The notes under the pieces were generated by a model, which did not search any database, was not told the origin of the DNA, and saw nothing but the letters and a program-made list of their open reading frames with translations. Position numbers and translations under genes: made by a program. This document shows positions 1 to 64,000 of a stretch of 64,000 bases of DNA, piece after piece (positions within the stretch are counted from its first letter, which is position 1; each line of letters begins with the position of its first letter). This stretch comes from a virus (Duplodnaviria; Heunggongvirae; Uroviricota; Caudoviricetes), in the IMG/VR virus record IMGVR_UViG_3300025133_000025, one strand, 5' to 3'.

Positions 1-156
1 TGCAACCTCAGCCTCCGGCTGGCGTACCCGTAGAAGAGTGGCACCGCTTTGTTGCTGTCCGTGAAGCCGAGGGAATGCGAGGAAGCTGATAATGGATTAC
101 GACCTTGAAGATAAGAGCTGCCCCGACCACGAGCTGTTGCCGGGGAGGAAGTAGCC

Positions 157-435
157 ATGAGGCACCTGATTGAAGACCTGGGGACCGCCCTCTGCGAGGG
201 CCAGGAAACCCTCAGCCTGACCCACCACCTGTCGGGCGAGACCGGGGTCTTCACCTGGAACAAGAAGAAGTACGAGTTCTGGCCCTTGCAGGCCGTTGAC
301 GTGATTCGCCGGGTGACCAAGCACACCCTCGCCAAGCCGCACAAGGTTGAGGCCGAAGCCGAGAAGAACGTGGAGCGGGGCGGGGCCTGGTACATCGGAC
401 TCAGGCTTGCCGGTGGGAAGTGGGTCAAGGAGTAG
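157..435 (+). CDS. hypothetical protein (first 12 aa and RBS duplicated in next ORF); lies in GC-rich island
   Basis: ORF track 92 aa; GGAAGTAGCC-ATG context; GC about 65 percent. Confidence 0.4.
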   Translation: MRHLIEDLGTALCEGQETLSLTHHLSGETGVFTWNKKKYEFWPLQAVDVIRRVTKHTLAKPHKVEAEAEKNVERGGAWYIGLRLAGGKWVKE

Positions 436-437
436 CC

Positions 438-761
438 ATGAGGCGCTTGATCGAGAACCTCCAAGACGCTCTCACGGAGTCTGCCTCGGCTGCGATGGAT
501 GCGGTCCAGGCGGAGTTCAAGGACGCCTCGGTCCACTCGTCGGTGGTCATCGCGAGCCTCGGGATCAAGAAGGGCCTGATGGGCGCGCCGCGTGAGGAAT
601 TGGGTGAGGGATGGTGCGCCACTGTAGAGCCTCCACACTGTGGACTAAACGTGTGGTGTGTATTCATCCACCTTGAGGAACAACGTCCAATTCAGGGAAC
701 AGAATATAATGGAGCCACTGAAGGTGAAGCCATCCTCGCTGCAATTCTAGGACAGTCATGA
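438..761 (+). CDS. hypothetical protein; start taken at MRRLIENL, a near-copy of the upstream gene start
   Basis: AAGGAGTAGCC-ATG RBS; ORF runs across the GC-rich to AT-richer boundary, so the 3' part is doubtful. Confidence 0.3.
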   Translation: MRRLIENLQDALTESASAAMDAVQAEFKDASVHSSVVIASLGIKKGLMGAPREELGEGWCATVEPPHCGLNVWCVFIHLEEQRPIQGTEYNGATEGEAILAAILGQS

Positions 762-867
762 CAGTGCTTAGAGCTTTTTTGATTTGCGCGCTGAGCGGAT
801 GCATCGGCGTGCATTATGATGGTGATCATTATCTGATGCGTTGTGCGAAGATCACAATCACATAGTA

Positions 868-896
868 TTTCCGCATAAAACTTGTTGTTGTATAAT
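868..896 (+). promoter_or_regulatory. phage promoter motif TTTCCG-N14-TTGTATAAT
   Basis: TTTCCG at 868-873, extended -10 TGTATAAT about 891-896, 50 nt upstream of the 947 start. Confidence 0.45.
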
Positions 897-946
897 AAAG
901 ACAGGCAGGCAATCACCTGTTTAAACGTTAACCTGGAGAGAGATCG

Positions 947-1237
947 ATGAAGGGTACTTTTGCAAGCGGCCGAGTGAATCCCAACAACCCGCCGGGATAT
1001 CGCAATTCAACGCCAACACATCCTTATGCGTTGGCACGTAAAGAGTCAGCTGCCGAACGCCAGGTTGAGCGTGATGCGCGCAGTCCTGAACAGCAGCTGG
1101 CGTTGTTGGACAAGCGACGAGGGAACAGTGCAAAGGAGCGTGCTCGGCTTGAAGCACAGATTGCTGCAGCGTTGCCGAAGGAAAAGCCAAAGAAGGAGCG
1201 GCAGCCCAAGAAGAAGCGCGGCGAGGGGAAGAAGTGA
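947..1237 (+). CDS. small basic K/R/E-rich protein (possible nucleic-acid binding)
   Basis: 96 aa, GGAGAGAGATCG-ATG RBS; C-terminal KEKPKKERQPKKKRGEGKK tail. Confidence 0.55.
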   Translation: MKGTFASGRVNPNNPPGYRNSTPTHPYALARKESAAERQVERDARSPEQQLALLDKRRGNSAKERARLEAQIAAALPKEKPKKERQPKKKRGEGKK

Positions 1238-1523
1238 ATCGCAAAACTGAAGATGAAAAGCCTGAGGTTGAGGTTGTGTTTGCGGCAGCAAATCATGATG
1301 CGCAGGTGAATGTTATCCGCGCACTCCTTCAGGACAAGCAGGAAGCAGGGGTAGAAGCTATGCTTGCAGCTGGCATGATTACAGAAGAGCAGATTCGGAT
1401 TGCCAAGCTATGAGTTGGGCGGATGCATTTTGTATCGTTGGCGCAACATGGGCGATTGTCTGGATGATTGTTCAGCTTAATCGTGATCTTTAGCTGACCG
1501 CCGAAGGTCCTGGACGCAGCAAG

Positions 1524-1562
1524 TTTCCGCATCCAAGCTGTTGTGATAAAATAGAATTACCA
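1524..1562 (+). promoter_or_regulatory. phage promoter motif TTTCCG-N14-TGTGATAAAAT
   Basis: same spacing and architecture as the other copies; precedes the 1583 gene. Confidence 0.45.
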
Positions 1563-1582
1563 ATTGAGGTAAGGGAGTTAGA

Positions 1583-1981
1583 ATGGCCAAGCGCAAGTGG
1601 AGCCCTGGAAGCCGTGTCAATCGTCAGCACTTGGGAACGATGCTGTCCCGTGGCGATGAAGATTACATTGCCTTTGTTGCAGCAATCTTCGCTGCAAAGA
1701 GTGAGGGTGATGTTGAGAAACTTGAAACGCTAATTGAGCAGGGTAAGAAGATGGAATATCTTCCCTTTGATGCCCTCGAACGTGTCACTGGAAGTGCCAC
1801 CTCTGCTGTTGAAGTTGCCCGGGCTGCAGCTGCCAACGGTGCCCGCCAGCTTGTCTTTAGCCTCTTGCAGAGCGGCCTCGATGATGCTGTTCAGTCATTG
1901 ATCGATGATGAAAGCCAGCCTTATGTGACTGAGGAATCTGTTGCAGAATGGCGAGAGCTGCTTAAGGCAGCTAGCTCGTAG
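1583..1981 (+). CDS. hypothetical protein, paralog of 8446..8871
   Basis: AAGGGAG RBS; shared N-terminal pattern RKWSPGSRVNRQHLGTMLSRGDEDYIAFV versus RKSRWSGRSATNTSHLQNMLRGGDVEYFTAV. Confidence 0.6.
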   Translation: MAKRKWSPGSRVNRQHLGTMLSRGDEDYIAFVAAIFAAKSEGDVEKLETLIEQGKKMEYLPFDALERVTGSATSAVEVARAAAANGARQLVFSLLQSGLDDAVQSLIDDESQPYVTEESVAEWRELLKAASS

Positions 1982-2050
1982 AGTAAATTGATTGCTGTGT
2001 GAAGTGTTTCATGCAACAAAACTACAGACAGAGAAGAGAGAATAAGAAGC

Positions 2051-2887
2051 ATGAGTGATTTTGATTTTGTTGACTTTAACCTCACGCCTGGTGCCACAGA
2101 TTTTCCAGAGGAATTTCTTCGCCGAGCGTTTGCTGTTGCAGTCACACCTTTTGCAGAAGAGCATAGTGGCATCGTTTTTGACGATGCCCGTAATGCTATT
2201 AATACCCTATTGATTGGACTTGTTGAGCAGAGCGGCGATGTGTTTGAGATTGGATTCAACGCCGGAATTCCGGATGTGTCTACTGCGAACATCTACGCAT
2301 TGTTTTTGCTTCACTGGAAGTGTGATGATTTTGGGTGCACTGCATGTGCTGCGCCCAGTGTGATTGCAAGCCGTGTGAAGTTCCATGGTGATTTCAATCG
2401 TGAAACTGCGATTGCTGACCTCAACGCTGCGATTTCTTTTGCATACGATGGAATGGATGATGTGCTTGACAGCACAAATCCTGCCGGCGGAGCAAACCCT
2501 GCAGGGATTCTCGGTATCCCGCCCAGTGGACCTGACTTCGGGTCCAGCAAGGACGGAATGATGTCAAGCCTGATTGACTTGGCATTGCCGGGAGCGGCGC
2601 TGTACAACGCAACTGCAGCTGCAATTGTGGCCGTGGCCGAAGAGTCTGGTAACAGTCTTGATGCTGTGATTGCAAGGATGGAAGCGGATACTGGGATTAC
2701 AGTTCCCGCGGAAGTTCACACAGCGCTGCGTGATGAAACGTATCCCGGAGGTGCAAACAGCAATATCTCTGCGGAAGAGTTCTACGGCGTGACAGAGAAG
2801 CTCTTTGGTTTGCAGCCGCCCGGAGCGCCCTCTGCAGACTTCCGACTGTCCGAGGCCCCTGACGGAACGTTCAGCTTCGAAAACTAG
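2051..2887 (+). CDS. hypothetical protein 278 aa
   Basis: long ORF, AAGAGAGAATAAGAAGC-ATG RBS, followed by strong hairpin. Confidence 0.6.
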   Translation: MSDFDFVDFNLTPGATDFPEEFLRRAFAVAVTPFAEEHSGIVFDDARNAINTLLIGLVEQSGDVFEIGFNAGIPDVSTANIYALFLLHWKCDDFGCTACAAPSVIASRVKFHGDFNRETAIADLNAAISFAYDGMDDVLDSTNPAGGANPAGILGIPPSGPDFGSSKDGMMSSLIDLALPGAALYNATAAAIVAVAEESGNSLDAVIARMEADTGITVPAEVHTALRDETYPGGANSNISAEEFYGVTEKLFGLQPPGAPSADFRLSEAPDGTFSFEN

Positions 2888-2896
2888 TTTGCTGCA

Positions 2897-2934
2897 TGTG
2901 CACAGGGTCAGTTATATAACTGACCCTGTGCACA
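2897..2934 (+). terminator. perfect 18-bp inverted repeat hairpin (TGTGCACAGGGTCAGTTATA / TATAACTGACCCTGTGCACA)
   Basis: seen directly after the 2887 stop; no T-run, so could also be a protein-binding palindrome. Confidence 0.5.
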
Positions 2935-2940
2935 ATTGGA

Positions 2941-3591
2941 ATGACTATGAAGTTTGATGCCGCCACATTTAAGTTCACAAGTAAGACTGACATCTCTTCA
3001 CTTGGTGATGAGTGGTGGGAGATGTGGGAGCGCCTTGTTGGCGCAACAGAAGTTGTTGAACGCGCCCGGGTCACTGGGAAAATTACAAGTGCCCCCGAGC
3101 TGGAAGATAGTTTGGCAAAAATTGTGAGCTTTCTGCGCATGATGATGATGGGCTGGTTGATCGCATACCTTGGTGATGCTGATCCCAGTGAGCTCCGCAA
3201 GTCGATGGCTGCCCATGATCTCCCTGTCGATGATAAGCTGTTTGAAGCCAATTACGTTATGTTTCTTTTCTTCTGGAATTGTGGAACAGACTGTGGCATT
3301 TGCATTTTGCCAAATTCAAACGAGCGTCAAAAGCTTATGGATGAATTCAATGCGCACGGATCCGCAGAGGCAATCAAGTTTGCAACAACGGTTCTGCGTG
3401 GACGAGCACTCGGTGCTATAACTGAGATGCAAGAAGAAATGGGGCTTGTTCCCGCAGGAACTGCAAAGCTTGTTACAGCCATGCAGGAAGCAATCGGCAG
3501 TAATGACATTGACAATCTGTCAGACGACGCCAGGACTGGGCTTGAATTGAGTGCACTATGGTCATCAACAGTAGAAGCAGGAGAAGCCTGA
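2941..3591 (+). CDS. hypothetical protein 216 aa
   Basis: ORF track; begins right after hairpin. Confidence 0.55.
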   Translation: MTMKFDAATFKFTSKTDISSLGDEWWEMWERLVGATEVVERARVTGKITSAPELEDSLAKIVSFLRMMMMGWLIAYLGDADPSELRKSMAAHDLPVDDKLFEANYVMFLFFWNCGTDCGICILPNSNERQKLMDEFNAHGSAEAIKFATTVLRGRALGAITEMQEEMGLVPAGTAKLVTAMQEAIGSNDIDNLSDDARTGLELSALWSSTVEAGEA

Positions 3592-3763
3592 TGCTTAGTC
3601 ATCTTTTCAATTGTCACAATGAATGGACCGGAGTGCTTGTGGCACTTGGTATGCTACCATTCATTGGACCTTGGGTGCGAATTAAGTTGTGTTCGCTGAA
3701 GGACCACTTCCAGGACCGCACGCACGGTCACGATCACACACCTCACAACCACTAGGAAAAAAC

Positions 3764-4009
3764 ATGTCTGAAAGTAAGAGTACTGCGACAGCTTCTGGCG
3801 GAGGCCTTGGCTGCCTCGGCCTCATTATCATCCTTAGCCTGGTCGCTTGGGCTGGCCTTGAGATGGAGCCGCGGCCCGCTGTTTGGTGGGGAATCAAGTG
3901 GACGCTTTATACGTATCTTGCATTCTTTGGAATCATCATTGCAATCGCACTTGGTGTGATTGGTCTAGGAATGGGTGGATCAAATCGTCGGAACAAGAGG
4001 GGTTGGTAA
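3764..4009 (+). CDS. small membrane protein (two hydrophobic helices)
   Basis: internal ATG with GGAAAAAAC-ATG; LGCLGLIIILSLVAWAGL and YLAFFGIIIAIALGVIGLGMG segments. Confidence 0.5.
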   Translation: MSESKSTATASGGGLGCLGLIIILSLVAWAGLEMEPRPAVWWGIKWTLYTYLAFFGIIIAIALGVIGLGMGGSNRRNKRGW

Positions 4010-4055
4010 ATGCTTCTCGATCTTGGCGCAGAGCTTGTGCTCCTCAACAAGGTAG

Positions 4056-4379
4056 TTGTCTTTCACCTCTATGGTATTGTTGAACTGTGACATGGAAGAT
4101 ACCGTAAACGTTCGTATTTTTCTAGCAGAAGGAGATGATATTGCTATCTCCGCTGCAGTTCGAGCAGCCAGGGATGTTGTCGGAACTGAGGTTTCATCTC
4201 CTGGTGAAATTCTGGCCATGCAAGACGCGACGGTCGAATTTCATGACAACGTTCATCAGGTCTGGTTTGTTTCGCCTGTTGATCGCCATGCTGACCCTGG
4301 CGCAATTGCCCCTTATTGGATGAAGCAATTGTCCCAGGATGATTATTTGGCTGCCAAGCTTGAGTTTCTCAGAGAGTGA
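4056..4379 (+). CDS. hypothetical protein
   Basis: ORF track 107 aa; weak RBS. Confidence 0.35.
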   Translation: MSFTSMVLLNCDMEDTVNVRIFLAEGDDIAISAAVRAARDVVGTEVSSPGEILAMQDATVEFHDNVHQVWFVSPVDRHADPGAIAPYWMKQLSQDDYLAAKLEFLRE

Positions 4380-4605
4380 AGAGATTTACGACCAAAACTG
4401 AAGATCAGCGCGGCGTCATTTATGACCTTGGATTGGGGCAAAGAATTGCTTCTCCAAATTGGCCAGTAAATGTGTGGACAGAACAGGTTTCTGGTTCCAG
4501 ACAACGGGTCAAGTCATCAAAATTGAAGACTGTAAAGCAACTGGTGAATGACTAATCGTGTTGGCGGCGTGCTAAATAAAAAGCTGACTTGAGCAGGCTT
4601 TTAGG

Positions 4606-4634
4606 TTTCCGCGCTCGATAACATGTGGTAAAAT
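4606..4634 (+). promoter_or_regulatory. phage promoter motif TTTCCG-N14-TGGTAAAAT
   Basis: identical architecture to the 1524 copy; 25 nt upstream of the 4660 ATG. Confidence 0.45.
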
Positions 4635-4659
4635 AGAAATAGGAAATGAGGAGTTAGCA

Positions 4660-4830
4660 ATGCATCCTGCAGCAATTATCTACATCGTTCTCACGTGTCT
4701 CGGCTTGTACCGTAGCGCCATTAAGGATGGTGAATATGAGCAAATCAGTTTTGGTGTTACAGTCTTTAGTACTGTTATCATTTTGGCGCTCCTCATGTGG
4801 GGAGGATTCTTCTCTGTGGGCGGCAGGTGA
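4660..4830 (+). CDS. small membrane protein (56 aa, below ORF-track cutoff)
   Basis: strong RBS AGGAAATGAGGAG 7 nt before ATG; hydrophobic IIYIVLTCLGLY and VIILALLMWGGFF. Confidence 0.45.
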   Translation: MHPAAIIYIVLTCLGLYRSAIKDGEYEQISFGVTVFSTVIILALLMWGGFFSVGGR

Positions 4831-5062
4831 TGCGGTGCCTACAGGGCAGGTGCCGTTCGCTGCGGCACAATGAGCACCCTTGGTGTCTGTGGTGTCGAAG
4901 GGCAAATCCTGAGGGGGCAAGTGCTGCGGAGGCATCATGGAAGCGAGCGCGCACTCCACCCAGCAACACATTCGAATATGAAAGTGATTGGATCGTAGGG
5001 GTTGATGAACATCCACTGTACGACACACTAGATGAAAAGACTGACTACGGAGAAATAAACGG

Positions 5063-5389
5063 GTGGGACGACTAAGCAATCAAATTGTTGCAACTGCCAT
5101 TTCGGAGGCAAGGAAGTCGCCGCATGTACATTCTCACCATGGTGCAGTTTTACTTCTTAAGGATGGACATGTTCTTCGTGGTTACAACCATGGACTTACC
5201 CACGCAGAAAAGCATGTTGTAATCAAGGCAGGGTCTCGTGCTTATGACGCTGAGCTTGTTGTTGTTCGTATTCGTGCTGACAATAGCCTGACAAACAGTA
5301 AGCCTTGTGTTAACTGCATGAAGCTCATTAAGAAGTATAGTCTCTCAACATGGTACAGTAATGGCGAAGGAATTGTCGTCAAGCTTTAA
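5063..5389 (+). CDS. cytidine/deoxycytidylate-deaminase-fold zinc enzyme
   Basis: HAE ... PCVNCMKL zinc-binding signature (CDA fold); 108 aa. Confidence 0.55.
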   Translation: MGRLSNQIVATAISEARKSPHVHSHHGAVLLLKDGHVLRGYNHGLTHAEKHVVIKAGSRAYDAELVVVRIRADNSLTNSKPCVNCMKLIKKYSLSTWYSNGEGIVVKL

Positions 5390-5639
5390 GATGCCCCAAT
5401 TTACAGAATACAAGCTTGAATTAGATCAGCTTTTTGGACTGCAGGTTCAAGAGCAGAGCGAAGCAAGAATGCTCTTGGCGCGCCAGCTTCATTGGCGCAT
5501 GTGTATGGCAAGCGGTTCAGCAGATTGGCAGCGCGAATTACCTGAATTTGCAGCAGCCCTGTCGCCTTTGGCGGCACACCCAAATTTCCCGCATGCTCCT
5601 GGCATGCTCATCTTGAGTAAGAAAGAAAGAAATGAATAG
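5361..5639 (+). CDS. hypothetical protein
   Basis: ORF track 92 aa. Confidence 0.3.
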   Translation: MAKELSSSFKMPQFTEYKLELDQLFGLQVQEQSEARMLLARQLHWRMCMASGSADWQRELPEFAAALSPLAAHPNFPHAPGMLILSKKERNE

Positions 5640-5835
5640 TCCTAAGTATCTTGTGACCATGCCCGCTTACCCGCCCAAGAATGCGCCTGGCTCTGTTGCC
5701 AAGCAATGGCCGCGTAGGACTGGAATCGTTTTCTCCAATCGCAGTGAAGCAGCAGACTATGTTCGTAATAGTGATTCTGCTCGGCAGATTGCAGGACCCT
5801 TTCTTATTCGCAGGCTTGACAATCAGGAGGCGTAA
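5632..5835 (+). CDS. hypothetical protein
   Basis: ORF track 67 aa; 4-nt overlaps with neighbours on both sides. Confidence 0.3.
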   Translation: MNSPKYLVTMPAYPPKNAPGSVAKQWPRRTGIVFSNRSEAADYVRNSDSARQIAGPFLIRRLDNQEA

Positions 5836-6293
5836 TGGTTGACTGGACTGCTGAGCGAAAGAGGCTGGCTGTGGAGTTGGTAACTAACTTCGCAAAATAC
5901 TCCCGTGAGTATACGCTTAAGATTGGCGAACTACTTGAGCAAGATGAAGTTGATGTCACGCACGTTCTCAGTATTCTCTATGGAGTTTTGCGTGAAGGTG
6001 AATTGATGGTGGCAGATCTTCTGCCTTATGTGAATGACAACACACTTGATGAGGCGAGAACTGCTGCAACTCTAATGCAAAGTCTCAATGAGCTGGCTCG
6101 CACAATCATGATGACACGCTTGTTCAAGGGATCATGGGCCGCTTTGCTGATTGCTGCTGTGCCAGAAATCAACGACTACATTGGTTTGACGTGCATTGGT
6201 GAAAGTGAGGTAATCTTGCCATTGCCGCGGGCGGCCAGTGATGATGTCGTTGACTTGGCAGGAATCCCGGATGATTTGTCGGAGCTACTATGA
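5835..6293 (+). CDS. hypothetical protein 152 aa
   Basis: ORF track; ATGA-type overlap with upstream stop. Confidence 0.5.
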   Translation: MVDWTAERKRLAVELVTNFAKYSREYTLKIGELLEQDEVDVTHVLSILYGVLREGELMVADLLPYVNDNTLDEARTAATLMQSLNELARTIMMTRLFKGSWAALLIAAVPEINDYIGLTCIGESEVILPLPRAASDDVVDLAGIPDDLSELL

Positions 6294-6556
6294 CAGACAT
6301 TCGTGTTGCATATGCAATTCTCAGTCCATCAGGCGATAGAATTTCGCTAAATGACATAGTGGTGATGCCACGATCCACGCGATTGTGTGAGGCTGGGGGT
6401 GACCCAAAGCGTCAGCCTCTAAGAATTGGTGTTGTTGTTGGATTTCGAAAGAAGAAAGAAAGAACGTGGGTCATTGCGCAGAGCAATGGTAACCTATGGG
6501 ATATTCTTGTAGAAGATGTTGTGCTGGAGGAGAATGATAATGACAAGCCCTTTTGA
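6290..6556 (+). CDS. hypothetical protein 88 aa
   Basis: ORF track; overlapping stop/start. Confidence 0.45.
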   Translation: MTDIRVAYAILSPSGDRISLNDIVVMPRSTRLCEAGGDPKRQPLRIGVVVGFRKKKERTWVIAQSNGNLWDILVEDVVLEENDNDKPF

Positions 6557-7412
6557 AAATTTCACTTTCAACGGGAACTATGAGGACTTCCTGACTGGTG
6601 TGAGTCTTGAAGCAGCAAGTTCAAATATTCTCATTGATACCACTGCTTGGAGCGTGCCATCTACAGACGATGTTGTTTTTCTAAGCGACTTCATCAACAG
6701 TCTTCGTGTTGCTTTTCGTAATGGTGTGTCGCTAGACACTGCAGCAAAGGCTGATCTTGAATGGATCGTGGCGCAAATTGACAATGGCACACCAGCTGGT
6801 GTGCTTGTTAAATTTGTAAAGGCACGAGGATGTGATGGCTTTACAAACGAGGTTAAGCGCCAGCTGGCCGAGGCTGGACTTGATTGGGACGTGGCTGTAG
6901 AGGCTGCACAAGCAGCTGTTATTCAAAGCACAACAGTCGGGGGAGGTTACACAGCGAAGGGCACTTGGGTACCCCCTGTGATTCCTGCTCCAAAGCGCGG
7001 CGTTAACCCAGCAGGTGACGCTGGGTACCTGCTTTTTGTGAGTGACATTCAGGTTGAGCCTGACGAAATACCGATGGTGAAGAAGCTACTGATTAACGCA
7101 GTTCATGCTCAAATGATTTCCTTTGCTGATTACAAGTACCTGAGTGAGACTGTACTTGGTTCAACGCAGGCAAGCGAAAAGCAGAAGGTAGACGGGATCA
7201 TTATGTTTATTGAGCGGAAGGCTGCAGGGCGGGTGACTGCGGCGGCCCCACCGTCAGTGACGTCAATAGAAAAATGGGCGCCGCAGGAAAGCAATGTGAC
7301 AGCAGCACTTGAAGCTGCTGTCAAGGGAATTGGGAACCAGACTATCTTCACTGTTCTGCCACAAATTGATTCATTTGGACTGCCAGCGAAAGGTCGGCTG
7401 CTGCCGAATTAA
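6516..7412 (+). CDS. hypothetical protein 298 aa
   Basis: ORF track. Confidence 0.5.
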   Translation: MLCWRRMIMTSPFENFTFNGNYEDFLTGVSLEAASSNILIDTTAWSVPSTDDVVFLSDFINSLRVAFRNGVSLDTAAKADLEWIVAQIDNGTPAGVLVKFVKARGCDGFTNEVKRQLAEAGLDWDVAVEAAQAAVIQSTTVGGGYTAKGTWVPPVIPAPKRGVNPAGDAGYLLFVSDIQVEPDEIPMVKKLLINAVHAQMISFADYKYLSETVLGSTQASEKQKVDGIIMFIERKAAGRVTAAAPPSVTSIEKWAPQESNVTAALEAAVKGIGNQTIFTVLPQIDSFGLPAKGRLLPN

Positions 7413-7416
7413 GCGC

Positions 7417-8139
7417 ATGATTAAAGTTCTACATGCAAGCGATTTGCATGGATACTATTGGAATAAGCTGTGGGCAACTCCTGGACAAGATTTTGATCTT
7501 GTTCTGCTAACTGGAGACATGCTTCCAAATTGGCACCGGGGACCTGCGGGTGGCAAAGAGGGTGATAAGCAGAAAGCCTGGCTTCTTGAAAAAGATAAGC
7601 CAAAGCATGCGACCCATAGGCTTGGTATGGCCATGGAAGCCTTTGGTGATGTTCCTATTGTTGTTGTTGATGGCAACCATGATTTCTTCTGCCTGGGCGA
7701 CTTTATGCTTGAGCAGGGGTATGAAAATGTGTATCCCATCAAGCGCGGAATTGTGCATGAATTGCTAGGCCATCGAATCACCGGCTTTCCCAATATCAAT
7801 TGGATTGCAGGCGAGTGGGCTCATGAAACACGAGCGCCAGAACTCGCTGAATTGTGTGAAGAATTGCTGGCGCAGCACCCAACATTGATTGCCAATCATG
7901 CGCCATTGTCTGGGTATCTTGATAATGGTTATGGTATTCGAGCCATGCCACACTTGCTCCATTATCGGCAGTCTGATTGGGTGCAGTACTATTTCCACGG
8001 CCATGTGCACGAGCATGGTGGAAAAACTACGTATGCTGAGCTAGGCGGTCTGGAAGATGTCGACACGTTTGTTGTTCAGATCTTCAACGGAGCAACAACA
8101 GTAAAGATTCATGAGATTGAAGAAGGTCCGTTCGTATGA
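7417..8139 (+). CDS. calcineurin-like metallophosphoesterase
   Basis: IKVLHASDLHG ... LTGDM ... VVVDGNHDFF motifs; start taken at internal ATG just after the upstream stop. Confidence 0.7.
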   Translation: MIKVLHASDLHGYYWNKLWATPGQDFDLVLLTGDMLPNWHRGPAGGKEGDKQKAWLLEKDKPKHATHRLGMAMEAFGDVPIVVVDGNHDFFCLGDFMLEQGYENVYPIKRGIVHELLGHRITGFPNINWIAGEWAHETRAPELAELCEELLAQHPTLIANHAPLSGYLDNGYGIRAMPHLLHYRQSDWVQYYFHGHVHEHGGKTTYAELGGLEDVDTFVVQIFNGATTVKIHEIEEGPFV

Positions 8140-8354
8140 TTAACATTGGAGACGTTTGGGTACTCAGCGATGGCTCCCGTTTTGTTGTTCAAGGATTTGA
8201 AGACAGTGGTGACGTCGTCATCGGTGTGATGTTTTCAAATTTGGGAATTACGCTTCGAGCTGAAAAGATCCTTGCTATCGAACTGAAGGACCCAGCGCTG
8301 CTTCTTATTCGCGGTGGTTGTCCTGAGCCAATGAAGGCGATTATTTCCGCATAA
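8136..8354 (+). CDS. hypothetical protein
   Basis: ORF track 72 aa, overlapping start. Confidence 0.4.
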   Translation: MINIGDVWVLSDGSRFVVQGFEDSGDVVIGVMFSNLGITLRAEKILAIELKDPALLLIRGGCPEPMKAIISA

Positions 8355-8445
8355 CATACAACGAATTATAATATAAAAGAACAGGGGTTACGGTGAATTT
8401 GTTGCCGTGAAATCCAAACTAGGCCTGACACGAAAGGAACTTCAA

Positions 8446-8871
8446 ATGTCTGGCAATAAGAGTGAGAACACGTCCGCTCCGAGTATCACCCCCACGCGCA
8501 AGTCGCGTTGGAGTGGCCGCTCGGCTACCAACACCAGTCACCTGCAGAACATGCTGCGTGGCGGAGATGTTGAGTACTTCACCGCTGTTAGCGAAGGCTT
8601 TGGTCTCGCTGCTGGCGGTGACATCGAGGCTGCTGTCTCGTCGCTCGGGGACTTCCTTCCCGAAGGCGCAATCGGCTTCATCACGGCTACCAACTCCCGT
8701 CAGTCGAAGGCGGAGGTTGCTGCCGCGGCCAGCTCGGAAGCACGATCTGACATGATTCGCAAGATGTTCTCGTCGAACGTCCTCGCGGGTGCAATTGCTG
8801 CTGGCGTGGTTACCGATGATGAGGCGAAGGCTGCCCTCGATGATGAGCAGTACGCCAGCCTGCAGGCTTAA
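8446..8871 (+). CDS. hypothetical protein, paralog of 1583..1981; somewhat GC-enriched
   Basis: GAAAGGAAC RBS; paralogy noted above; hairpin downstream. Confidence 0.6.
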   Translation: MSGNKSENTSAPSITPTRKSRWSGRSATNTSHLQNMLRGGDVEYFTAVSEGFGLAAGGDIEAAVSSLGDFLPEGAIGFITATNSRQSKAEVAAAASSEARSDMIRKMFSSNVLAGAIAAGVVTDDEAKAALDDEQYASLQA

Positions 8872-8883
8872 TAAACCTGCGTA

Positions 8884-8906
8884 AATAACTACTGCATGGT
8901 AGTTAT
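8884..8906 (+). terminator. hairpin AATAACTAC-TGCATG-GTAGTTAT
   Basis: 8-bp stem right after the 8871 stop; no T-tract. Confidence 0.35.
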
Positions 8907-9044
8907 GGGGCTCCAGGGAAGACGCAGGGTACTGGAGAAGACCAGCGAAGGAATGTGGTAAGAGCGAACCTCTTACCCGGGAACGTTGGACAGGAACGTG
9001 AAATTCGTTCATCCCTTCAAAACAATCAACTTTGAGAGATACAA

Positions 9045-9410
9045 ATGACTCCAGCAGAATGGGCAGAGCAGAAGAGGTTGCAGAAGCGTGCAAAGACGCG
9101 GCGTGAAGATTTCACTCCCAATCCGTCCAAGCGCTTTGTTGCCAACCTTGATCGTGAGCTTGAGGAGGCTGTGCAGCTTGCTGAGGCTGGCGGCCCGTGG
9201 TTTGTGGCCATGGAAGTGCTGGAGCGGCGAGCTGCGCTCATGCAGCATCAAACGTTTCAGATCGTGAATGTCACCAACGATGATGGCACGAACGAACAGG
9301 ACATCATCATTCATGCAGACCATGACGACATCGATATCGGTGCGTTCTTCGGTCGCATGAGCGCAGCGAAGAACCGCGATGGCCAAGGACAAGAAGAAGC
9401 AGGCGCGTAA
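9045..9410 (+). CDS. hypothetical protein 121 aa
   Basis: ORF track; a 59-aa basic ORF in another frame overlaps its 3' end. Confidence 0.45.
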   Translation: MTPAEWAEQKRLQKRAKTRREDFTPNPSKRFVANLDRELEEAVQLAEAGGPWFVAMEVLERRAALMQHQTFQIVNVTNDDGTNEQDIIIHADHDDIDIGAFFGRMSAAKNRDGQGQEEAGA

Positions 9411-9541
9411 GATCGCCGCCGGCGCCAGGCGTGAAGTAACCATTCGTGAGGGTGGAATTTACGCCTGGCGTGGGCGTGCTATTCGTTTCAAGAATAAGCG
9501 CAAAGAGGCACAGCGAAATCACTGCCGACGAAAGGTAAGAA

Positions 9542-9985
9542 GTGATGACCAAGATTGAGTGGGAGAAGCTACTGGCTAATCCTTCGCTTCGAACTGACCC
9601 ACTTCCTGGCCCTGAGGCTGGACGAATTTGGGTTATGACTAGCCGGCCAGCGAGCCGGGAGCCGGAGCTTCTTGAATGCGCGTGGAACAATAACAACGAG
9701 CAGAATACATCATCTTGGCCACCATATTGGGGTGACAGTGCGGAGCCGATGTGGTGCGTTGATTACGCAGGCGCGGAAGGTCACAAGTGGTTTGCTGTAA
9801 ATCCTCTGGCACCAGTCATTAATGCAGATGATTGCAATAGAATTTTCTGTGAGTGGGAGTCTGGGTCGTTCATTAGTGCACGTCATCCAGATTTCCAAAG
9901 AGACTTTAACAGGCTTGTAGCTAAGTATGGGCCGCCTGACACTGTTGAATTCAGAGCGCGCAATGAGGGATGGATTCGAGAATGA
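9542..9985 (+). CDS. hypothetical protein 147 aa
   Basis: ORF track. Confidence 0.5.
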   Translation: MMTKIEWEKLLANPSLRTDPLPGPEAGRIWVMTSRPASREPELLECAWNNNNEQNTSSWPPYWGDSAEPMWCVDYAGAEGHKWFAVNPLAPVINADDCNRIFCEWESGSFISARHPDFQRDFNRLVAKYGPPDTVEFRARNEGWIRE

Positions 9986-10536
9986 TTATTTGCCCAGACA
10001 CTGAAATTGAAGAGCTGGCCGGCGGAGTTTACGACTGGACACCTGAGCGAGCTAGTGAGGCCTGGCAACGCAGTTACCAGAAGCTCGGCGCAGCACTTGT
10101 TGCTTGCGACCCCATGAACACCACATTCATTGTTATGGTTGGTTTGCCCGGGAGCGGGAAGAGCACCTTCTCCAGCTGGTATGACGCGAGCAACGCGACC
10201 TCGCCGAGATCGGCCATCATCTTTGATGCAACCAACGTCGCGCCAATGCGCCGAAGTGCTATGCTCAATGTTGCGATCGGCGCTGGGCTCAAAACAGCTG
10301 CAATCTATGTGCAGTGCAACGTGCAGGTTTCATTGGCCCGGCAAGCAGCTCGGGGCCGAAAGGCAATCAGTGGAGACGTCATCCGACGCATGGACAAGCA
10401 ACTGCGTAAGCCCACTGTTAACGAAGGCTTTGGCGCAATCATTGATGTTGTCACAGTTGAACCACACCCGCGTGACAACAGGGGATGGATTGAAATTAGC
10501 GTAAGTGATCGGTCATTCTGGTGCATTGGAGAGTAA
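9970..10536 (+). CDS. P-loop polynucleotide 5'-kinase-like protein (T4 Pnkp kinase-domain-like)
   Basis: Walker A VMVGLPGSGKSTF; sits directly before the RNA ligase gene. Confidence 0.6.
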   Translation: MDSRMIICPDTEIEELAGGVYDWTPERASEAWQRSYQKLGAALVACDPMNTTFIVMVGLPGSGKSTFSSWYDASNATSPRSAIIFDATNVAPMRRSAMLNVAIGAGLKTAAIYVQCNVQVSLARQAARGRKAISGDVIRRMDKQLRKPTVNEGFGAIIDVVTVEPHPRDNRGWIEISVSDRSFWCIGE

Positions 10537-10537
10537 G

Positions 10538-11719
10538 ATGCTCAACATCGAAGACTTTCGTGCTGCAGCTGAGCAGGGCAGCATCCGGCGCACTGCAAAG
10601 AATGAATACGAGCTATTCAACTACACCAGTGAAACTGCAAATAGTCGACTGTGGAATGAAATCACGCTTGAAGCGCGAGGGGTTGTGTTCCATCGTGGCA
10701 AGATTGTTTGCCGCCCGATGCGCAAGTTCTTCAATAGTCACGAGCCTGGTGCTGACTTTGTTGACGGGCTCTACACACCAGAAGTTCTGCTCAAGAAGCT
10801 TGACGGCACGCTGATTAATTTGTGGTGTGACCTTGATGGTGTACTAAATGTATCAACTCGCGGCAGTCTCGACAACGAATACATTGACGGAGCTTGGGAG
10901 CTAATCAAGCAGAACAGGATTGATAGCGCCATCGCCGCGCACTTCCCAGTAAGCTTCGGTGGTGGAACGTTCAGCTTTGAATACACCTATCCGCAGCTGC
11001 GCTTCGGCAATTCAAGTGTTGTCCCTCATGAGAATGAACGACTGTCGCTTCTCAATATTCGCATGCGAAATGGGTGTGAATATAATGCAGCCAAGATCGA
11101 CCGCTTCGGGGCTGAATTGTACGGCGAAGATGCATTCACGCTTTCACAGAAGCGCTATAGTATTGCAACAAATGTCAGCAACCCCAGTATTCCAGAGGCT
11201 GTAGAACAAGCGCTGCTATTGCCGTATACTGACGAGGGGTGGGTCGTTAGCGCATACGACCATAAGCTGCTGCGTAACATTCGCGTAAAGATTAAGGGTG
11301 CGCAGTATATTGCAATGCATCGAGTTGTTCATGGTATGACCCCACGGTCTGTTGCTGACGCATGGTACGCCGGAGTGACTGATGAACTTCTTGATATGCT
11401 GCTTGAACCGCACAAGAACCAGTTGGCCGAAGCGTTCAAGCCGTATGATGAATTGCTAGCAACTGCAACATCAGTCACGCAGGATTGGGTAGAAAATTAT
11501 CTGGCCGACTCTGAAGAGTTTACTGGTGGGACTGGCTTCGAAAGACGTGAGTTTGTCCTGGACGCGCAGCGTGACATTCCGAATCACTGGCAGTTCGCAA
11601 TTCAGGAATACTACAGTGACTCTGATCCTGACTACAAGAAGTGGGTTGTTCGAAAGCTCAATAACGGTAAGGCACCCCGAGCGTGGGAATTGCCTGTAAC
11701 TGACGATGTGAAGGAGTAG
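10538..11719 (+). CDS. RNA ligase, Rnl1 family (copy 1)
   Basis: nucleotidyltransferase motif I KKLDGTL preceded by RKFFN, as in T4 Rnl1; GGAGAG RBS; start at internal ATG abutting the kinase stop. Confidence 0.7.
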   Translation: MLNIEDFRAAAEQGSIRRTAKNEYELFNYTSETANSRLWNEITLEARGVVFHRGKIVCRPMRKFFNSHEPGADFVDGLYTPEVLLKKLDGTLINLWCDLDGVLNVSTRGSLDNEYIDGAWELIKQNRIDSAIAAHFPVSFGGGTFSFEYTYPQLRFGNSSVVPHENERLSLLNIRMRNGCEYNAAKIDRFGAELYGEDAFTLSQKRYSIATNVSNPSIPEAVEQALLLPYTDEGWVVSAYDHKLLRNIRVKIKGAQYIAMHRVVHGMTPRSVADAWYAGVTDELLDMLLEPHKNQLAEAFKPYDELLATATSVTQDWVENYLADSEEFTGGTGFERREFVLDAQRDIPNHWQFAIQEYYSDSDPDYKKWVVRKLNNGKAPRAWELPVTDDVKE

Positions 11720-11828
11720 TCATGGATATGCAGATTGTTTGGGCAGGGATGAATGCAGCAGAGCAAAATGTTGTTGTTATCTGGCTGCTAATTACTTTCT
11801 GTCTTGGGATTTTGATCGGAAGTCGGTG

Positions 11829-12083
11829 ATGCATATCACCCACACACCATGGCAGGCCGCTGGGTTTGATGAAACTGGTGATGGAGTATGCGAACTCCTT
11901 GAAGCTACGTTTCGTTGCTCAGCACACCTTGCGTACCTTGTAACAGTATCTGTCCCAATCAACGATGGTGATGATTACCTTTTTGATGTTAAGCGAGATG
12001 AGAGTTGGTGCACAGACGGTATTGCCTCATCACTGGCAAGCGTTTCTGCGCAGGTTGAAGAGTGGATTTTAGACTTTGGATAA
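11829..12083 (+). CDS. hypothetical protein
   Basis: start at internal ATG, coupled to a 35-aa hydrophobic mini-ORF upstream. Confidence 0.35.
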   Translation: MHITHTPWQAAGFDETGDGVCELLEATFRCSAHLAYLVTVSVPINDGDDYLFDVKRDESWCTDGIASSLASVSAQVEEWILDFG

Positions 12084-12086
12084 AGC

Positions 12087-12398
12087 ATGATTAATAGAGC
12101 AAAAGAAATCGCCAGTGAAGTTGCCAATTATCTTCAGACCGCCGTTGGCGAGATGGGTCACGGCTATGAGACAATGCCTGGTTTGTACGGTATCGAAGAT
12201 CTGCCTCCCCTTCGACAGCGGTTGGCCCGCCGGGGTGATGGATCGCTCGCTGATGCCTTCTACAATGATGAAGGATTGATGCACGACTTGGCAGGCGACC
12301 GCATTTATGATGCAGCCGGTGATGATGACAATCTCTTTAATGAGATTCTCAGTCACATGCCGCGGCACATCAACTGGGATGACCTTAAGAGAAAATGA
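12087..12398 (+). CDS. hypothetical protein 103 aa
   Basis: ORF track. Confidence 0.45.
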   Translation: MINRAKEIASEVANYLQTAVGEMGHGYETMPGLYGIEDLPPLRQRLARRGDGSLADAFYNDEGLMHDLAGDRIYDAAGDDDNLFNEILSHMPRHINWDDLKRK

Positions 12399-13045
12399 AC
12401 CCGCTCATCTTTCTTGATGTCGACGGCGTACTTAACACGCTTAAGTGGAACACACAGGCTGCGAAGTTACACCCTGACGTACAGGCGCTGTTAAGCAATG
12501 ACGATCCTCGGCTAACGACAGATTTCTCTATTGACACCTGGGCACACATGGTTGACCCAGCTAGGGTTGATCATGTGCAAAGAATCGCTGAGCTAACAGG
12601 CGCTGATATTGTCATCAGCTCTTCTTGGCGATTGCACCATGAGTTGGACGAGTTGCGTGAGATGCTTGGTGAAAAAGGGTTGGCTGCTGATGTCATTGGC
12701 AGAACGCCAACATTCTCTCTTGCAAACACAGCAGCATACTACGACAATATTCGTGGTCTTGAAATTGAGCAATGGCTTTTGCAAAACATTTCGCTGGCCG
12801 GACTTGTCGACCAGCGCCTCATTATCTTGGACGATGAAAAAGATATGGGAAGATTGCGGTCCCACCTGATTCAAACTAACTGGACTGGTGGAGGCCTGTT
12901 GCAGAAGCATATTGCAAAAGCCCAGCGTGTCATGAACACAGTCCCAGCAGGAAAAAAGATTGCTGAGCAACCCAACCCAGCTTGGCGTCGCGACGCTGCA
13001 ATAAAACTGTACGGCGAAGACTACATCGTTGCCCTGGAAGCTTAA
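12395..13045 (+). CDS. HAD-superfamily phosphatase (polynucleotide 3'-phosphatase-like)
   Basis: motif I FLDVDGVLNT (DxDG) at the N-terminus; 216 aa. Confidence 0.6.
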   Translation: MNPLIFLDVDGVLNTLKWNTQAAKLHPDVQALLSNDDPRLTTDFSIDTWAHMVDPARVDHVQRIAELTGADIVISSSWRLHHELDELREMLGEKGLAADVIGRTPTFSLANTAAYYDNIRGLEIEQWLLQNISLAGLVDQRLIILDDEKDMGRLRSHLIQTNWTGGGLLQKHIAKAQRVMNTVPAGKKIAEQPNPAWRRDAAIKLYGEDYIVALEA

Positions 13046-13183
13046 ATAGCTCTGCACTGTCGTCAGCGCACACTGCGCCAGCTCCGCACATTCTCTGCGT
13101 TGAGCATTCAGCTAAATTAATCAACTCAGTTTGCAGTCTGCTTCATCGCGCTGAAAGACCCGGCGCCCTGTTTGGCGCTGAGC

Positions 13184-13777
13184 TTACTCTTCATGTCCTA
13201 GTCTATGAAACAGATCAATTTCAACATACTTTACTACACGATTACGTTGGTCCATCATGCGTGTCACACCGACATGGTCCCAGTCATGACTAAAGCTCCA
13301 GATGTCTGCCATAAGCTTATGGAATTGAGCTCGGTCACCCTTGACAGAGAATGTCCGGCCAGGAAGCACAAGTGTTGTACTGAAGGGTTGCCCCAACTCC
13401 ATCATGTGGTTCAAGTGATCCACATAGCGCGGAACCACCCAATCAACTGAAAGAGAGTCTTCACGTCTGCCTGTGCATCCTGCTGACAGTGGCGGCGCAA
13501 AAACCACATGCCACTCTGGATAAACAGTACTGTAATCAATTGTTAGGGCATCGGCAATTCGTACACCCGTTCGCTCCCACTTGGGATCGATGTCAAGACC
13601 ATCACAGTCAATAAAGAAGGCCGCGTATGCATCAGCAAGAAGCTCATACGATGGACCAACGCATGCTTCGACAACACCTTCAACACCGATAGAAGCAAGT
13701 CGGTATGCACGTGCCAAGGCCACGCTTGTCTGTGTGCGTGCTGTCTCTTCTGCCGTGACCGCTGTTACGTTATTCAT
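13184..13777 (-). CDS. hypothetical protein 197 aa
   Basis: ORF track; first gene of the minus-strand block. Confidence 0.5.
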   Translation of the reverse strand: MNNVTAVTAEETARTQTSVALARAYRLASIGVEGVVEACVGPSYELLADAYAAFFIDCDGLDIDPKWERTGVRIADALTIDYSTVYPEWHVVFAPPLSAGCTGRREDSLSVDWVVPRYVDHLNHMMELGQPFSTTLVLPGRTFSVKGDRAQFHKLMADIWSFSHDWDHVGVTRMMDQRNRVVKYVEIDLFHRLGHEE

Positions 13778-14001
13778 TAGGTTTGAGACTCCCGCAGCAT
13801 CTGCTCTTGGGACTCCAACTCCGCGCAGGCTTTTGCCCGCTCATCGAAGGAAATGTTGGAGGGTCTTTGGCACCCGCATTCAACCGGATGCGACGCCCTC
13901 CAGTGTTCCAGTAGATTCGTGAACTCAGACTCAGTACCGTGCATCACCGCACCGAACGGTGTACACGGAACAGCCCACGTGAGCGTTTGTTGGACCATCA
14001 C
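13777..14001 (-). CDS. hypothetical protein
   Basis: ORF track 74 aa. Confidence 0.35.
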   Translation of the reverse strand: MMVQQTLTWAVPCTPFGAVMHGTESEFTNLLEHWRASHPVECGCQRPSNISFDERAKACAELESQEQMLRESQT

Positions 14002-14306
14002 TCAATACCCAGCGCTTCCAACAGAAGCTCTACAGTCCTGTTCTCCGCTGCGGCTGCAGCCTTGTGTAGCTCGTTCTTGACCAGGTCATCCTTCACCAGT
14101 CGGTACCCATTGCTGCACGTAACGCACAGGCCAACCTCGACAACCTTTCGGTGCAAGTCCGGCCTGTGCTCCTTGAGCTTTCGGTAGCTATCGTCCATGA
14201 CAGTCGCCTTACTCATCAGGCTCTTCATCAGGGCCGGGATCGTATCCAGGCTCCATCCACCGAGGCTCATCCTCATAGCGCGAATCATGCCGAACACTTG
14301 CAGCAT
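13998..14306 (-). CDS. hypothetical protein
   Basis: ORF track 102 aa. Confidence 0.4.
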   Translation of the reverse strand: MLQVFGMIRAMRMSLGGWSLDTIPALMKSLMSKATVMDDSYRKLKEHRPDLHRKVVEVGLCVTCSNGYRLVKDDLVKNELHKAAAAAENRTVELLLEALGIE

Positions 14307-14437
14307 AGTCAGCTGTCATGCGGTCTTCTGCTGCACGATCAGCGTCCATGCCCCACTGAATATCAGACCACACCTTTGGCTCACTGTTTAGCAGTCCTCG
14401 CTTTTCAAGCTCCTGAAGGAGTTGGTCATCAGGCACA

Positions 14438-14935
14438 TCACTCAGTCGCACTTGGCACCTCCTCAATTACACGCATAAATTGGTTGATGCCCCGAACATA
14501 TGGCGATTCATCTTGAAAGCGCCAGCTTGCAACCTTCACTGCAACACCGTTATGCGAGATAAAGCGAACGTACGTGTTCGCAGCTTTGTACCAAACAAAC
14601 CACTGCGGTGTGCCCTCGGCAGTCTGCACAAGCAAAGAGTGGGACAGCCAATGTGAAATTTCACCTATGCGTACCCATACGCCACTAGGCAGAAAGCGCC
14701 TTACTGGATAAAATACCGTCGGCGCGATGGCCTCGTGGATGGGCCTTGGCGACACAAAAATAACAGGAACTGTTTTTGGTGACTGCGTCACATTGACTCC
14801 CAAGCACGACAGCTTTGCCGCGGCTGCTTGCTGCTCATCCCAGTTGGACTGGCACGGTTGCCGCACCGCCCAGGACTGTTTTGATAGTTGATGTTGAAAG
14901 CGTTCTGCAAGCGGGTTCCATTCCACCAGCGGCAT
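14438..14935 (-). CDS. hypothetical protein 165 aa
   Basis: ORF track. Confidence 0.5.
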   Translation of the reverse strand: MPLVEWNPLAERFQHQLSKQSWAVRQPCQSNWDEQQAAAAKLSCLGVNVTQSPKTVPVIFVSPRPIHEAIAPTVFYPVRRFLPSGVWVRIGEISHWLSHSLLVQTAEGTPQWFVWYKAANTYVRFISHNGVAVKVASWRFQDESPYVRGINQFMRVIEEVPSATE

Positions 14936-14988
14936 GAAGCGCAGATCTCACGATTGCGACTTGTTGTCTCAGTGAGAGCGTCGCTCAT

Positions 14989-15303
14989 TTACTCTTCAAC
15001 AGTCGCGACGTAATCCCGGGCAAGCTCAACGCCAGCCTGCAGCGCCTGCACAGCCTCAATGCCATAACCCTGTGCTGTGCCCATCAGTGCCCAAAGAGCT
15101 TCGTACTCTGTGCACTGCAAGCAGGCTTCACACCAGTACTCAGGATCAAACTGCAGCTGGTTCTCTGTAATGAACTCATGCAACTTATCGCCTGCGCCAT
15201 CCGTTGCTGCAACGGATTCGTCGGTGATAACCATGAACTGCTGCATAAATTCAGCAGTAAGATACTTGAAATTGTAATTGGGAAATTCAGCCTGGTATTC
15301 CAT
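14989..15303 (-). CDS. acidic hypothetical protein
   Basis: ORF track 104 aa. Confidence 0.45.
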   Translation of the reverse strand: MEYQAEFPNYNFKYLTAEFMQQFMVITDESVAATDGAGDKLHEFITENQLQFDPEYWCEACLQCTEYEALWALMGTAQGYGIEAVQALQAGVELARDYVATVEE

Positions 15304-15338
15304 CTATTCATCCTAGTTTGTTTAACCAGCTACGTTAC

Positions 15339-15599
15339 CTATTGGGTATTGGCACCTGGTACATTTGAAGCGCTTTTGAACGCCCTGGACATGCTCTCAC
15401 TCTTCCAGATGGGTAGAATGATAAGCATTTCTTCATGCACACTATTAACGAACTCAATGAAGTTGAAGCCTGCAGTTTCGATTTTCTCGCGCAGTGGTAG
15501 CAGAAAAGAATCAGAGGAAGCAATTTCAAAGCCAGCCCTAACAGCCAGCTCTGCTGTTTCTTCGACGGCATCCTGGTATGCTTGCGCAAAATTAATCAT
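15339..15599 (-). CDS. hypothetical protein
   Basis: ORF track 86 aa; promoter motif directly upstream. Confidence 0.45.
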   Translation of the reverse strand: MINFAQAYQDAVEETAELAVRAGFEIASSDSFLLPLREKIETAGFNFIEFVNSVHEEMLIILPIWKSESMSRAFKSASNVPGANTQ

Positions 15600-15613
15600 T
15601 TGTTTCCTACCTC

Positions 15614-15643
15614 TATTATAACACAGAGGTCCTTACACGGAAA
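15614..15643 (-). promoter_or_regulatory. phage promoter motif (minus-strand read TTTCCG-N14-TGTTATAAT)
   Basis: plus-strand text TATTATAACA ... CGGAAA. Confidence 0.45.
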
Positions 15644-15645
15644 TT

Positions 15646-15987
15646 CTAGATGTCTGGATTGTCGCGTGTGTTGAGCGCATTGCTGAGCACGATGCGGTCT
15701 GGAATGCCTTCCCTAATCACGGTAATTTTCATGTTCACGGCATTCCAAGAAATAAATTGCACCCAGCTCCAGAGGTTGTCGTGAACAAAGAAGACAAACT
15801 CACCTTCTGGCGTCAGGGCCATTTCTCGACCCCCAGGCCTGGATCCCCTGCCTGGATGTGCAGTGATCTTGATATCTTCATGTTCGCCGTGATATGCCAG
15901 CCCAGCAATTACTTCAGTGTTTGAAATAACCTCCCGCACAGGCACGTAGCCACTGCCGTCAAAAATCCAAATAATTGGGTAGTACAC
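15646..15987 (-). CDS. hypothetical protein 113 aa
   Basis: ORF track. Confidence 0.5.
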   Translation of the reverse strand: MYYPIIWIFDGSGYVPVREVISNTEVIAGLAYHGEHEDIKITAHPGRGSRPGGREMALTPEGEFVFFVHDNLWSWVQFISWNAVNMKITVIREGIPDRIVLSNALNTRDNPDI

Positions 15988-16034
15988 TTCTCACCTCCAT
16001 GACTGGGACTTTCGGCGCCCAGCAAATGAATACG

Positions 16035-16892
16035 TCAACCGATGATTTCTTTAATCTTACGCTCAACTCGAACAAACTTACCATCAATGCAGTAGCCATC
16101 ACGGGGACCCCATGGTTCTGCATGCGCAGCCAAGGCCTCCACACTGATGAAGCAACCATCAGGGTCATCGTCAGTGTATACAATACACGACAACTGATCT
16201 CCGAAAACGCAGCCTGTATCCACGCCTCTGGCGAATGGAAACACTGCTGGTCCCTTGAATGGCTGGTGTCCAAAGACTGCAGTTCCGAACCGCCCGTCGT
16301 ACACTTCTGCCCAGTAGGAATCTTCAGGCCCTTCTTTTCCAAGCATCACGGGCATACCCTTGCTTCCGCTGATGAAACGCGTCCAACAGAGCGTTCCAAA
16401 GAACTTCTTGGTTTTTCCTGCAAGTGTAATGAATGGTGCAGTGACTTCTGTACCGATGTTCTGCATTGCTGCTGGAATGCCGGCGTGAATGACGATCAAT
16501 TCCCACTCAGGAATCCTGATGGCGAGAGGAAGACTGCAAAGGAATGCATAGTGATCCGCAGTCAGGAGCTCGTTGATTTCAACAAACCCGCCTGTACCAG
16601 ACACTGGACTTCCGCGCCTGGACTTCCGCATCGGATTGTTCTTGGGACCCTTTTCAATGTCATGCTTCTTGAAGCGCCGGTGCTTGTCTTCATGGTTGCC
16701 CATGACAACGTCATAGCCCTTCTCAATGACATAGTCAAGCAGTTCAATCTGCTTCGGCCCCTTGTCAAGAAGATCCCCGACAAAGACACGGCGGATGCCA
16801 CCTGGGAACTGCCTGTCGAGCTCTGCTTCCAGTGCAAGGAGCTCATCAAAGCAACCGTGAATGTCACCAATAATTGCTACAGGTTCCGGCAT
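16035..16892 (-). CDS. Ser/Thr protein phosphatase (lambda PPase / ApaH-like metallophosphatase)
   Basis: GDIHGC ... GDLLDKGP ... GNHE motifs. Confidence 0.75.
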   Translation of the reverse strand: MPEPVAIIGDIHGCFDELLALEAELDRQFPGGIRRVFVGDLLDKGPKQIELLDYVIEKGYDVVMGNHEDKHRRFKKHDIEKGPKNNPMRKSRRGSPVSGTGGFVEINELLTADHYAFLCSLPLAIRIPEWELIVIHAGIPAAMQNIGTEVTAPFITLAGKTKKFFGTLCWTRFISGSKGMPVMLGKEGPEDSYWAEVYDGRFGTAVFGHQPFKGPAVFPFARGVDTGCVFGDQLSCIVYTDDDPDGCFISVEALAAHAEPWGPRDGYCIDGKFVRVERKIKEIIG

Positions 16893-16996
16893 CTTACTTC
16901 CCTACTGTTCGCATGATTCTATCTTGTTGCACTGCCACTTCAATCTTTTTACGAGCAGAGCGCGCTGCTTGCCAATCACTCCTGTGGCCATAGCCA

Positions 16997-17206
16997 TTAA
17001 TTATAGAGCCCAGTAGGCGTTAGATGCAGCCTGTCGTTTCTAACAACAGCAATGCTGCCCGTGGGCAACTGGATTGACGAAGTCCCGTCAGTTCGAACTT
17101 CTACAAGAAGAACCTCACGCAATGGACCCTTCGTCATAGGGTCATCCCCCAGTTCAAGAAATGGAAGATCAGTCCACACGACCTTTCTATCAGATTGTTT
17201 TCCCAT
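16997..17206 (-). CDS. hypothetical protein
   Basis: ORF track 69 aa. Confidence 0.3.
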   Translation of the reverse strand: MGKQSDRKVVWTDLPFLELGDDPMTKGPLREVLLVEVRTDGTSSIQLPTGSIAVVRNDRLHLTPTGLYN

Positions 17207-17378
17207 CAGAATTCACCTGTCAATCCTGCAACAAACAATATTACAGCACTAAGTCCGTACGTAATTGTAGCCACACGCCAAAATCTTCCCCATCCACTCG
17301 CTGAGTTGCCATGAATGCGCCATGAAAGGGCGCAGATAACAATGGCACCAGCGAAATAAAGGAAATGGGAAAGTATAC

Positions 17379-17624
17379 TCATTCATCATCTTCGAATACA
17401 GCAGGCCTGAACCATGCATGGTCATTGTCTGCAATTTCCTGAAGGAGATTGTTTCTTCGACGCGATGCAGTAAGAAATTCAGTCACGACTGCTATAGCAA
17501 TTGCACCGCCTCCCCACAGCTTTACAAGTGTGACAGGGTCATCACCCATGATGTAGCACACAATGATGACAAGAAAGAGATAAATCTGTCTTGTCAACAA
17601 ACTTCGAAACGCTCTAAACGTCAT
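17379..17624 (-). CDS. small membrane protein
   Basis: 81 aa with hydrophobic core LFLVIIVCYIM. Confidence 0.4.
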   Translation of the reverse strand: MTFRAFRSLLTRQIYLFLVIIVCYIMGDDPVTLVKLWGGGAIAIAVVTEFLTASRRRNNLLQEIADNDHAWFRPAVFEDDE

Positions 17625-17644
17625 TCTAAACTCCGACTGAAGAT

Positions 17645-17720
17645 TTGGAGGGCCATCCGGGATTTGAACCCGGGACGTGGGGATTAAGAGTCCCTTGTTC
17701 TACCAGCTGAACTAATGGCC
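17645..17720 (-). tRNA. tRNA-Lys (anticodon CTT), CCA encoded
   Basis: manual fold: 7-bp acceptor GGGCCAT/ATGGCCC, D arm GTTC..GAAC, loop CTCTTAA, T arm CCGGG-TTCAAAT-CCCGG. Confidence 0.75.
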
Positions 17721-17730
17721 CAGATACTTT

Positions 17731-17994
17731 TTACTTTTTGAAGAAGAGAGGTTGGCTGCCCGGAGCTGCCGGAACTGCATCTTCTGCCAACACGTACTTC
17801 TGATACGAGATCGCGATCTTTCCGTCAGGCAGCTTAGTTTCAACTTCGACCAGAATCTTATCAGGTGGCTCAGCTACAATTTCGTATTCACCGAGAATTG
17901 ATGGGCGTTGTGTGCGTGTCATATGCGCCTCCTGTATTCTTTGAGATCCTTGCGGAGCTCTGCCTTGATCCTTCGTGCAGTTTCTCCCCGCCAA
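17731..17994 (-). CDS. hypothetical protein
   Basis: ORF track 87 aa. Confidence 0.35.
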   Translation of the reverse strand: MAGRNCTKDQGRAPQGSQRIQEAHMTRTQRPSILGEYEIVAEPPDKILVEVETKLPDGKIAISYQKYVLAEDAVPAAPGSQPLFFKK

Positions 17995-18224
17995 GTCGTT
18001 GCGTTTGAGAGAAAATACAACACAACAGATTCGCCATCGTCCAGACCGTACTGTGATGTAAAGTCATCCAAATAAAGCATTGCATTCAAATACGGTTGGG
18101 CGTGAGGAGAAACATTCTGCCAGTCAGTTAGAATCTCTTCAGTAATTTTCCAAATCGGTCGCATCTTACTCTCCCTAGCAGCTAATGTACTGTGTATGGA
18201 AACCAGCGTGACTTCCATCAACAA
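17919..18224 (-). CDS. hypothetical protein
   Basis: ORF track 101 aa; overlaps neighbours, so true starts are uncertain. Confidence 0.35.
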   Translation of the reverse strand: MLMEVTLVSIHSTLAARESKMRPIWKITEEILTDWQNVSPHAQPYLNAMLYLDDFTSQYGLDDGESVVLYFLSNATTWRGETARRIKAELRKDLKEYRRRI

Positions 18225-18414
18225 CGTAGCGAATGAGTCGAAAATTGTTTCCTCGTCGAGGCTCGCCCTTCATGGAAGCCACTACATCATCGATGCTAGG
18301 TGCCAAAACCTTGCCCAGGCGCTGTCCTTCACGGTACAAAAACCCAGCTCGTGTCAGCCTGAAGTGGGTTCCTGCCTTTGTCACAATTTCCATGTTCTTC
18401 ATTATCTTCCTCAT
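18175..18414 (-). CDS. hypothetical protein
   Basis: ORF track 79 aa. Confidence 0.35.
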   Translation of the reverse strand: MRKIMKNMEIVTKAGTHFRLTRAGFLYREGQRLGKVLAPSIDDVVASMKGEPRRGNNFRLIRYVVDGSHAGFHTQYISC

Positions 18415-18420
18415 TTTAAA

Positions 18421-18497
18421 TGGTCAGGGTGGCAGGTCTCGAACCTGCGAACCTCCGGACCCCAAGACCGGCGCTCTACCAACTGAGCTACACCCTG
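18421..18497 (-). tRNA. tRNA-Pro (anticodon TGG), CCA encoded
   Basis: manual fold: acceptor CAGGGTG, loop CTTGGGG, T arm GCAGG-TTCGAGA-CCTGC. Confidence 0.7.
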
Positions 18498-18519
18498 TTA
18501 TTTTCCTTCAAGTTCTTCA

Positions 18520-19098
18520 TCAAGTTCGCCAAGCCCGAGCATTCTCTCTATCTAGCTGCGCAAGGTGCTCAAGCCCAAGATCGTATTGAGCCTCATACAT
18601 GCGCCACAAAGAGTCAACATTCGTATCGTACGAAGGTGAATGCTTCGAAGCATTCAAGGCGAGCATAAACGATTCTCTCTCACCCAAATACATGGAAAAT
18701 TTGTCAACCTTTCCACGCTTAAGAATTGACCCAACACTGGCCTTGACATTTGCAATTCTGTCAGCCAGCTTTACAATCACAGCATTTTCAACACTTGCTG
18801 TTTTTGGATACGTGTTCTGGTGCCGCTCTTTTCGAGTTTCACCCGGGCCGTCAGAGACTGCCCAGACAAGCTGGGCAATTTGCCAACCAAACAACTCTTC
18901 GATATCCTGCACAGTATCGCTTGTGTCTTCAATGTTGTCATGGAGAATTACTGCAATTCTCAGCGTCTTTTCCATGATCCCAACAGAGACAAGCACATCA
19001 TGCGCATCACGAAGGTGCTTCAAATATGAAAAATCTCCATACAGCACACCATCGAATTTGTCTTCTGCATGCTTCCAAGCTTTGCTAATTCTATCCAT
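18520..19098 (-). CDS. HD-domain phosphohydrolase
   Basis: H ... HDNIEDT ... D metal-binding signature. Confidence 0.6.
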   Translation of the reverse strand: MDRISKAWKHAEDKFDGVLYGDFSYLKHLRDAHDVLVSVGIMEKTLRIAVILHDNIEDTSDTVQDIEELFGWQIAQLVWAVSDGPGETRKERHQNTYPKTASVENAVIVKLADRIANVKASVGSILKRGKVDKFSMYLGERESFMLALNASKHSPSYDTNVDSLWRMYEAQYDLGLEHLAQLDRENARAWRT

Positions 19099-19121
19099 TA
19101 TCTATGTTTCTATTTCGAATT

Positions 19122-19197
19122 TGGTGGAGACAAGGGGGATCGAACCCCTGACCTGCTGCTTGCAAAGCAGCCGCTCTCCCAACTGAGCTATGTCCCC
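19122..19197 (-). tRNA. tRNA-Cys (anticodon GCA), CCA encoded
   Basis: manual fold: acceptor GGGGACA/TGTCTCC, anticodon stem CTGCT/AGCAG, loop TTGCAAG. Confidence 0.75.
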
Positions 19198-19204
19198 AAA
19201 AGCT

Positions 19205-19333
19205 TTAAAAGAACAGTGCCTTAATGATCAGAGCTGCGCCACCAAACAAAACCAAATTTGCAATGATGCCAACTACAATAAGAACAGCGCCTCCCTTGAA
19301 GAAGGTGCCAAAGAAATCGTCGTCGTTATCCAT
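19205..19333 (-). CDS. small hydrophobic protein (42 aa, MDNDDDFFGTFF...)
   Basis: AAAGGAA RBS 7 nt upstream; lies between a promoter motif and tRNA-Cys. Confidence 0.3.
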   Translation of the reverse strand: MDNDDDFFGTFFKGGAVLIVVGIIANLVLFGGAALIIKALFF

Positions 19334-19355
19334 GTTCATTTCCTTTCATTCCTGT

Positions 19356-19388
19356 TTATATTGTACAATGTAGTTTCCAGCGCGGAAA
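19356..19388 (-). promoter_or_regulatory. phage promoter motif (TTTCCG-N14-TTGTACAAT)
   Basis: conserved architecture; upstream of the small ORF and tRNA-Cys. Confidence 0.4.
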
Positions 19389-19396
19389 CATGCAAT

Positions 19397-19708
19397 TCAA
19401 AGACTGTACACAAACACATCAAAGTCATGCCAGACTGTATCAATGATCGTTTCAATAATGTCCCAGTCACCGCCACCAAGACCAGCTCCGATTTTTGGAA
19501 ATCCGATCTTTGGATCTCTTTCACCCCACGCACTCAAATTACACCCTTCAAGAACGTCAGCTCGCATTGCCTCCATTGCAAAACGAATTGCTGCGTACTC
19601 AGCATGTCGGCCATGGCCATAACCGTATTGTGTATAGAGGTTGTAGACGTGCATTGGCTCTTCATCACGATTCGATGCAACTGCAACTGCAAACGTACCA
19701 AGCTTCAT
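19397..19708 (-). CDS. hypothetical protein (weak macro-domain-like C-terminal pattern KIGFPKIGAGLGGGDW)
   Basis: ORF track 103 aa; no in-frame N-terminal extension is possible. Confidence 0.4.
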   Translation of the reverse strand: MKLGTFAVAVASNRDEEPMHVYNLYTQYGYGHGRHAEYAAIRFAMEAMRADVLEGCNLSAWGERDPKIGFPKIGAGLGGGDWDIIETIIDTVWHDFDVFVYSL

Positions 19709-19864
19709 CGGATCACTACGCTTGGTGTTGAGCCTATCGGCATCGTAAACATGTGGCCAAGTCTGCCTAAGTTGTCATGCAATTGCAGCCGTGACCAATA
19801 ATATCACAATCTGATTTAAGTAATCGCCCTGCACATGTGTTACAGACATTTTGCTCCACTGAAA

Positions 19865-19941
19865 TGGTAGGAGGGGTGGGGATTGAACCCACGCATCATC
19901 GACTCATAAGATCGCTGCCTTTACCACTTGGCCACCCTCCT
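19865..19941 (-). tRNA. tRNA with anticodon TAT (Ile-UAU-like), CCA encoded
   Basis: manual fold: acceptor AGGAGGG/CCCTCCT, T arm GTGGG-TTCAATC-CCCAC, 4-bp anticodon stem, loop CTTATGA. Confidence 0.55.
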
Positions 19942-20003
19942 ATGAGTGAGTAGTAATTTTGGCATACACTTAGGATCATCGCCAATGACACTGGCGCTGT
20001 TAT

Positions 20004-21440
20004 TTACAATCTAGAATTCACACACTCTTCGTACGCCTTATCATCACGCCAACGAACAATTCGTGGGAAACGAAGTGCGTCAGTTTTATCACCATCAGAC
20101 CTGTACGTGCGTGAATCGTATTCAACTTCTACAACAAGCGGGTAGATGCTTTTGTCACTTAGATCTACCCGCAGCAGACCATCGGGATATTCCTTTGTGA
20201 ACTTATCCTTGATGCCGCCGCCAGCCTTACAGATCCATACCTCTTCCCCAGCCTCATTCAGCTGGTAAAGCCCGACACTGCCGCACATGCCCTGGTGCTT
20301 GCCCTTGCCGTACTCGCCGATGTCGTCTTCAGGATCCCAGCGAGCGATGAAGTCATCCTCATAGGAGGGCTTTACCTTGGCACACATGCCACGAGGCCTG
20401 TCGGGCTTACCCCTGAAGTTGAACGCCTTCTCACCATAGACAGCTGTCGGATCAACAACCACGAAGCCTTCCCAATCCAACTCCTTCGCCAGATCAGTTG
20501 CCATTGTAAGCACAGGCGGAAAATCCGCAAACTCATCTTCAAGATCAGTTGCAAGCTGCAAATCACTCGGTGTCCAAACATCCAGAGGCAGAATTGGTGT
20601 ATGTCCGAGCACCCACCAGTTCTCTAGTTTAAGCCACTCCCTGTTCATTGGCTCAAGGAGCTTTTGCCTTTCGGCGAAAGACATCGTCTTGGCAACTTCA
20701 ACACCGCCCCAAATGGCAACATCCCAGATATAATACGACACCCAACCGTCCGCTGCTTGGATGGCAAGTGATTCATGAGTCAGTGACTTTGTAACACGAG
20801 CGACGTGCGTGAAGTCATCGACACCACCGCGGTCCATGACCATCTCACCAAGGAACACAGTATTGGGTGGGAAGATTTCGACCTCAGCCATCGCTTCAAA
20901 TTCTTCTACAATCTTCGGGTAACGAAGTGCCCACGGTTTCCCAGGTTCCTTGTCCATCGACTGAAGCATTCGGCGGGAGTACACTTCAGTGCTGTCAGCA
21001 GTAACGCGAATCACGTGCATCATGCCGTCACGCTTGCGGCCGAAGATGGCTTTCCCATCCTCAATCAGCTTGAGCATCTTGCCGCCAGGCTTGTTGTTCG
21101 GCTTGTAGAAGCAGAGATTTGTTGGCAATGGCTCGTCGGCGCTTACAGCTTCAACTCGCACTTCTGTGGCAACACCATCAACATATTCAATGTAGCCTGC
21201 CCTGCGCTGCTCTTCAATCTTCTTATCGACCCGTGTCTGGGCAAATTCCTCTGGGCTTAGCTCATTTGACTTACCAATGTTGACACCAGCGTAAGTATGG
21301 GATGCCTCCTGCATCTGCCCACCGAGCTGGCCGTAACGAACTGTCTCTGTTGCTCCATGGAGCTCAATTGTCCAAAGAAGCGCAGCTGTCCTGCCCTTTT
21401 GTCGAAATTCACGCATAATCACTTCTTTCTCTGCAACCAA
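20004..21440 (-). CDS. ATP-dependent DNA ligase with N-terminal WGR-like domain
   Basis: motif I KRDGMMHV and motif VI FPRIVRWRDDK; N-terminal VRYGQLGG ... KK ... GY resembles WGR. Confidence 0.8.
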   Translation of the reverse strand: MVAEKEVIMREFRQKGRTAALLWTIELHGATETVRYGQLGGQMQEASHTYAGVNIGKSNELSPEEFAQTRVDKKIEEQRRAGYIEYVDGVATEVRVEAVSADEPLPTNLCFYKPNNKPGGKMLKLIEDGKAIFGRKRDGMMHVIRVTADSTEVYSRRMLQSMDKEPGKPWALRYPKIVEEFEAMAEVEIFPPNTVFLGEMVMDRGGVDDFTHVARVTKSLTHESLAIQAADGWVSYYIWDVAIWGGVEVAKTMSFAERQKLLEPMNREWLKLENWWVLGHTPILPLDVWTPSDLQLATDLEDEFADFPPVLTMATDLAKELDWEGFVVVDPTAVYGEKAFNFRGKPDRPRGMCAKVKPSYEDDFIARWDPEDDIGEYGKGKHQGMCGSVGLYQLNEAGEEVWICKAGGGIKDKFTKEYPDGLLRVDLSDKSIYPLVVEVEYDSRTYRSDGDKTDALRFPRIVRWRDDKAYEECVNSRL

Positions 21441-21784
21441 CCAAAGCTGAGTGCGTAGCTTGTCTCACTGGCACGTGATACGCCATGGATAACCTCATCA
21501 GGCCTGAAGATGTTCAGCCTATTGGCGAAAAAGCCTCCATAGGCCGCACGTGCACGAGCAAATAGTGACTGCCCCTGCACAAGTCTCGAACCTGTCGCTC
21601 CCCGCCAGAAAACAAAGTTAACGCGCCAATGCTTGAATCCATCAGGCGCTGGGTCTTTGTGATATGCAATGTGCACACCCTTTGGGAGCTTAAGTAGAAC
21701 TAAGTGCATGCGCAGGCGTTTTGAGTTGAGCAGCTCCACCTTGAAATAATCGCCACCTTGCCGGCCAGGTACCCACTTGAACAT
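21419..21784 (-). CDS. hypothetical protein 121 aa
   Basis: ORF track. Confidence 0.45.
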   Translation of the reverse strand: MFKWVPGRQGGDYFKVELLNSKRLRMHLVLLKLPKGVHIAYHKDPAPDGFKHWRVNFVFWRGATGSRLVQGQSLFARARAAYGGFFANRLNIFRPDEVIHGVSRASETSYALSFGWLQRKK

Positions 21785-21790
21785 AACTGC

Positions 21791-22051
21791 TCAGTTATTC
21801 TCGTGGCAGGTTGTATCGCTGATGATTCCAAACCCAAATACACACTTGACTGTGATTGATTTATTCACCCCGTCACAGGTCATGCGGACTTCTGTCTGCG
21901 AAGCGCCATTTTCGCCACCATAGTGGTGACCCAGTGACTGGTGGTTTGTGCAGTCAGGGTACGCCCTCGCGGCATAACTGGTAGCTGCGTCAGAGCTAAC
22001 ACAGCCGCTGAGCATGAACATCGCGGCAATCAAAATTACAAACTTATACAT
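21791..22051 (-). CDS. lipoprotein
   Basis: signal peptide plus lipobox MFMLSGC from the internal Met; start abuts the upstream stop. Confidence 0.5.
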   Translation of the reverse strand: MYKFVILIAAMFMLSGCVSSDAATSYAARAYPDCTNHQSLGHHYGGENGASQTEVRMTCDGVNKSITVKCVFGFGIISDTTCHENN

Positions 22052-22052
22052 C

Positions 22053-22268
22053 TTACTCTCCAGTGTACCTGACACTCTCGATTGTGATCTCTTCGTCTTC
22101 AGAGCCCCAAGTGACAGAATCAGCATCACTTTCAACAATTTCACGAAGCACTTCCTCCAGCGAGCTAGCCACTTCCCCGACAGCCCACTGTGACATGCCC
22201 TTAATTGAAAGCGTTACTTCACTTTCTTGTTCAAGAACTCTTTTAATCTTTACGCTAAATTCAGCCAT
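22053..22268 (-). CDS. acidic hypothetical protein
   Basis: ORF track 71 aa. Confidence 0.45.
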   Translation of the reverse strand: MAEFSVKIKRVLEQESEVTLSIKGMSQWAVGEVASSLEEVLREIVESDADSVTWGSEDEEITIESVRYTGE

Positions 22269-22305
22269 GTTCTCTTCTCCAGTATTGTTATCAGCACCTA
22301 TGAAT

Positions 22306-22381
22306 GGTACGCCCGGCAGGACTCGAACCTGCGACCTGCGGATTAGGAATCCGCTGCTCTATCCAGCTGAGCTACGGGCGT
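22306..22381 (-). tRNA. tRNA-Arg (anticodon CCT), CCA encoded
   Basis: manual fold: acceptor ACGCCCG/CGGGCGT, anticodon stem GCGGA/TCCGC, loop TTCCTAA. Confidence 0.75.
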
Positions 22382-22391
22382 ATTTTAAATG

Positions 22392-22547
22392 AAGGGCCAG
22401 CAGGATTCGAACCTGCATCCCAGCCAGTGATTTCTCACTACGCTTGTGTTGCAATGCAAACAACCAAATTCACCTTGCAGCACATGGTTTCTAGCGCAAG
22501 CATGAGCATCATTCCCGGCCGTATTCTACCACTTGAACTATGGTCCT
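22392..22547 (-). tRNA. tRNA-like gene of about 156 nt with about 90-nt insertion in the anticodon loop (intron-containing tRNA or disrupted tRNA)
   Basis: canonical acceptor (AGGACCA/TGGCCCT), D arm (GTTC-AAGTGGTAG-AAT), T arm (GCAGG-TTCGAAT-CCTGC) and anticodon stem CGGCC/GGCTG flank an insert; no CCA. Confidence 0.5.
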
Positions 22548-22554
22548 ATAAGCT

Positions 22555-22803
22555 TTAATCCCAGCAGGCGTCGCCGACCAACACAACAGCAGGGCCAACG
22601 ATTGGCTGCCCAGCAATGAACGAAGCCTCAGGATTTCCCGGCAATCCCTTCAGAAGACCTTCTTCATCAATAAGCATCTGTGTCTTATCACCATCAACTG
22701 GTGCAAGCTCAATCAATTGAACGTATCCACCGACAAGCTTCTGAGCAACTACAAGACTTGGCTTGTTCTTTTTGCCGCTCAGTAGTGTTACACTATCATT
22801 CAT
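22555..22803 (-). CDS. hypothetical protein
   Basis: ORF track 82 aa. Confidence 0.45.
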   Translation of the reverse strand: MNDSVTLLSGKKNKPSLVVAQKLVGGYVQLIELAPVDGDKTQMLIDEEGLLKGLPGNPEASFIAGQPIVGPAVVLVGDACWD

Positions 22804-22820
22804 GATTTCTCCTTAGTTAA

Positions 22821-22908
22821 TGGTGGGGCAGGGAAGAGTCGAACTTCCGGGCTGCATACACAGAAGGGATTTACAATCCCCACCCGCCCCCTACGGGTCT
22901 ACCGCCCC
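22821..22908 (-). tRNA. tRNA-Tyr (anticodon GTA), type II with long variable arm, CCA encoded
   Basis: manual fold: acceptor GGGGCGG/CTGCCCC, loop TTGTAAA, T arm GGAAG-TTCGACT-CTTCC. Confidence 0.7.
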
Positions 22909-22916
22909 AATTTCAG

Positions 22917-23075
22917 TTAAGCTGCGATGACGAAGCCTGATTCAATCATCGCTTCTGCGAAGGCCCAGGCTGTCATCAGTGCAAATGCAACCTTGATAAT
23001 CAAGTTTGTCCAACCATCCCTTGACCAGATGGTTGTCATAAACAGAAAAACGATCGTGGCAACAGTCTCAAACAT
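22917..23075 (-). CDS. small membrane protein (52 aa, MFETVATIVFLFMTTIW...)
   Basis: below track cutoff; GGAGATTGAGTA-ATG coupling to the upstream stop; hydrophobic. Confidence 0.35.
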   Translation of the reverse strand: MFETVATIVFLFMTTIWSRDGWTNLIIKVAFALMTAWAFAEAMIESGFVIAA

Positions 23076-23374
23076 TACTCAATCTCCTCAAGCGCAAGTT
23101 GTCCAGCAGAGAAAGCACGAATCTTCTTAAGAAGTGCTGTCAATTCTGGCTTTGCAAATTCATAAAGTTCACGTTCTTCTTCACTGGCGCCACGATATGC
23201 GCTTGAACGAAGAACAACAGAGGTGCTATTGTCGAACACAATCTCAGCCTTTTGCGGATTCTCAGGAAGCGAAGCATACGCAACAAGTCGCGAAATATTT
23301 CTATCAATGGCAGCGCGCTGCGCCATTGCCTCCCTGATTTGCTCAGCAACCTTCTCTGCAATGCTCATCTTCAT
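23075..23374 (-). CDS. hypothetical protein 99 aa
   Basis: ORF track. Confidence 0.5.
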   Translation of the reverse strand: MKMSIAEKVAEQIREAMAQRAAIDRNISRLVAYASLPENPQKAEIVFDNSTSVVLRSSAYRGASEEERELYEFAKPELTALLKKIRAFSAGQLALEEIE

Positions 23375-23384
23375 CCTCAGTTAA

Positions 23385-23460
23385 TGGATCGTAGGACGGG
23401 ACTTGAACCCGCGTCTTCGGGATCACAACCCGATGTTCTAACCAACTGAACTACCCGCGA
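23385..23460 (-). tRNA. tRNA-His (anticodon GTG), CCA encoded
   Basis: manual fold: anticodon stem TCGGG/CCCGA perfect, loop TTGTGAT; acceptor has one mismatch and no obvious G-1. Confidence 0.6.
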
Positions 23461-23562
23461 ATCAATTTTCCTTTATGCCTCTAAAGCCCCAGCCAATTAG
23501 CATGCCGGCAATTAGCGCCAGAATCATTCCCACTTCTAGGACCCAGAGCGGTACCACAATTA

Positions 23563-23757
23563 CTACCGAGCCTTCCAGCAATCTTCACACATCGTTGTTC
23601 CAGGGATCACCTTGCCTTGGTGGCAGCGAATGCAAAACTCTGATTGCAGAACCTGCGCACAAACGCCGCAGATCACACCCTTGGCAGTTTCACCGCACTC
23701 TCCGCAATGCTCAGTACAATGTCCGTGCGGATGCTTTCTTTCTGTATCACAACTCAT
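23563..23757 (-). CDS. Cys-rich zinc-finger-like small protein
   Basis: 64 aa with 13 Cys (HCTEHCGECGE ... CGVCAQ ... CIRCHQ ... CEDC). Confidence 0.45.
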   Translation of the reverse strand: MSCDTERKHPHGHCTEHCGECGETAKGVICGVCAQVLQSEFCIRCHQGKVIPGTTMCEDCWKAR

Positions 23758-23772
23758 CGTAGTTCCTAAAAG

Positions 23773-23848
23773 TGGAGCCCCCGACCCGAGTCGAACGGGT
23801 GACCCTTCCCTTACAAGGGGAACGCTCTGGCCACTGAGCTACGGGGGC
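23773..23848 (-). tRNA. tRNA-Thr (anticodon TGT), CCA encoded
   Basis: manual fold: acceptor GCCCCCG/CGGGGGC, anticodon stem TTCCC/GGGAA, loop CTTGTAA. Confidence 0.75.
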
Positions 23849-23853
23849 ATAAA

Positions 23854-24264
23854 TCAAATATTGGCTTCCTCAAGCTTGCTTGCGTCAAGAGAAAAAACCT
23901 CGGCCACCCTTCTCATTTCATCTCTAAATTTTGCTTGAAAATCAATTGGATCGCAGTCAGCAGCAAGATCATGAGCAATCACCAGGTGTGAAAATAGCTC
24001 TCCATACTGGCTAAACCTTGTAGCTTTCGAAACTACTGAGCTAGCACCCCAACCCTCTTCGTCAGCCACGGCAGCTTCGTAATCAGTCATGAATGCACCC
24101 ATGGCGCAAGCCTTTCCTCCACTGCGATACTTATAGCGGGGGGTCACGTCGGAAGTAATGCATGGACCCTGGCCTAGGATAAATGACGCAGCGTTGTCAA
24201 ACACCTCCTGGTTGGTAGGCGAAGCCTCCAAATCAAGGATTGGATATACAGTTATGTAAGACAT
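23854..24264 (-). CDS. hypothetical protein 136 aa
   Basis: ORF track; promoter motif upstream. Confidence 0.5.
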   Translation of the reverse strand: MSYITVYPILDLEASPTNQEVFDNAASFILGQGPCITSDVTPRYKYRSGGKACAMGAFMTDYEAAVADEEGWGASSVVSKATRFSQYGELFSHLVIAHDLAADCDPIDFQAKFRDEMRRVAEVFSLDASKLEEANI

Positions 24265-24313
24265 TCTAATCTCCGTTATTCAAACCGTTTTACGGGTTTT
24301 CTATTCCTGTTAC

Positions 24314-24343
24314 TATTATAACACGTTGGGTGTTAAACGGAAA
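24314..24343 (-). promoter_or_regulatory. phage promoter motif (TTTCCG-N14-TGTTATAAT)
   Basis: plus-strand text TATTATAACA ... AACGGAAAAAA. Confidence 0.45.
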
Positions 24344-24354
24344 AAACCGGCGCT

Positions 24355-24627
24355 TTATTCAAGTCCAGGCTGGCTTGCTGCATTTTGTGTCACTTCTTCG
24401 CTTCGCGTGTTAAATGTCCGCCGCCCTGGCGTGCAACTGCCCGGGCAATGTTCTTCGCCAGCAGTATTGTAGCCATCAATTTCTACCCAGCGTTTATGCT
24501 CTGGTAAAACTGCGTCTTCTTCAATATCGAACCAGACACGACACTCATCACAACCTATACGCTCCATCGATGCGCTCATGCAATCAATACCACTCTGTCT
24601 TGAAAATTCGAATTCTTGCGAACGCAC
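24355..24627 (-). CDS. Cys-rich hypothetical protein
   Basis: ORF track 90 aa. Confidence 0.4.
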   Translation of the reverse strand: MRSQEFEFSRQSGIDCMSASMERIGCDECRVWFDIEEDAVLPEHKRWVEIDGYNTAGEEHCPGSCTPGRRTFNTRSEEVTQNAASQPGLE

Positions 24628-24853
24628 TCATGGTAGCTGCTGTGCTGTACAGTTCTGCGTCATTTAAGAAAGCTGTGCGGGCAATGTAGTTAAGATCGCA
24701 GATGGCAGTCCTGTCTGGAATTTCAAGTACCTTGATGGCCTTGGCTGGTCCTACGATCGTCCAGCCCTTCTTAAAGAGTATGCCTGCAATCTCAGGGTCA
24801 AGCCCGCTGGTGACGTAATATTCAACTGTCCATTTCTCAGTGTACTCAGCCAT
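24584..24853 (-). CDS. hypothetical protein
   Basis: ORF track 89 aa. Confidence 0.4.
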   Translation of the reverse strand: MAEYTEKWTVEYYVTSGLDPEIAGILFKKGWTIVGPAKAIKVLEIPDRTAICDLNYIARTAFLNDAELYSTAATMSAFARIRIFKTEWY

Positions 24854-24891
24854 CTTCTACTCTGTCAGTTAAAATGCTCATGACTAGGTCC

Positions 24892-24988
24892 TTCAGTGAA
24901 ATGGCGGAGAGACAGGGATTCGAACCCTGACAGGGCGTTAGCCCCTAACAGTTTTCAAGACTGCAGTCGATACCCAGAATCTTTCGAC
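24892..24988 (-). tRNA. tRNA-Ser (anticodon TGA), type II, enlarged D region, CCA encoded
   Basis: manual fold: acceptor GGAGAGG/TCTCTCC, loop CTTGAAA, variable arm GGGGC-TAA-GCCCC, T arm CAGGG-TTCGAAT-CCCTG; 97 nt. Confidence 0.65.
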
Positions 24989-25000
24989 TTACCTCTCCAT

Positions 25001-25243
25001 TTATCGATCGTGTGCTGCGTTCCATGTGTTGAAAATAGAAAGCTGCCACTCTTCTTCAAACTCAGGCCCAGCTCCACAAATACTCATAATTGTATCAACC
25101 AATTCAGTCACATGAAGCCCGGCAATCTCTGGTGCAGAATATCTAATGCTGCTTTCCCGTGACGCGAGCAGCGCTCTATCACCTGGGCGGTTACGGGGCA
25201 CCAGTTCACGAATTTCGCTTGCAAGTTTTGCGTAATCAATCAT
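25001..25243 (-). CDS. hypothetical protein
   Basis: ORF track 80 aa. Confidence 0.4.
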   Translation of the reverse strand: MIDYAKLASEIRELVPRNRPGDRALLASRESSIRYSAPEIAGLHVTELVDTIMSICGAGPEFEEEWQLSIFNTWNAAHDR

Positions 25244-25257
25244 TTCTGTTCCTTATT

Positions 25258-25346
25258 TGGCGGAAGGTAAAGGAATCGAACCTTTGGGGCAGTTACACCC
25301 ATCGCTTAGCAGGCGACTCCAGCTCACCAGCCTCTGGCGACCTTCC
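25258..25346 (-). tRNA. tRNA-Ser (anticodon GCT), type II, CCA encoded
   Basis: manual fold: acceptor GGAAGGT/ACCTTCC, loop CTGCTAA, T arm AAAGG-TTCGATT-CCTTT. Confidence 0.7.
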
Positions 25347-25457
25347 AGTATTCTATCTATTTGAAACAAGTTGCGCAGGGTTGATTTGGCACCCATATTG
25401 GGCCTCCGCAATACCTGCAACGCTGCTTGCTCTTCTTCAATCTCATGATTATCCTAT

Positions 25458-25533
25458 TTGGTGCGCGAAGCAGGGCTCGAACCTGCGACATGAAGCTTGT
25501 AAAGCTCCTGCTCTACCAACTGAGCTATCCGCG
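25458..25533 (-). tRNA. tRNA-Val (anticodon TAC), CCA encoded
   Basis: manual fold: acceptor GCGCGGA/TTCGCGC, loop TTTACAA, T arm GCAGG-TTCGAGC-CCTGC. Confidence 0.7.
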
Positions 25534-25540
25534 CAAATAT

Positions 25541-25628
25541 TTGGTGGGGAAGGTGGGACTCGAACCCACACGGCCGTTGAGCCCACGGATTTTGAGTCCG
25601 CTGCGTATACCAATTCCGCCACATCCCC
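25541..25628 (-). tRNA. tRNA-Leu (anticodon CAA), type II, CCA encoded
   Basis: manual fold: loop CTCAAAA, T arm GTGGG-TTCGAGT-CCCAC; one acceptor mismatch. Confidence 0.65.
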
Positions 25629-25634
25629 AATTCT

Positions 25635-25940
25635 TTATAGGTTCTGCGCGCGAAGCGCTTCCAGGCACAATGCAATTTCTTTTTCACGTGCTCTTGCAGT
25701 TCTGATACTGCTCAACGGATCATGCACAAAATCGCAGACACCGCATGCCCAGACAAATTCCTCGGTCCCATTAAAGTAACCATTTCTACCGTAAGCTGTG
25801 CCATCCCAACTAACAACGCTATGAATGTCGCGGGCGCATAGCCTGGCAGATCTTTTGGCATTTCGCCCTTCTTTGTATTTCGCCCACCACGATTGCTTTT
25901 TCATTCCTGCTCTTCTCCAGTCAAAGGAGGTGCGTTCCAC
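25635..25940 (-). CDS. hypothetical protein (possibly starting at internal MKKQSWW)
   Basis: ORF track 101 aa. Confidence 0.4.
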   Translation of the reverse strand: MERTSFDWRRAGMKKQSWWAKYKEGRNAKRSARLCARDIHSVVSWDGTAYGRNGYFNGTEEFVWACGVCDFVHDPLSSIRTARAREKEIALCLEALRAQNL

Positions 25941-26260
25941 ATTTTAATATCGCATGAAACTCCTTCACCAAGAATTGGCATGGAGCAATCAATTGCAATA
26001 ATGTCATACGCTGGATCATCATCAAGACCGTTCGGCCAAATCTTTACAGCAGAGAAGTCCTTACAGCGCATGTTGCTCCGCACTTCGTTATCAAACCACG
26101 CTGGAATTTCGCAAATTGTAATTGCGTACGCGTCATCATGAATTTCCATGACGATTTCAGAAACTACTGCTGAATCGTCATCATTACTCGGTGGAAGCGG
26201 ACATCCAGCAAGAAAAACAATGGAAGCAAGTGCCAAGCTCAGTTGAAATGCACGCTTCAT
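25901..26260 (-). CDS. lipoprotein
   Basis: MKRAFQLSLALASIVFLAGC signal peptide with lipobox; promoter motif upstream. Confidence 0.5.
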   Translation of the reverse strand: MKRAFQLSLALASIVFLAGCPLPPSNDDDSAVVSEIVMEIHDDAYAITICEIPAWFDNEVRSNMRCKDFSAVKIWPNGLDDDPAYDIIAIDCSMPILGEGVSCDIKMWNAPPLTGEEQE

Positions 26261-26295
26261 GGTTACTCCAGTTTTTGCGGTTTGATTGCCTATCT

Positions 26296-26325
26296 CTATT
26301 ATACAACTACATTTCTTTCACGGAG
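26296..26325 (-). promoter_or_regulatory. phage promoter motif (CTCCGT-N14-TGTATAAT)
   Basis: conserved architecture. Confidence 0.4.
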
Positions 26326-26344
26326 ATGCTCTCTGGCAAGCTCT

Positions 26345-26572
26345 TTAGTTCTTCACAGATCGATAGCCAGCAGTCCTTGCATTCTTCTCAGTTTCAAAAC
26401 ACCATTCTGCAACTGTCTGCCAGTAGTAACCACTTTCCGTTGTATGATACACCATAGATTCAAAGTTTCCCTTGATGGGAAACTCCTTTGTACAATGGCC
26501 CTTTGTATCTGGAAGATGAGCACACCCTGACAAAAGTAGGAGCATAGTGAGTGTGATAAAAAGCTTCTTCAT
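26345..26572 (-). CDS. lipoprotein
   Basis: internal Met MKKLFITLTMLLLLSGC with lipobox. Confidence 0.5.
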   Translation of the reverse strand: MKKLFITLTMLLLLSGCAHLPDTKGHCTKEFPIKGNFESMVYHTTESGYYWQTVAEWCFETEKNARTAGYRSVKN

Positions 26573-26593
26573 TGTTTCTCGTGCATCTTGATT

Positions 26594-26673
26594 TGGTTGG
26601 GTTGGATGGATTTGAACCATCGTGCAACCGGCTACCCTTTCAACTGCTTATCAGGCGGAGGGGATACAACCCA
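26594..26673 (-). tRNA. tRNA-like element or degenerate tRNA, identity unresolved
   Basis: clear T arm GATGG-TTCAAAT-CCATC, acceptor TGGGTTG/CAACCCA and CCA, but no canonical D or anticodon arms could be folded by hand. Confidence 0.3.
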
Positions 26674-26678
26674 ATGAT

Positions 26679-34964: not shown

Positions 34965-35935
34965 TTCAGCATTCCCCTAAAGTGCTCCAAATACATCGAC
35001 TCGGCACGATCAAAGATATCTTGCCTGTTTGGCGATGCAGGAAGAGAACTGGCTGTCATTGCATATTCAAGCTCACTCAGGCGCTCATCGATCATCTCTG
35101 CAACTTCATCAAACGGAAGCTCGCCTTTTCTGATTTGGAGAAGCAGCTCAGCATTTGGCCTGGGGAGTGTAAGATTTGCTGTGTTCGCAAGTTCAATTCC
35201 CTGGTCGGCAACCCTGTAGGCATGCATCAGTGCTTTCCAATCTTGGCCTCCAGCACTTGCCCGGGTGCGCTTGCCATAAGCTTTTTCAACGCTTCGAAGA
35301 ACGCCCAGGCTGTATTCAACTGTAGTGCTGAAGGGGAGATATCGGCTGCTGATTACAATCGCTTTGTCTTGAAACCTGCCGTCTCCATGACTCATGTCTA
35401 CAATATCGAAGTATGGTTCAGTCACGTCAGCCATCTGCTCTAGGTTGGCCGGATCAGATGCGAATTCATTGATTCGCATCTCTCCATCAAATTCTGTGAG
35501 AAATGAGATTGCCTCAACAATGGCGTCAAATCTGGCACCCTTCACACAGTACTTATTGGCCTGTGACTTACAGTAACCTGCAATCGATTCCATTCCTCTG
35601 CTTAGAAACTCTTCACGAGTGCCAACAAGATATTCCCAGTGTTGTGATGTTTCAAGTACCTTATCAGCTGGGGCCCACAACATCTCAAGAGCCATTGTTT
35701 GGGAATCAAGCGCTAGCGCAATGAACTTTCCAAGCTCAAAGAGCTCCATATCAAGTTCACCAGGCTGGATTCTAGCTGTCCCTTTCACATTACGCTTAAC
35801 AGAACGCTTCGGATTGAGAGCCATTTCACGAAATGTTGGGAAAAAGACTCCCTTAAGGTCAAGATCAGACGATGGAATGTTTGTGCCATACAGTTGAGAG
35901 CCATGCACAATCCGCACAATTGTTTTATTCACCAT
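34961..35935 (-). CDS. Pol-beta-superfamily nucleotidyltransferase
   Basis: HGSQLYGTNIPSSDLDLKGVF (GS ... D.D NTase fold motif). Confidence 0.55.
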   Translation of the reverse strand: MVNKTIVRIVHGSQLYGTNIPSSDLDLKGVFFPTFREMALNPKRSVKRNVKGTARIQPGELDMELFELGKFIALALDSQTMALEMLWAPADKVLETSQHWEYLVGTREEFLSRGMESIAGYCKSQANKYCVKGARFDAIVEAISFLTEFDGEMRINEFASDPANLEQMADVTEPYFDIVDMSHGDGRFQDKAIVISSRYLPFSTTVEYSLGVLRSVEKAYGKRTRASAGGQDWKALMHAYRVADQGIELANTANLTLPRPNAELLLQIRKGELPFDEVAEMIDERLSELEYAMTASSLPASPNRQDIFDRAESMYLEHFRGMLK

Positions 35936-36307
35936 TCAGTAGTCTCCGTCACAGAGCACAATTGCCTTAGGTTGATCAGCTGTGATCAACTTCAATGTAT
36001 AGTCTGGGCTATAAAGACTGTACTTCTTCAATTCTTTATCCAGAATTGAGCGTGCTTCTTTCTTAGAAGACGCAAGTACAATCGACGCAATACCTGTTGG
36101 AAACAAACCTAGGTGGTCAGTGCATGAATACAAATTCAATGCTGGCGACCCTCTATAGAGTTCTGGCTCAAATTCACCAGAAACTTCCCCCATTGAAACA
36201 CCCCACGCCCAACACCGCTTACAGACAGGCTGCTCTGCGACGAGCGTGCAAGATGGCATCTTACTACATACAAAACAATGGTTGAACAATAGCGCGCTGT
36301 TGCTCAT
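35936..36307 (-). CDS. Cys-rich hypothetical protein
   Basis: ORF track 123 aa. Confidence 0.4.
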   Translation of the reverse strand: MSNSALLFNHCFVCSKMPSCTLVAEQPVCKRCWAWGVSMGEVSGEFEPELYRGSPALNLYSCTDHLGLFPTGIASIVLASSKKEARSILDKELKKYSLYSPDYTLKLITADQPKAIVLCDGDY

Positions 36308-36323
36308 GCGAGTCTCCTAGAGC

Positions 36324-36581
36324 CTACCGTGCTGCCTGTTCGAATTCATCAGGGTAACAACCACTGATCATGAATTCTCTTTCATCAACATTGAGAAAGT
36401 GAAATGCATCCTGCATCATGGCTCCTTCAGCATATTCTGCCCAGCCTACCATAAACTGCGCCTCGGTGCAATTGAACACCATACTTCGCTCCTCAGGACC
36501 AAAGAACGGAAAAACTGCGTTGAACTGGATGACTGGAGAATCTGGACCATTGTGATTGATATTTGCGTTCTGAGCTTGCAT
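36324..36581 (-). CDS. hypothetical protein
   Basis: ORF track 85 aa. Confidence 0.4.
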   Translation of the reverse strand: MQAQNANINHNGPDSPVIQFNAVFPFFGPEERSMVFNCTEAQFMVGWAEYAEGAMMQDAFHFLNVDEREFMISGCYPDEFEQAAR

Positions 36582-36915
36582 GGTTTTCCTGTTTAAGTAT
36601 TGAAATTACACAACATTCACTACACCTATATTGTAACCTAAAGTAACAAGCGCAGAAAATAATGAGCCCTCAGCTCACCACGGTCTCCATTTGCCGCTGT
36701 CGGGTGACCAAATATAAACGCCTGGAATATCCTGTCTCGGAAGGAGGATACTTGCAACCAGTCCCTCTTCAACAAACCAGAAGATAAGTGCTGGGCCTAT
36801 CGGCCCATGCGTTTCAAGGCATTTGAAAACAAGCTCTTCGCAATTGAACATGCAGTCTTCATGCGTTGCTGCCTGAACATGGCGCCACAATGAAAAGACA
36901 ATTGCCCTGTATGCA

Positions 36916-37518
36916 TTAGGGAACAGTAAGCGTGTGAGCCTGTGTGATAAAGTGTGTATGACCACACCGTGTTCGTTCAAGTTCCCCAAGAACTTCTTCG
37001 GCGTCCTTGACATATTCTTCTTCGCCACCATCACTACCTCCGCCAAAATAACCATAGTCATCACGGACGAAGATTTCAATCTTCTCGTAATCTTCTGATA
37101 TATCAAGCCAGTCAGCGATCTCAAGATTGATTAATAGCCCCATTCCGTCAGCACATTCAAACTGCTGCCACCAATCTGGAAAATTAAGATCGATGTTAAG
37201 ATGTGAAATGATGAGTGCAGGATCACATACCAAGACGCGACCAGCCGGACCAGTTATCACATTCCCAACGTAACGTTCATCATTTGCAGTTAACCACTTG
37301 TTTGTGATGCGCTTAAACATTGTCACGTCTAGTATCGTTCCATCAACTTCATCTGCGTTGATTGATACCTGCAGCATACCACCAGGTTGAACCTGATAAA
37401 GTGTTGCTAGACCTAGTGCAAAGTCAGGAATTCTAAAGTCAACACCAACTGGCACGAGCGCAAGCTTTCCATGCTCAACTAAAACGTCACCATCAAAGAC
37501 TTCAACATCATCAAACAT
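36916..37518 (-). CDS. hypothetical protein 200 aa
   Basis: ORF track; the overlapping 36675..37124 frame is uncertain. Confidence 0.45.
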   Translation of the reverse strand: MFDDVEVFDGDVLVEHGKLALVPVGVDFRIPDFALGLATLYQVQPGGMLQVSINADEVDGTILDVTMFKRITNKWLTANDERYVGNVITGPAGRVLVCDPALIISHLNIDLNFPDWWQQFECADGMGLLINLEIADWLDISEDYEKIEIFVRDDYGYFGGGSDGGEEEYVKDAEEVLGELERTRCGHTHFITQAHTLTVP

Positions 37519-37530
37519 TGGCCAGATTTT

Positions 37531-37746
37531 CTAAAGTGCGCCTGCTGTGAAATGCTTCCTGATAAATCGCGAAATGGCCTTTGTCGGAGCATTGTCATTA
37601 AGTGGAATTCGCACTCTGGAGAATGACCGGGAACCTCGCTCTGCGCCCTTGTTCAGACGCCCGAGCCCGAGCTCCCATGCCACAGTTACAATTGGGTTGT
37701 TGTTCTCATCACGAATATACTGAACCCTCTGTCGTTTATCACTCAT
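37531..37746 (-). CDS. hypothetical protein (start at internal MSDKRQR)
   Basis: internal ATG coupled to the upstream stop. Confidence 0.4.
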   Translation of the reverse strand: MSDKRQRVQYIRDENNNPIVTVAWELGLGRLNKGAERGSRSFSRVRIPLNDNAPTKAISRFIRKHFTAGAL

Positions 37747-37747
37747 G

Positions 37748-37999
37748 TCATTTGTCCTTTCTTGGACTGTGCGCACGCGGGTTGATAGAAAAGTGCCGCT
37801 TATCAATAGAGAACAATTTTGAATCGTCCTTGTTGGTGTGCAGCTCGCGTGCTGTACTGTTTTCCTTAACAATTTTCTCAAGCTTCTTAAGAACATAAGG
37901 GTGGCTTGAAAAAACTGTTGCTCCCTCTTCCCAATCTGAAACAACAATGGTTGTTTCACGCTCTGACGTTGGTTTTGGAATAACTGCTCTAAATTTCAT
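37748..37999 (-). CDS. hypothetical protein, tandem paralog A
   Basis: shares IDKRH.S.N ... SPR C-terminal motif with the next gene. Confidence 0.45.
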   Translation of the reverse strand: MKFRAVIPKPTSERETTIVVSDWEEGATVFSSHPYVLKKLEKIVKENSTARELHTNKDDSKLFSIDKRHFSINPRAHSPRKDK

Positions 38000-38250
38000 T
38001 ACTGCCTCGGTGAGTAAGCTTTTTCGTTCAGTGAGATATGACGCTTGTCAATAGCACACTCAACAAAATCACTTCCGTCAAAAACCATGCGCCCTGTATC
38101 GCCCTCACAAATCTGTCGTAGCAAACGCATAACAGGCAACTGCGTAGATGAAACATACGCATACTCTTGCGCATCGTGAATTGTAATCACTGTCTCTTGA
38201 TCAGAGGATGGCTTGAACTTATTTTGTAATTTCATACTGCAAGTACGCAA
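37999..38250 (-). CDS. hypothetical protein, tandem paralog B
   Basis: paralogy with 37748..37999. Confidence 0.45.
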   Translation of the reverse strand: MRTCSMKLQNKFKPSSDQETVITIHDAQEYAYVSSTQLPVMRLLRQICEGDTGRMVFDGSDFVECAIDKRHISLNEKAYSPRQ

Positions 38251-39851
38251 TCTCTAATACCACACATACATGTATTAGTTTCATAGTCATCTGTGAAATG
38301 TGCAACAGCCGAATCAAATTCAGCGTCGGGCAGGTCCTCGGGATCCGGCACGGGCCATTCCATATCTGCTTGTGAGAATTTTGTATCAACAGCAACCAGC
38401 CCAGGCTCAGTGATATCAACATCTTCACCAGCTGTAGACATGGACCACAGCTTCTGCGTTTCATCAAAGATCTGCATGTAGATGGCGCGCTGTCGAGCCA
38501 GTGCACGAAACTTTACCATGAACAATTTCGGACCCAACACAGTCAGTGTCTTGACGAGCTCTGCAATGTCTGCAGGCGTCATTCCAGCGCCATTCTTGCA
38601 AACGTAATCTGTAATCTGCGCGTAATCACTACCAACAATTGATTTGCTCGTGTCAGTGCTATACAGATCGAGATAGTAATCAAGAACGATCTTGCGCCCA
38701 TTCGCGTCAGGCGCAGGAACATAGACAAGCTCGTCAAACCGACCTGGGCGCAAGCCTGCCCTATCAAACTTTGTAATGTCGTTGACAGTTGCAACAGTAA
38801 TTACAGGGCTCAATCTCTTTGGGAGCCACTCAAGCATCTGAAGGAGGGCCCTGTTGTCCACATCATATCTATCAAAGTCATCGAACACAACCACATTCGG
38901 GGCAAGCATTGCCAGGATTTCGGGCCCTGTTCCGTTCGTCTTTCTAAAGAAGCTTGGCTTCAAAATTACGCAGCGGCCGCTCAGGTGATTGTTGATCACG
39001 CGTGTGAGAGTCGTCTTGCCAACCCCAGGTGGGCCCAGCAGCATGATTGATCTAGAAAAGCCAGCCTCCATGAAGAGACTCGTATCTTCAGCAACCTGCT
39101 CAACTTCAGCCAGCGTTCCGCCAAGTCCAATATAGTTCTTGACGTCGTTCTCAGCGTTGATGATTGGTCGATCACCATGGTAGGTTGCCTGGAAATCGAT
39201 CTCTACAACAGACGAGCCATAGAAATCCCAAAATGCCTTTGTCAACCAATCGTTGAATCGTTTTCGCGATATCCCCATGTCAGAATCATCAGAATCTTTG
39301 ATATGAAAGTATGGCCCGCTTGACCAGCGCAGCAATTCCTCATCAGAATCTTCATGCGCCTCACCGGAGCGAGTGGCGGCGGTATTCTTCCTTCTGCCGA
39401 CCTCGTATTTCACAGCAAAGTAATCAACAGTTCCTTCAAACTCGTATGTGAAAGCAATGACCTCCGTTGCCAGGATTTGTCCTTCTGCATTCTTGATCTT
39501 GATTCGCTCACGCTTCAGGCCCTTAACGCAAGGGATGAGGATTTCACGAACAAGCTCGGCGCCTGCTCTATCCTCTGTCAGCATGTAGCAGTCGTTATCT
39601 TCAAGCCACAAGTCAACATGGTCAATGTCTTCTTCAATTTCGTAATCGTCAGTATTCTCAATCGACTCGCGGTACTGCTTGACAGCATCTGCGATATCAA
39701 ATCCTGCGTCGAGCTTTGAAAGCAGACCTTTTCTCGGCTGGACAAGCGAACGCACAACTTGCTTCAGCGGAATAAAGAAACCCGGAAGCGCAGTATTAGT
39801 TTTTCCCAAGCGTCCAAGATAACGCTCAAAATCTTCTTCTTCCCAAAACAT
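38232..39851 (-). CDS. AAA+ ATPase
   Basis: Walker A LLGPPGVGKTTL, Walker B VVFDDFD, arginine-finger region RPGRFD. Confidence 0.7.
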   Translation of the reverse strand: MFWEEEDFERYLGRLGKTNTALPGFFIPLKQVVRSLVQPRKGLLSKLDAGFDIADAVKQYRESIENTDDYEIEEDIDHVDLWLEDNDCYMLTEDRAGAELVREILIPCVKGLKRERIKIKNAEGQILATEVIAFTYEFEGTVDYFAVKYEVGRRKNTAATRSGEAHEDSDEELLRWSSGPYFHIKDSDDSDMGISRKRFNDWLTKAFWDFYGSSVVEIDFQATYHGDRPIINAENDVKNYIGLGGTLAEVEQVAEDTSLFMEAGFSRSIMLLGPPGVGKTTLTRVINNHLSGRCVILKPSFFRKTNGTGPEILAMLAPNVVVFDDFDRYDVDNRALLQMLEWLPKRLSPVITVATVNDITKFDRAGLRPGRFDELVYVPAPDANGRKIVLDYYLDLYSTDTSKSIVGSDYAQITDYVCKNGAGMTPADIAELVKTLTVLGPKLFMVKFRALARQRAIYMQIFDETQKLWSMSTAGEDVDITEPGLVAVDTKFSQADMEWPVPDPEDLPDAEFDSAVAHFTDDYETNTCMCGIRDCVLAV

Positions 39852-39855
39852 CGTG

Positions 39856-40077
39856 TTATCGCCCCAGCTTCATCCTGAAATAATCAAGCGGTTCATAATC
39901 CCGCCCGCGCGCTGACACTTTTACAAGCGTCTCAACACCATCAATAACCCTATAGTGAAAAACATCTCCTTTCTTTGTCGTTCGTTTTTGACCTGCAATA
40001 CCGATTGCACGAGTCTTACTACGCTTAACAACAGCTTTTCGATTTGCTGCTGCTGGATTATCATGGTCGCTACGCAT
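39856..40077 (-). CDS. small basic protein
   Basis: ORF track 73 aa; promoter motif upstream. Confidence 0.45.
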   Translation of the reverse strand: MRSDHDNPAAANRKAVVKRSKTRAIGIAGQKRTTKKGDVFHYRVIDGVETLVKVSARGRDYEPLDYFRMKLGR

Positions 40078-40104
40078 TTATAAACCTTTCATTCCTGTTA
40101 CCTT

Positions 40105-40134
40105 TATTGTAACAACAAGTTTTCTTCACGGAAT
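40105..40134 (-). promoter_or_regulatory. phage promoter motif (ATTCCG-N14-TGTTACAAT)
   Basis: conserved architecture. Confidence 0.4.
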
Positions 40135-40376
40135 CAAATAATGTCGTTGCTCAACATTTTGTAGATCTCAGGTGTTAGTGTGAGAACTTTAATCTTAAAA
40201 CGATCTGGGTCAGTCTTTACCTTGGCATCATTCTTTTGCAGCACGTTTAGCATGCCCATTGCAGTTTCCTTATCTTTAAAGACAACAGGCCTACCAGTTT
40301 TTACGTCAGAGAGTACAGGATTATAGTAACCCTTGCTATCAATAATTACAAACCGCGCTTCAGGCTTCGCTTTCAA
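40134..40376 (-). CDS. hypothetical protein
   Basis: ORF track 80 aa. Confidence 0.4.
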   Translation of the reverse strand: MKAKPEARFVIIDSKGYYNPVLSDVKTGRPVVFKDKETAMGMLNVLQKNDAKVKTDPDRFKIKVLTLTPEIYKMLSNDII

Positions 40377-41011
40377 AGCTTACCTTTCTCTAGACGAACG
40401 CCTCCAGCTGTTCCTATCCTAGATGCTTTGCCAATAAGCTTTACGCTCCGGCCTTTCTGCAAAAAGACACTCTTGTCGAATGATGATGCTCTTGCAGATT
40501 TTGATTTGCCGCGCGGCATATTCCAATCATTCGGTCCAATCGCAAGCGCAGTTGCTGAGAAAACAGTGCTGTCGCCGCGGGCTGTAAGAATGTAATTTAC
40601 TGGCCTTGTTAGATGGTCCTTTCTCATTAGAGCCACTGTATTTGTAATCCAATTTGGCGTGCGCTGCCCTGTAATCTTTACTTCTAAGACCATGCTTCTA
40701 TTATCGTTGTCTGTAAAAACGAAATCCCCTCCAGCACCAAGAGCATCAGCGCCAACGTCTTCCAACAAACCTAATGAATTCAGTGTGATGTGTGTTGACA
40801 TTGCCTTGAACAAAACTTTCTCCCAGGCAATTCCCATGATCCCGCCTAATTCACGCGGTTCAAGTTGAGTTGAGAGATATTTCTTTGATGCCCGCCCGAA
40901 GGATGCAAAAAAGCGATCATACTCACTAACGGCCGCAACTATTACGTCACGCGTAAGGATCTGCTTGACCAGCCTTCTATTCCACCTTCTTGTTTCTCTG
41001 TTAAAGCGCAT
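40373..41011 (-). CDS. hypothetical protein (possible PD-(D/E)xK nuclease: GDFVFTDNDNRSMVLEVK)
   Basis: ORF track 212 aa; motif match is weak. Confidence 0.45.
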   Translation of the reverse strand: MRFNRETRRWNRRLVKQILTRDVIVAAVSEYDRFFASFGRASKKYLSTQLEPRELGGIMGIAWEKVLFKAMSTHITLNSLGLLEDVGADALGAGGDFVFTDNDNRSMVLEVKITGQRTPNWITNTVALMRKDHLTRPVNYILTARGDSTVFSATALAIGPNDWNMPRGKSKSARASSFDKSVFLQKGRSVKLIGKASRIGTAGGVRLEKGKL

Positions 41012-41362
41012 TTATGCATCCCAGCTGCAATAACCCATGACACGCTCAGGGTAAAGCACGTTTCCACCATTTACTTCGCTAACAGCATCTTCAATCCAGC
41101 GCATTCCATACGCTAGACGAGGCACAGCAAACTTTGCAATGTCACCACTTGCAATTGCAAAAAAGACGTCATTGCGTCCGCCAGGGCCAGTCTCATCTGG
41201 AAGTGTTCTAATCTCTTCAAGATATTGTACAGTGACGCCAAATTCAGTTTCGGCCCAACTCTCAAATGCTGTTGAATTACTTGGTTCAACAAGCGTCGCT
41301 GGCCAAATTACAACCTGGACAAAACCCTCGTCAAGCTTTACATTTTCCATTTTCTCATTCTC
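41012..41362 (-). CDS. hypothetical protein (start trimmed to internal Met)
   Basis: ORF track; overlap with the next gene resolved by the internal start. Confidence 0.35.
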   Translation of the reverse strand, partial: ENEKMENVKLDEGFVQVVIWPATLVEPSNSTAFESWAETEFGVTVQYLEEIRTLPDETGPGGRNDVFFAIASGDIAKFAVPRLAYGMRWIEDAVSEVNGGNVLYPERVMGYCSWDA

Positions 41363-41675
41363 CATTATCAATACGGCACTCTCTGTCACCGCAATAAAGT
41401 GAAAGATACTGAATGGTGCGGTATGGCGGATGGCCATTTAGCACTGTTGCATTGCACCACGTCGGCGGACTATAGCAAACCACACCATAGGTGAAACCAT
41501 CTTCATGCGGAAACTCTTCACTCAAAAAGATTCCCGCGCGCTGCTCCGTTGCCGCTGTTCCTGTTGGAAATATTTCTGCAGCATTAAACCCAGGCCCAAT
41601 TGCTACTAAAGCACCAACAATAACAAGCGCGCAGACAAGCGCAACGAAACTCAAATATTCATTCCACATTAACAT
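41355..41675 (-). CDS. membrane-anchored hypothetical protein
   Basis: N-terminal LSFVALVCALVIVGALVAIG anchor. Confidence 0.4.
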   Translation of the reverse strand: MLMWNEYLSFVALVCALVIVGALVAIGPGFNAAEIFPTGTAATEQRAGIFLSEEFPHEDGFTYGVVCYSPPTWCNATVLNGHPPYRTIQYLSLYCGDRECRIDNGE

Positions 41676-41696
41676 CTGTTTGCTCCAAGCCTGTGT

Positions 41697-42023
41697 TTAT
41701 TCATCTGCAAACCCGACTTTCTCGTATTCACCCCTTAGTCTAATAAGCCCATCACGCTCAAGCTTTGTTGAATATTGGCGGGTGATATCTTCTACTACAC
41801 CAATTGCTGCATGTGACATTGGACCTTGCCTGGCACAAATTAATGTGCAGCGTAATGATGCTTTGTGATCATCAAGCTCAGCAGCTATATTCTCACCTGC
41901 CATTGATATGTCATGACCAGTAATTACACGCAATTGATATTTGCAATTTGGCCTTCCATGGATATCGGGTATATTGCAGGGTACATCTTCACTTTCGTGT
42001 ACAATCGAGCAATTCAAACTCAT
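41697..42023 (-). CDS. hypothetical protein
   Basis: ORF track 108 aa. Confidence 0.4.
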   Translation of the reverse strand: MSLNCSIVHESEDVPCNIPDIHGRPNCKYQLRVITGHDISMAGENIAAELDDHKASLRCTLICARQGPMSHAAIGVVEDITRQYSTKLERDGLIRLRGEYEKVGFADE

Positions 42024-42495
42024 GCTCTAAATCTTTCTTCATTCGTGTGAAATTATCCAAAAGTCGCCCCATTGCTTCCGATGTGTGTGCTTCACTCAAC
42101 TTTGCTTCATGCTCAGCCATATTTTGAAAATAGTGTGGATCGTCTAGCGTCACACCAAATGGCCTGCCATCAAGATGTTGTTTTACATGCGTAAGCTCAT
42201 GTACTAATATTCTAATATACATGAGGACATCATCTCTCTTACCTTTTCTAGCAGCTGTATAGAACTTCCCGAGCACCTCAACATTCACTTGACCGTCACG
42301 CATTATACGTGTCATTCCTCTTGTACTGCTGTTTACGAAATGCTTAACAATGTTGATTGTTAATGGCGCATCTCCAATCAGGCGCTGCACAATATGTGCA
42401 GTAAGAGCTAGCAGAAAATTATTACGCTCATGTCTGAGCTTGATGTGTCGTGAGAAGATTCTAATGCTGCGTTGCTGCTGCAGCAAGCTTCTCAC
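41989..42495 (-). CDS. HExxH zinc metallopeptidase-like protein
   Basis: LVHELTHVKQH motif. Confidence 0.5.
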   Translation of the reverse strand: MRSLLQQQRSIRIFSRHIKLRHERNNFLLALTAHIVQRLIGDAPLTINIVKHFVNSSTRGMTRIMRDGQVNVEVLGKFYTAARKGKRDDVLMYIRILVHELTHVKQHLDGRPFGVTLDDPHYFQNMAEHEAKLSEAHTSEAMGRLLDNFTRMKKDLEHEFELLDCTRK

Positions 42496-43705
42496 TCATA
42501 ATTCCCTTTCGGTGTTTAAAGTACTTTCTGGCGATCGTGCGGAAATACGATTCACCCCCCTCTGGAGAGTCAGGCTTCCAAAGACTATAAAGAGACCAAT
42601 GATCTTCACTGTTGTCAACACACTGGCGCAAATCTTCAACCATCTGCCAAGCAAGCGGCTGGATTTCACCGTCAAGGAGAGGCAGCATTCTTTCGAGGCG
42701 CCCACCCATATCGCATGACATGATGTACTTGTATGACAGTTTCGTCTGCACCATAAGATTGAGATAATCAATGAACTTAAACTTTACAAGGCGGTTGCCA
42801 AAATCAATGACGAAGCCCTCTTTGTTCTTAAACTGGCGATCTGTGATGAGATCACGAACAGCAGATTTATTCATCATGAACATCGGGGGTGTGGAAACCT
42901 TAAGTTCTCTAGCAATCCACTCCAAGCTTGCAATATCAAGCTTTTCACAATTATCGTCGTATGCTGCAAGTAAGAAAAGCTTCTTCTCATTGCCATAGTC
43001 AACATGGACCCTCGATTCAGGTGCAATTAACTCACAGATGATATTCATCACAGGCGGCATATTCAAGATTCGACGCTTTGCATTCATCGATTCAAACTGT
43101 CGCTTTGTTAGTAGTTCAAGACCAATGTCACTGTACTGCGTCTGGAGGCGGCCGCGAGTTGTGCAGCGAAGCTCACCATTGTGGACGAAGTACTCGACCA
43201 TAGCACCATCTTCCTTAGACCAAACAGGATGCAGCTCATCATCGAGCATGTCCCACTTGACCTCGGAGATTTCGTCGTAGTTAAAGAACTTTTCAAAGCC
43301 ACGAGAAACGAGCCTAACATCACCGATTGAATCATCACGATGAAGTGTCTCGCCACACGCTGCTCTTTCAGTTCTCTCATGCCTATCAAACTTAAACACC
43401 AATCCGCGGATCAGTCGCACAACCTCTGTCCAGCCACCCTCAATTGAGTGGAGAACTGCATGCGCCTGCTTGGTGTAATTCAAAAGAATGAGACTGTTCT
43501 CTTCATCGATGTCGAAGTCAAAGAGCTCATACGACTTAATTCCCCACTCATCAGGGATAGCCAGGAGGCGCCGGAACTCAGGCTCCAACTCCTTCTTCAC
43601 AAATCGCCAAGCGGCTTTCTTCTCTTCGTAGTTTGCAATCCGTGAAAGGATCATCGCAGCAATGGCTGTAATTGGACCATTGATGTTTTCAAAATCGGTT
43701 GACAT
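42461..43705 (-). CDS. RNA ligase, Rnl1 family (copy 2)
   Basis: GFEKFFN followed by motif I KEDGAMV (T4 Rnl1 KEDGSL); 414 aa. Confidence 0.65.
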   Translation of the reverse strand: MSTDFENINGPITAIAAMILSRIANYEEKKAAWRFVKKELEPEFRRLLAIPDEWGIKSYELFDFDIDEENSLILLNYTKQAHAVLHSIEGGWTEVVRLIRGLVFKFDRHERTERAACGETLHRDDSIGDVRLVSRGFEKFFNYDEISEVKWDMLDDELHPVWSKEDGAMVEYFVHNGELRCTTRGRLQTQYSDIGLELLTKRQFESMNAKRRILNMPPVMNIICELIAPESRVHVDYGNEKKLFLLAAYDDNCEKLDIASLEWIARELKVSTPPMFMMNKSAVRDLITDRQFKNKEGFVIDFGNRLVKFKFIDYLNLMVQTKLSYKYIMSCDMGGRLERMLPLLDGEIQPLAWQMVEDLRQCVDNSEDHWSLYSLWKPDSPEGGESYFRTIARKYFKHRKGIMSEKLAAAATQH

Positions 43706-43713
43706 GGCGCTCC

Positions 43714-43950
43714 CTAATGTTTGTTATTTTCAAGACTCAACAGCAAGCTATTAAAGCGAATCAGCTCAGTGTCAGGCAGGCGCAGTGTGTAGCTACGTCC
43801 AAATTCGATGATTGCATCACCAGTAATTTTGCATCGGCGCGCAGTCACATGAACAACACCTCCATCAGTTTTAAACGCGCCAGCTGTGGTTGTTCCATCG
43901 GCATCAAGCATAGCACTACCCTTCTTCCAGTGTGAGATGATAAATCTCAC
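43714..43950 (-). CDS. hypothetical protein
   Basis: ORF track 78 aa. Confidence 0.35.
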   Translation of the reverse strand: MRFIISHWKKGSAMLDADGTTTAGAFKTDGGVVHVTARRCKITGDAIIEFGRSYTLRLPDTELIRFNSLLLSLENNKH

Positions 43951-43991
43951 CTTAATTATATTTTAATACTTTATCAACTGCGCAGAAAGCT

Positions 43992-44258
43992 CTACGCACG
44001 AGGCTTTTTTCGTGACTGCACAAACTCTAGGTTTGCTTCCTGACCAAGAAGACGTAGTTCATCTTCAATACACATATCACAACACCAATACTCATCTTTG
44101 CGATAACGATCACTATCCTTTACAACATAGAAGTTGAAGGTAGGTGTACACCGATAGTGACTAAGACAAACTCCACACTCTACAAAGAGGTGGCGAATGT
44201 CATGCTGCTGCCCATTGGCAACCTTGGTATGCTTATGTCGAATTACTCCAACGCTCAT
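43992..44258 (-). CDS. Cys-rich hypothetical protein
   Basis: ORF track 88 aa. Confidence 0.4.
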   Translation of the reverse strand: MSVGVIRHKHTKVANGQQHDIRHLFVECGVCLSHYRCTPTFNFYVVKDSDRYRKDEYWCCDMCIEDELRLLGQEANLEFVQSRKKPRA

Positions 44259-44280
44259 ATCTTACTCCTTAACTACAAAT

Positions 44281-44299
44281 GGATTCACCTTGTGAATCC
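44281..44299 (-). terminator. hairpin GGATTCAC-CTTG-GTGAATCC
   Basis: 8-bp perfect stem just downstream of the 44325 stop. Confidence 0.4.
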
Positions 44300-44324
44300 A
44301 CCATCCTTAAATTCATTATAATAC

Positions 44325-44630
44325 TCAGCGGCCCTTTAAGTAATCTTCCTTTTGGCTTGCCAGGTCTGAGCGGTGTTCATCAATATGGGATTGAATTGAG
44401 CGACCTGAAGGTGGCTTCCTTTGTGAAGCGTATCCGTCCTTGGCCCAGCCTCCGCCCTTCAGCATATGACTGCCCGCACTAAATGCAATGCGCTCACAGG
44501 GTTGTCCAGTTTCTGGGCAGTGTGTTACTTCATCGCGATTTGCAAGTGTTCTGATTAGCTCAAAGATTGAACCATCTTCTCGTTTATATTCATAGATTGG
44601 CACGAAGTAGTAACCTTTCTTTTTGATCAC
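44325..44630 (-). CDS. zinc-ribbon-like protein
   Basis: 101 aa; HCPETGQPCE Cys pair. Confidence 0.4.
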   Translation of the reverse strand: MIKKKGYYFVPIYEYKREDGSIFELIRTLANRDEVTHCPETGQPCERIAFSAGSHMLKGGGWAKDGYASQRKPPSGRSIQSHIDEHRSDLASQKEDYLKGR

Positions 44631-44750
44631 TCTGTTTCAGTCGGGCTCGGGCAAGGCGCGCAGCTTTCTTCTTGCCATCAACCTCTCGACAGCATGAACA
44701 CACTTTGCCTGATCCACGATATCCTTTGATACGCTTCTTAAAATCGTCCA

Positions 44751-45953
44751 TCAGGCTGCCCCAATAATCTTGAAGTCATCAAACTTTTCGCCGAGCTCTT
44801 TCTTTAGGCGCGCAATTGCAGTCTTTAACTGAACTGCTTCAATCTCTGCAACATCCTTGTGCCAGCCATCCGCGCGGAATTTGATGCGCCACTTAATGAC
44901 TGCGGACTTATCTCTTTCAGCAGGCTTAACAATTTCATGCGGCATAGGGTGGTCAGTCAGCCATGCGTCATAATGGCGATAGATTTCCTGTGCCTCAGTA
45001 TGACCTTCATCACGATAACGGAATTGTGCTCTATTCTGTGCTACAACAGCAAGTGACTTGAGGCGGCGAAGGGCTTCACGGTCACCAAGCTTCATGTATT
45101 CTTTCCAGAATTCATTCATTTTCTCTGTAGCAAGTCTTGCATCAATAATATTCGCGTACTTCAACACACCCTTAAAGCGCTGGTCAAGATCCGGCCTATC
45201 TGTCTGGCGCTTCTGTGCAGGCTGCAGTGATCGAACCTTCTTTGCTGACCTTCTTGGACTGCCGCCGAGCTTCGCAGGCTTCTCTTTCTCAGATGGATGT
45301 GTTGTAGGCTTCACCTTCTTTGGTTTAAATTCAGGTGCTTTACCAGATTCACCAGCCTCGCTCATAACCCTTAGCATTACTTTCCTGCGAATTGTATCTA
45401 CAGCATTACCAGTTGGAGCAATCTCTGCAGGCTCTGATTGCTGTGGAAACCACAACTCATCGCCGTCATTACCCTTACTAGGTACTCCGGCAAAGCCACG
45501 ATAATTGCCTCGACCTCCACCAACAGTCTGCAATGATTCTTCTTGCTCTCCAAACTTATCATCATTTGTATCAGGTGCTTGTGTTGGTGCGCCACCAAAA
45601 GCCTGAATTGATCTGCTTCGCGGCCCCCAGTCTTTCATTCCTGACGTAAACTCAGCATCTGTCGCTGGGTGCGGAATTAGTTGCTTCTGCAAACCATACA
45701 TTTGCTCTTCAACTTCTTCATGATCATTTTGATCAGTAAGTTGTCCAGTAAGAATTTCAGGCTCTGCTGACTGACAATCACACCCAGCTTCATCAATTGC
45801 ATGCCCAGATATTTTATCCAGATGACGAATGAACGGATCCTTCTGCTGCTTTCTGGTTACAGGAGCAATATACTCTTCACCAGAATCAGCAATCTCTGGA
45901 CCAGGACCATGCAATTTTTTACTCATTGCCCTCACCCTCTTCATAGATATCAT
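44751..45953 (-). CDS. hypothetical protein, largely low-complexity/disordered
   Basis: ORF track 400 aa. Confidence 0.45.
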   Translation of the reverse strand: MISMKRVRAMSKKLHGPGPEIADSGEEYIAPVTRKQQKDPFIRHLDKISGHAIDEAGCDCQSAEPEILTGQLTDQNDHEEVEEQMYGLQKQLIPHPATDAEFTSGMKDWGPRSRSIQAFGGAPTQAPDTNDDKFGEQEESLQTVGGGRGNYRGFAGVPSKGNDGDELWFPQQSEPAEIAPTGNAVDTIRRKVMLRVMSEAGESGKAPEFKPKKVKPTTHPSEKEKPAKLGGSPRRSAKKVRSLQPAQKRQTDRPDLDQRFKGVLKYANIIDARLATEKMNEFWKEYMKLGDREALRRLKSLAVVAQNRAQFRYRDEGHTEAQEIYRHYDAWLTDHPMPHEIVKPAERDKSAVIKWRIKFRADGWHKDVAEIEAVQLKTAIARLKKELGEKFDDFKIIGAA

Positions 45954-46413
45954 CCATCAAACCTTCAACAGAGTATCGCGGGCCCTTTTTCTTTGCTCTA
46001 ATTCGCCTATTCTGCTCGCGTTCGACTAGGCGCTCGAGAAGTGGATCACCTGCAATAAAAGCTTTTGTGATAGTTTCTGCAAAAAGCTGGAGGGAAATTC
46101 CTTTTTCAGTAAGGTATGCCCGCAGCTCTGCATGATCTTCAGGCCATAACCTAAAAATCACTTGCTGTCGTAAATCATTTGCCTCACCCATTCTCTTCTT
46201 CCTTTTTTGTTCACGAGCTATCTTTTTAGACATCTTGCGAATCCTAGAGAAGAAACTTATTGCTGGCATTCTGCCATTAAAAAATTCCTCTATAGCAATA
46301 TGTGAAATTGTATTAAAGCGCATCCCAATTCGGAGCTCTTTCTCAATAAGCGCAACTCGCGTCCCTGCAGAGATAGCCAGCTTGTTCTCAATAAGTAGTC
46401 TACTATTACTCAT
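45919..46413 (-). CDS. hypothetical protein 164 aa
   Basis: ORF track. Confidence 0.45.
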   Translation of the reverse strand: MSNSRLLIENKLAISAGTRVALIEKELRIGMRFNTISHIAIEEFFNGRMPAISFFSRIRKMSKKIAREQKRKKRMGEANDLRQQVIFRLWPEDHAELRAYLTEKGISLQLFAETITKAFIAGDPLLERLVEREQNRRIRAKKKGPRYSVEGLMDDIYEEGEGNE

Positions 46414-47765
46414 TAACTCAGTAGATCATTGATTGTATCAACATGCTCTTGGTCACTCATTTCCACAGCATCACTATCATTGCTGTCGAGCCACTTTTCA
46501 AGATCGCCTATCTGCTTAAGCATTTGTTGTTGCAGTTCAAACGCGCGACTCATCATCTTTTGCCCAGACGCACGGGTACCATCCCAAACTGCAAGCTCTG
46601 AGTGGACTTCCCTCAAACCTTCAACTGCAACATCAAATGAGCCTTCAACTTCTTTATACTTTTCATTGTACGTAACACCGCCAAGAGCACCCATATCGTG
46701 GCGCGCCCATGTTGCATTAATCTTTGAAGGCAGACTGTTAAATGCCTTGATTAGAGTATTAACCCTGTCAAGCAAATTATCAGCCTTCTTTGAATACTTC
46801 GGTGTTGAGTAGGGATCATTCAGTTTTACGGCAGCTGCAATGAGCTTATTAATCTTTTTTAGCTGGATGCCCATAACATACGCGATACTCCAGAGCCGTC
46901 GAACAACATCCTCTGTTTCTTGCATTGGAATTCGCTTGGCAAAGTTATCTTTGATCAAATCTTGAACTTCTTCGAAGAAATCATCCATAACACCGGAGAA
47001 GTTTTCAAGCATATTGACGTAAATCAAGCGAGCATACTCAGCATGCATCTTCCCATACTTTCCGGCGCGGGTACCACCGCCACCAGGATCAACCGATTTT
47101 AAAATCCAATCGCGGAGCTCGTTGTCTGTCTTCGGAATCTTTTCATCACTACCTTGCGAACGGAAAAATGCGTTAAAGACTGGAATGAGTTGCTCAACAG
47201 CTGATGAAAGGACGCCTGTTTCTGCTGCGTAATTCAGCATGGCCTCCATAACAGAATCACCCTTCCATTCAAGATCGCCTAGGCCATTTAGAACATCACG
47301 AATTGCATCAATGGTTCTGTACATCCTCTCTTCAAATGTAATGGTTTTACCGATCGCTTCCTCAATCTCATTCCAGTAATCATCTTCCATGATTGCCGAC
47401 TTAATCTGTGAGTCCTTTAGAGCATTGCGAACGTAATTGCCGAATGCCTGCTCTGTTACTTCAGGCTTCCCGAAGATAACCATGAGAGCCTGCATGTTGC
47501 GCTTATCATCGACAACATCTTTGAGCGATGGTAACTTGAACTTGCCTACAGAGCGGACAATATCGTCATCCTTAATCTGCTGGGCTTTTGTTAGGCCATG
47601 CTTGCCGCTGCCCTTGCCTCTGGCGCGCTCAGGCTTTGGAGGATTTGCAGGAACTACCAGCGGCGCGAACACGGCTGTCTTTTTTCCAGCAGCTTTTTTC
47701 TTCTCTGCTGACTTTTCTTTTGCATCTTTCTTGCGCTGAAAAGCTTTTGCGAAATCAAATGGCAT
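46413..47765 (-). CDS. hypothetical protein 450 aa
   Basis: ORF track. Confidence 0.5.
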   Translation of the reverse strand: MPFDFAKAFQRKKDAKEKSAEKKKAAGKKTAVFAPLVVPANPPKPERARGKGSGKHGLTKAQQIKDDDIVRSVGKFKLPSLKDVVDDKRNMQALMVIFGKPEVTEQAFGNYVRNALKDSQIKSAIMEDDYWNEIEEAIGKTITFEERMYRTIDAIRDVLNGLGDLEWKGDSVMEAMLNYAAETGVLSSAVEQLIPVFNAFFRSQGSDEKIPKTDNELRDWILKSVDPGGGGTRAGKYGKMHAEYARLIYVNMLENFSGVMDDFFEEVQDLIKDNFAKRIPMQETEDVVRRLWSIAYVMGIQLKKINKLIAAAVKLNDPYSTPKYSKKADNLLDRVNTLIKAFNSLPSKINATWARHDMGALGGVTYNEKYKEVEGSFDVAVEGLREVHSELAVWDGTRASGQKMMSRAFELQQQMLKQIGDLEKWLDSNDSDAVEMSDQEHVDTINDLLS

Positions 47766-47798
47766 GCTGGCTATCTCCGATTAGTTCTTGAACTACAC

Positions 47799-48221
47799 TT
47801 ACTCACTTAATAAGTAGGCGTTAACACCTCTTTGATTCAGCAAATCTAACCCTGAAGAGTCACGATACATATTAATTGCGATGACTTCATCAATCTTTGC
47901 ATTCACGATTGCCCGGGCGCAAACAATGCACGGCGAATGTGTAACGTACATCTTGCGTGATTGTTGGTGCGTGTAGGGTAGCTTAATCAGCGCATTAATC
48001 TCAGCATGGATCGTTCCCTCGCCACCAGGCCTTTCGGAATCGACTGCATTTGCCCCACCGACTTCAAGCCCGTTATATCCCAAAGCAAGCACTGAAGAGT
48101 TATCAACAGACACAATTACAGCACCCACCTGCAAACGGAGTGAAACGCTGCGCTCAGCAATTGATAGTGCGAGCTCAGACCAGATTTGGTCCCAGGCTTT
48201 CCTACTTGGCAATAGAGGCAC
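47799..48221 (-). CDS. dCMP deaminase (ComEB/T4 cd-like)
   Basis: HAEINAL ... SPCIVCARAI zinc motifs. Confidence 0.7.
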   Translation of the reverse strand: MPLLPSRKAWDQIWSELALSIAERSVSLRLQVGAVIVSVDNSSVLALGYNGLEVGGANAVDSERPGGEGTIHAEINALIKLPYTHQQSRKMYVTHSPCIVCARAIVNAKIDEVIAINMYRDSSGLDLLNQRGVNAYLLSE

Positions 48222-48474
48222 CGGTTGAACTGTGACTCTGATCTAGCGCTTCAATATTGATCCCACGGGAATCGAGCATTCCATCAGTAGACCTTGGCAA
48301 GCGGGCCAGCTCACGCTGGTACCTTCTTTCAACCCGCAGACTGTCAAGTGCAATTCGAACGTTAACAATAAGCTCTGGTTCAGTAGCCACTGCGTTGAGC
48401 TCCAAAAGAAACCTACGATAGTTTGGTTTATTGCCCAGCATCGCTGCCAGCTGTTTTTCTGTAATTGAACTCAC
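48202..48474 (-). CDS. hypothetical protein
   Basis: ORF track 90 aa. Confidence 0.35.
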   Translation of the reverse strand: MSSITEKQLAAMLGNKPNYRRFLLELNAVATEPELIVNVRIALDSLRVERRYQRELARLPRSTDGMLDSRGINIEALDQSHSSTGASIAK

Positions 48475-48475
48475 T

Positions 48476-49468
48476 CTACTTATCCTTTTTGTTTAACGTT
48501 TTCTTCTTAAATTGAGCCACAAGGAGCTCAATCATTCCCCACCAAAAAGGATGAACAAGTTCACGGAGGGAAGCCAGATCGGGCATGTCCTGCCCGTTTT
48601 CGTAAGCGGCACGAAGGCCCTTCTCAATGACCAGCATTTCGTTGATGCTTGTCTCATTCTCAGTTTCAGATTCAGGAATATCGCCGATGTATGGCCCGTC
48701 ATACTCAAACATCTCAATAACGTCAGTCTCTTCAGCAATCCGCTTAAGCATATCGTAGTGCAGTTCATACACATGCAGGCTACCACTGTTATGATAATAC
48801 CACCCTGGCTTAATTCCAAGCTTAACAGCTAGAAGTTTTTGTGCAATCATGAAGAATGGCATATCATAGCTGATTCCCCTGATCAAATCGGACGATCGCA
48901 TGTTAACAATCATGTCAAGCCGACCATCACGAATGAAGAACTGGAGCGTCATTGTGCATGGAACATCAGGGTTGCTGAAGTCTGTTGTGTGAAACTTATC
49001 CTTAATATGGATTACAGCCTGCCGTGTGTCAGTGTCTTCCTGCAGCTGCGCGGCAACCTTCTGGAACTGCGACATCACGGCCACATCACCATCTTTGTTT
49101 GTCACAAGATCGTGGTCATACCAGATATGATAACCGTACGCTGAATTTAGAAGACCATCTTCACCTGCGCACTTCTTCCAGAATGAAGAATAATATGAAA
49201 CGTCATCTACTGCTTGACTTCCTGACAGGTACCACGCAAGTTCGCCAGCCATGTACAATCTACTAAACTTGCGGGCGCAACTAGCTAGAAAAACTTCTGA
49301 CTCATCAACCCAGATTGGTTCAAAGCTATAATTGATAAGCTCCTTAATTGGTAGCCCGCGGGGAGCTGCATCCTTCCCATGAAAGCGAATATCCCTGGCA
49401 GCTTTTCGAAATGCTTTTGTCATGCCTGACAGTGCTCTTGTTACTGCAGCTGTTTTCTTTTCCATCAA
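48476..49468 (-). CDS. thymidylate-synthase-fold enzyme; candidate deoxycytidylate 5-hydroxymethyltransferase
   Basis: ThyA core PCT.TLQFF, RSSDL.RG, H.Y; Asp (GISYDMPFFM) where ThyA has the dUMP-specifying Asn (GLPFNIASYAL). Confidence 0.7.
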   Translation of the reverse strand: MMEKKTAAVTRALSGMTKAFRKAARDIRFHGKDAAPRGLPIKELINYSFEPIWVDESEVFLASCARKFSRLYMAGELAWYLSGSQAVDDVSYYSSFWKKCAGEDGLLNSAYGYHIWYDHDLVTNKDGDVAVMSQFQKVAAQLQEDTDTRQAVIHIKDKFHTTDFSNPDVPCTMTLQFFIRDGRLDMIVNMRSSDLIRGISYDMPFFMIAQKLLAVKLGIKPGWYYHNSGSLHVYELHYDMLKRIAEETDVIEMFEYDGPYIGDIPESETENETSINEMLVIEKGLRAAYENGQDMPDLASLRELVHPFWWGMIELLVAQFKKKTLNKKDK

Positions 49469-50022
49469 AAACCCATCCTCATCAAATCAGCAATGATTCG
49501 TAGGGTAAGAACCTCTGAATCTTCGTACTCACTTACATCGTATGAGAGTAACTTGCATTGTGTGTGTCTGCCCTCAGCAAATTCTTTGTAAAGAGCGTTG
49601 ATTTTTCCCATATTCTCTTCAATGTGAGAAAATTCGTCCCTGTCATCAAGGCCGCTCAAGTCAGAGCGATGCAGAACAACGATGACTGCGCCGAGGCGCG
49701 CCCATTGTAGATCAATATTCTTAAAAACCTCTAAGTTAAATTCCCTATTGAACACCTGTGAGTAAACAAACTCACTCGGATATGTTCTATCAAAGAGTGC
49801 AGACACACCTGTCTGGTCAAGAAAATCAACAAAGAAGGGTTGCGACCAATCGAGGAGATTCTTGAAATACGAACCCTTACCGCCGCCCGTGAGATGGGCC
49901 TGTGACTCGCCCCCATGCTTGAAATAGGGAAGACCAAATGTGGCCTGCAGCTTTCGACTGATTGTCGTCTTCCAGTTCTTGTCTGCTCCCTCAATGATGA
50001 GAAGCCTTTGTTTTTCACTCAT
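49465..50022 (-). CDS. P-loop nucleotide-kinase-like protein (possible dNMP kinase for the modified nucleotide)
   Basis: degenerate Walker A LLIIEGADKNWKTT; operon position after the ThyA-fold gene. Confidence 0.45.
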   Translation of the reverse strand: MSEKQRLLIIEGADKNWKTTISRKLQATFGLPYFKHGGESQAHLTGGGKGSYFKNLLDWSQPFFVDFLDQTGVSALFDRTYPSEFVYSQVFNREFNLEVFKNIDLQWARLGAVIVVLHRSDLSGLDDRDEFSHIEENMGKINALYKEFAEGRHTQCKLLSYDVSEYEDSEVLTLRIIADLMRMGF

Positions 50023-51161
50023 GCCATAATTCCTGCGCTAGAAAGAAATTTCTCTACATTGAAGACATTGTTCCCTAGAACTGTCCCCAGGACTGCGTCG
50101 TAGTGCTCATCCCATTGCCTCTTTGTTTCAGCAGCATCGAAGGTGTCGTGCATACCAAACAAAAGACTTCCCCACACACTCTCAAACTCTAGTGGGTCTT
50201 CGTATCCAAGATTGTCATAGTAAAATTCATGACCATAGAACTCGTTGAATCCGATTGGTAATGACCCGCCGGCGAGGACTTCGAAGAGCCGCGGAGTAAT
50301 GTGCCCCTCTTCGAAATAAATATCCTTTGCGATCATTGGAACAAAGAGGGCACGTCGATGAATATGCGCAATCTCAGCCTTGGTAGCTTTACTGTGTTGT
50401 ATAACGCCCTGCATAACGACGGGATCATACTTTAGCCAATTACCATACACATGAATACGACCAGGATAATCACAGCCAAATTCTCTAATCCAGCGATCAA
50501 GTGCTCCATCGCGGTCGTAGTTATTACCAATATAGACCATAACTGCGCGAGGATCTTTACTGTCACCAAAGCCTGTGTATGGCAACTTGACATCAGACTT
50601 AGGCAGCGCTCTTAAGAATCTATCAGAGATAGGACAATGGCGTGTTGAAGTGCATGGAAACCCTGTTGGCATTTTTCCTGTGTCTTTATCACGAACACGA
50701 TGAACTGTTATGTTTGTTGTGTTGATGTTGCGCAGCCATTCTGGCATAGTATCAACAGTGAACTTGTAGTCTTCATCCCAGATAACAATTTGTGTATCAG
50801 TCGACTCAGCATAGTACGTGACTATGCCACGCTGGCGCTGCATAATATAGTCATCAGTGGGGCGGCCGTTGTGCCAGCGCCACCGTACAAGAAGATAATC
50901 AAGCCCAGGAAAATCGTTAGTTGGATCAGCAACAAACTTATTAAACATCATCTGGCGCATTGCTGGATAATAGAATTCAGGAACTGTATTGAAGATCCTG
51001 CTTTGACCTGCAAAGCGCTGGTCGAAGTAATGAACGGTGCCGCCGGCTTTCCAGCGCCACCATGACATAATCGATGCTGTCATCAACTCTTCACTATTGT
51101 CAGGGCGGTCAATGACTTTATCACCCCACTCATGAAAAACAAGCAGTCCTAGCGATTTCAT
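50019..51161 (-). CDS. hypothetical 380-aa protein, first gene of the modification operon
   Basis: ORF track; promoter motif 25 nt upstream; overlapping stops link it to the kinase and ThyA-fold genes. Confidence 0.5.
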   Translation of the reverse strand: MKSLGLLVFHEWGDKVIDRPDNSEELMTASIMSWWRWKAGGTVHYFDQRFAGQSRIFNTVPEFYYPAMRQMMFNKFVADPTNDFPGLDYLLVRWRWHNGRPTDDYIMQRQRGIVTYYAESTDTQIVIWDEDYKFTVDTMPEWLRNINTTNITVHRVRDKDTGKMPTGFPCTSTRHCPISDRFLRALPKSDVKLPYTGFGDSKDPRAVMVYIGNNYDRDGALDRWIREFGCDYPGRIHVYGNWLKYDPVVMQGVIQHSKATKAEIAHIHRRALFVPMIAKDIYFEEGHITPRLFEVLAGGSLPIGFNEFYGHEFYYDNLGYEDPLEFESVWGSLLFGMHDTFDAAETKRQWDEHYDAVLGTVLGNNVFNVEKFLSSAGIMA

Positions 51162-51183
51162 TCATGCATCCTTATATTGTAGT

Positions 51184-51214
51184 ATATTGTACCACTAGGT
51201 GACATACTCGGAAA
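51184..51214 (-). promoter_or_regulatory. phage promoter motif (TTTCCG-N14-TGGTACAAT)
   Basis: conserved architecture. Confidence 0.45.
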
Positions 51215-51218
51215 ATAT

Positions 51219-51434
51219 CTAGTAATTTGCAGTAATCGCTTCAAAGAGATGGTGCGTTGATTTGAACAGTGTGAATTCACCTTCAACAAATCCCCCAACA
51301 AGAACCTGAAGAACGATGCTATCCGGTGACAGCATCACTATACTATGATGCGCATCTGATACACCATCTAGATACGCCACCCTGCCGTGCTCATCTACAA
51401 AACAAGCGTCCGGATGTTCTTCTAGGAAGCTCAC
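51219..51434 (-). CDS. hypothetical protein
   Basis: ORF track 71 aa. Confidence 0.4.
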   Translation of the reverse strand: MSFLEEHPDACFVDEHGRVAYLDGVSDAHHSIVMLSPDSIVLQVLVGGFVEGEFTLFKSTHHLFEAITANY

Positions 51435-51676
51435 TTGTCTTCCTCAATGGTTAGCTTATACTTGACATTGAGATGCATGTATTCAGCTTCACGAGATTTT
51501 GCAAGTAGCGTAAGCGCCTGATCATCAAAGTGGTCTTTCAGCGCTGCCATAACCTCCTCTGTCACGTCAGCATCTGACGGGATCCCACTAACATCGCAAA
51601 AGCTGACAGTACCGCTTCCAGCAATAACAACATATGTGTCAGTCTGTGTCATTCGCATCTTTTTACCTTTTCTCAT
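51431..51676 (-). CDS. hypothetical protein
   Basis: ORF track 81 aa. Confidence 0.4.
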   Translation of the reverse strand: MRKGKKMRMTQTDTYVVIAGSGTVSFCDVSGIPSDADVTEEVMAALKDHFDDQALTLLAKSREAEYMHLNVKYKLTIEEDK

Positions 51677-51678
51677 AA

Positions 51679-54600
51679 TTAATCCACCAATGTGTCAAGG
51701 CGGGATAGTCGTCCACCCCAAGGTGTTGAAAATCCCCAGTTATCGTCGTACTTCAGGCGCGCTGCAACAACAGCATTCTTTGTAAGCTTAGCTGTGTCGT
51801 ACTTTGCATTATATCCCCAGTATGTCATCCAGTGCAGATTACCATCACTACCCATCACACGTAGTTTTGCAAATGGCTTACCACGCTTTGTAGTGCGAAT
51901 GTTAACTTCACGAATAATAAACCAAACGACCTTACTCTCTGACACTAGATCTTCAATTTCACCCTCATAACCCTCAGGAATCTCATGATAATCATGAATA
52001 CCATCGACACCAAGCGCACTGAGCTTTTCAACTAGTTCGTCGTTTAAGATTAGATCAATGTTAACGCTGCCATAAACAGTCTCATAAAACTCAATCTGTT
52101 CCTCACGTGTCCAAGGTTCAACCTTACCGCGATACTCTTCAATAAGCTCATAAAAGCGTGCATGGCCATTACGTTCTGGTGAGCGCTTCAGCGGGCGTTT
52201 CTTAATCTCATCCCAGTGACCAACGATGACAGCATGCATGTGAGCATAATTATCGAACAGTTTACCCTCACCAATAATACTAAGGCTGTCGAATGCCTTA
52301 ATCTTAATCAACGCATCAACACAACCCTTATTCATCTTACTTGGCCAGAATGTATTATCATCGCGCCAGAACACTTCGTCAATTGCTCTGAACGGACGAT
52401 TGGCCATAATCTCCTCAACGGCCTTATCACCCACTCGCTTCACCGGACTAAAGGAGGACATTAGCTTTACGCCAACCTCATCCTCAATTGCTGTCCAGCC
52501 CCAGCCAGCCTGATTGATATCAGGCAGCACAACTTCGTAGCCAAACGACTTGGCCGTTGAGAATGCCCGTGCCTTCTTTTTATCACCCTTCTCAGAGTAT
52601 GTCTCAAGGAATGCAGCCATCCATTCGTTTGGATAGTATGTGAAGAGCCATGCGCAGATGTAGCTATCGAAAGCATAGGCAAGAGCGTGACTCTTATTAA
52701 AACCGTAGCCTGCAAAGAGTTCCATATCATCCCAAAGCTTTTGGGCCTTAAGCACATCTAAGCCAGCATTGACGCAGCCTTCAACAAACTGTAGATTCAG
52801 AGCACGCCTCTCTTGCTCTGCCTTACCTTTCCCATCCATAGATCGCTTAACGATGGCCTTTCGGAGACGGTCACAATCATTTAAATCCATGCCTGCCAGC
52901 TCGTGGGCCAGCTGCATCATCTGCTCCTGGAAAATGATTACGCCGTTTGTTGGCGACAACACTTTCTCAATTGCAGGATGATCGTATGTGAATGCTTCAC
53001 CTCTTCGACGATTAATATAGACCTTGTCAACACCGAGCTTTTTGGGTCCAATTTCAGCAGCCAGAGGACCTGGTCGATAGATTGACGTACCAGTGGCGAT
53101 GTCCAAGACCATCTCAGGCCGAATACGCTTAATTAGTTTTTGGGCGCCATCCTCTGTGAACTGGAAGATTGCAGGGAACTTTCCTTGCCAGTATACATTC
53201 TTTAGAACCTTCATATCAGCATCGTCAATGACGTCAGCGCGCAAGTTCTTATCGTAAAATGTACGTACTTCTGCAAAAGTTGGATTCGGATTACCCTGTG
53301 AAATGAGTACATTGCGGATCGCAAGCTCAATCACACGCAGTGTCTCAAGACCAAGGACATCAAACTTAATGAAACCAAGCTCTGGAAGATGCTTATAGTG
53401 AAGACCTTCTGTCCAAGGAGCCTGACACTCACCACGAATCTTGATCACTGGCATGGTGCCTTCCAGCTGGTCGTAAATTAGCACACCACCAGCGTGGCGG
53501 CTAATTGCCTTGAGTTGCTGGAAGAGGTCACGAATGTGCGCTGCAGCTTCCGGATAATCACAAACGTATTTCTGAAACGTGGGACTGTGCTCAAATGCCA
53601 AATCATATGTAAGATAGAAAAGGTTCTTGTCCATGCCCTTCTTCAAAACCTTTGCCTTGACCTCAGGTTCGACGCGCTTTGTTACAGCGTTAACTTCCTG
53701 ATAAGGAATATCAAAGAACTTTGAAACATCTTTAATCAAGGATTTCAGCTGGAGTCGGTTGTAGTTTGAGATTGTAATGACATTATCATCACCAAACTCA
53801 TCCCTCAAAATCTCAACTGCCAGCTCTTTACTTGCGACGTCCGAATCAATATCCGGAAAGCCCTTTCGAAATCTGCTAATGAACCTCTCGAAGAGTAGAC
53901 CATATTGAATTGGATCGAGCTCCGTAATATCAAGAAGATAACAAACTAATGACCCCGCACCAGAGCCTCGGCCCGGACCCATTAACATGCGCTCCTTTAG
54001 TCGGATTGCAATACGTTCGTAGCAAAGGAAGTAATCAGCAAAATCACGATCGCCAATTACACCAAGCTCAACTTCAAGACGGTCCCAATATTTGTTCTTG
54101 CCAGTATGTGGCGACTCCCTTAATGCCTGTTCACACTTCTCACGTAGGATCTGCTGGCTTGTCTTGGTAGGCGTTGCGTAGGTAAAAATCTTCGTCGCAG
54201 TATCGGGACTGACAGCGCCAATCTGCTGATGTGCAATATCATGTGTAATATCAATAGCATCCCAGATGCGCTTGTTCAAATCATTATGTTCAAACTGCTC
54301 GTAGTACTCAGGGTGCGCATCACGATACTTCTCCCAATAACGCCACATCTCTTCCCCATTCTTAGGATAGAGCTGGTACTGCATATCATCAATATCGTCA
54401 GGAAGATCGTCTAGTGTGTGTTCCTTCTTCCCCATCCATGAGATGCGCTTGTAGACCTCCCTGGCCCGCCACTTATCCGGTGACGGATAATGTGAATCTG
54501 CGGTTGCCACGAGAGGGATACCAAAGTCGATGCTTGCGCGGAGGAGCTGTTCATTGACCTGATGCTGGATGGGAATGTCGTTAAACTGTACTTCAAGGTA

Positions 54601-55260
54601 GAAGTTTTCCTGCCCGACTGCGTCAACGAATCTGTCGGCGAGATTAGCGAGCTCCAGTTGAATTTGCTCGGGTGATAGGTCATCATGGAAACCCTTCAAT
54701 ACCTCATATGAGAATGGGCCGCCAAGGCAAGCAGATGTTACGATGACGTCTTCTCCATGCTCCTTCAGCATATTAAAATCAAAACGTGGGAATCGATACA
54801 TTCCCTCCTTGTAACCGCGGGAGACCAGGGTAAAGACGTTCTTCAATCCCTTGGCAGATTTAGCCAGCGTTACAAGATGATGACGTCGATTGACCGGATT
54901 GAACCACTTGGCCTTCTTCGACTCCTCCTCATCCTCAAGTGCTACTTTTTCATCGTCTACAATATGGGCCTTTCGGAGTTTTGCATCCTCACGGTCTGCC
55001 TCCCACTGCTCAAGACTTGGATGAAAGTAGCCCTCAAAGCCATAAACTGGCTTAAAGGCAGAACCCAACTTCTTAGCATGAAGATACTGGTGTGGGAAGC
55101 CGTTCATATGACCGTGGTCAGTCAGGGCAAGTGCGTCCATCCCGTTTTGCAGTGCAAAATCAATGTGCTCTTCGGGTTTGCCGAATCCATCGCCTATCGA
55201 AAATCCACTGTGACCGTGGAGCCCGACGAATCTCGGATCTTTTCTATTTGTCATTCCCAA
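51679..55260 (-). CDS. dnaE: DNA polymerase III alpha subunit-like replicative polymerase with N-terminal PHP domain
   Basis: 1193 aa; FVGLHGHSGFSIGDG PHP motif; overall DnaE architecture. Confidence 0.85.
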   Translation of the reverse strand: MGMTNRKDPRFVGLHGHSGFSIGDGFGKPEEHIDFALQNGMDALALTDHGHMNGFPHQYLHAKKLGSAFKPVYGFEGYFHPSLEQWEADREDAKLRKAHIVDDEKVALEDEEESKKAKWFNPVNRRHHLVTLAKSAKGLKNVFTLVSRGYKEGMYRFPRFDFNMLKEHGEDVIVTSACLGGPFSYEVLKGFHDDLSPEQIQLELANLADRFVDAVGQENFYLEVQFNDIPIQHQVNEQLLRASIDFGIPLVATADSHYPSPDKWRAREVYKRISWMGKKEHTLDDLPDDIDDMQYQLYPKNGEEMWRYWEKYRDAHPEYYEQFEHNDLNKRIWDAIDITHDIAHQQIGAVSPDTATKIFTYATPTKTSQQILREKCEQALRESPHTGKNKYWDRLEVELGVIGDRDFADYFLCYERIAIRLKERMLMGPGRGSGAGSLVCYLLDITELDPIQYGLLFERFISRFRKGFPDIDSDVASKELAVEILRDEFGDDNVITISNYNRLQLKSLIKDVSKFFDIPYQEVNAVTKRVEPEVKAKVLKKGMDKNLFYLTYDLAFEHSPTFQKYVCDYPEAAAHIRDLFQQLKAISRHAGGVLIYDQLEGTMPVIKIRGECQAPWTEGLHYKHLPELGFIKFDVLGLETLRVIELAIRNVLISQGNPNPTFAEVRTFYDKNLRADVIDDADMKVLKNVYWQGKFPAIFQFTEDGAQKLIKRIRPEMVLDIATGTSIYRPGPLAAEIGPKKLGVDKVYINRRRGEAFTYDHPAIEKVLSPTNGVIIFQEQMMQLAHELAGMDLNDCDRLRKAIVKRSMDGKGKAEQERRALNLQFVEGCVNAGLDVLKAQKLWDDMELFAGYGFNKSHALAYAFDSYICAWLFTYYPNEWMAAFLETYSEKGDKKKARAFSTAKSFGYEVVLPDINQAGWGWTAIEDEVGVKLMSSFSPVKRVGDKAVEEIMANRPFRAIDEVFWRDDNTFWPSKMNKGCVDALIKIKAFDSLSIIGEGKLFDNYAHMHAVIVGHWDEIKKRPLKRSPERNGHARFYELIEEYRGKVEPWTREEQIEFYETVYGSVNIDLILNDELVEKLSALGVDGIHDYHEIPEGYEGEIEDLVSESKVVWFIIREVNIRTTKRGKPFAKLRVMGSDGNLHWMTYWGYNAKYDTAKLTKNAVVAARLKYDDNWGFSTPWGGRLSRLDTLVD

Positions 55261-55261
55261 T

Positions 55262-55516
55262 TCACTTTCCTACCAGAGCAAGCTTAGCTGGCTCAAGTAC
55301 AAGATAAGATTTGCCAATACGAACAACCTCAAATGTGCAATCCTTTATAACTACCTGTTCACCCTCAGTGAAAATTGACCAGGTATCAGGCACGGGAGAA
55401 CCGTCAGCAAATACAAGATTACTAAGTTGTGCTAGTTCATCTACGAGGGGAGCCAGTGCTTTATCATCTGAGATTTCTTCGAATAATTGTTCAAATTGCT
55501 TTGTGTCAGGATTCAT
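55262..55516 (-). CDS. hypothetical protein (start trimmed to MNPDTKQ so the promoter lies upstream)
   Basis: ORF track start at 55567 would lie downstream of the promoter -10. Confidence 0.4.
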   Translation of the reverse strand: MNPDTKQFEQLFEEISDDKALAPLVDELAQLSNLVFADGSPVPDTWSIFTEGEQVVIKDCTFEVVRIGKSYLVLEPAKLALVGK

Positions 55517-55552
55517 TACTTGCTTTCTTGAAAATTTGAAATTGGTATATTT

Positions 55553-55583
55553 TATTTTACAACGCAATATGCTTTGCGGAATC
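55553..55583 (-). promoter_or_regulatory. phage promoter motif (ATTCCG-N14-TTGTAAAAT)
   Basis: conserved architecture in an AT-rich intergenic region. Confidence 0.4.
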
Positions 55584-55585
55584 TA

Positions 55586-56605
55586 TCACAGTCTAGTTGA
55601 ATTCTCTAGTCTTGTTCCACTTGAAATGCGTTGAAAAACTGCATTATCACGAAGGATTCGTAGATTAGATGCACCTGAATATGATAGGCCTGACCTCACG
55701 CCGGCTGCTAGCTCCAGCACGACATTTGCGACTGGGCCGGCGTAGGGCACTGTGGTGTTGATTCCTTCTGCAGCTATATGCGAGCTTGTTCGATTTGGAT
55801 TATCGTTGTATGCTTCCTTTGAAGCCATGCCCCGATATACTTTGAACTTACCGTCCGGTGTATCAATCACTGCCCCGGGAGTCTCGTCTGTCCCTGCTAG
55901 GAGCCCGCCAATCATGACAGCATCAGCGCCTGCTGCAAGTGCTTTCACGATATCACCTGACGTTTTGATTCCTCCGTCAGCAATTATTGACACGCGATTT
56001 TCAATTGATTCTTTAATGTTTAAGATTGCAGATAACTGAGGGAACCCATGACCTGTGACTGATCGCGTTGTGCAGACAGCACCAGGGCCTACACCAACCT
56101 TAATCACATTTGCTCCAGCGTCGTACAAGCGCCAGGCAGCTTCTGGTGTGGCAACATTTCCAGCTACGATTGTAAGTTCAGAGCGATCTTCTACAGAATC
56201 TCTAACTAATCTAATCATGGCAAGAACGTGCTGCGAATCGCCATGCGCAATATCAATCAAGAAGTGGCGAGCACCCGCAGCAATGGCATCCTTGATAAAA
56301 AGTAATTCGTTTGTACCAACGCCGATTGTGACAGGGAGACCAGCTTTTGCCCAAGCAAGCCTCTCCTCAAGTGTTGTAAAGCGATGCAGATATGCAAAGC
56401 CCCCGATGCCCTTTGCTGTCATTGCAGTAAACATTTCAATGCCTGAAATTGTATCCATGTTGGCCGCGATTATCGGCAACTCTAAACTTAGACCATTGAT
56501 GGATGTCTTCAGCGAAACTTGCCTACGTGATTGAACATTAGAAAATCGTGGCGAAAGAATTACATCATCATATGTAAATGCCTCTTGTGCAACAACAACT
56601 GCCAT
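55586..56605 (-). CDS. guaC: GMP reductase (IMPDH/GMPR family without CBS domains)
   Basis: [11 protein letters not shown] and [16 protein letters not shown] catalytic loop; 339 aa. Confidence 0.7.
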
Positions 56606-56826
56606 TATTCTTCCATGACTATTGTAAAATCGACGCCGTACGGCTCAAGACTGACATTGCTTTGATCTACACCAACCAGCTTCTTGTCAACCCCACCATT
56701 GCCGTAGTATGCTGTTAGCTCTGGGCATATTTCTTCTGCAAGCAAAAGGGCCTCATCCTCGCTATCAGCCTCAAGTGTTACTTGGACTTCTACGTTGGCA
56801 TTTCCAATTACTACGTACGTTGGCAT
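56605..56826 (-). CDS. hypothetical protein
   Basis: ORF track 73 aa. Confidence 0.4.
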   Translation of the reverse strand: MPTYVVIGNANVEVQVTLEADSEDEALLLAEEICPELTAYYGNGGVDKKLVGVDQSNVSLEPYGVDFTIVMEE

Positions 56827-56827
56827 T

Positions 56828-57430
56828 TTAACCTCGCTTTAAAGTGTAATCATACAACAACACATTGGCTGCTTGTGAAGTGTTGAGACAAACACCCATA
56901 CCAGGCATGGGAACCTCAACAATTTGCGAATTTAACAATAAGGCTGTTGGTACGCCAACAGCTTCATGCCCAACAATAATTGTCACAGGGCCAGTAGGCC
57001 ACTGGAAATTGTGTAAGCTAACAGCCCGCTCATGCAATTCAGCAGCAACAAGCGTGCGTCCAACTGACCTTATAAGAAAACTCTCTGGGTTACTGTACTG
57101 TTTAATGTCAAGATAGTCAACAGTTGAACCGCTTTTATTTTTTAGCACGTGATGCTTTGGCAAATGTCCGATAACATCAACACCCTCTGCGCCGAAGCAT
57201 GCAGCCGCCCGAATAACAAATCCAAGATTCTCATCAATACGAAAATTCACTGTTGCTATGCGTAGAGGAAAAACTTTTGCGTGTAAAAGTTTTGCGTCGA
57301 CACGCTGACGACGCGTAGGTCCGGAGCGTATGAATTTATCTTGTTGTAATTGACCCTTAGCCACAATAAATTGAGCATTTCTTACATGGGCAAACAAGAC
57401 CAATTGGTCTGTCATGCTCAAAACCATCAA
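56828..57430 (-). CDS. SPOUT (SpoU/TrmH-type) RNA 2'-O-methyltransferase
   Basis: IVGHEAVGV ... EVPMPGMGVCLNTSQAANVLLYD motifs. Confidence 0.65.
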   Translation of the reverse strand: MMVLSMTDQLVLFAHVRNAQFIVAKGQLQQDKFIRSGPTRRQRVDAKLLHAKVFPLRIATVNFRIDENLGFVIRAAACFGAEGVDVIGHLPKHHVLKNKSGSTVDYLDIKQYSNPESFLIRSVGRTLVAAELHERAVSLHNFQWPTGPVTIIVGHEAVGVPTALLLNSQIVEVPMPGMGVCLNTSQAANVLLYDYTLKRG

Positions 57431-57791
57431 GCAAACAAGGCTGCTCTGGCAATTTCTTCATGCTTTCATTAAATGAATCAAAGCTCTTATCCACCTGTGG
57501 CGAAACAAAGATATCCTTTATCAGCTCAAATGGATCGACAAAACGTTCTTGGGTGGGAACTCCCGAATGTTCAGCACGCGCGGCACCCAGAAACGCTTCG
57601 CCGATTTCTTTTGCAACTTCCCTTGACAATGTCCAAGCGCGGCTTCTATTAATCGTCTTCTCACTTAAAAAGATGTGACCATTACGAATATCAAGCTGTA
57701 AGATTGCGGTTTGTTCTGCAATGGATTCATTACCATCACCTGGTTTATAGGGAAATGTAACTTTAAAAGTTGTTAACTTTTCTGTTCCCAT
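57357..57791 (-). CDS. hypothetical protein
   Basis: ORF track 144 aa. Confidence 0.4.
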   Translation of the reverse strand: MGTEKLTTFKVTFPYKPGDGNESIAEQTAILQLDIRNGHIFLSEKTINRSRAWTLSREVAKEIGEAFLGAARAEHSGVPTQERFVDPFELIKDIFVSPQVDKSFDSFNESMKKLPEQPCLLDGFEHDRPIGLVCPCKKCSIYCG

Positions 57792-58318
57792 TAAAGTGCC
57801 TCAGAGAAAATGTCACCGCCACATGTGATTGATTGCTCAATAGCTGCACCAACAGCTTCACGAACAAAATCCTCAGGATATTGAACACCACCATCACGCT
57901 TGTACAGCAGCTTCATAGCAGTCATGGCATGCGTTCCACCGCTGCCACAAACAGCAATACCGTTCTTTCCGGGAAGCACAATCACTGTGCCCGCCCCTGA
58001 CCATGCTGCATCTTTTGTAACAAGCACAAAACCAAATCCATCAGCCTGGTCTGCCGGCATACCAAGATCAATGTTCTGTTGCTTAATCCAGTCAGCAAAC
58101 TTTGCAACATCATCTTTTGTATTCAATGGACCAGACCAATTAGAAATTTTCTTTCGCACAACTTCAAGTGTCGCAGCGAAACCTGCAATCCCAACGAGAA
58201 ATGATCCTGCATTAATCACCTTAGATCCCATGTTCAAAGGTGTGTCACCCAACGTGGCTTGTGAATCACTTGCAATTGCTGCGCCATTACTTCCTGCGAA
58301 ACCTGCAATAACTGTCAT
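57791..58318 (-). CDS. HslV-like Ntn-hydrolase peptidase
   Basis: M-TVIAGFAG ... SDSQATLG, with Thr right after the start as nucleophile; start trimmed to MTVIAG. Confidence 0.6.
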   Translation of the reverse strand: MTVIAGFAGSNGAAIASDSQATLGDTPLNMGSKVINAGSFLVGIAGFAATLEVVRKKISNWSGPLNTKDDVAKFADWIKQQNIDLGMPADQADGFGFVLVTKDAAWSGAGTVIVLPGKNGIAVCGSGGTHAMTAMKLLYKRDGGVQYPEDFVREAVGAAIEQSITCGGDIFSEAL

Positions 58319-58608
58319 TATTTTGCCCTCACTTGTTGCCATCCAGCATCTTCCATTTCACCTGTAAACGCAATGTGCGTTCGTGAAATTCGTGTGATCA
58401 CGCCCTCAGCAAGAAGACTATTGAGATGACGATAGAATGGTTGTAGCATTCCTTGATAGCCTGCGGCTGTTCGTCCAAAAAGTGTAGAAGACCATTTACT
58501 TTCTACATTTGCAATAGCATCGGCGCGCTTTGCAAGCTTACGTGTAGTTGCAACACCATTCAATTGCTCGAGTGCTGTTAGAATTGCATATTCATATTTG
58601 TTGTACAC
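58318..58608 (-). CDS. hypothetical protein (possible winged-helix)
   Basis: ORF track 96 aa. Confidence 0.4.
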   Translation of the reverse strand: MYNKYEYAILTALEQLNGVATTRKLAKRADAIANVESKWSSTLFGRTAAGYQGMLQPFYRHLNSLLAEGVITRISRTHIAFTGEMEDAGWQQVRAK

Positions 58609-59021
58609 TATTGAACCCTAACCATCGTCTCTTGGTCATAAAACCAGGGTGATACGTAATATCCGCGGTACATGATTTGCTCAAATACCTTTCCCCAACC
58701 GTCAGACCACTGGTCTGACGTTACACCAGTCAAGCGGCCAAGTTCATCTGCCGATGGGATGTGTTTTGGATCAACTGTCTCAAATACAGTTCTTATCCAT
58801 AGCAGGCCTTCTTGAATGAAAAACGAGCAGTTGCCACCCACAAACATATCAAGCTCATCATACGATGTCCAGCATAACGACAACTCTTCTTCCTCACCAA
58901 CTGCGCCAACTAATGATTGCAGCGCCGACAAAGAATAAACTGGATCTGCACCTTCGTCAGCCCAATCACCGTCTTTGTAATAGACCTTGGCTTCGCCTTC
59001 AACGAAGATTTTCATTTTCAC
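58608..59021 (-). CDS. hypothetical protein
   Basis: ORF track 137 aa; GTG start in track, ATG 6 nt later has an AGGAG RBS. Confidence 0.4.
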   Translation of the reverse strand: MKMKIFVEGEAKVYYKDGDWADEGADPVYSLSALQSLVGAVGEEEELSLCWTSYDELDMFVGGNCSFFIQEGLLWIRTVFETVDPKHIPSADELGRLTGVTSDQWSDGWGKVFEQIMYRGYYVSPWFYDQETMVRVQ

Positions 59022-59029
59022 TCCTACCT

Positions 59030-59060
59030 TTATTATACTTCTTTGAATATAACGCGGAAT
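59030..59060 (-). promoter_or_regulatory. phage promoter motif (ATTCCG-N14-AAGTATAAT)
   Basis: conserved architecture. Confidence 0.4.
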
Positions 59061-59587
59061 TATTTTTTACCTGGCCAGCCACCTGGATAACAGTGTGTGC
59101 ACGAAAAGCTACCACACATTGTGTAACTACAATCATGCCACTCAATTGCGCTAGTAGGTGTTGGTAATTCAAGTGCTTGCTCTGTAGGTGGTTCCTGCGC
59201 GGGCAACTCTTCGTCAAGCCTCACATGCGTCACATCAACTTTCTCTTTAAAGGCTGCCATGAATTCGTCAGGCGTAACTTCGAGGAGAATTAAAACCTCA
59301 AGAAGAAAGCGTTGCGCATCAACAAATTCTTCGACAAACGCTGCACGATCCCAAGAGTCTTGGTCACTCCTCCATGGCTTCCCTGCCTTCAGATGTTGCA
59401 GTGCTTCAAAGATTTCTTCAACAGCACGAGTTCCAACATCTCTGAGGAAAGCGAATGATTCCTTCTCATTCATGTCCAGCGGAAACTCAGGAAACCCTGA
59501 CACTTTCTGCAGGCGGCGCATGAAGCTGGTCTGTAACATGAACATGTCATGCAGCATATCATCGCCCTCATGCGCCCCATTATTCAT
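59060..59587 (-). CDS. possible MazG-like all-alpha NTP pyrophosphohydrolase
   Basis: RAVEEIFEALQHLKAGKPW helix typical of MazG/dimeric dUTPase-like proteins; tentative. Confidence 0.35.
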   Translation of the reverse strand: MNNGAHEGDDMLHDMFMLQTSFMRRLQKVSGFPEFPLDMNEKESFAFLRDVGTRAVEEIFEALQHLKAGKPWRSDQDSWDRAAFVEEFVDAQRFLLEVLILLEVTPDEFMAAFKEKVDVTHVRLDEELPAQEPPTEQALELPTPTSAIEWHDCSYTMCGSFSCTHCYPGGWPGKK

Positions 59588-59877
59588 GCTGACAGGCCTG
59601 CTAGCTGCTGCTGCTCACTGTCATCTGCAACTGCTGCAAGGCGCGACGTTGTTGTTCGCAGATCTTGCATTGCATTCATTAATTCTCTTACATTCGGGCC
59701 GCGCTCATTTGGTTCACGCGGATCATTAGCCAACTGCTGGATCTTTGCCATTACAAGTGAAATATCAGCGTCGACCGCTGCTGTCCATGACTTCTTGCCA
59801 GATCGCTGCTTATTCAGGTTTGCTTGTGCTGCTGCTCGCATTTTTTTCTCTCTCCATCTTTTAATTGAGCCCCACAT
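59584..59877 (-). CDS. hypothetical protein
   Basis: ORF track 97 aa. Confidence 0.35.
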   Translation of the reverse strand: MWGSIKRWREKKMRAAAQANLNKQRSGKKSWTAAVDADISLVMAKIQQLANDPREPNERGPNVRELMNAMQDLRTTTSRLAAVADDSEQQQLAGLSA

Positions 59878-60221
59878 TATGCTCTCCTGACAGCATCGTC
59901 AGTTACAGCAAAGTGGTGACCTCCTTCGTACCAATAATCAATGATTATTCGATTATTATGTGGTTCTTCAATATATTTGCAAAACATTCCAGTATGCTCA
60001 CCACGCAAATCTGTTTTGAAAACAACGTTGTTACCAAAGCGGAATTCATAAGGATTAAATGGCGGTTTTGGCTTGATGAGGCCATCAGCAACTGCCTGCG
60101 CAAGAACCTTCATGGAAATTCGCTTCTTCTTGTAGCGCGTTTTGATAACAGCCTTTTGTGTGTTTGTTAGCTCTGCTACTGTAATTCCAATGTCAAATTC
60201 ATCGTTTGTTGGTCTAGCCAT
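59877..60221 (-). CDS. hypothetical protein
   Basis: ORF track 114 aa. Confidence 0.4.
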   Translation of the reverse strand: MARPTNDEFDIGITVAELTNTQKAVIKTRYKKKRISMKVLAQAVADGLIKPKPPFNPYEFRFGNNVVFKTDLRGEHTGMFCKYIEEPHNNRIIIDYWYEGGHHFAVTDDAVRRA

Positions 60222-60438
60222 GTTGCACTACAAAGAAAGTATGAAGATTATAATCAGTGTCTTCTGCGCCGAAGAAGAAACCTTCGCCTGTCTCTTCGGA
60301 ACAATCAACCGCTGTGTTAACAAAATCGATCTTTTTGTAATAGCCAGGCTCTGTTCCATCGTCATCATAGATGACGATATCGAGCTCACGATCAAGCTTG
60401 GCAAGCATACTAATTACTTCTTTGACTTTCATCCGCAC
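60214..60438 (-). CDS. hypothetical protein
   Basis: ORF track 74 aa. Confidence 0.4.
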   Translation of the reverse strand: MRMKVKEVISMLAKLDRELDIVIYDDDGTEPGYYKKIDFVNTAVDCSEETGEGFFFGAEDTDYNLHTFFVVQHG

Positions 60439-63005
60439 TTACTCCAGCCGCAATCGCACTTTACACAATTCTCTTCGTAGATTAAGAAGCTGCTACCGCA
60501 ACTCAGGCACTCAGGATCAACTGCTTTTGCAACTTCAACCTGCTGCTCTTGTGTTAAGTACTTCTTGAGAATTCTTGACAAAATTGTTGAAAAATCAAAC
60601 ATGCTGCCCTGGCATTTAGCAAGCTGCTGTACAATAAACCTAGGTGGTGTTCCATGGCGTAATGATGTTGACAGCAACCTTGTAAATGCTGACTGCTCAT
60701 CAGTCTGCAACAGATCAGCTATATTTTCAAGAACAACGATTTCATTACCATCTAATACATTGTAAATCCCAGATGAATCCTTGGAAACAACGTAGTTTTC
60801 ATCTCTACGGATAACAAAATCATCAGGCGGATGTGCACCAGCAAAAACTTCGTACAGTTCACCATCAAGAAGTCCAACAACAACAAGCCATGGAACACCT
60901 TTCACACGAGCCCTGTGAAGCTCTGCAGGGAGAATCCTCCCTCGTTTCGGGGCCTTTCGGCGTGAGATCTTTGCAGGTGCCTCTTTTACACCGACAGCTT
61001 CAAGGACTTGAATCTTTGATCCATCTCTATAGACTGTCACTGATTTACAACCTAACTGATAAGCAAGCTTGTACGCATCCTCAACATCCTCAACAGTTGC
61101 GCTATTTGGAAGATTGATTGTCTTACTTACGCCACTATCATTATGCCTTTGAAAAACCGCGAGCATCTTAATATGGTCTTCCACACTAATCTCAGATGCT
61201 GCCTCAAAGTAGTCAGGAACTTGAAGAATGTGTTTGATTTCATCCATCGGAAGATCTTCATCAAGATACTCCAAAAACGATTCCCACAAGCCTTCGCTGC
61301 GAAGCCACTCGCCAAATGCATAAACAGTATTAACATAACTGCCGACTCGACTGTTCTGCCTAAAGGCAAGGAAGTAGCCGGGTTCGCAACCTGTTGTGAA
61401 TCCAGTGATCGTTCCCCCTGTCCCAACAGGGGCTTGCGTCAAACCCGTAATATGACGGATGCCGTGCTTAGCAATTGCTTCTTGCACATCAGCAGGAAGC
61501 CTCTTGAAAAATGCACTCTGACTATATCCCTCAAAGTCAAATACCGGAAACGGGCCTTTCTCTTTCGCAAGCTCAATAGACTCCCAATATACTTCTTCCT
61601 TGAAGGTTCGAAGAATTGACTCTGCAACTGCTCGTCCCTGAATTGAGCTGTACGCTTCACCCATAAGCATGAGCGCATCAGCCATACCTGTTGTTCCCAG
61701 ACCAATTCGGCGCTCCTTCTCACGCATTGTATCAATGCCCTCAATGCCGACATGCGTCTTATCAGCAACACATTCAAGCCATTGGACACCAATGCGCACT
61801 ATACGCTTAAACTCATCAATGTCAAAGGTGCCCTGCTTTACAAACGAAGCAATAACAATTGAGCTCAGAATACACGACGCATCAACAGGCATCCACTGTT
61901 CACCACATGGGTTGCAGCTTGACATTGGGTGACAGTATTCACCGTTGTGGAAAGCGCGAATAATATCTGTGAATGCAATGCCAGGGCAGCCGTCTTCCCA
62001 GGCAGCTTGTGCCATTTCATGAAACCACTCACCAGTTGTTTGGCGATATGGGCCGCGGATAAGTTCAAGATTAGCATTAAAGAAAGGTGCCTCTGCAGAC
62101 GCAAGAAGCTCTGCATCTTCGATATTCGGTGCTGTCACTGTACGATTAGTGTACGATCCAGACCGCTTATCAAGAACCTTATAATCGTATAAGAACCACT
62201 CGTCTTCACCCCAGAATGTTGACCATTCATCTTTTCCACCGGCCAGTACATCATCCATAAAAATGTCAGGTACCCCTGTTGTGATGTTAAACCTCTGGCC
62301 TGAATAATCATGCTTCCACTGGAATCTTGCAAACGCAGCTTCATCTGTTATGTCAGCAAACTTTCGAATATTTTCCCAATTGTTATCAGCCTTAAAGTGA
62401 ATCCATTCCTTTAGGCTTGGGTGTCGAGCGTCAAGCGTGCCCATATTTGCGCCGGATCGATTTCCACCCTGCTGGATATTCTTACTCGCGTGGGAGGTGT
62501 CAATGAGGAATCCAATAGGGCCTGACGCACGAGCGGATACAGTTTTACATACAGAAATTCTTGGTCTAAGGTTTGACCAATCAAGTCCTGTGCCGCCGCC
62601 CTGACGCTGGACTTTAAAGTGTTGCCTTTTGAATTCGCTAATTGAATCACTGTCATCTTCAATCCCTAATACAAAGCAGTTTGAATAATTCTTTGTACCC
62701 GTTCCTGCCTGAGCCATTTGCCGGCCTGCGGGAAGAAGTTGCTTCATACACATCGCCTTAAGGATCTGTACACGCAACTCTACATCATCAACAATTTCAT
62801 CTGTTATACGAACAAAGCAATCGTAAATATGGTGCTCAACTGGCTGGCCGCTAGGACCCTTCAGCGCATATCTGGCCTTCCACACGTCGTAGTGCTTTGG
62901 GTTGATAAAGTAATATTCGTCAATTGTGCGTTTGCCATCGGCTTCGAGGGGCCTAGAGAAATCTAACTTATTAACAACTTCGTAAAGAACTTCCCTGCCT
63001 ACCAT
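60429..63005 (-). CDS. nrdJ: class II (adenosylcobalamin-dependent) ribonucleotide reductase with C-terminal Cys zinc ribbon
   Basis: 858 aa; NCFV and QGGNRSGA motifs; C-terminal CLSCGSS ... CVKCDCGWSKC. Confidence 0.8.
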   Translation of the reverse strand: MVGREVLYEVVNKLDFSRPLEADGKRTIDEYYFINPKHYDVWKARYALKGPSGQPVEHHIYDCFVRITDEIVDDVELRVQILKAMCMKQLLPAGRQMAQAGTGTKNYSNCFVLGIEDDSDSISEFKRQHFKVQRQGGGTGLDWSNLRPRISVCKTVSARASGPIGFLIDTSHASKNIQQGGNRSGANMGTLDARHPSLKEWIHFKADNNWENIRKFADITDEAAFARFQWKHDYSGQRFNITTGVPDIFMDDVLAGGKDEWSTFWGEDEWFLYDYKVLDKRSGSYTNRTVTAPNIEDAELLASAEAPFFNANLELIRGPYRQTTGEWFHEMAQAAWEDGCPGIAFTDIIRAFHNGEYCHPMSSCNPCGEQWMPVDASCILSSIVIASFVKQGTFDIDEFKRIVRIGVQWLECVADKTHVGIEGIDTMREKERRIGLGTTGMADALMLMGEAYSSIQGRAVAESILRTFKEEVYWESIELAKEKGPFPVFDFEGYSQSAFFKRLPADVQEAIAKHGIRHITGLTQAPVGTGGTITGFTTGCEPGYFLAFRQNSRVGSYVNTVYAFGEWLRSEGLWESFLEYLDEDLPMDEIKHILQVPDYFEAASEISVEDHIKMLAVFQRHNDSGVSKTINLPNSATVEDVEDAYKLAYQLGCKSVTVYRDGSKIQVLEAVGVKEAPAKISRRKAPKRGRILPAELHRARVKGVPWLVVVGLLDGELYEVFAGAHPPDDFVIRRDENYVVSKDSSGIYNVLDGNEIVVLENIADLLQTDEQSAFTRLLSTSLRHGTPPRFIVQQLAKCQGSMFDFSTILSRILKKYLTQEQQVEVAKAVDPECLSCGSSFLIYEENCVKCDCGWSKCG

Positions 63006-63958
63006 TATTGATTGGCCTTCTTCCTAGCAAACGCCTGCTTCATAATCTCAAACTTTGATGTCTCATCAAGCGGTCCGAGATCCCTGACTTCTTGATTTTC
63101 ATCAGGAAGCAAGAACTCAATTGTTGATGACGATGTATTCATCATGATTGGATAGATAATACCGTCGCGGCCTGATCTGTTCTTGGCCAGTAACGACCTT
63201 CCACCTCCATCCATCTTGTCACGATTTGTTCTTGAAAGAGTTAAGATAACATCTGCAATTTGAGCCTTGGCGTACGCTTCACCAATTGCTGAAATTGTGA
63301 CAAGCTCTGCATCATGGGCGCCACGATTTGCCTGTGAGGCGGTCCAGATTGGAAGTTCTAATTCATCACCCAACGCACGCAACTCTTCGTACAGCAGTTC
63401 AAGCTCATATCTCTTTGCTTCATATTGCTTTGATGAACGGAGAAGATCAGCGTAATCAACGATGATAAGATCGGGAGTAAACTCACGCGATTTCAATCGC
63501 TCAATATGCGCTGATAATTGCGAAATGCCTGCCTTCTTGGTTGGATATTTCTTAATAATGAGCTTTCCCGTGACCTCCTTCAAACGATCCTTCAGAATCG
63601 GCACAAGGCCTGGAACATCTTCAAATTTAGCTCCGAGTAGATTTGCATCATACCGTCGAGCAACAATCGATTCACGAAGCTCAAGAGTGTAGTGAAGGAC
63701 GTTGAAGCCCTGTTGGATTGCAGCAGAGCCTAGAGCAACAAGAAAGTGTGACTTACCAGCACCTGTTGGTGCAATAACAACACCAAGCTCGCCCTTTCCA
63801 AGGCCACCCTGCATCTCATTATTGATGATTGGCCATGGCGTCGGAACTGGGCAGCGGTCAGCATCATCTTGCATACGCATGAAAATTTCATCTTCGCCAT
63901 CATATTCATGCCCGACGTTTTTCTCAACGCCGAGTTCAACAGCATGTTTCAAGCGCAT
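63005..63958 (-). CDS. DnaB-family replicative helicase (RecA-like core)
   Basis: Walker A APTGAGKSHFLV; DnaB C-terminal-domain-like motifs. Confidence 0.7.
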   Translation of the reverse strand: MRLKHAVELGVEKNVGHEYDGEDEIFMRMQDDADRCPVPTPWPIINNEMQGGLGKGELGVVIAPTGAGKSHFLVALGSAAIQQGFNVLHYTLELRESIVARRYDANLLGAKFEDVPGLVPILKDRLKEVTGKLIIKKYPTKKAGISQLSAHIERLKSREFTPDLIIVDYADLLRSSKQYEAKRYELELLYEELRALGDELELPIWTASQANRGAHDAELVTISAIGEAYAKAQIADVILTLSRTNRDKMDGGGRSLLAKNRSGRDGIIYPIMMNTSSSTIEFLLPDENQEVRDLGPLDETSKFEIMKQAFARKKANQ

Positions 63959-64000
63959 GACAACAGCACCGTATTTATCGTGCTTGAGATCGTCAACAGC

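Follow-up and report, generated by a model that had tools for sequence, protein, structure and literature searches.

A rigid promoter of ~45 bases lies ahead of the non-structural operons of an uncultured marine phage, which is represented by a contig of ~176 kb. The conserved block is longer than first noted and comprises T-TTCCG-Y-R, G-16 T-15, TAnAAT, A-6 and A-4, with T-A-G-G-A-A where transcription probably begins; the box is separated from TAnAAT by 17 nt in all copies. In total, 21 copies are found in ~78 kb of non-structural DNA, 17 of which are situated in the window (the whole stretch of 64,000 nt that was analysed) and four in the flanking DNA of the contig. We regard it as an even call that the copies are promoters of pre-replicative (early/middle) units of the primary-sigma type (sigma-70/sigma-A), with the box being read by the host.

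The earlier note described this motif family in at least 13 copies, and the counts bear it out. Exact matches to TTCCG-N17-TAnAAT number 13 in the window, whereas dinucleotide shuffles average 0.10 and never exceed 1, and the strict form with TGn is matched six times in the window (0.00 expected). Over 83 kb of the contig, 14 family matches compare with 0.115 expected. All 13 of the sites listed earlier were recovered, at coordinates that differ by 0-4 nt, and four in-window sites that had been overlooked were added: 8344-8372 on the plus strand, and 30541-30569, 36630-36658 and 43960-43988 on the minus strand. The last three are TTCTG variants. The 29-base sites in the window, together with a hairpin, are as follows.

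868-896, plus strand, promoter: TTTCCG-N17-TATAAT, then aaagacAGG; 50 nt to the ATG of a 96-aa gene at 947
1524-1552, plus strand, promoter: TTTCCG-N14-TGaTAAAAT; 30 nt to the ATG of a 132-aa gene at 1583
4606-4634, plus strand, promoter: TTTCCG-N14-TGgTAAAAT, then agaaatAGGAA; 25 nt to the ATG of a 56-aa gene at 4660, with a separate GAGGAG ribosome-binding site downstream
8344-8372, plus strand, newly added promoter: TTTCCG-N17-TATAAT; 141-aa gene at 8446, paralogous to the gene at 1583 (132 aa); the box overlaps the final codons of the preceding gene (8136-8354)
15615-15643, minus strand, promoter: TTTCCG-N14-TGtTATAAT, then agaggtAGGAA; 86-aa gene from 15599
19360-19388, minus strand, promoter: TTTCCG-N17-TACAAT, then ataaacAGGAA; 44-aa gene from 19339 and tRNA-Ala
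24315-24343, minus strand, promoter: TTTCCG-N14-TGtTATAAT, then agtaacAGGAA; 136-aa ORF from 24264, tRNA-Thr and tRNA-His
26298-26326, minus strand, promoter with variant box: TCTCCG-N17-TATAAT, then agagatAGG; 33.2 bits in the position-weight-matrix (PWM) scan; 119-aa gene from 26260
28256-28284, minus strand, promoter: TTTCCG-N17-TATAAT, then ggtattAGGAGG; 101-aa gene from 28238 and the downstream tRNA block
30541-30569, minus strand, promoter, TTCTG variant: TTTCTG-N14-TGaTAAAAT, then aaggtAGG; directly 3' of the probable MVP terminator
~30594-30628 (approximate), minus strand, hairpin: aatgccctgcatcc...ggatgcagggcatt, just 3' of the MVP stop codon
33908-33936, minus strand, promoter: TTTCCG-N17-TACAAT, then taacatACCAA; MVP unit of 85-aa, 110-aa and 880-aa genes
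36630-36658, minus strand, promoter, TTCTG variant: TTTCTG-N17-TACAAT; 85-aa gene from 36581, followed by 123-aa, RlaP-like, NT5C and GIY-YIG genes
40106-40134, minus strand, promoter: ATTCCG-N14-TGtTACAAT, then aaaggtAAC; basic 73-aa protein and 539-aa AAA ATPase
43960-43988, minus strand, promoter, TTCTG variant: TTTCTG-N17-TAAAAT; 65-aa gene and 414-aa Rnl1-like RNA ligase
51186-51214, minus strand, promoter: TTTCCG-N14-TGgTACAAT; dC-modification operon of 380-aa, kinase-like 185-aa, dCMP-hydroxymethylase-like 329-aa and dCMP-deaminase genes
55554-55582, minus strand, promoter: ATTCCG-N17-TAAAAT, then aaaatatACCAA; 84-aa gene and 1191-aa DNA polymerase III alpha
59032-59060, minus strand, promoter: ATTCCG-N17-TATAAT, then aaaggtAGGAG; 135-aa, 96-aa (weak wHTH), HslV-like and SpoU-methylase genes

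In the PWM scan, the 14 matches score 33-48 bits. Two of the TTCTG variants are the runners-up with 11.5 and 2.5 bits, while the third variant and every other position fall below 0. The box is also recovered when the search begins from the -10 alone: in an unbiased set of 28 co-oriented TAnAAT words located 10-90 nt before called starts, 15 are preceded by the box at a distance of exactly 17 nt. Not one of the 17 in-window sites is contained within a gene, and the check for the motif within coding regions thus leaves the family standing. All 21 copies are intergenic and co-oriented with the genes, on both arms. The end of the -10 is 15-73 nt from the start codon, for which a range of 15-60 nt had been too narrow.

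The fixed spacer, given earlier as N14 before TGn and equivalent to N17 before TAnAAT, is observed throughout; the 14 matches of the spacing test all fall at N17, leaving N15, N16, N18 and N19 empty. A (T/A)TTCCG hexamer in every listed copy is likewise found, with the exception of 26298-26326, where it is TCTCCG. The extended -10 proved less general than claimed, being present as TGn in six of the 13 listed sites, and the canonical T-15 G-14 occurs in nine of the 21 copies (43%). Better conserved than TGn are G-16 and T-15, which are present in 14 and 15 of the 19 aligned copies, respectively. A-11, A-9, A-8 and T-7 of TAnAAT are invariant in the 21 copies, partly as a consequence of site selection. 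The box holds ~10 bits of information. C-32 occurs in 19 of 19 aligned copies, position -36 is G in eight and A in seven of the 19, and the conservation reaches -29 (Y) and -28 (R). T-33, C-32 and G-30, which depart from the consensus, show the same invariance as the TTGACA-matching bases of the box and are therefore read specifically. Further downstream, the discriminator is A-rich, and 13 of the 19 aligned sites have A as the seventh base past the -10. Upstream of the box (about -60 to -38), the A+T content of 52.6% is comparable to the 53.1% observed genome-wide, with neither UP-element-like enrichment nor conserved columns. The 17-nt spacers of the copies have no common sequence, and the box has no dyad symmetry or direct repeats.

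The claim that the copies delimit transcription units holds well for the MVP unit, which has the 33908 promoter at its head and a hairpin followed by a new promoter at its end. The hairpin (-33 kcal/mol over a 72-nt stretch) is the probable terminator of this unit. Similarly, the 51186 promoter is placed ahead of the dCMP-hydroxymethylase-like and dCMP-deaminase genes, in agreement with the proposed dC-modification operon, and the phage DNA probably carries modified cytosine. The copies look like one temporal class, as had been suggested: the 21 copies precede small early-type ORFs, tRNAs, and nucleotide-metabolism and replication genes, including small early-type ORFs beside the contig end. 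No copy is present in the ~10 kb of neck, sheath and baseplate genes, the portion of the structural block that was reached. From these gene contents we infer the pre-replicative timing. Two diverged relatives keep the architecture at orthologous positions, with different spacers. In one (L130), whose MVP is 73% identical, the orthologous copy of the MVP unit is tTTCCG-N17-TATAAT, then ataattATCAACC, and a G+C-rich hairpin likewise follows the MVP gene. In the other (L145), whose Pol III is 57% identical, TTTCTA-N17-TATAAT is found at the orthologous Pol III position, and TTTCTCG...gtggTATAAT at the position orthologous to 51186. This conservation favours the main reading, as does the absence of copies from the structural genes.

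Searches for other promoter types gave little. TTGACA-N16-18-TAnAAT does not occur in 83 kb, and matches to the sigma-70 consensus are not above shuffles (23 versus 18.6 and 17 versus 21.0) in a scan that misses the family sites. T4 late promoters have TATAAATA as their -10 and no -35. This word occurs once in 83 kb, before the gp32 gene at window coordinate 69311, and none precedes the structural genes on the coding strand. The T4 late (gp55) class was rejected, as TATAAATA is not located at the TTCCG sites. Since no other promoter type appears in 83 kb, the family is the sole candidate for the first transcription of injected DNA, that of the small ORFs beside the contig end included. Among the proteins of ~97 kb of the ~176-kb contig, Pfam and PHROGs returned no match to sigma, MotA, AsiA or a significant HTH. 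A phage sigma/activator or a modified polymerase, both of which had been put forward earlier, is not demanded by this evidence, which holds no candidate reader in the DNA searched; a phage sigma or adaptor gene may sit in the other ~78 kb of the contig.

The TTTCCG box is probably read directly by the host holoenzyme. Region 4 of the host primary sigma would contact TTTCCG (-35 to -30) across the invariant 17-nt spacer, while region 2 would contact TAnAAT, in which A-11 and T-7 are invariant, and region 3 the extended -10 at G-16 T-15 (G-14). Transcription would start at the conserved A, 7 nt past the -10 and within T-A-G-G-A-A. The same sequence may act as a ribosome-binding site where the leader is short; the 15615 copy lies only 15 nt from its ATG, so that AGGAA presumably serves this purpose as well. 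TTTCCG would be a lineage-specific variant of the -35, nearest to GTTTAC of T4 early promoters, and the class would work without a phage sigma, the structural genes using a different signal. A phage factor appears not to be required, given that the box occupies the -35 position with a 17-nt spacer, keeps T-35, T-34 and C-31, and resembles T4 early promoters. Region 4.2 of primary sigmas, with its preference for TTGACA, is very widely conserved. The reading by host sigma is weakened by this preference, by the fact that TTTCCG matches TTGACA at only three of six positions with invariant mismatches, and by the lack of upstream A+T enrichment, unlike in T4 early promoters. Furthermore, the box has three C:G pairs, and as the cytosine is probably modified, recognition may depart from the rules for unmodified DNA.

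The invariance of T-33, C-32 and G-30 and the ~10 bits of the box would also fit a phage-specified reader of the same promoters, in which case the class would be of a “middle” type; we consider this rather unlikely, yet a competitor to be taken seriously. Such a reader could be a sigma-70-family factor with host-like -10 recognition and its own region 4, a virion-delivered factor, or an AsiA/MotA-like adaptor pair, in which region 4 of host sigma is remodelled and a phage DNA-binding domain is placed on the box (sigma appropriation). The excellent -10 with TGn in nine of the 21 copies follows the pattern of T4 middle promoters (PMC2988021), and the copies are followed by replication, nucleotide-metabolism and tRNA genes. 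The box also shifts with the phage lineage, from TTTCCG to TTTCTA or TTTCTC in L145, and is absent from the 43-45% relatives. A weak lead to the reader is the 96-aa protein encoded at 58318-58608 on the minus strand, which matches HTH_24 at E=0.0097, below threshold; however, its structure model has a pLDDT of 45 and is unusable. A phage reader is further disfavoured by the lack of a sigma, MotA or AsiA match in ~97 kb, by the lack of a second promoter type from which the factor could be expressed first, and by the copies at the early-type ORFs of the contig end. The box is also located 17 nt from the -10, at the region 4 position, while a MotA box is located at 12 +/- 1 nt (PMC2988021). That the box is the target of an unrecognisable phage protein (a MotA/AsiA analogue or a phage sigma region 4), possibly dependent on modified cytosine in view of the three C:G pairs of the box and the dCMP-hydroxymethylase-like enzyme of the phage, is unlikely. 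If true, the promoter would be “on” only on phage DNA, and sigma appropriation would have arisen a second time, independently, in a lineage with no relationship to T4.

The -35 element can be dispensable at extended -10 promoters. A TGn/-10 promoter class has been described (PMC2988021), and the -10 or extended -10 alone might suffice here, with TTTCCG being an operator over the -35 position, for example for a repressor that turns early transcription off. We find this improbable. The box is more invariant than a mere -35 contact would be, and its conservation continues to -29 and -28. However, with TGn in only nine of 21 copies, most copies would be short of contacts without a -35; the unvarying 17-nt spacing is a demand of polymerase contact that goes beyond the need of an operator; the box is without dyad or direct-repeat symmetry; and no DNA-binding regulator was found in the searched DNA. 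Hardly credible is a dispersed element other than a promoter (a recombination or packaging site, a mobile-element end, or an RNA motif) with a chance TATAAT-like word, as all 21 copies are intergenic and co-oriented on both arms at 15-73 nt from start codons, the spacers between the blocks are unrelated in sequence, Rfam gives only tRNAs in the window, and the orthologous copies in L130 and L145 keep both blocks while their spacers have diverged.

Comparison with T4 middle promoters reveals a stringent host-type -10, TGn in about half of the copies, and a box peculiar to the phage where TTGACA would stand as shared features, and the genes driven include those for replication, nucleotide metabolism and tRNAs in both (PMC2988021). 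In contrast, the phage box is T-TTCCG-Y-R rather than (a/t)3TGCTTtA, no copy contains TGCTT, and the box is separated from the -10 by 17 nt (15 nt counting Y-R) instead of 12 +/- 1. There is no motA/asiA homologue in 97 kb and no separate early class in 83 kb. In box sequence and in box-to--10 distance, the copies do not fit the MotA/AsiA-dependent type of T4.

The T4 early promoters have GTTTAC as their -35, at positions -36 to -31, and a GT-rich stretch 5' of -12 (PMC1524935); they are transcribed by unmodified host polymerase with no phage factor and possess an A+T-rich UP element upstream of the -35 (PMC2988021). (G/A)TTTCC of the phage is the same at -35, -34, -33 and -31, generally agrees at -36 and departs at -32; both have T rather than the consensus G at -33. 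Both have many near-identical, information-rich copies before small ORFs, tRNA and pre-replicative genes, a GT-rich or TGn stretch 5' of -12, and a perfect TAnAAT. In both, the conserved bases continue beyond the -10 as far as the start site, and modified cytosine is probable in both phages. In contrast to A and A/T in T4, the phage has invariant C-32 and G-30; its copies are without an UP element, TGn reaches only 43%, and the spacer never varies. The phage also has no sequence-level relationship to T4: it encodes Pol III alpha and has no near match among GenBank phages. No alt gene was seen.

With respect to canonical sigma-70 promoters, TTTCCG matches TTGACA at three of six positions, below the four used as a threshold; the mismatches are invariant, and the earlier description of the -35-like element as not TTGACA is correct. 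T-35, T-34 and C-31 are nevertheless kept. TAnnnT with A-11 and T-7, the upstream hexamer within 17 +/- 1 nt, the optimal 17-nt spacer, and a likely start 7 nt past the -10 are all those of a sigma-70 promoter. The family resembles a near-ordinary bacterial promoter, the departure of which is a -35 of TTTCCG for TTGACA.

The promoter family TTTCCG-N17-TAnAAT, in which the hexamer TTTCCG (the box) occupies the -35 position, was sought as TTCCG-N17-TAnAAT, which is equivalent to the hexamer-N14-NNNTAnAAT form of an earlier note on this DNA. The window contains 13 matches to this pattern, whereas dinucleotide shuffles average 0.10 and never exceed 1; when TGn is made obligatory, there are 6 matches against 0.00 expected. 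A position weight matrix (PWM) trained on the strict matches scores 33-48 bits at 14 sites; the one beyond the 13 strict matches is the copy known as 26296, where the box reads CTCCG. The next scores belong to three TTCTGCGC variants, 29-base sites starting at 43960, 36630 and 30541 (11.5, 2.5 and -7.3 bits, in that order); the remaining positions, coding sequence included, score lower than these variants, or close to them without the downstream signature. All 13 copies listed in the earlier note were recovered, displaced by 0-4 nt, and they stand; the copy at 8345(+) and the three TTCTG variants had been overlooked. Every one of the in-window sites (17/17) lies in a gap between called genes and is oriented like the downstream gene. 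Short and invariant, the box keeps a constant distance from the -10 element: the spacing in 83 kb is N17 in 14 cases and N15, N16, N18 or N19 in none. Approached from the reverse direction, 28 co-oriented TAnAAT words lie 10-90 nt upstream of called starts; the box is found exactly 17 nt upstream in 15 of the 28, and TTGACA in none of them. The copies are almost certainly promoters.

The window lies within a 175,726-bp marine metagenome contig, ENA ERZ27249139 k141_178795 (record position is window position plus 5,517, in identical orientation), of which near-identical copies are present in further ENA, JGI and Logan marine assemblies. The contig was read through neighbouring stretches from window -5,517 to ~92,080 (record position 97,600 of 175,726), which added the following copies:

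Window -4230, left of the window: perfect copy
Window -1364, left of the window: perfect copy
Window -609, left of the window: perfect copy
Window 69746 (-): TTCCA variant copy, preceding a 128-aa gene and the gp32 gene

The three copies left of the window precede small ORFs and an SprT-like gene, and the family totals 21 copies in ~78 kb of non-structural DNA. No copy is found in the ~10 kb that carry gp13, gp15, sheath and neighbouring genes, where ~3 would be expected at the observed density; this absence offers modest support, short of proof, for a temporal class, and there is a good probability that the copies constitute a pre-replicative promoter class. One possible N18 candidate, TTTCCA-N18-TACAAT, is situated upstream of the amidase and baseplate genes. 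The T4 late-promoter word TATAAATA is absent from the structural block (~10 kb), and its sole occurrence in 83 kb is at window 69311 (-) (positions 13114-13160 of the fetched locus L144), directly upstream of the gp32 gene.

The source of the window is a phage. Its genes in the window include DNA polymerase III alpha, a class II ribonucleotide reductase, two Rnl1-type RNA ligases and a homologue of the major vault protein (MVP), while gp32, a RecA/UvsX-like protein, a DnaB-type helicase, a T4-type baseplate protein, gp13, gp15 and the tail sheath are encoded just outside. Genes run rightward until ~13.0 kb and leftward starting at 13.2 kb. ARAGORN reports 15 tRNA genes, and Rfam adds a sixteenth that is absent from the ARAGORN output (window 26764-26833 (-), 45 bits); Rfam gives no matches in the window other than tRNAs. 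The two ligases (10538-11719 (+) and 42461-43705 (-)) and a polynucleotide-kinase-like P-loop protein (9982-10536 (+)) adjoin the cluster of 15-16 tRNAs, and resemble a T4-style set for tRNA repair. The 132-aa protein (1583-1981 (+)) and the 141-aa protein (8446-8871 (+)), each the product of the first gene after a promoter copy, are paralogues of one another (31% identity over 67 aa, E=4e-6). In L144:2179-11968 (window ~70.4-80.2 kb, minus strand), the replication genes are separated from the baseplate gene by four large ORFans of 773, 550, 711 and 655 aa, a run broken by a DNA polymerase A fragment of 411 aa. None of the four has a significant Pfam or PHROG match, and the 655-aa protein finds only itself among 5.8 billion proteins. 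Two independent assemblies of 175,726 and 170,388 bp start at one and the same base, record position 1 (5,517 nt to the left of the window; position 1 of the fetched locus L148), which points to a physical end of the genome or the boundary of a terminal repeat.

Alignment of 19 copies yields the following anatomy:

-35: T in 15/19
-34: T in 18/19
-33: T in 19/19
-32: C in 19/19
-31: C in 16 and T in 3 of 19
-30: G in 18/19
-29: Y in 17/19
-28: R in 17/19
-23, -21 and -20: A, A and Y, weak
-16: G in 14/19
-15: T in 15/19
-14: G in only 9/19
-12 to -7: TAnAAT
-6: A in 16/19
-4: A in 15/19
-3: R
-1: T in 11/19
+1: A in 13/19
+2 to +5: G-G-A-A

Outside these positions the 17-nt spacer shows no conservation, and the region upstream of the copies contains no A+T-rich, UP-like stretch. 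The extended -10 element that had been ascribed to every copy is half right, as only 9 of the 21 copies have the canonical TGn. The distance from the end of the -10 element to the start codon is 15-73 nt. The conserved AGGA(A/G) serves as Shine-Dalgarno sequence in the shortest leaders (15642, 28283 and 59059), and longer leaders, such as that at 4607, have a separate GAGGAG downstream. A strong hairpin precedes only one copy, the one after the MVP gene, and intrinsic terminator-like sites are not enriched upstream of the promoters; transcription of most units probably runs on into the next.

The lineage is very thinly sampled and has almost no sequenced relatives. A search of GenBank phages gave no near-identical DNA, and the top protein matches there have 27-37% identity. 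The phage-encoded MVP homologue (30645-33287 (-); 880 aa; MVP shoulder, Vault repeats and SPFH) has a relative of 73% identity on one marine 4.1-kb contig (L130), followed by Myxococcota proteins up to ~47%; the homologues in the huge phages LR756500/1/3 have 37-39% identity, and IMG/VR gave no MVP relatives. An MVP (45%) is also encoded on L129, a separate phage-like contig of ~177 kb. The relatives of Pol III alpha comprise one at 57% (L145, a 7.3-kb contig of 36% G+C) and then a large family up to 44%; those in JGI metagenomes reach ~30% identity at most and lack the motif. L130 and L145 carry the architecture as follows:

L130, before the gene pair ending in MVP: tTTCCG-N17-TATAAT-ataattATCAACC
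Window counterpart of the L130 copy: tTTCCG-N17-TACAAT-taacatACCAACC, with a spacer unrelated to that of L130
L145, before a small gene and Pol III: tTTCTA-N17-TATAAT; counterpart, the copy at 55581
L145, before a 381-aa orthologue: TTTCTCG...gtggTATAAT, spacing 18-19; counterpart, the gtggTACAAT copy at 51213

Retention of the architecture at orthologous places in both contigs argues that the two blocks and the distance between them are under selection, and TTTCY is the core that persists down to 57% protein identity. Strain-level variants in other samples share 99.9-100% identity and hence are uninformative on constrained positions. The TTTCCG family is absent at 43% Pol III identity (loci L146 and L147), at 45% MVP identity (L129) and in Microcystis phage Mel-JY01, the top GenBank-phage match for the RecA-like protein, with which the phage has the RecA-exonuclease-helicase gene order in common. 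Mel-JY01 has a repeated intergenic unit of its own, aaaaaaagacTTGCATacgttgaaaagatttcgTAAATTtgta, of TTGCAT-N17-TAAATT type in at least 5 copies (PP395634.1, record 63.1-71.5 kb), which by its sequence looks like a separate phage-specific promoter family. IMG/VR contains no match to the exact promoter string; its matches to the degenerate motif were rejected as family members, being single chance hits or two-hit loci with unrelated flanks and no downstream signature.

The box has three C:G pairs, and the phage encodes a thymidylate-synthase-fold protein (48476-49465 (-)) whose top matches are CMP and dCMP hydroxymethylases and which has Asp in place of the uracil-specifying Asn of ThyA (Asn177). 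Close by are genes for a dCMP deaminase and a nucleotide pyrophosphohydrolase-like protein (47799-48221 and 59060-59557). The hydroxymethylase-like match, the Asp for Asn and the neighbouring genes indicate that the DNA is probably cytosine-modified, presumably with 5-hydroxymethylcytosine or a derivative.

We give an even chance to direct reading of the box by the host primary-sigma holoenzyme, in the manner of T4 early promoters. The box lies exactly at the position of the -35 hexamer, at the optimal spacing of 17 nt; of TTGACA it retains T-35, T-34 and C-31, and it differs from GTTTAC of T4 early promoters (-36 to -31) at -32 only. T4 early promoters likewise carry T at -33, with GT-rich sequence 5' of -12 (PMC1524935), and are used by the unmodified host polymerase (PMC2988021). 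No canonical promoter is present in 83 kb and the family also precedes the small ORFs adjoining the contig end, so that nothing visible could express a required phage protein first. Against reading by the host sigma, the non-consensus T-33, C-32 and G-30 are invariant, which implies that these positions are read. To our knowledge, region 4.2 of primary sigma factors prefers TTGACA almost universally. T4 middle promoters share the pattern of an excellent -10 element, TGn in half of the copies and a phage-specific box (PMC2988021).

A phage-specified reader, whether sigma, adaptor or virion factor, is a tentative alternative. Neither the Pfam annotation precomputed per called gene nor PHROG and Pfam searches with the window proteins gave a sigma, MotA, AsiA or significant HTH match in ~97 kb of the ~176-kb contig, a point in favour of reading by the host; PHROGs on concatenated small proteins with lenient-threshold Pfam gave nothing except one sub-threshold HTH_24 match. 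That winged-helix match (E=0.0097) is in a 96-aa protein (58318-58608 (-)), the sole DNA-binding candidate in the DNA read. Among 1.8 billion representatives this protein finds a single full-length homologue, 53% identical, and its AlphaFold model is unusable (pLDDT 45). It is improbable that the box is an operator overlapping an extended -10 promoter. Least credible is that the copies are not promoters. The PWM scan did not find the similar density within genes that the earlier note had named as refuting the observation.

For this uncultured marine phage of ~176 kb, the family provides a near-complete transcription map of half the genome, with 17 units in the window and 21 overall, and the motif is usable for finding members of the lineage in metagenomes. 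Dependence on a phage factor would make this a new case of sigma redirection, whereas recognition by the host sigma would add an example of the divergence that a working -35 element tolerates, with a possible bearing on the preference for T at -33 in cytosine-modified phages (T4 and this phage).

Conserved phage-specific early promoter families are already familiar; this one stands out by its unusual rigidity and by the -35 hexamer TTTCCG, which is undescribed, no paper on it as a phage promoter having been found. Measured against known systems, the family departs from a canonical sigma-70 promoter in one defining feature (the -35 consensus) and from a MotA-type promoter in two (the sequence of the box and its distance), and it is therefore classed with neither type.

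What the first reader, a model, noticed from the sequence alone, without database searches (positions are those of the whole stretch)
7417..13045. tRNA healing and sealing module: metallophosphoesterase, P-loop kinase, Rnl1 ligase, HAD phosphatase
Gene set:
- P-loop kinase (9970..10536) abuts an Rnl1-family RNA ligase (10538..11719, KKLDGTL after RKFFN).
- A HAD phosphatase with an N-terminal DVDGVL motif (12395..13045) follows.
- A calcineurin-like phosphoesterase (7417..8139) sits 2 kb upstream.

What is known:
- Together these supply the 5'-kinase, 2',3'-phosphate removal and sealing activities of the T4 Pnkp plus Rnl1 pathway.
- That pathway repairs tRNAs cut by host anticodon nucleases such as PrrC.
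- Here the Pnkp functions are split into separate genes, unlike the fused T4 enzyme.

Extra context:
- The same genome carries an 18-locus tRNA array, a second Rnl1, an HD hydrolase, a Pol-beta NTase and a SpoU methyltransferase.
Basis: partly seen in the sequence, partly recalled or inferred. Interest (0 to 1): 0.7.

Follow-up and report, generated by a model that had tools for sequence, protein, structure and literature searches.

The report
Phage RNA break-repair gene cluster
An uncultured large phage carries a cluster of separate kinase, RNA ligase and phosphatase genes that most likely mends RNAs (probably tRNAs) cut by host defences. This kind of cluster is already described in big phages, but here the kinase has an unusual rearranged chain order.

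Summary
Four same-strand genes at 7417-13045 encode a metallophosphoesterase, a PNK-clade P-loop kinase (true start 9982, not 9970), a T4 Rnl1-family RNA ligase with every essential Rnl1 residue, and a HAD phosphatase of Pfam family HAD_SAK_2 ("Swiss Army Knife RNA repair").

In six distinct contexts carrying this ligase clade (about 50% identity), HAD_SAK_2 sits 1-3.5 kb downstream every time. An AAA_33 kinase is nearby in four of six, and a metallophosphoesterase in four of six. The reading as an RNA end-healing and sealing module is therefore well supported by computation, but no biochemistry exists.

It is not a literally split T4 Pnkp. The HAD is a different family, and the kinase belongs to another subfamily. 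Standalone SAK-HAD, PNK, calcineurin-like enzymes and RlaP alongside Rnl1 are already described for jumbo phages (PMC7824862). This is a new member of a known kind.

Two additions. The kinase is order-swapped: the strand-Asp-helix segment that normally follows the P-loop lies at the N-terminus, as in at least 83 clusters of uncultured sequences.

The parts
7417..8139 (+). Metallophosphoesterase MPE1 (240 aa). Possible 2',3'-cyclic phosphodiesterase or 3'-phosphatase of the module, but membership is uncertain.
   Evidence: Pfam Metallophos E 1.6e-9. All metal ligands are invariant. The AF2 model has pLDDT 90.7. The best solved fold match is the phosphodiesterase MPPED2 (E 2e-8), followed by Mre11/SbcD, LpxH and purple acid phosphatase. 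A profile of its family weakly detects (22-26 bits) the MPE that lies between the ligase and HAD_SAK_2 in L007/L009/L010. Closer homologues (33-39% id) in L017/L019 have no ligase, kinase or HAD within 8 kb.
9542..9985 (+). ORF of unknown function (146-147 aa), translationally coupled to the kinase.
   Evidence: Its stop TGA overlaps the kinase ATG as ATGA. No Pfam, PHROG or NCBIfam hit. Not conserved in L006 by tblastn.
9982..10536 (+). Order-swapped PNK-like P-loop kinase (184 aa). Predicted RNA 5'-OH kinase.
   Evidence: AAA_33 E 5e-12, phrog_505 polynucleotide kinase. The AF2 model has pLDDT 88.3 and pTM 0.85. Fold neighbours are polynucleotide kinases. A profile built from canonical-order relatives matches it in three out-of-order pieces. 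An artificially re-ordered sequence scores 149 bits, against 130 for the native sequence and 111-114 for the shuffled and reversed controls. D6 aligns with T4 Pnk D35. K60, D82, R120 and R124 are conserved.
10538..11719 (+). Rnl1-family ATP-dependent RNA ligase (393 aa). The sealing enzyme.
   Evidence: phrog_562 E 1.5e-45, PF09511 E 2.5e-8, TIGR02308 E 2.4e-18 over model positions 29-339 of 373. Family profile vs PDB: T4 Rnl1 2c5u E 2.7e-26, residues 49-327. Invariant R47, K63, F64, K87/D89/G90 (motif I), E148, E233, K251 and K253; R108 conserved in at least 90% of sequences.
11829..12083 (+). Small ORF (84 aa as called in the assembly), unknown function.
   Evidence: Gene call in L004/L005. 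No family hit for the longer 11739-12083 reading.
12087..12398 (+). Conserved 103-aa acidic protein that precedes and overlaps the HAD gene. Unknown function, possible partner of the phosphatase.
   Evidence: 43% identical to the ORF in the same position upstream of HAD_SAK_2 in L006. Its end overlaps the HAD start by 4 nt. No family hit.
12395..13045 (+). HAD_SAK_2 phosphatase (216 aa). Predicted RNA 3'/2'-phosphomonoesterase for end healing.
   Evidence: PF18143 E 6.3e-27, phrog_1818 E 1.5e-22. Motif I D8-x-D10, motif II S75/S76 and motif IV D146-D147 are invariant across five orthologues. The gene is found downstream of this ligase clade in 6 of 6 distinct contexts.
16035..16892 (-). Second metallophosphoesterase MPE2 (285 aa), lambda-phosphatase / ApaH / bacterial-Pnkp type. 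An alternative or additional end-healing phosphoesterase in the divergent unit next to the tRNA array.
   Evidence: Metallophos E 1.1e-10. Best NCBIfam hit is TIGR04075 bacter_Pnkp, positions 181-423 of 851, E 1.8e-18. PDB: 2qjc E 8e-15; 4j6o 'Metallophosphoesterase' E 5.9e-12 (from memory, this entry is the C. thermocellum Pnkp phosphatase domain); also ApaH and lambda phosphatase.

Best explanation
The cluster is an RNA end-healing and sealing system of an uncultured large phage (source contig 175.7 kb). It most likely re-joins tRNAs or other RNAs that host ribonuclease defences have cut, leaving 2',3'-cyclic phosphate and 5'-OH ends.

Proposed steps:
1. The cyclic or monoester phosphate at the 3' side is removed. 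The HAD_SAK_2 phosphatase acts with Asp8 as nucleophile and Asp10 as acid/base. It may act after ring opening by a metallophosphodiesterase: MPE1 at 7417, and/or the bacterial-Pnkp-like MPE2 at 16035.
2. The 184-aa kinase phosphorylates the 5'-OH. P-loop Lys60 and lid Arg120/Arg124 hold the NTP, and Asp6 acts as general base.
3. The Rnl1 ligase is adenylylated on Lys87, activates the 5'-phosphate and seals the nick.

What is shown here by sequence and model:
- family assignments of all four enzymes;
- intact catalytic residues;
- tight translational coupling of ORF9542-kinase-ligase and of ORF12087-HAD;
- recurrent co-location of the enzyme classes in relatives.

What is inferred:
- every enzymatic activity;
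- the division of labour among the three phosphoesterases;
- tRNA as the substrate.

The kinase is a topological variant. The strand-Asp-helix-helix unit that follows the P-loop helix in T4 Pnk and in its own canonical-order relatives has moved to the N-terminus.
For: Family placement:
- Ligase: phrog_562 E 1.5e-45 and TIGR02308 E 2.4e-18. T4 Rnl1 structures are the best PDB matches, E 2.7e-26, with only one far weaker tRNA ligase hit besides, and every Rnl1 essential residue is conserved.
- HAD: PF18143 E 6.3e-27 with intact motifs.
- Kinase: closest solved folds are polynucleotide kinases, and viral predicted folds likewise. The catalytic Asp, P-loop Lys, Walker-B-like Asp and lid arginines are conserved.

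Operon-like layout:
- ATGA overlap at 9982 and a 1-nt gap between kinase and ligase.
- 4-nt overlap of ORF12087 with the HAD gene.
- Terminator-like hairpins fall inside the coding sequences rather than between genes.

Conserved neighbourhood:
- L006: the same kinase (64% id), ligase (50%), ORF12087 homologue (43%), HAD (58%), then a CCA-adding-type PolyA_pol.
- L007 and JGI 3300072015: canonical AAA_33 kinase, ligase, Metallophos, HAD_SAK_2, cRec.
- L009/L010: ligase, Metallophos, HAD_SAK_2, cRec.
- L001: ligase and HAD_SAK_2.
- L016: the order-swapped kinase again sits immediately before a very distant Rnl1 (E 6.9e-38 to PF09511). That ligase carries a 2H/CPD-like tail with HxT/S motifs and a tRNA_lig_CPD hit at E 0.007, which is below threshold.
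- The kinases and MPEs paired with this ligase clade are non-orthologous between lineages. This argues for selection on the activity rather than inheritance of a block.

Genome context:
- 16 tRNA genes, a second Rnl1-like ligase, RlaP, an NT5C-type HAD, an HD_4 hydrolase and SpoU.

Literature:
- The same enzyme combination is described as the jumbo-phage RNA repair apparatus in PMC7824862, section 3.4.9.
Against: - No activity has been measured for any HAD_SAK_2 protein that I could find. A literature search on the family names returned nothing.
- The kinase lacks the T4 Arg38 equivalent (D-T-E-I instead of D-D-Y-R). Its clade also contains non-RNA kinases such as 6PF2K and zeta toxin.
- Two other members of the order-swapped kinase family lie among large unannotated genes with no ligase within 7 kb.
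- L001 and L009/L010 show no kinase within 8 kb of the ligase.
- MPE1 is separated from the kinase by about 1.8 kb holding four unrelated small ORFs. Its nearer homologues are not ligase-linked.
- The ligase scores far below the TIGR02308 equivalog cut-off (66 against 242 bits). Substrate specificity cannot be assumed from T4.
Confidence: 0.7

Rival explanations
1. The same chemistry is at work, but the physiological substrates are not tRNA anticodon loops. The cluster is a general RNA break-repair kit for phage mRNA, rRNA or any RNA cut by metal-independent RNases such as HEPN or toxin RNases and CRISPR-associated ancillary RNases. Alternatively it processes or circularises a phage RNA.
For: Nothing in the sequence fixes the substrate. 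The ligase is only a distant Rnl1 (66 bits against the 242-bit equivalog cut-off). Its C-terminal domain aligns with T4 only at low identity. The genome carries a second Rnl1-like ligase, RlaP and an MVP-like protein, which suggests several RNA repair routes with different targets. PMC7824862 argues that multiple ligases specialise on different RNase effectors.
Against: The Rnl1 family is the tRNA-repair ligase in the one studied case (T4; established knowledge). In L006 the cluster ends with a CCA-adding-type enzyme, which is tRNA-specific. The window cluster lies 4.6 kb from a 16-gene tRNA array.
Confidence: 0.17
2. The genes are not one functional unit. The ligase works alone or with the HAD. 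The kinase is a nucleotide, nucleoside or other small-molecule kinase. The metallophosphoesterases degrade signalling nucleotides (as counter-defence) or dephosphorylate proteins. Their proximity simply reflects the packing of early or accessory genes.
For: The PNK/AAA_33 clade includes small-molecule kinases (6PF2K E 3e-6, zeta toxin). MPE1's best fold match, MPPED2, is deposited as a metallophosphodiesterase; from memory, it acts on cyclic nucleotides. MPE2 also matches ApaH/PrpE Ap4A hydrolases and lambda protein phosphatase. MPE1 homologues and two order-swapped kinases occur away from ligases. The window is rich in nucleotide-metabolism genes: cytidine-deaminase-like, ThyA, RNR, GMP reductase and NT5C.
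Against: The kinase-ligase gap is 1 nt, with a Shine-Dalgarno-like GGAG inside the kinase 3' end. The order-swapped kinase is immediately adjacent to Rnl1-type ligases in three contexts that share little else: the window, L006 and L016. Non-orthologous AAA_33 kinases and MPEs accompany the same ligase clade in other lineages. The Asp that aligns with the T4 5'-OH-activating D35 is nearly invariant.
Confidence: 0.1

Closest known systems
Bacteriophage T4 Pnkp (pseT) plus Rnl1 (gp63) tRNA restriction-repair pathway
   Same: The same three chemical steps are predicted: 5'-OH kinase, removal of the 2',3'-phosphate and ATP-dependent sealing. The ligase belongs to the same family (Rnl1), with the equivalents of T4 R54, K75, F77, K99, D101, G102, K119 (Arg here), E159, E227, K240 and K242 all present. 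The kinase shares the P-loop Lys and the equivalents of D35, D85, R122 and R126.
   Different: The kinase and phosphatase are separate genes. The phosphatase is HAD_SAK_2, not the PNK-type HAD (hhalign probability 27.6%). No T4-type HAD is found anywhere in the window. The kinase has its beta2-Asp-helix unit ahead of the P-loop and lacks the R38 equivalent. Ligase identity to T4 is low: phmmer E 3e-7, and the TIGR02308 score is below the cut-off.
Jumbo-phage RNA repair gene sets described by comparative genomics (Iyer et al. 2021, PMC7824862; Burroughs and Aravind 2016, cited there as ref. 178)
   Same: Rnl1/Rnl2 ligases are accompanied by polynucleotide kinases, standalone 'Swiss-army-knife' HAD phosphatases, occasional calcineurin-like and HD phosphoesterases, cRec, RlaP NTases, CCA-adding enzymes and large tRNA arrays. 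All of these classes are found in the window or in its relatives.
   Different: This genome is not close to any deposited phage. There is no megablast hit, PolIII alpha is at most 31% identical, and the kinase has no tblastn hit. That paper's text holds no mention of a re-ordered polynucleotide kinase. I could not read the 2016 paper.
Bacterial Pnkp/Hen1 RNA repair system (Clostridium thermocellum Pnkp: kinase, binuclear metallophosphoesterase, ligase)
   Same: It uses a P-loop polynucleotide kinase and a calcineurin-type metallophosphoesterase for end healing. MPE2 at 16035-16892 matches the phosphoesterase region of TIGR04075 (E 1.8e-18) and the metallophosphoesterase chain 4j6o, E 5.9e-12. 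The CthPnkp kinase is among the fold neighbours of the window kinase.
   Different: There is no fusion, no Hen1 methyltransferase was detected, and the ligase is Rnl1 rather than the Pnkp-type ligase domain.
Fungal/plant tRNA ligase Trl1 (ligase, kinase, 2H cyclic phosphodiesterase)
   Same: It combines a ligase with a PNK-clade kinase. In relative L016 the order-swapped kinase precedes an Rnl1-type ligase that carries a 2H/CPD-like C-terminal tail. The ligase family profile gives a weak hit to a deposited 'tRNA ligase' chain, 9qw7, E 2e-4.
   Different: The window itself shows no 2H domain. End healing is predicted to be done by HAD and MPE enzymes, which would leave 2'-OH/3'-OH rather than a 2'-phosphate junction.

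Membership tests
Rnl1 (T4 RnlA) RNA ligase family | Covalent nucleotidyltransferase motifs I (KxDG), III, IV and V | tested here: met
   K87-L-D89-G90, E148, E233 and K251/K253 are invariant in the 12-sequence alignment. They align with T4 K99/D101/G102, E159, E227 and K240/K242.
Rnl1 (T4 RnlA) RNA ligase family | Rnl1-specific upstream residues (T4 R54, K75, F77, K119; list from memory of Shuman-lab mutagenesis) | tested here: met
   R47, K63 and F64/F65 are conserved. R108 replaces K119 conservatively.
Rnl1 (T4 RnlA) RNA ligase family | Rnl1-type C-terminal helical domain | tested here: met
   The profile alignment to 2c5u runs to residue 327 of 375. TIGR02308 is matched over positions 29-339 of 373. 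Identity in this part is low, and no structure model of the ligase was made.
Rnl1 (T4 RnlA) RNA ligase family | Equivalog-level score (NCBIfam TIGR02308 cut-off 242 bits) | tested here: not met
   66.4 bits. It is a divergent family member, not a T4 equivalog. The Pfam PF09511 gathering score is met (34.5 against 28.3).
Rnl1 (T4 RnlA) RNA ligase family | Seals 3'-OH/5'-P breaks in tRNA anticodon loops | not testable with these tools
   Needs enzyme assays.
T4-type Pnkp (bifunctional kinase plus PNK-HAD phosphatase) | Kinase and HAD phosphatase fused in one polypeptide | tested here: not met
   The kinase (9982-10536) and the HAD (12395-13045) are separate genes, with the ligase and two or three small ORFs between them.
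T4-type Pnkp (bifunctional kinase plus PNK-HAD phosphatase) | Kinase catalytic set: P-loop Lys, general-base Asp (D35), R38, D85, R126 | tested here: inconclusive
   K60, D6 (aligned to D35), D82, R120 and R124 are present. The R38 position is Ile and is not conserved in the subfamily. The elements occur in a different order along the chain.
T4-type Pnkp (bifunctional kinase plus PNK-HAD phosphatase) | Phosphatase of the PNK-associated HAD family | tested here: not met
   hhalign of the HAD alignment against the T4 Pnkp phosphatase domain gives probability 27.6%, with only 45 columns aligned around motif II. Pfam assigns HAD_SAK_2 only.
HAD_SAK_2 (PF18143) | Score above the Pfam gathering threshold over the whole domain | tested here: met
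   95.1 bits against a cut-off of 27.5, profile positions 1-132 of 139.
HAD_SAK_2 (PF18143) | HAD catalytic motifs: I (DxD), II (S/T), IV (DD) | tested here: met
   D8, D10, S75/S76 and D146/D147 are invariant in five orthologues. Invariant R120 is a candidate for motif III; this is inferred.
HAD_SAK_2 (PF18143) | RNA 3'/2'-phosphatase activity | not testable with these tools
   I found no experimental report. The role is a published prediction.
PNK-like clade of P-loop kinases (Pfam AAA_33) | Sequence and fold membership | tested here: met
   AAA_33 46.7 bits against a cut-off of 27. Foldseek gives probability 1.00 for PNKP, CthPnkp kinase, PSTK and Mucorales kinases, with TM about 0.5-0.57.
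PNK-like clade of P-loop kinases (Pfam AAA_33) | Canonical order: beta1, P-loop, alpha1, beta2-Asp, helices, beta3 | tested here: not met
   The native sequence matches a canonical-order profile as three out-of-order pieces: N-terminal residues 2-41 to profile positions 29-66, residues 46-69 to positions 2-24, and residues 71-158 to positions 62-150. Re-ordering restores a single full-length match at 149 bits.
Bacterial Pnkp phosphoesterase domain (TIGR04075 region, lambda-phosphatase-like) | Sequence similarity to the Pnkp metallophosphoesterase domain | tested here: not met
   This applies to MPE1 (7417-8139): no NCBIfam hit, no PDB sequence hit, and fold neighbours are MPPED2, Mre11 and LpxH. 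It is met instead by MPE2 (16035-16892): TIGR04075 positions 181-423, E 1.8e-18, and 4j6o E 5.9e-12.

The most novel reading that the evidence does not exclude
The kinase may represent a previously undescribed, order-swapped lineage of polynucleotide-kinase-like P-loop enzymes. In this lineage the beta2-catalytic-Asp-helix unit is encoded ahead of the P-loop. It was found in at least 83 of the top 150 clusters (50% identity) of uncultured sequences, and is absent from deposited phage genomes at tblastn sensitivity.

On this reading it is the active RNA 5'-kinase of a phage repair system. That system would divide 3'-end healing among up to three unrelated phosphoesterases: HAD_SAK_2, an MPPED2-like MPE and a bacterial-Pnkp-like MPE.
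Probability: 0.45. Interest if true: 0.5.

Novelty: new member of a known kind. Interest (0 to 1): 0.35.

Why it matters
The cluster adds one more example, from an uncharacterised marine-type large phage lineage, to the known theme that big phages carry RNA end-healing and sealing enzymes alongside tRNA arrays to survive host attacks on translation.

Its practical value is threefold:
- It offers a compact set of separate, small enzymes in which the predicted but untested HAD_SAK_2 RNA phosphatase activity could finally be assayed.
- It exposes a natural re-ordering of secondary-structure elements in a polynucleotide-kinase-like fold. This is useful for understanding how P-loop kinases tolerate topology changes, and it provides a compact 150-185 aa candidate RNA kinase.
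- It shows that non-orthologous kinases and metallophosphoesterases are recruited repeatedly around one ligase clade, which is evidence for selection on the pathway rather than on particular genes.

None of this overturns current understanding.

Tried and rejected
- Megablast of 7000-13100 against deposited phages found no match. tblastn of the kinase against phages also found none. No annotated relative could therefore be borrowed.
- The search for related loci with the kinase alone in IMG/VR gave no confirmed relative. With the 25-sequence kinase alignment the tool found no stretch conserved enough to search with.
- A degenerate DNA pattern for the MIISPD...W[ST]P motif gave only two IMG/VR loci. 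Too little flank was held to judge their neighbourhood.
The HAD was compared with T4 Pnkp by hhalign only.
- The afdb50 fold library was unavailable, so the taxonomic spread of the order-swapped kinase among UniProt proteins is unknown.
- Model coordinates are not exposed. I could not measure whether Asp6 sits where T4 Asp35 does. The claim rests on profile alignment, the re-ordering test and a one-to-one correspondence of secondary-structure elements.
- The 2016 Burroughs and Aravind paper could not be opened. One search call failed on term length.
- I considered that the resemblance between the N-terminal 'MIICPD' and P0008 was an artefact of word-based candidate selection. I rejected this after the index-free search found 83 same-order clusters, and after re-ordered sequences beat the shuffled, reversed and deleted controls in 83 of 83 cases.
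- I considered MPE1 and the MPE of L007/L009 to be orthologues. I rejected this at BLASTP level; only weak profile similarity remains.
- I looked in the window for a CCA-adding enzyme or cRec like those of the relatives. tblastn found none.

Full report
**What is in the sequence**

The window is part of a 175.7-kb metagenomic contig, ENA ERZ27249139 k141_178795. It has no nucleotide-level relative among deposited phages. Its PolIII alpha is at most about 31% identical to any phage protein.

Genes run on the + strand up to 13045 and on the - strand from 13184 onward. All four genes named in the finding are real.

- **MPE1, 7417-8139.** A metallophosphoesterase: Pfam Metallophos E 1.6e-9, with all metal ligands invariant in its family.
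- **Kinase, 9982-10536.** AAA_33 E 5e-12, PHROG 'polynucleotide kinase' E 7e-10, and partial matches to bacterial Pnkp and PSTK models. The start is 9982, not 9970. This agrees with the assembly's gene call, with the family N-terminus, and with an ATGA overlap onto the upstream ORF.
- **Ligase, 10538-11719.** It begins 1 nt after the kinase stop, with a GGAG upstream.
- **HAD, 12395-13045.** HAD_SAK_2, 'HAD domain in Swiss Army Knife RNA repair proteins', E 6.3e-27. Its start overlaps the end of a 103-aa ORF.

**The ligase**

By itself the protein finds only T4 Rnl1 structures in the PDB, at E 3e-7. A profile of it and eleven relatives finds 2c5u at E 2.7e-26 across residues 49-327, reaching into the C-terminal domain. 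No DNA ligase or capping enzyme appears.

The residues essential in T4 Rnl1 all have conserved counterparts. The T4 numbering comes from memory of published mutagenesis. I checked my recalled T4 sequence against the alignment printed.

| T4 Rnl1 | Window ligase |
|---|---|
| R54 | R47 |
| K75 / F77 | K63 / F65 |
| K99 / D101 / G102 | K87 / D89 / G90 |
| K119 | R108 |
| E159 | E148 |
| E227 | E233 |
| K240 / K242 | K251 / K253 |

The protein scores well below the NCBIfam equivalog cut-off, 66 against 242 bits. It is therefore a divergent Rnl1, not a T4 orthologue in the strict sense.

**The kinase**

Against solved structures, the best sequence hits are archaeal PSTK and T4 polynucleotide kinase.

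An alignment with its first homologues showed something odd. The window protein and a 64%-identical relative lack the roughly 50 residues between the P-loop helix and the 'DATN' strand. In T4 Pnk that stretch holds the general base D35 and R38. The two proteins carry about 45 extra N-terminal residues instead.

An index-free search of 1.84 billion representatives found 808 homologues at E up to 0.001. Among the top 150:
- 83 have the same order, with 'MIISPD..G.Y.W[ST]PER...AW' first and the P-loop near residue 50;
- 52 have the canonical order, carrying the same motif after the P-loop helix.

A profile built from the canonical set matches the native window protein in three out-of-order pieces:
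- residues 2-41 to profile positions 29-66;
- residues 46-69 to profile positions 2-24;
- residues 71-158 to profile positions 62-150.

I then moved the N-terminal segment computationally to its canonical place. The score rose to 149 bits as one full-length match. For comparison, the native protein scored 130, the shuffled and reversed controls 111 and 114, and the deleted control 106. Across the family, re-ordered sequences beat every control in 83 of 83 cases, with a mean gain over shuffled controls of 33 ± 7 bits.

In the same profile T4 Pnk aligns so that its D35 coincides with the nearly invariant Asp of 'SPD', which is Asp6 here. T4 R38 falls on a non-conserved hydrophobic position.

The AlphaFold model is confident: pLDDT 88.3, pTM 0.85, and the N-terminal 40 residues at about 97. 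Its element order is short strand, helix, long helix, strand, P-loop, helix, strand and so on. As I recall the T4 Pnk fold, this corresponds element for element, apart from the swap.

Foldseek places it among polynucleotide kinases in the PDB: mammalian PNKP, Mucorales kinases, CthPnkp kinase and PSTK. It does the same among viral predicted structures. TM scores are only about 0.5-0.57, as expected if an order-dependent aligner cannot use the swapped unit.

I could not obtain coordinates, so the position of Asp6 in the active site is inferred and not measured.

**The phosphoesterases**

*HAD.* The protein has intact motifs I (D8, D10), II (S75/S76) and IV (D146/D147). It is not the T4 Pnkp type of HAD: hhalign probability is 27.6%, and tblastn with T4 Pnkp finds only the kinase in the window.

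*MPE1.* The model is good (pLDDT 90.7). Its nearest solved folds are the phosphodiesterase MPPED2, then Mre11/SbcD, LpxH and purple acid phosphatases. This suits a phosphodiesterase but does not indicate a substrate.

*MPE2.* This second metallophosphoesterase was not in the finding. It lies at 16035-16892 on the - strand, next to the tRNA array. Its best curated-family hit is the phosphoesterase region of bacterial Pnkp, TIGR04075 positions 181-423, E 1.8e-18. It also matches the PDB chain 4j6o, E 5.9e-12, and ApaH, PrpE and lambda phosphatase. From memory, 4j6o is the C. thermocellum Pnkp phosphatase domain.

**Is the cluster a unit?**

Within the window:
- ORF9542, the kinase and the ligase are translationally coupled. 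ORF12087 and the HAD are coupled likewise.
- The promoter scan is at chance level. The terminator-like hairpins it found fall within the coding sequences, not between genes.

Elsewhere, every context I could retrieve with a ligase of this clade (48-52% identity) has HAD_SAK_2 1-3.5 kb downstream on the same strand. That is six distinct contexts, counting the window.

| Context | Kinase | Metallophosphoesterase | HAD_SAK_2 | Other |
|---|---|---|---|---|
| Window | order-swapped | MPE1, about 2.4 kb upstream of the ligase | yes | none |
| L006 | order-swapped | none (short contig, 5.4 kb) | yes | PolyA_pol (CCA-adding type) |
| L007 | canonical AAA_33 | between ligase and HAD | yes | cRec |
| JGI 3300072015 | AAA_33 | between ligase and HAD | yes | cRec |
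| L009/L010 | none detected | between ligase and HAD | yes | cRec |
| L001 | none detected | none detected | yes | none |

So four of six contexts have an AAA_33 kinase within 3 kb, and four of six have a Metallophos gene.

The kinases and MPEs are not orthologous between lineages by BLASTP. The MPE1 family profile does weakly recognise the MPE of L007/L009/L010, at 22-26 bits.

L006 reproduces the window order: kinase 64% identical, ligase 50%, ORF12087 homologue 43% and HAD 58%. It then adds a CCA-adding-type nucleotidyltransferase.

In L016 a third order-swapped kinase sits immediately before a very distant Rnl1-type ligase. That ligase has a C-terminal tail with two HxT/S motifs and a sub-threshold match to the fungal tRNA ligase CPD domain.

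Evidence against tight linkage:
- two order-swapped kinases (P0028, P0031) have no ligase within 7 kb;
- the nearer MPE1 homologues have no ligase, kinase or HAD within 8 kb.

**Most likely mechanism**

The cluster most likely repairs RNA breaks that have 2',3'-cyclic phosphate and 5'-OH ends.
1. A metallophosphodiesterase (MPE1 and/or MPE2) and the HAD_SAK_2 phosphatase restore a 3'-OH.
2. The kinase supplies the 5'-phosphate.
3. The Rnl1 ligase seals the nick.

Several observations favour tRNA as the substrate:
- T4 provides the precedent (established knowledge);
- the CCA-adding enzyme in L006 is tRNA-specific;
- the window cluster lies close to a 16-gene tRNA array;
- the rest of the window holds RlaP, a second Rnl1-like ligase, SpoU and an HD_4 hydrolase.

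The substrate is nonetheless inferred. All activities are predictions. I found no experimental study of HAD_SAK_2.

**Comparison with what is known, and novelty**

Section 3.4.9 of Iyer et al. 2021 (PMC7824862) already describes the same toolkit in jumbo phages. It lists ATP-dependent Rnl1/Rnl2 ligases together with:
- polynucleotide kinases;
- HAD phosphatases, either fused 'PNK-HAD' or standalone 'Swiss-army-knife' HADs;
- occasional calcineurin-like and HD phosphatases;
- cRec, RlaP and CCA-adding enzymes;
- large tRNA complements.

The window is therefore a new member of a known kind.

What I did not find described is the order-swapped kinase. The searchable literature gave nothing on it, although I could not read the 2016 source paper. 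It is a modest structural novelty. It does not change the predicted chemistry.

**Verdict**

- Interest is moderate to low for the module as such. It is somewhat higher for the kinase topology and for having untested HAD_SAK_2 chemistry in an accessible set of small proteins.

Noticed in passing
window 16035-16892 (-): A second metallophosphoesterase (285 aa). Its best curated match is the phosphoesterase domain of bacterial Pnkp (TIGR04075 positions 181-423, E 1.8e-18), with PDB 4j6o at E 6e-12. It also resembles ApaH, PrpE and lambda phosphatase.
   Followed up: partly
window 30645-33287 (-): An 880-aa protein with Major Vault Protein domains: MVP_shoulder E 1e-21, Vault_3 E 2e-8, Band_7 E 1e-6 and a weak Vault repeat. 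A vault-shell-like protein in a phage genome, about 1.1 kb from the NT5C gene that adjoins RlaP, is unusual and was not explored further.
   Followed up: no
window 34371-35935 (-): An RlaP Pol-beta nucleotidyltransferase (34961-35935, PF10127 E 3.7e-12) is directly followed by an NT5C-type HAD (34371-34964, E 8e-13) with overlapping ends. An NT5C homologue (32% id) also lies near the kinase-ligase pair in L016. This may be a second healing-enzyme pair.
   Followed up: partly
window 42461-43705 (-): A second Rnl1-like RNA ligase (414 aa; PF09511 E 6e-16, TIGR02308 E 9e-10), about 21% identical to the first ligase. Its neighbours have no family assignment.
   Followed up: partly
window 17646-27737 (-): A tRNA array of 15 genes by ARAGORN (Lys, Pro, Ala, Ile, Arg, Tyr, His, Thr, Ser, Val, Leu x2, Met, Asn, Gln), plus one further tRNA at 26764-26833 found only by Rfam. 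The genes are spread among small ORFs. A RelA/SpoT-type HD_4 hydrolase (18520-19098) and a divergent ATP-dependent DNA ligase (20004-21440) lie inside the array.
   Followed up: partly
L016 7001-8819 (Logan SRR13612672_201285): An order-swapped kinase is immediately followed by a 452-aa Rnl1-type ligase. The ligase's C-terminal roughly 110 residues carry two HxT/S motifs (HHVTL, FHITVS) and a sub-threshold hit to the fungal tRNA ligase CPD domain. The same contig encodes EF-Ts, an RF-1-like release factor, a sigma-70-like factor and a DUF2828/DUF7788 protein.
   Followed up: partly
L007 13252-13623; L009 13053-13424; L010 8514-8885: A cREC_REC (PF20274) gene follows HAD_SAK_2 in the relatives of the ligase cluster. 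This is the 'cyclic-phosphate processing Rec' domain that PMC7824862 links to RNA ligases. No homologue was found in the window by tblastn.
   Followed up: partly
window 12087-12398 (+): A 103-aa acidic protein with no family assignment overlaps the HAD start. It is conserved (43% id) in the same position in L006. It may be a partner or regulator of the phosphatase.
   Followed up: partly
window 57791-58342 (-) and 55586-56605 (-): A weak proteasome-subunit-like protein (PF00227 E 2.8e-5) and a full-length IMPDH/GMP-reductase-family enzyme (E 6e-88) lie among the replication and nucleotide-metabolism genes: PolIII alpha, RNR, ThyA and DnaB.
   Followed up: no
window 5063-5389 (+): A small cytidine/dCMP-deaminase-like protein (108 aa; NCBIfam cytidine deaminase E 4e-5, weak precomputed PF00383 hit) lies upstream of the cluster.
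   Followed up: no

Follow-up and report, generated by a model that had tools for sequence, protein, structure and literature searches.

A tRNA-like gene with a long hairpin in place of the anticodon loop in a phage tRNA gene cluster

The tRNA gene clusters of phages are now viewed as counter-measures against bacterial defence enzymes that cut tRNA, and their annotation keeps only what standard tRNA finders accept. What, then, does a gene in such a cluster encode if its body is that of a tRNA and a long hairpin stands where the anticodon loop should be? A gene of this kind, 156 bases long, lies inside the tRNA gene cluster of a phage at 22547..22392, on the minus strand of the 64,000-nt stretch of DNA analysed here (the window); all features for which window coordinates are given below are on the same strand. 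From acceptor to acceptor the element measures 155 nt, to which the discriminator U at 22392 is added (whole gene, 22392..22547).

The body leaves little to be desired. The acceptor stem is formed over 7 bp by AGGACCA (22541..22547) and UGGCCCU (22393..22399), the latter read from the sequence and placed likewise by ARAGORN in intron mode; six of the seven positions pair, A4.C69 being the single mismatch. U8 and A9 sit between the acceptor stem and the D-arm, GUUC-AAGUGGUA-GAAU (22523..22538; sequence, ARAGORN and constrained fold agree), which carries A14, A15, G18, G19 and A21 and is followed by A26. Beyond the anticodon region come a variable loop of four nucleotides, GGAU (22417..22420), whose U48 pairs with A15, and the T-arm, GCAGG-UUCGAAU-CCUGC (22400..22416), with a loop of the UUCRANY type; both are evident from the sequence. 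The elbow is made up of canonical bases throughout (U8, A14, A15:U48, G18 G19, A21, G53:C61, U54 U55 C56 and A58). The original prediction, which described an acceptor stem with one mismatch, a D-arm and a T-arm, was right on all three, and they are present on the minus strand.

The resemblance to tRNA is not a matter of chance: at least 16 tRNAs on its own strand form the array to which the element belongs, and a covariance model built from it (R1; self-match 190.7 bits) picks up ordinary phage tRNAs at 30–48 bits, end to end, with the long arm alone deleted. Its identity elements are ambiguous (U73, A1-U72, G3-C70 and no anticodon); the body is Trp-like in three respects, namely A1-U72, the D-arm and the 4-nt variable loop, and the best R1 match is a phage tRNA-Gly(GCC), which also has U73. 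CCA is not encoded, whereas most tRNAs of the array do encode it. The element is reported neither by ARAGORN in its default mode nor by the Rfam tRNA model, even at E<=10. ARAGORN in intron mode calls it as 22391-22547, with an intron model, “Val CAC”, that works only if the stem is shifted to include an A.G pair, N26 is absent, the variable loop has 3 nt and position 37 is U.

The anticodon-stem halves CGGCC (22521-22517) and GGCUG (22425-22421) pair over 5 bp including one G.U, as had been predicted, and the distance between them, predicted at about 90 nt, is 91 nt (the insert proper, 22426..22516). This stem continues as an irregular hairpin of 37 bp, which stands in place of the loop, so that the extended anticodon arm (22421..22521) is one coaxial hairpin which continues the anticodon stem and leaves no loop bases over. 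The insert is thus folded, as the original prediction held, although into one long rod on the anticodon stem and not into separate small hairpins of its own. The 101-nt arm folds at -37 kcal/mol (z = -3.06), a value equalled by 1 of 200 shuffles. According to the folds the rod ends in the apical loop UUGGUU (22462..22467), and its 5′ strand bears an 8-nt bulge, AGAAACCA (22485..22492), five nucleotides of which, AACCA, are complementary to UGGUU in that loop. The sense strand of the arm folds at -37.0 kcal/mol and the antisense at -24.3, which is 12.7 kcal/mol worse, and the pairing of the arm contains seven G.U pairs against one C.A opposition (binomial p 0.035). The strand asymmetry and the excess of G.U pairs point to maintenance of the rod at the level of RNA; with a p of 0.035 and one z-score, the support they lend is modest.

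The element has no 5-bp stem capped by a 7-nt loop that contains U33 and has a purine at position 37. There is no contiguous anticodon arm of this kind inside the insert, nor was the alternative fold found that would have refuted the original prediction, a type II tRNA of normal length. In an exhaustive test, no single excision on the CGGCC/GGCUG stem yields a loop with both U33 and purine 37; the best scores 6.0 of 8.5. Of the predicted tRNA gene with an insertion in its anticodon loop, the structure stands as described, whereas no loop is left and none can be restored by one excision. The first helix spans 7 bp (positions 27-33 paired with the 7 nt preceding the variable loop) and thereby places a 3-nt bulge, GAA (22512..22514 in the folds), exactly on tRNA positions 34-36. 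The bases that flank this bulge (G32 G33 and U37) are unlike those of an anticodon loop, and Phe is among the isotypes absent from the array, the others being Trp, Gly, Cys, Asp and Glu.

A tRNA-Arg(CCU) follows the element 10 nt downstream (22305..22381) and a DUF3846 gene (22555..22803) ends 7 nt upstream; no promoter or terminator consensus was found on the minus strand from 21900 to 23500, and the element and tRNA-Arg(CCU) are probably part of one transcript. Several further tRNA-like genes of irregular build occur in the same array. The host is bacterial, as the tRNA-Tyr of the array is of type II (88 nt, with a long variable arm), a bacterial trait, and the phage encodes a DNA PolIII alpha of the bacterial type. 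Among the phage proteins are an MVP/Band-7 protein, the MVP being a true homologue of the major vault protein, RlaP, two Rnl1-like ligases, an AAA_33 kinase and metallophosphoesterases; broken anticodon loops are the substrate of RlaP (PMC12776372) and of Rnl1 (PMC7824862). The MVP gene lies 8 kb from the element, and Band-7/MVP, RlaP and the ligases are all within 8–21 kb of it, none of them adjacent.

Searches for relatives returned copies of the element itself. Identical copies are present in six other assemblies, and the sole population variant is A59U, within the T-arm, in assembly L015; all known copies are clonal and conservation is therefore uninformative. The insert is single-copy in the 64-kb window by blastn-short and nhmmer, and a scan with R1 found no second copy in 1.77 Mb of other phage DNA. 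When the region and the masked body were compared by blastn with 50,697 phage records, generic tRNA-arm matches alone were obtained; the exact insert pattern has no match in IMG/VR, and gapped patterns running from D-arm to T-loop gave adjacent tRNA pairs only. The 5′ half of the body was not found in viral or genome collections; the 3′ half is present in Gln, Lys, Met and Ile tRNAs and is for that reason not diagnostic. Scans of a metagenome collection, with the joined halves included, gave no match, which is a weak null because the same collection did not return known JGI contigs either.

Our tentative preference is for a tRNA mimic that does not decode, and not for a spliced tRNA, as the product of the element; of the three alternatives that the original prediction had offered, a tRNA-like structure with another role fits best. 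The RNA would be transcribed together with the neighbouring genes and tRNAs, as no promoter or terminator signal separates them, and host tRNA-processing enzymes would excise it by way of the intact acceptor stem, T-arm and D/T elbow; such enzymes read the acceptor, T-arm and elbow, not the anticodon. RNase P would act at the 5′ end, 3′ trimming would follow and the CCA-adding enzyme would probably add CCA. From sequence and folding, the predicted product is an L-shaped tRNA with an anticodon stem extended into a bulged rod of about 37 bp. The geometry of such an RNA should make presentation of an anticodon in the ribosome impossible; as it could not decode, its action would depend on proteins recognising the upper half of tRNA, to which the rod would offer a second site of contact. 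Candidate roles are that of a decoy for host tRNA-cleaving defence enzymes or that of a scaffold or cofactor for the phage tRNA-repair enzymes.

What inclines us towards a mimic, short of conviction, is the combination of a complete body, an anticodon loop that cannot be made, a single-copy insert and a single rod apparently maintained as RNA; the suggested recurrence of the design in other phages, the precedents discussed below and the RNA-repair proteins that the phage encodes may be added. What holds us back is that no homologues were found, the copies are clonal, CCA is not encoded and the RNA-level statistics are modest; furthermore, the link to MVP/Band-7 received no support from a control, no Ro60/TROVE protein was seen and the analogues in other phages are singletons.

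One precedent is species 1 RNA (rnaC) of phage T4, a stable RNA. Like the element it is encoded among the tRNAs of a phage cluster and shares their strand, has no anticodon loop and is oversized (139 nt, as compared with 156), with a canonical T-arm (CCGGG-UUCGAAU-CCCGG), paired 5′ and 3′ ends and long hairpins at the anticodon region. There is no sequence similarity between the two; in rnaC a normal D-arm is missing, the long hairpins number two and the acceptor stem is imperfect, whereas the element has a perfect D-arm and a single rod. By location, size, T-arm, paired ends and the missing anticodon loop the element belongs with rnaC in a class that is descriptive and not a homology family.

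In eukaryotic vault RNAs, whose ends are paired, a box A similar to a D-arm is followed by a variable central hairpin and then by a box B similar to a T-arm; the element shares this order of parts, and the phage encodes an MVP homologue. Binding of vault RNA in eukaryotes requires TEP1, a TROVE protein. The differences are that the element has no match to the Rfam Vault family at E<=10, that TROVE was not seen among the phage proteins scanned and that neither a spatial nor a statistical link between the element and MVP was found. In numbers, no Ro60/TROVE was found among about 30 window proteins scanned nor among the called genes of L012, L017 and L141.

YrlA, the partner of the bacterial Ro60 protein (Rsr), combines a faithful tRNA-like domain with a long bulged stem that departs from the position of the anticodon stem (10.1101/312249). 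It is made of the same two modules as the element, with an acceptor-like stem, a T-arm, a D-arm and shared tertiary contacts, and is likewise linked to RNA repair and degradation (10.1101/312249). It is, however, permuted: its long stem carries the RNA ends at the tip and a loop closes its acceptor, whereas in the element the acceptor is open and the rod closed. A match of the YrlA model (RF02553) had to be rejected: at 26.5 bits against a gathering score of 69, it bridges the T-arm of the element and the D-arm of the next tRNA and is an artefact of tandem tRNAs.

The same source quotes the prediction of b7a-tRNA, a non-coding RNA with a strong likeness to tRNA, in genomes where Band-7/SPFH proteins pair with RNA ligases (10.1101/312249). 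The phage of the element has MVP/Band-7, RlaP and RNA ligases; b7a-tRNA is described as adjacent to Band-7 and tRNA-sized, whereas the element has double that length and a distance of 8 kb separates it from the gene. The gap that adjoins the MVP gene contains a terminator hairpin and no tRNA-like RNA.

One may go further and suppose that the element is a dedicated tRNA-shaped partner of the phage RNA-repair or vault-like machinery (MVP/Band-7, RlaP, Rnl1) and thus what Y RNA, vault RNA or b7a-tRNA would correspond to in a virus, the rod docking a protein and the head recruiting or mimicking damaged tRNAs, and that phage tRNA clusters contain a larger class of such mimics without anticodon, overlooked so far, to which it belongs. 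We regard this extension as improbable. Its link between MVP/Band-7 and oversized tRNA-like genes did not hold up: in a control, such genes were about equally frequent in phage arrays not chosen through MVP, with no enrichment near MVP.

Oversized tRNA-like genes are nevertheless present in other phages. In two samples of phage loci they account for 8 of 335 tRNA genes and for 3 of 211. Together with the element described here, about a dozen others found by an ad hoc detector suggest that some 1–3% of the genes in phage tRNA clusters are tRNA-shaped RNAs that are unable to decode or need unknown processing. The same design, a rod for an anticodon loop, is found in two unrelated phage arrays (L047:1610-1716 and L102:338-514), with a sense-strand folding bias in L102 and none in L047. 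Another, L124:22488-22629, becomes a perfect tRNA-Trp(CCA) on removal of 72 nt after position 31, and since a clean tRNA is restored, true interrupted tRNA genes do exist in such phages. The inserts of the comparable genes are non-homologous and at differing positions, and searches of viral contigs (IMG/VR) with L124 and L047 returned their source contigs only; such singletons fit short-lived accidents as well as fast-evolving functional RNAs. Should they be functional mimics, they would add a new layer to the conflict over tRNA, as nuclease decoys or repair cofactors, and give company to the 50-year-old puzzle of T4 species 1 RNA; should they be relics, they would record a recurrent way in which tRNA genes die.

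The latter may hold for the element itself, a possibility that we consider rather unlikely. In a formerly normal tRNA gene, an insertion able to form a hairpin would have replaced or enlarged the anticodon loop; the product would be inert or absent and the gene on its way to loss. In favour of this, the insert has no homologue anywhere searched, and the clonal copies leave conservation mute; the lack of an encoded CCA, the other irregular tRNA-like genes in the array and the singleton nature of the oversized genes elsewhere, with unrelated inserts at differing places as sporadic accidents predict, agree with decay. Against it, all 53 base pairs and all tertiary-contact bases of the body are intact, the insert is non-random in that its rod extends the stem with no loop leftovers, and both its G.U pairs and its much poorer antisense fold are unexpected for a decaying DNA palindrome. 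As the insert is single-copy, no donor element is in view; moreover, compact phage genomes tend to shed dead DNA.

It is also conceivable, and in our judgement unlikely, that the insert is removed in an unconventional way, all or most of the 91 nt being cut out by proteins (for example host RNase III or a different endonuclease that attacks the rod) and the halves rejoined by a phage ligase of the Rnl1 type, with RlaP and kinase/phosphatase end-healing, to give a working tRNA with an unusual loop. The phage has the enzymes to match (two Rnl1-like ligases, RlaP, the AAA_33 kinase and phosphoesterases), ARAGORN accepts the element in intron mode, and GAA stands exactly at positions 34-36 in an array from which six isotypes, Phe included, are missing. 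Protein-based tRNA splicing is not known from bacteria, and the host is bacterial; if some of the oversized genes are truly spliced, the best candidate being L124, a bacterial system would be splicing tRNA with the help of proteins, for which there is no known example. It is L124, an architectural neighbour of the element, that behaves as a removable insert should: it reaches the full score of 8.5, whereas in the element U33 and R37 are never both restored by one excision. The failure to find the joined halves in the metagenome collection also counts against removal, weakly, given that known contigs were not returned from it.

Bacterial rRNA intervening sequences, long extra hairpins that extend a helix at its terminal loop and are substrates of RNase III, are similar in that they too take the place of a terminal loop in a conserved structural RNA and prolong its helix; they differ in that rRNA can do without the loop and functions in fragments, whereas a tRNA without anticodon loop cannot decode. 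Archaeal tRNA-Trp introns have a median length of 65 nt and reach about 100. The element resembles them in its Trp-like body, a comparable insert size and the succession of helix, 3-nt bulge, 4-bp helix and bulge at the base of the insert, and its AUGAUG resembles the box C of the box C/D RNA nested in the archaeal tRNA-Trp intron. In the archaeal bulge-helix-bulge (BHB) motif, a 4-bp helix is combined with two 3-nt bulges, the helix preceding the bulge 5′ to 3′ on each strand, and the first two anticodon bases lie in the helix (PMC4090602). The polarity of the element is the opposite: its GAA and AA bulges precede the 4-bp UGAU/AUCA helix on both strands, the second bulge has 2 nt opposite 1 nt and the host is bacterial; a BHB intron was accordingly rejected. 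“Enigmatic” introns are known from tRNA genes of Lak megaphages (PMC6784885), which speaks for removable inserts in phage tRNAs; like the element, these genes are missed by bacterial-mode callers and have extra sequence at the anticodon region with no known splicing mechanism (PMC6784885). They are called by tRNAscan in eukaryotic mode and a normal anticodon loop is left after removal, whereas the element leaves none, and L124:22488 is their better counterpart.

Self-splicing fares no better. Group I introns are marked by a conserved catalytic core, P3-P9, and both group I and group II introns were rejected, as the insert has 91 nt instead of about 200 or more and Intron_gpI and group II models gave no match at E<=10; the original prediction was right to call it too short for a typical group I intron. 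Its suggestion of a mini-intron or ribozyme, for which it had proposed a covariance scan, was not borne out by that scan: between 22250 and 22950 no intron, ribozyme or Vault family of Rfam matches at E<=10, no C/D-box family matches inside the element, and none of the small self-cleaving ribozymes (hammerhead, twister, pistol, hatchet, HDV-like) appears in the permissive scan. The motif UGAUG...GAAA resembles a hammerhead core, but C3 and A9 are missing and the arms pair with each other. A kink-turn was rejected as there are no G.A pairs where they are needed, and a box C/D RNA as no CUGA D box adjoins the stem and no Rfam match was obtained. No EndA-like domain was found among the phage proteins scanned.

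Far less probable is a small mobile element, MITE-like or palindromic, inserted in a tRNA gene. The insert is near-palindromic as DNA and is placed precisely in a tRNA gene, a common target of mobile DNA. This alternative, also raised by the original prediction, is weakened because the insert is single-copy (neither the window nor the other phage DNA holds a second one) and the hairpin strand-asymmetric, depending as it does on seven G.U pairs and being much weaker on the opposite strand; terminal inverted repeats and a target duplication are not evident. The least probable reading, a miniature tmRNA-like rescue RNA whose tRNA-like ends would accept an amino acid and whose tag would be read from a 24-codon open frame of the insert (AUGAUG...GCG UAG UGA, ending in two stop codons), has in its favour that frame, the joining of tRNA-like ends to a long connecting helix and a neighbouring 75-aa gene with a precomputed “ArfC” label, and is largely refuted: the ARAGORN tmRNA search found nothing, the Rfam tmRNA model matches a 17-nt T-arm only (9 bits), G3:C70 stands in place of the G3.U70 needed for charging with alanine and a U instead of an A serves as discriminator, the D-stem, which tmRNA lacks, is complete, pseudoknots are absent, the frame (chance probability about 0.3) is buried in a stable helix and encodes a peptide end unlike a degradation tag, and hmmscan did not reproduce the “ArfC” label.

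The phage itself is marine and uncultured, with no cultured relative found; the samples that contain it include those behind SRR5701579, SRR5467136, JGI 3300006789 and JGI 3300025103, and its contig measures roughly 176–179 kb, of which the analysis covered the 64 kb of the window. Relatives of its DUF3846 gene (53–58% identity) are not syntenic, those of its ligases (43–48% identity) have no tRNA array nearby, and, with no intermediate relatives in the protein database, the nearest relative of its MVP (73%) is encoded on a contig of 4 kb.

The tRNA-like character of the locus, first read from sequence alone, is borne out; on the minus strand, from 22547 down to 22392, the 156-base element runs 5′ to 3′ AGGACCA-UA-GUUC-AAGUGGUA-GAAU-A-CGGCC-(91 nt)-GGCUG-GGAU-GCAGG-UUCGAAU-CCUGC-UGGCCCU-U. 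The acceptor stem forms six of seven pairs, the single mismatch of the original prediction being A4·C69; the D and T arms recognized there have perfect stems, and the anticodon-stem halves make five pairs, one of them G·U, with 91 nt (22516-22426) between them. All elbow bases are canonical (U8, A14, A15:U48, G18 G19, A21, G53:C61, U54 U55 C56, A58). The array holding the element comprises 15 ARAGORN tRNAs and one Rfam-only tRNA on the same strand (17.6-27.7 kb); a DUF3846 gene stops 7 nt before the element and tRNA-Arg(CCU) follows 10 nt after it, and no promoter or terminator consensus was found between the three on the minus strand. Default-mode ARAGORN and the Rfam tRNA model (even at E ≤ 10) miss the element, while the intron-mode search that had been proposed, run with ARAGORN, calls it. 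R1, a covariance model made from the element, retrieved ordinary tRNAs (30-48 bits) when run over 1.77 Mb of phage DNA, with the long arm as the sole part deleted; the body is therefore a bona fide tRNA homolog.

Insert and anticodon stem together (101 nt, 22521..22421) fold into a single long irregular hairpin, the rod, with 37 base pairs and -37 kcal/mol (z-score -3.06; 1 of 200 dinucleotide shuffles folds equally well). The insert is thus folded as foreseen, but as one hairpin continuous with the anticodon stem rather than as hairpins of its own. From the base, the rod consists of a 7-bp helix (CGGCCGG/CUGGCUG), a 3-nt bulge (GAA), 4 bp (UGAU/AUCA), a 1x2 internal loop, 5 bp and 6 bp separated by a 3-nt bulge, an 8-nt bulge (AGAAACCA; 22485-22492, minus strand), helices of 4, 5 and 6 bp with C·A and G·A mismatches between them, and the apical loop UUGGUU (22462-22467, minus strand). 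With acceptor and T-arm forced, a full cloverleaf with the rod as anticodon arm forms at -55.5 kcal/mol. The hairpin belongs to the RNA strand; its reverse complement reaches only -24.3 kcal/mol, and seven G·U pairs stand against a single C·A opposition (one-sided binomial p = 0.035). Apical loop and 8-nt bulge share 5 nt of complementarity (AACCA/UGGUU), so an alternative fold or intermolecular pairing is possible. One frame of the insert (22440-22514, minus strand) is open for 24 codons (AUGAUG...GCG UAG UGA; peptide MMLMLALETMCCKVNLVVCIATQA) and lies buried in helix; it is probably due to chance (about 0.3 for such a length).

A non-decoding tRNA mimic is the most likely, if tentative, reading of the element. 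Such an RNA would be expressed within a polycistronic transcript, cut out by tRNA-processing enzymes reading the intact acceptor/T/D half, and presumably kept off the ribosome; it may act via tRNA-binding proteins as partners, to which the rod would offer a second surface. The phage is present, as a clone, in at least seven marine assemblies, and the sole difference between the copies over 5.3 kb falls on position 59, in the T-loop of the element. Its next relatives by protein are distant (48% for an ATP-dependent ligase-like protein, 53-58% for DUF3846, 73% for the major vault protein (MVP) homolog, the last on a 4-kb contig only), gene order is not conserved in them, and no cultured relative was found. 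In the relative L030, MVP and ligase genes are neighbors, whereas tRNA array of about 10 kb separates them in the window; the array is therefore a lineage-specific accessory region. The element itself is an orphan. That it is the relic of a tRNA gene is the strongest rival, though a rather unlikely one.

The original prediction placed an insertion in the anticodon loop, and the architecture agrees in part; no anticodon loop is left, and a canonical one is not regained by removing the insert in one piece. All single excisions that retain a stem of 5 bp and a loop of 7 nt were tried, N26 being present or absent and the variable loop 3-5 nt long; none gives U33 together with a purine at 37. The ‘Val CAC’ excision of ARAGORN (loop CUCACUG) works only if the stem is shifted and includes an A·G pair, N26 is missing, the variable loop has 3 nt and position 37 is U; excision in the register first proposed (AAUCACU) leaves UCA with A33 and C37, and the canonical 37/38 splice (GGGAAUU) leaves G32 G33 and U37. 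The suggested Rfam scan for an intron or ribozyme (22250-22950, E ≤ 10) returned no group I/II intron, hammerhead, twister or other ribozyme, nor any C/D-box family inside the element. The rod base is superficially similar to an archaeal bulge-helix-bulge, but in the element the bulges come before the helix, the reverse of the archaeal order; the host is bacterial, the phage tRNA-Tyr carries a long variable arm, and the phage encodes a bacterial-type PolIII alpha. The element halves joined by 5-35 nt found no match in a metagenome scan, which weighs little because the positive-control pattern was likewise unmatched. An insert removable in some unconventional way is unlikely. The insert is single-copy in the 64-kb window (blastn-short, nhmmer) and absent from all other DNA searched (phage collection, IMG/VR viral contigs, 1.77 Mb of phage DNA); a mobile element is highly improbable, and a mini-tmRNA barely credible.

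The design recurs. Intron-mode ARAGORN was combined with a custom detector, for which a locus needed U8, a T-arm, a GG-containing D-arm and a 7-bp acceptor stem enclosing 100-260 nt in which no ordinary tRNA lay. They revealed 8 further oversized tRNA-like genes among 335 tRNAs in 82 MVP-linked loci (80 viral loci fetched via MVP homolog alignment, plus L058 and L059; 1.59 Mb), and the identical detector found 3 among 211 tRNAs in 26 phage loci fetched for unrelated reasons. Since these control loci also yield them, such genes occur at low frequency in phage tRNA arrays generally, and the apparent link between the element and MVP disappears. In the element, L047:1610-1716 (-) and L102:338-514 (+), the anticodon stem carries the expansion and a canonical loop is missing; the expansion lies between D-arm and anticodon arm in L124:22488-22629 (+), and in the variable region in L118:2411-2596 (+) and L102; others are L100:7310-7497, L091:5515-5679, L126:6078-6236, the adjacent L124:8563-8671 and 8675-8799, L001:10206-10334 and L003:3351-3473 (all +). 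Setting aside the element and L124:22488, all of them measure 100-190 nt, with acceptor, D and T arms intact and structured expansions at varying positions. The adjacent L124 pair has a common hairpin motif (GGYAGCAAUGYCG), and L003 has an arm CAGGA-AACUAAG-UCCUG (CUA with A33).

L124:22488-22629 (IMGVR_UViG_3300015263_000944) is a tRNA-Trp(CCA) interrupted immediately past position 31 by 72 nt, and the sole case in which removal leaves a perfect tRNA (ACCUU-UUCCAAG-GGGGU, Trp CCA). It and the element share a Trp-like D-arm, an identical T-loop, a 3-nt variable loop (in the ARAGORN frame), U73 and the lack of CCA; their inserts do not align with each other, and that of L124 matched no Rfam family. 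The L124 insert has its own UUCG-capped hairpin. Within IMG/VR, the L124 and L047 elements were each found solely on their own contig. L124:22488 is the best candidate seen in a bacterial virus for a truly interrupted tRNA gene, and a clean one for tRNA splicing. The element is a new form of a poorly known kind, the oversized tRNA-like genes of phage tRNA clusters, and it directs attention to this under-annotated class.

The tRNA cluster of T4 encodes the 139-nt rnaC (species 1 RNA), in which long hairpins (z = -4.6) accompany paired ends and a canonical T-arm, and which has, to our knowledge, no assigned function. About 3 kb from rnaC/rnaD in that cluster (L033, 69000-74000) lies gene 57B; the record annotates it as an RNA ligase, and it may be the RlaP-family protein of T4. 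In bacteria, the Ro60-binding RNA YrlA combines a long stem with a tRNA-like domain; the window proteins scanned included no TROVE protein. In Lak megaphages, tRNAs with “enigmatic introns” have been reported (PMC6784885), and a tRNA-like RNA, b7a-tRNA, beside Band-7 proteins and RNA ligases is reported to have been predicted by Burroughs and Aravind (cited in 10.1101/312249).

The window carries a conspicuous set of tRNA-repair genes. One group (7417-11719, plus strand) comprises a metallophosphoesterase (7417-8139), an AAA_33 P-loop kinase (about 9982-10536) and an Rnl1-like ligase (10538-11719), another (34961-43705, minus strand) RlaP (34961-35935), an AAA ATPase (38232-39851) and a second Rnl1-like ligase (42461-43705); a second metallophosphoesterase (16035-16892) and, inside the array, an HD-domain protein (HD_4; 18520-19098) belong to the set as well, as does the MVP homolog. 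RlaP (PMC12776372) and Rnl1 (PMC7824862) work on tRNAs with a break in the anticodon loop, and this context is compatible with, though no proof of, the element as a tRNA-mimic cofactor or decoy. The MVP (30645-33287, minus strand), with a Band-7/SPFH shoulder, is a true homolog (44-48% identity to MVPs of Myxococcales MAGs); homologs are encoded by 256 IMG/VR viral contigs, many from phages of 100-450 kb, and 38 of the 82 fetched loci have tRNAs within 10 kb (nine or more in 16 of these). The gap after its stop codon (30410-30644, minus strand; z = -3.7) contains no tRNA-like RNA but two hairpins, one of them very strong with 15 bp (AAUGCCCUGCAUCC...GGAUGCAGGGCAUU); they are likely a terminator.

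A 75-aa protein (26345-26572, minus strand) is called ‘ArfC’ in a precomputed table; direct hmmscan gave only a sub-threshold LPAM_1 lipoprotein signal, so this ribosome-rescue label is doubtful. Other members of the array, all on the minus strand, are irregular too. At 24897-24999, missed by ARAGORN and by Rfam at gathering threshold, lies a cleanly folding type II tRNA (anticodon loop CUUGAAA; UGA, Ser). Its variable arm is long, its GCCA end is encoded, and its D-stem, unusually, has 6 bp and closes a loop of 13 nt. Right after tRNA-Met, at about 26596-26673, a tRNA-like gene has an acceptor UGGGUUG/CAACCCA, a T-arm GAUGG-UUCAAAU-CCAUC and an encoded A-CCA end, and its middle gives no D/anticodon arm fold. 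The Rfam-only tRNA (26764-26836; 45 bits) has a degenerate T-loop, and ARAGORN's ‘tRNA-Leu(gag)’ (27662-27737; z = -3.5) is not type II and has an 8-bp acceptor stem and a loop AAGAGAU (A32 A33).
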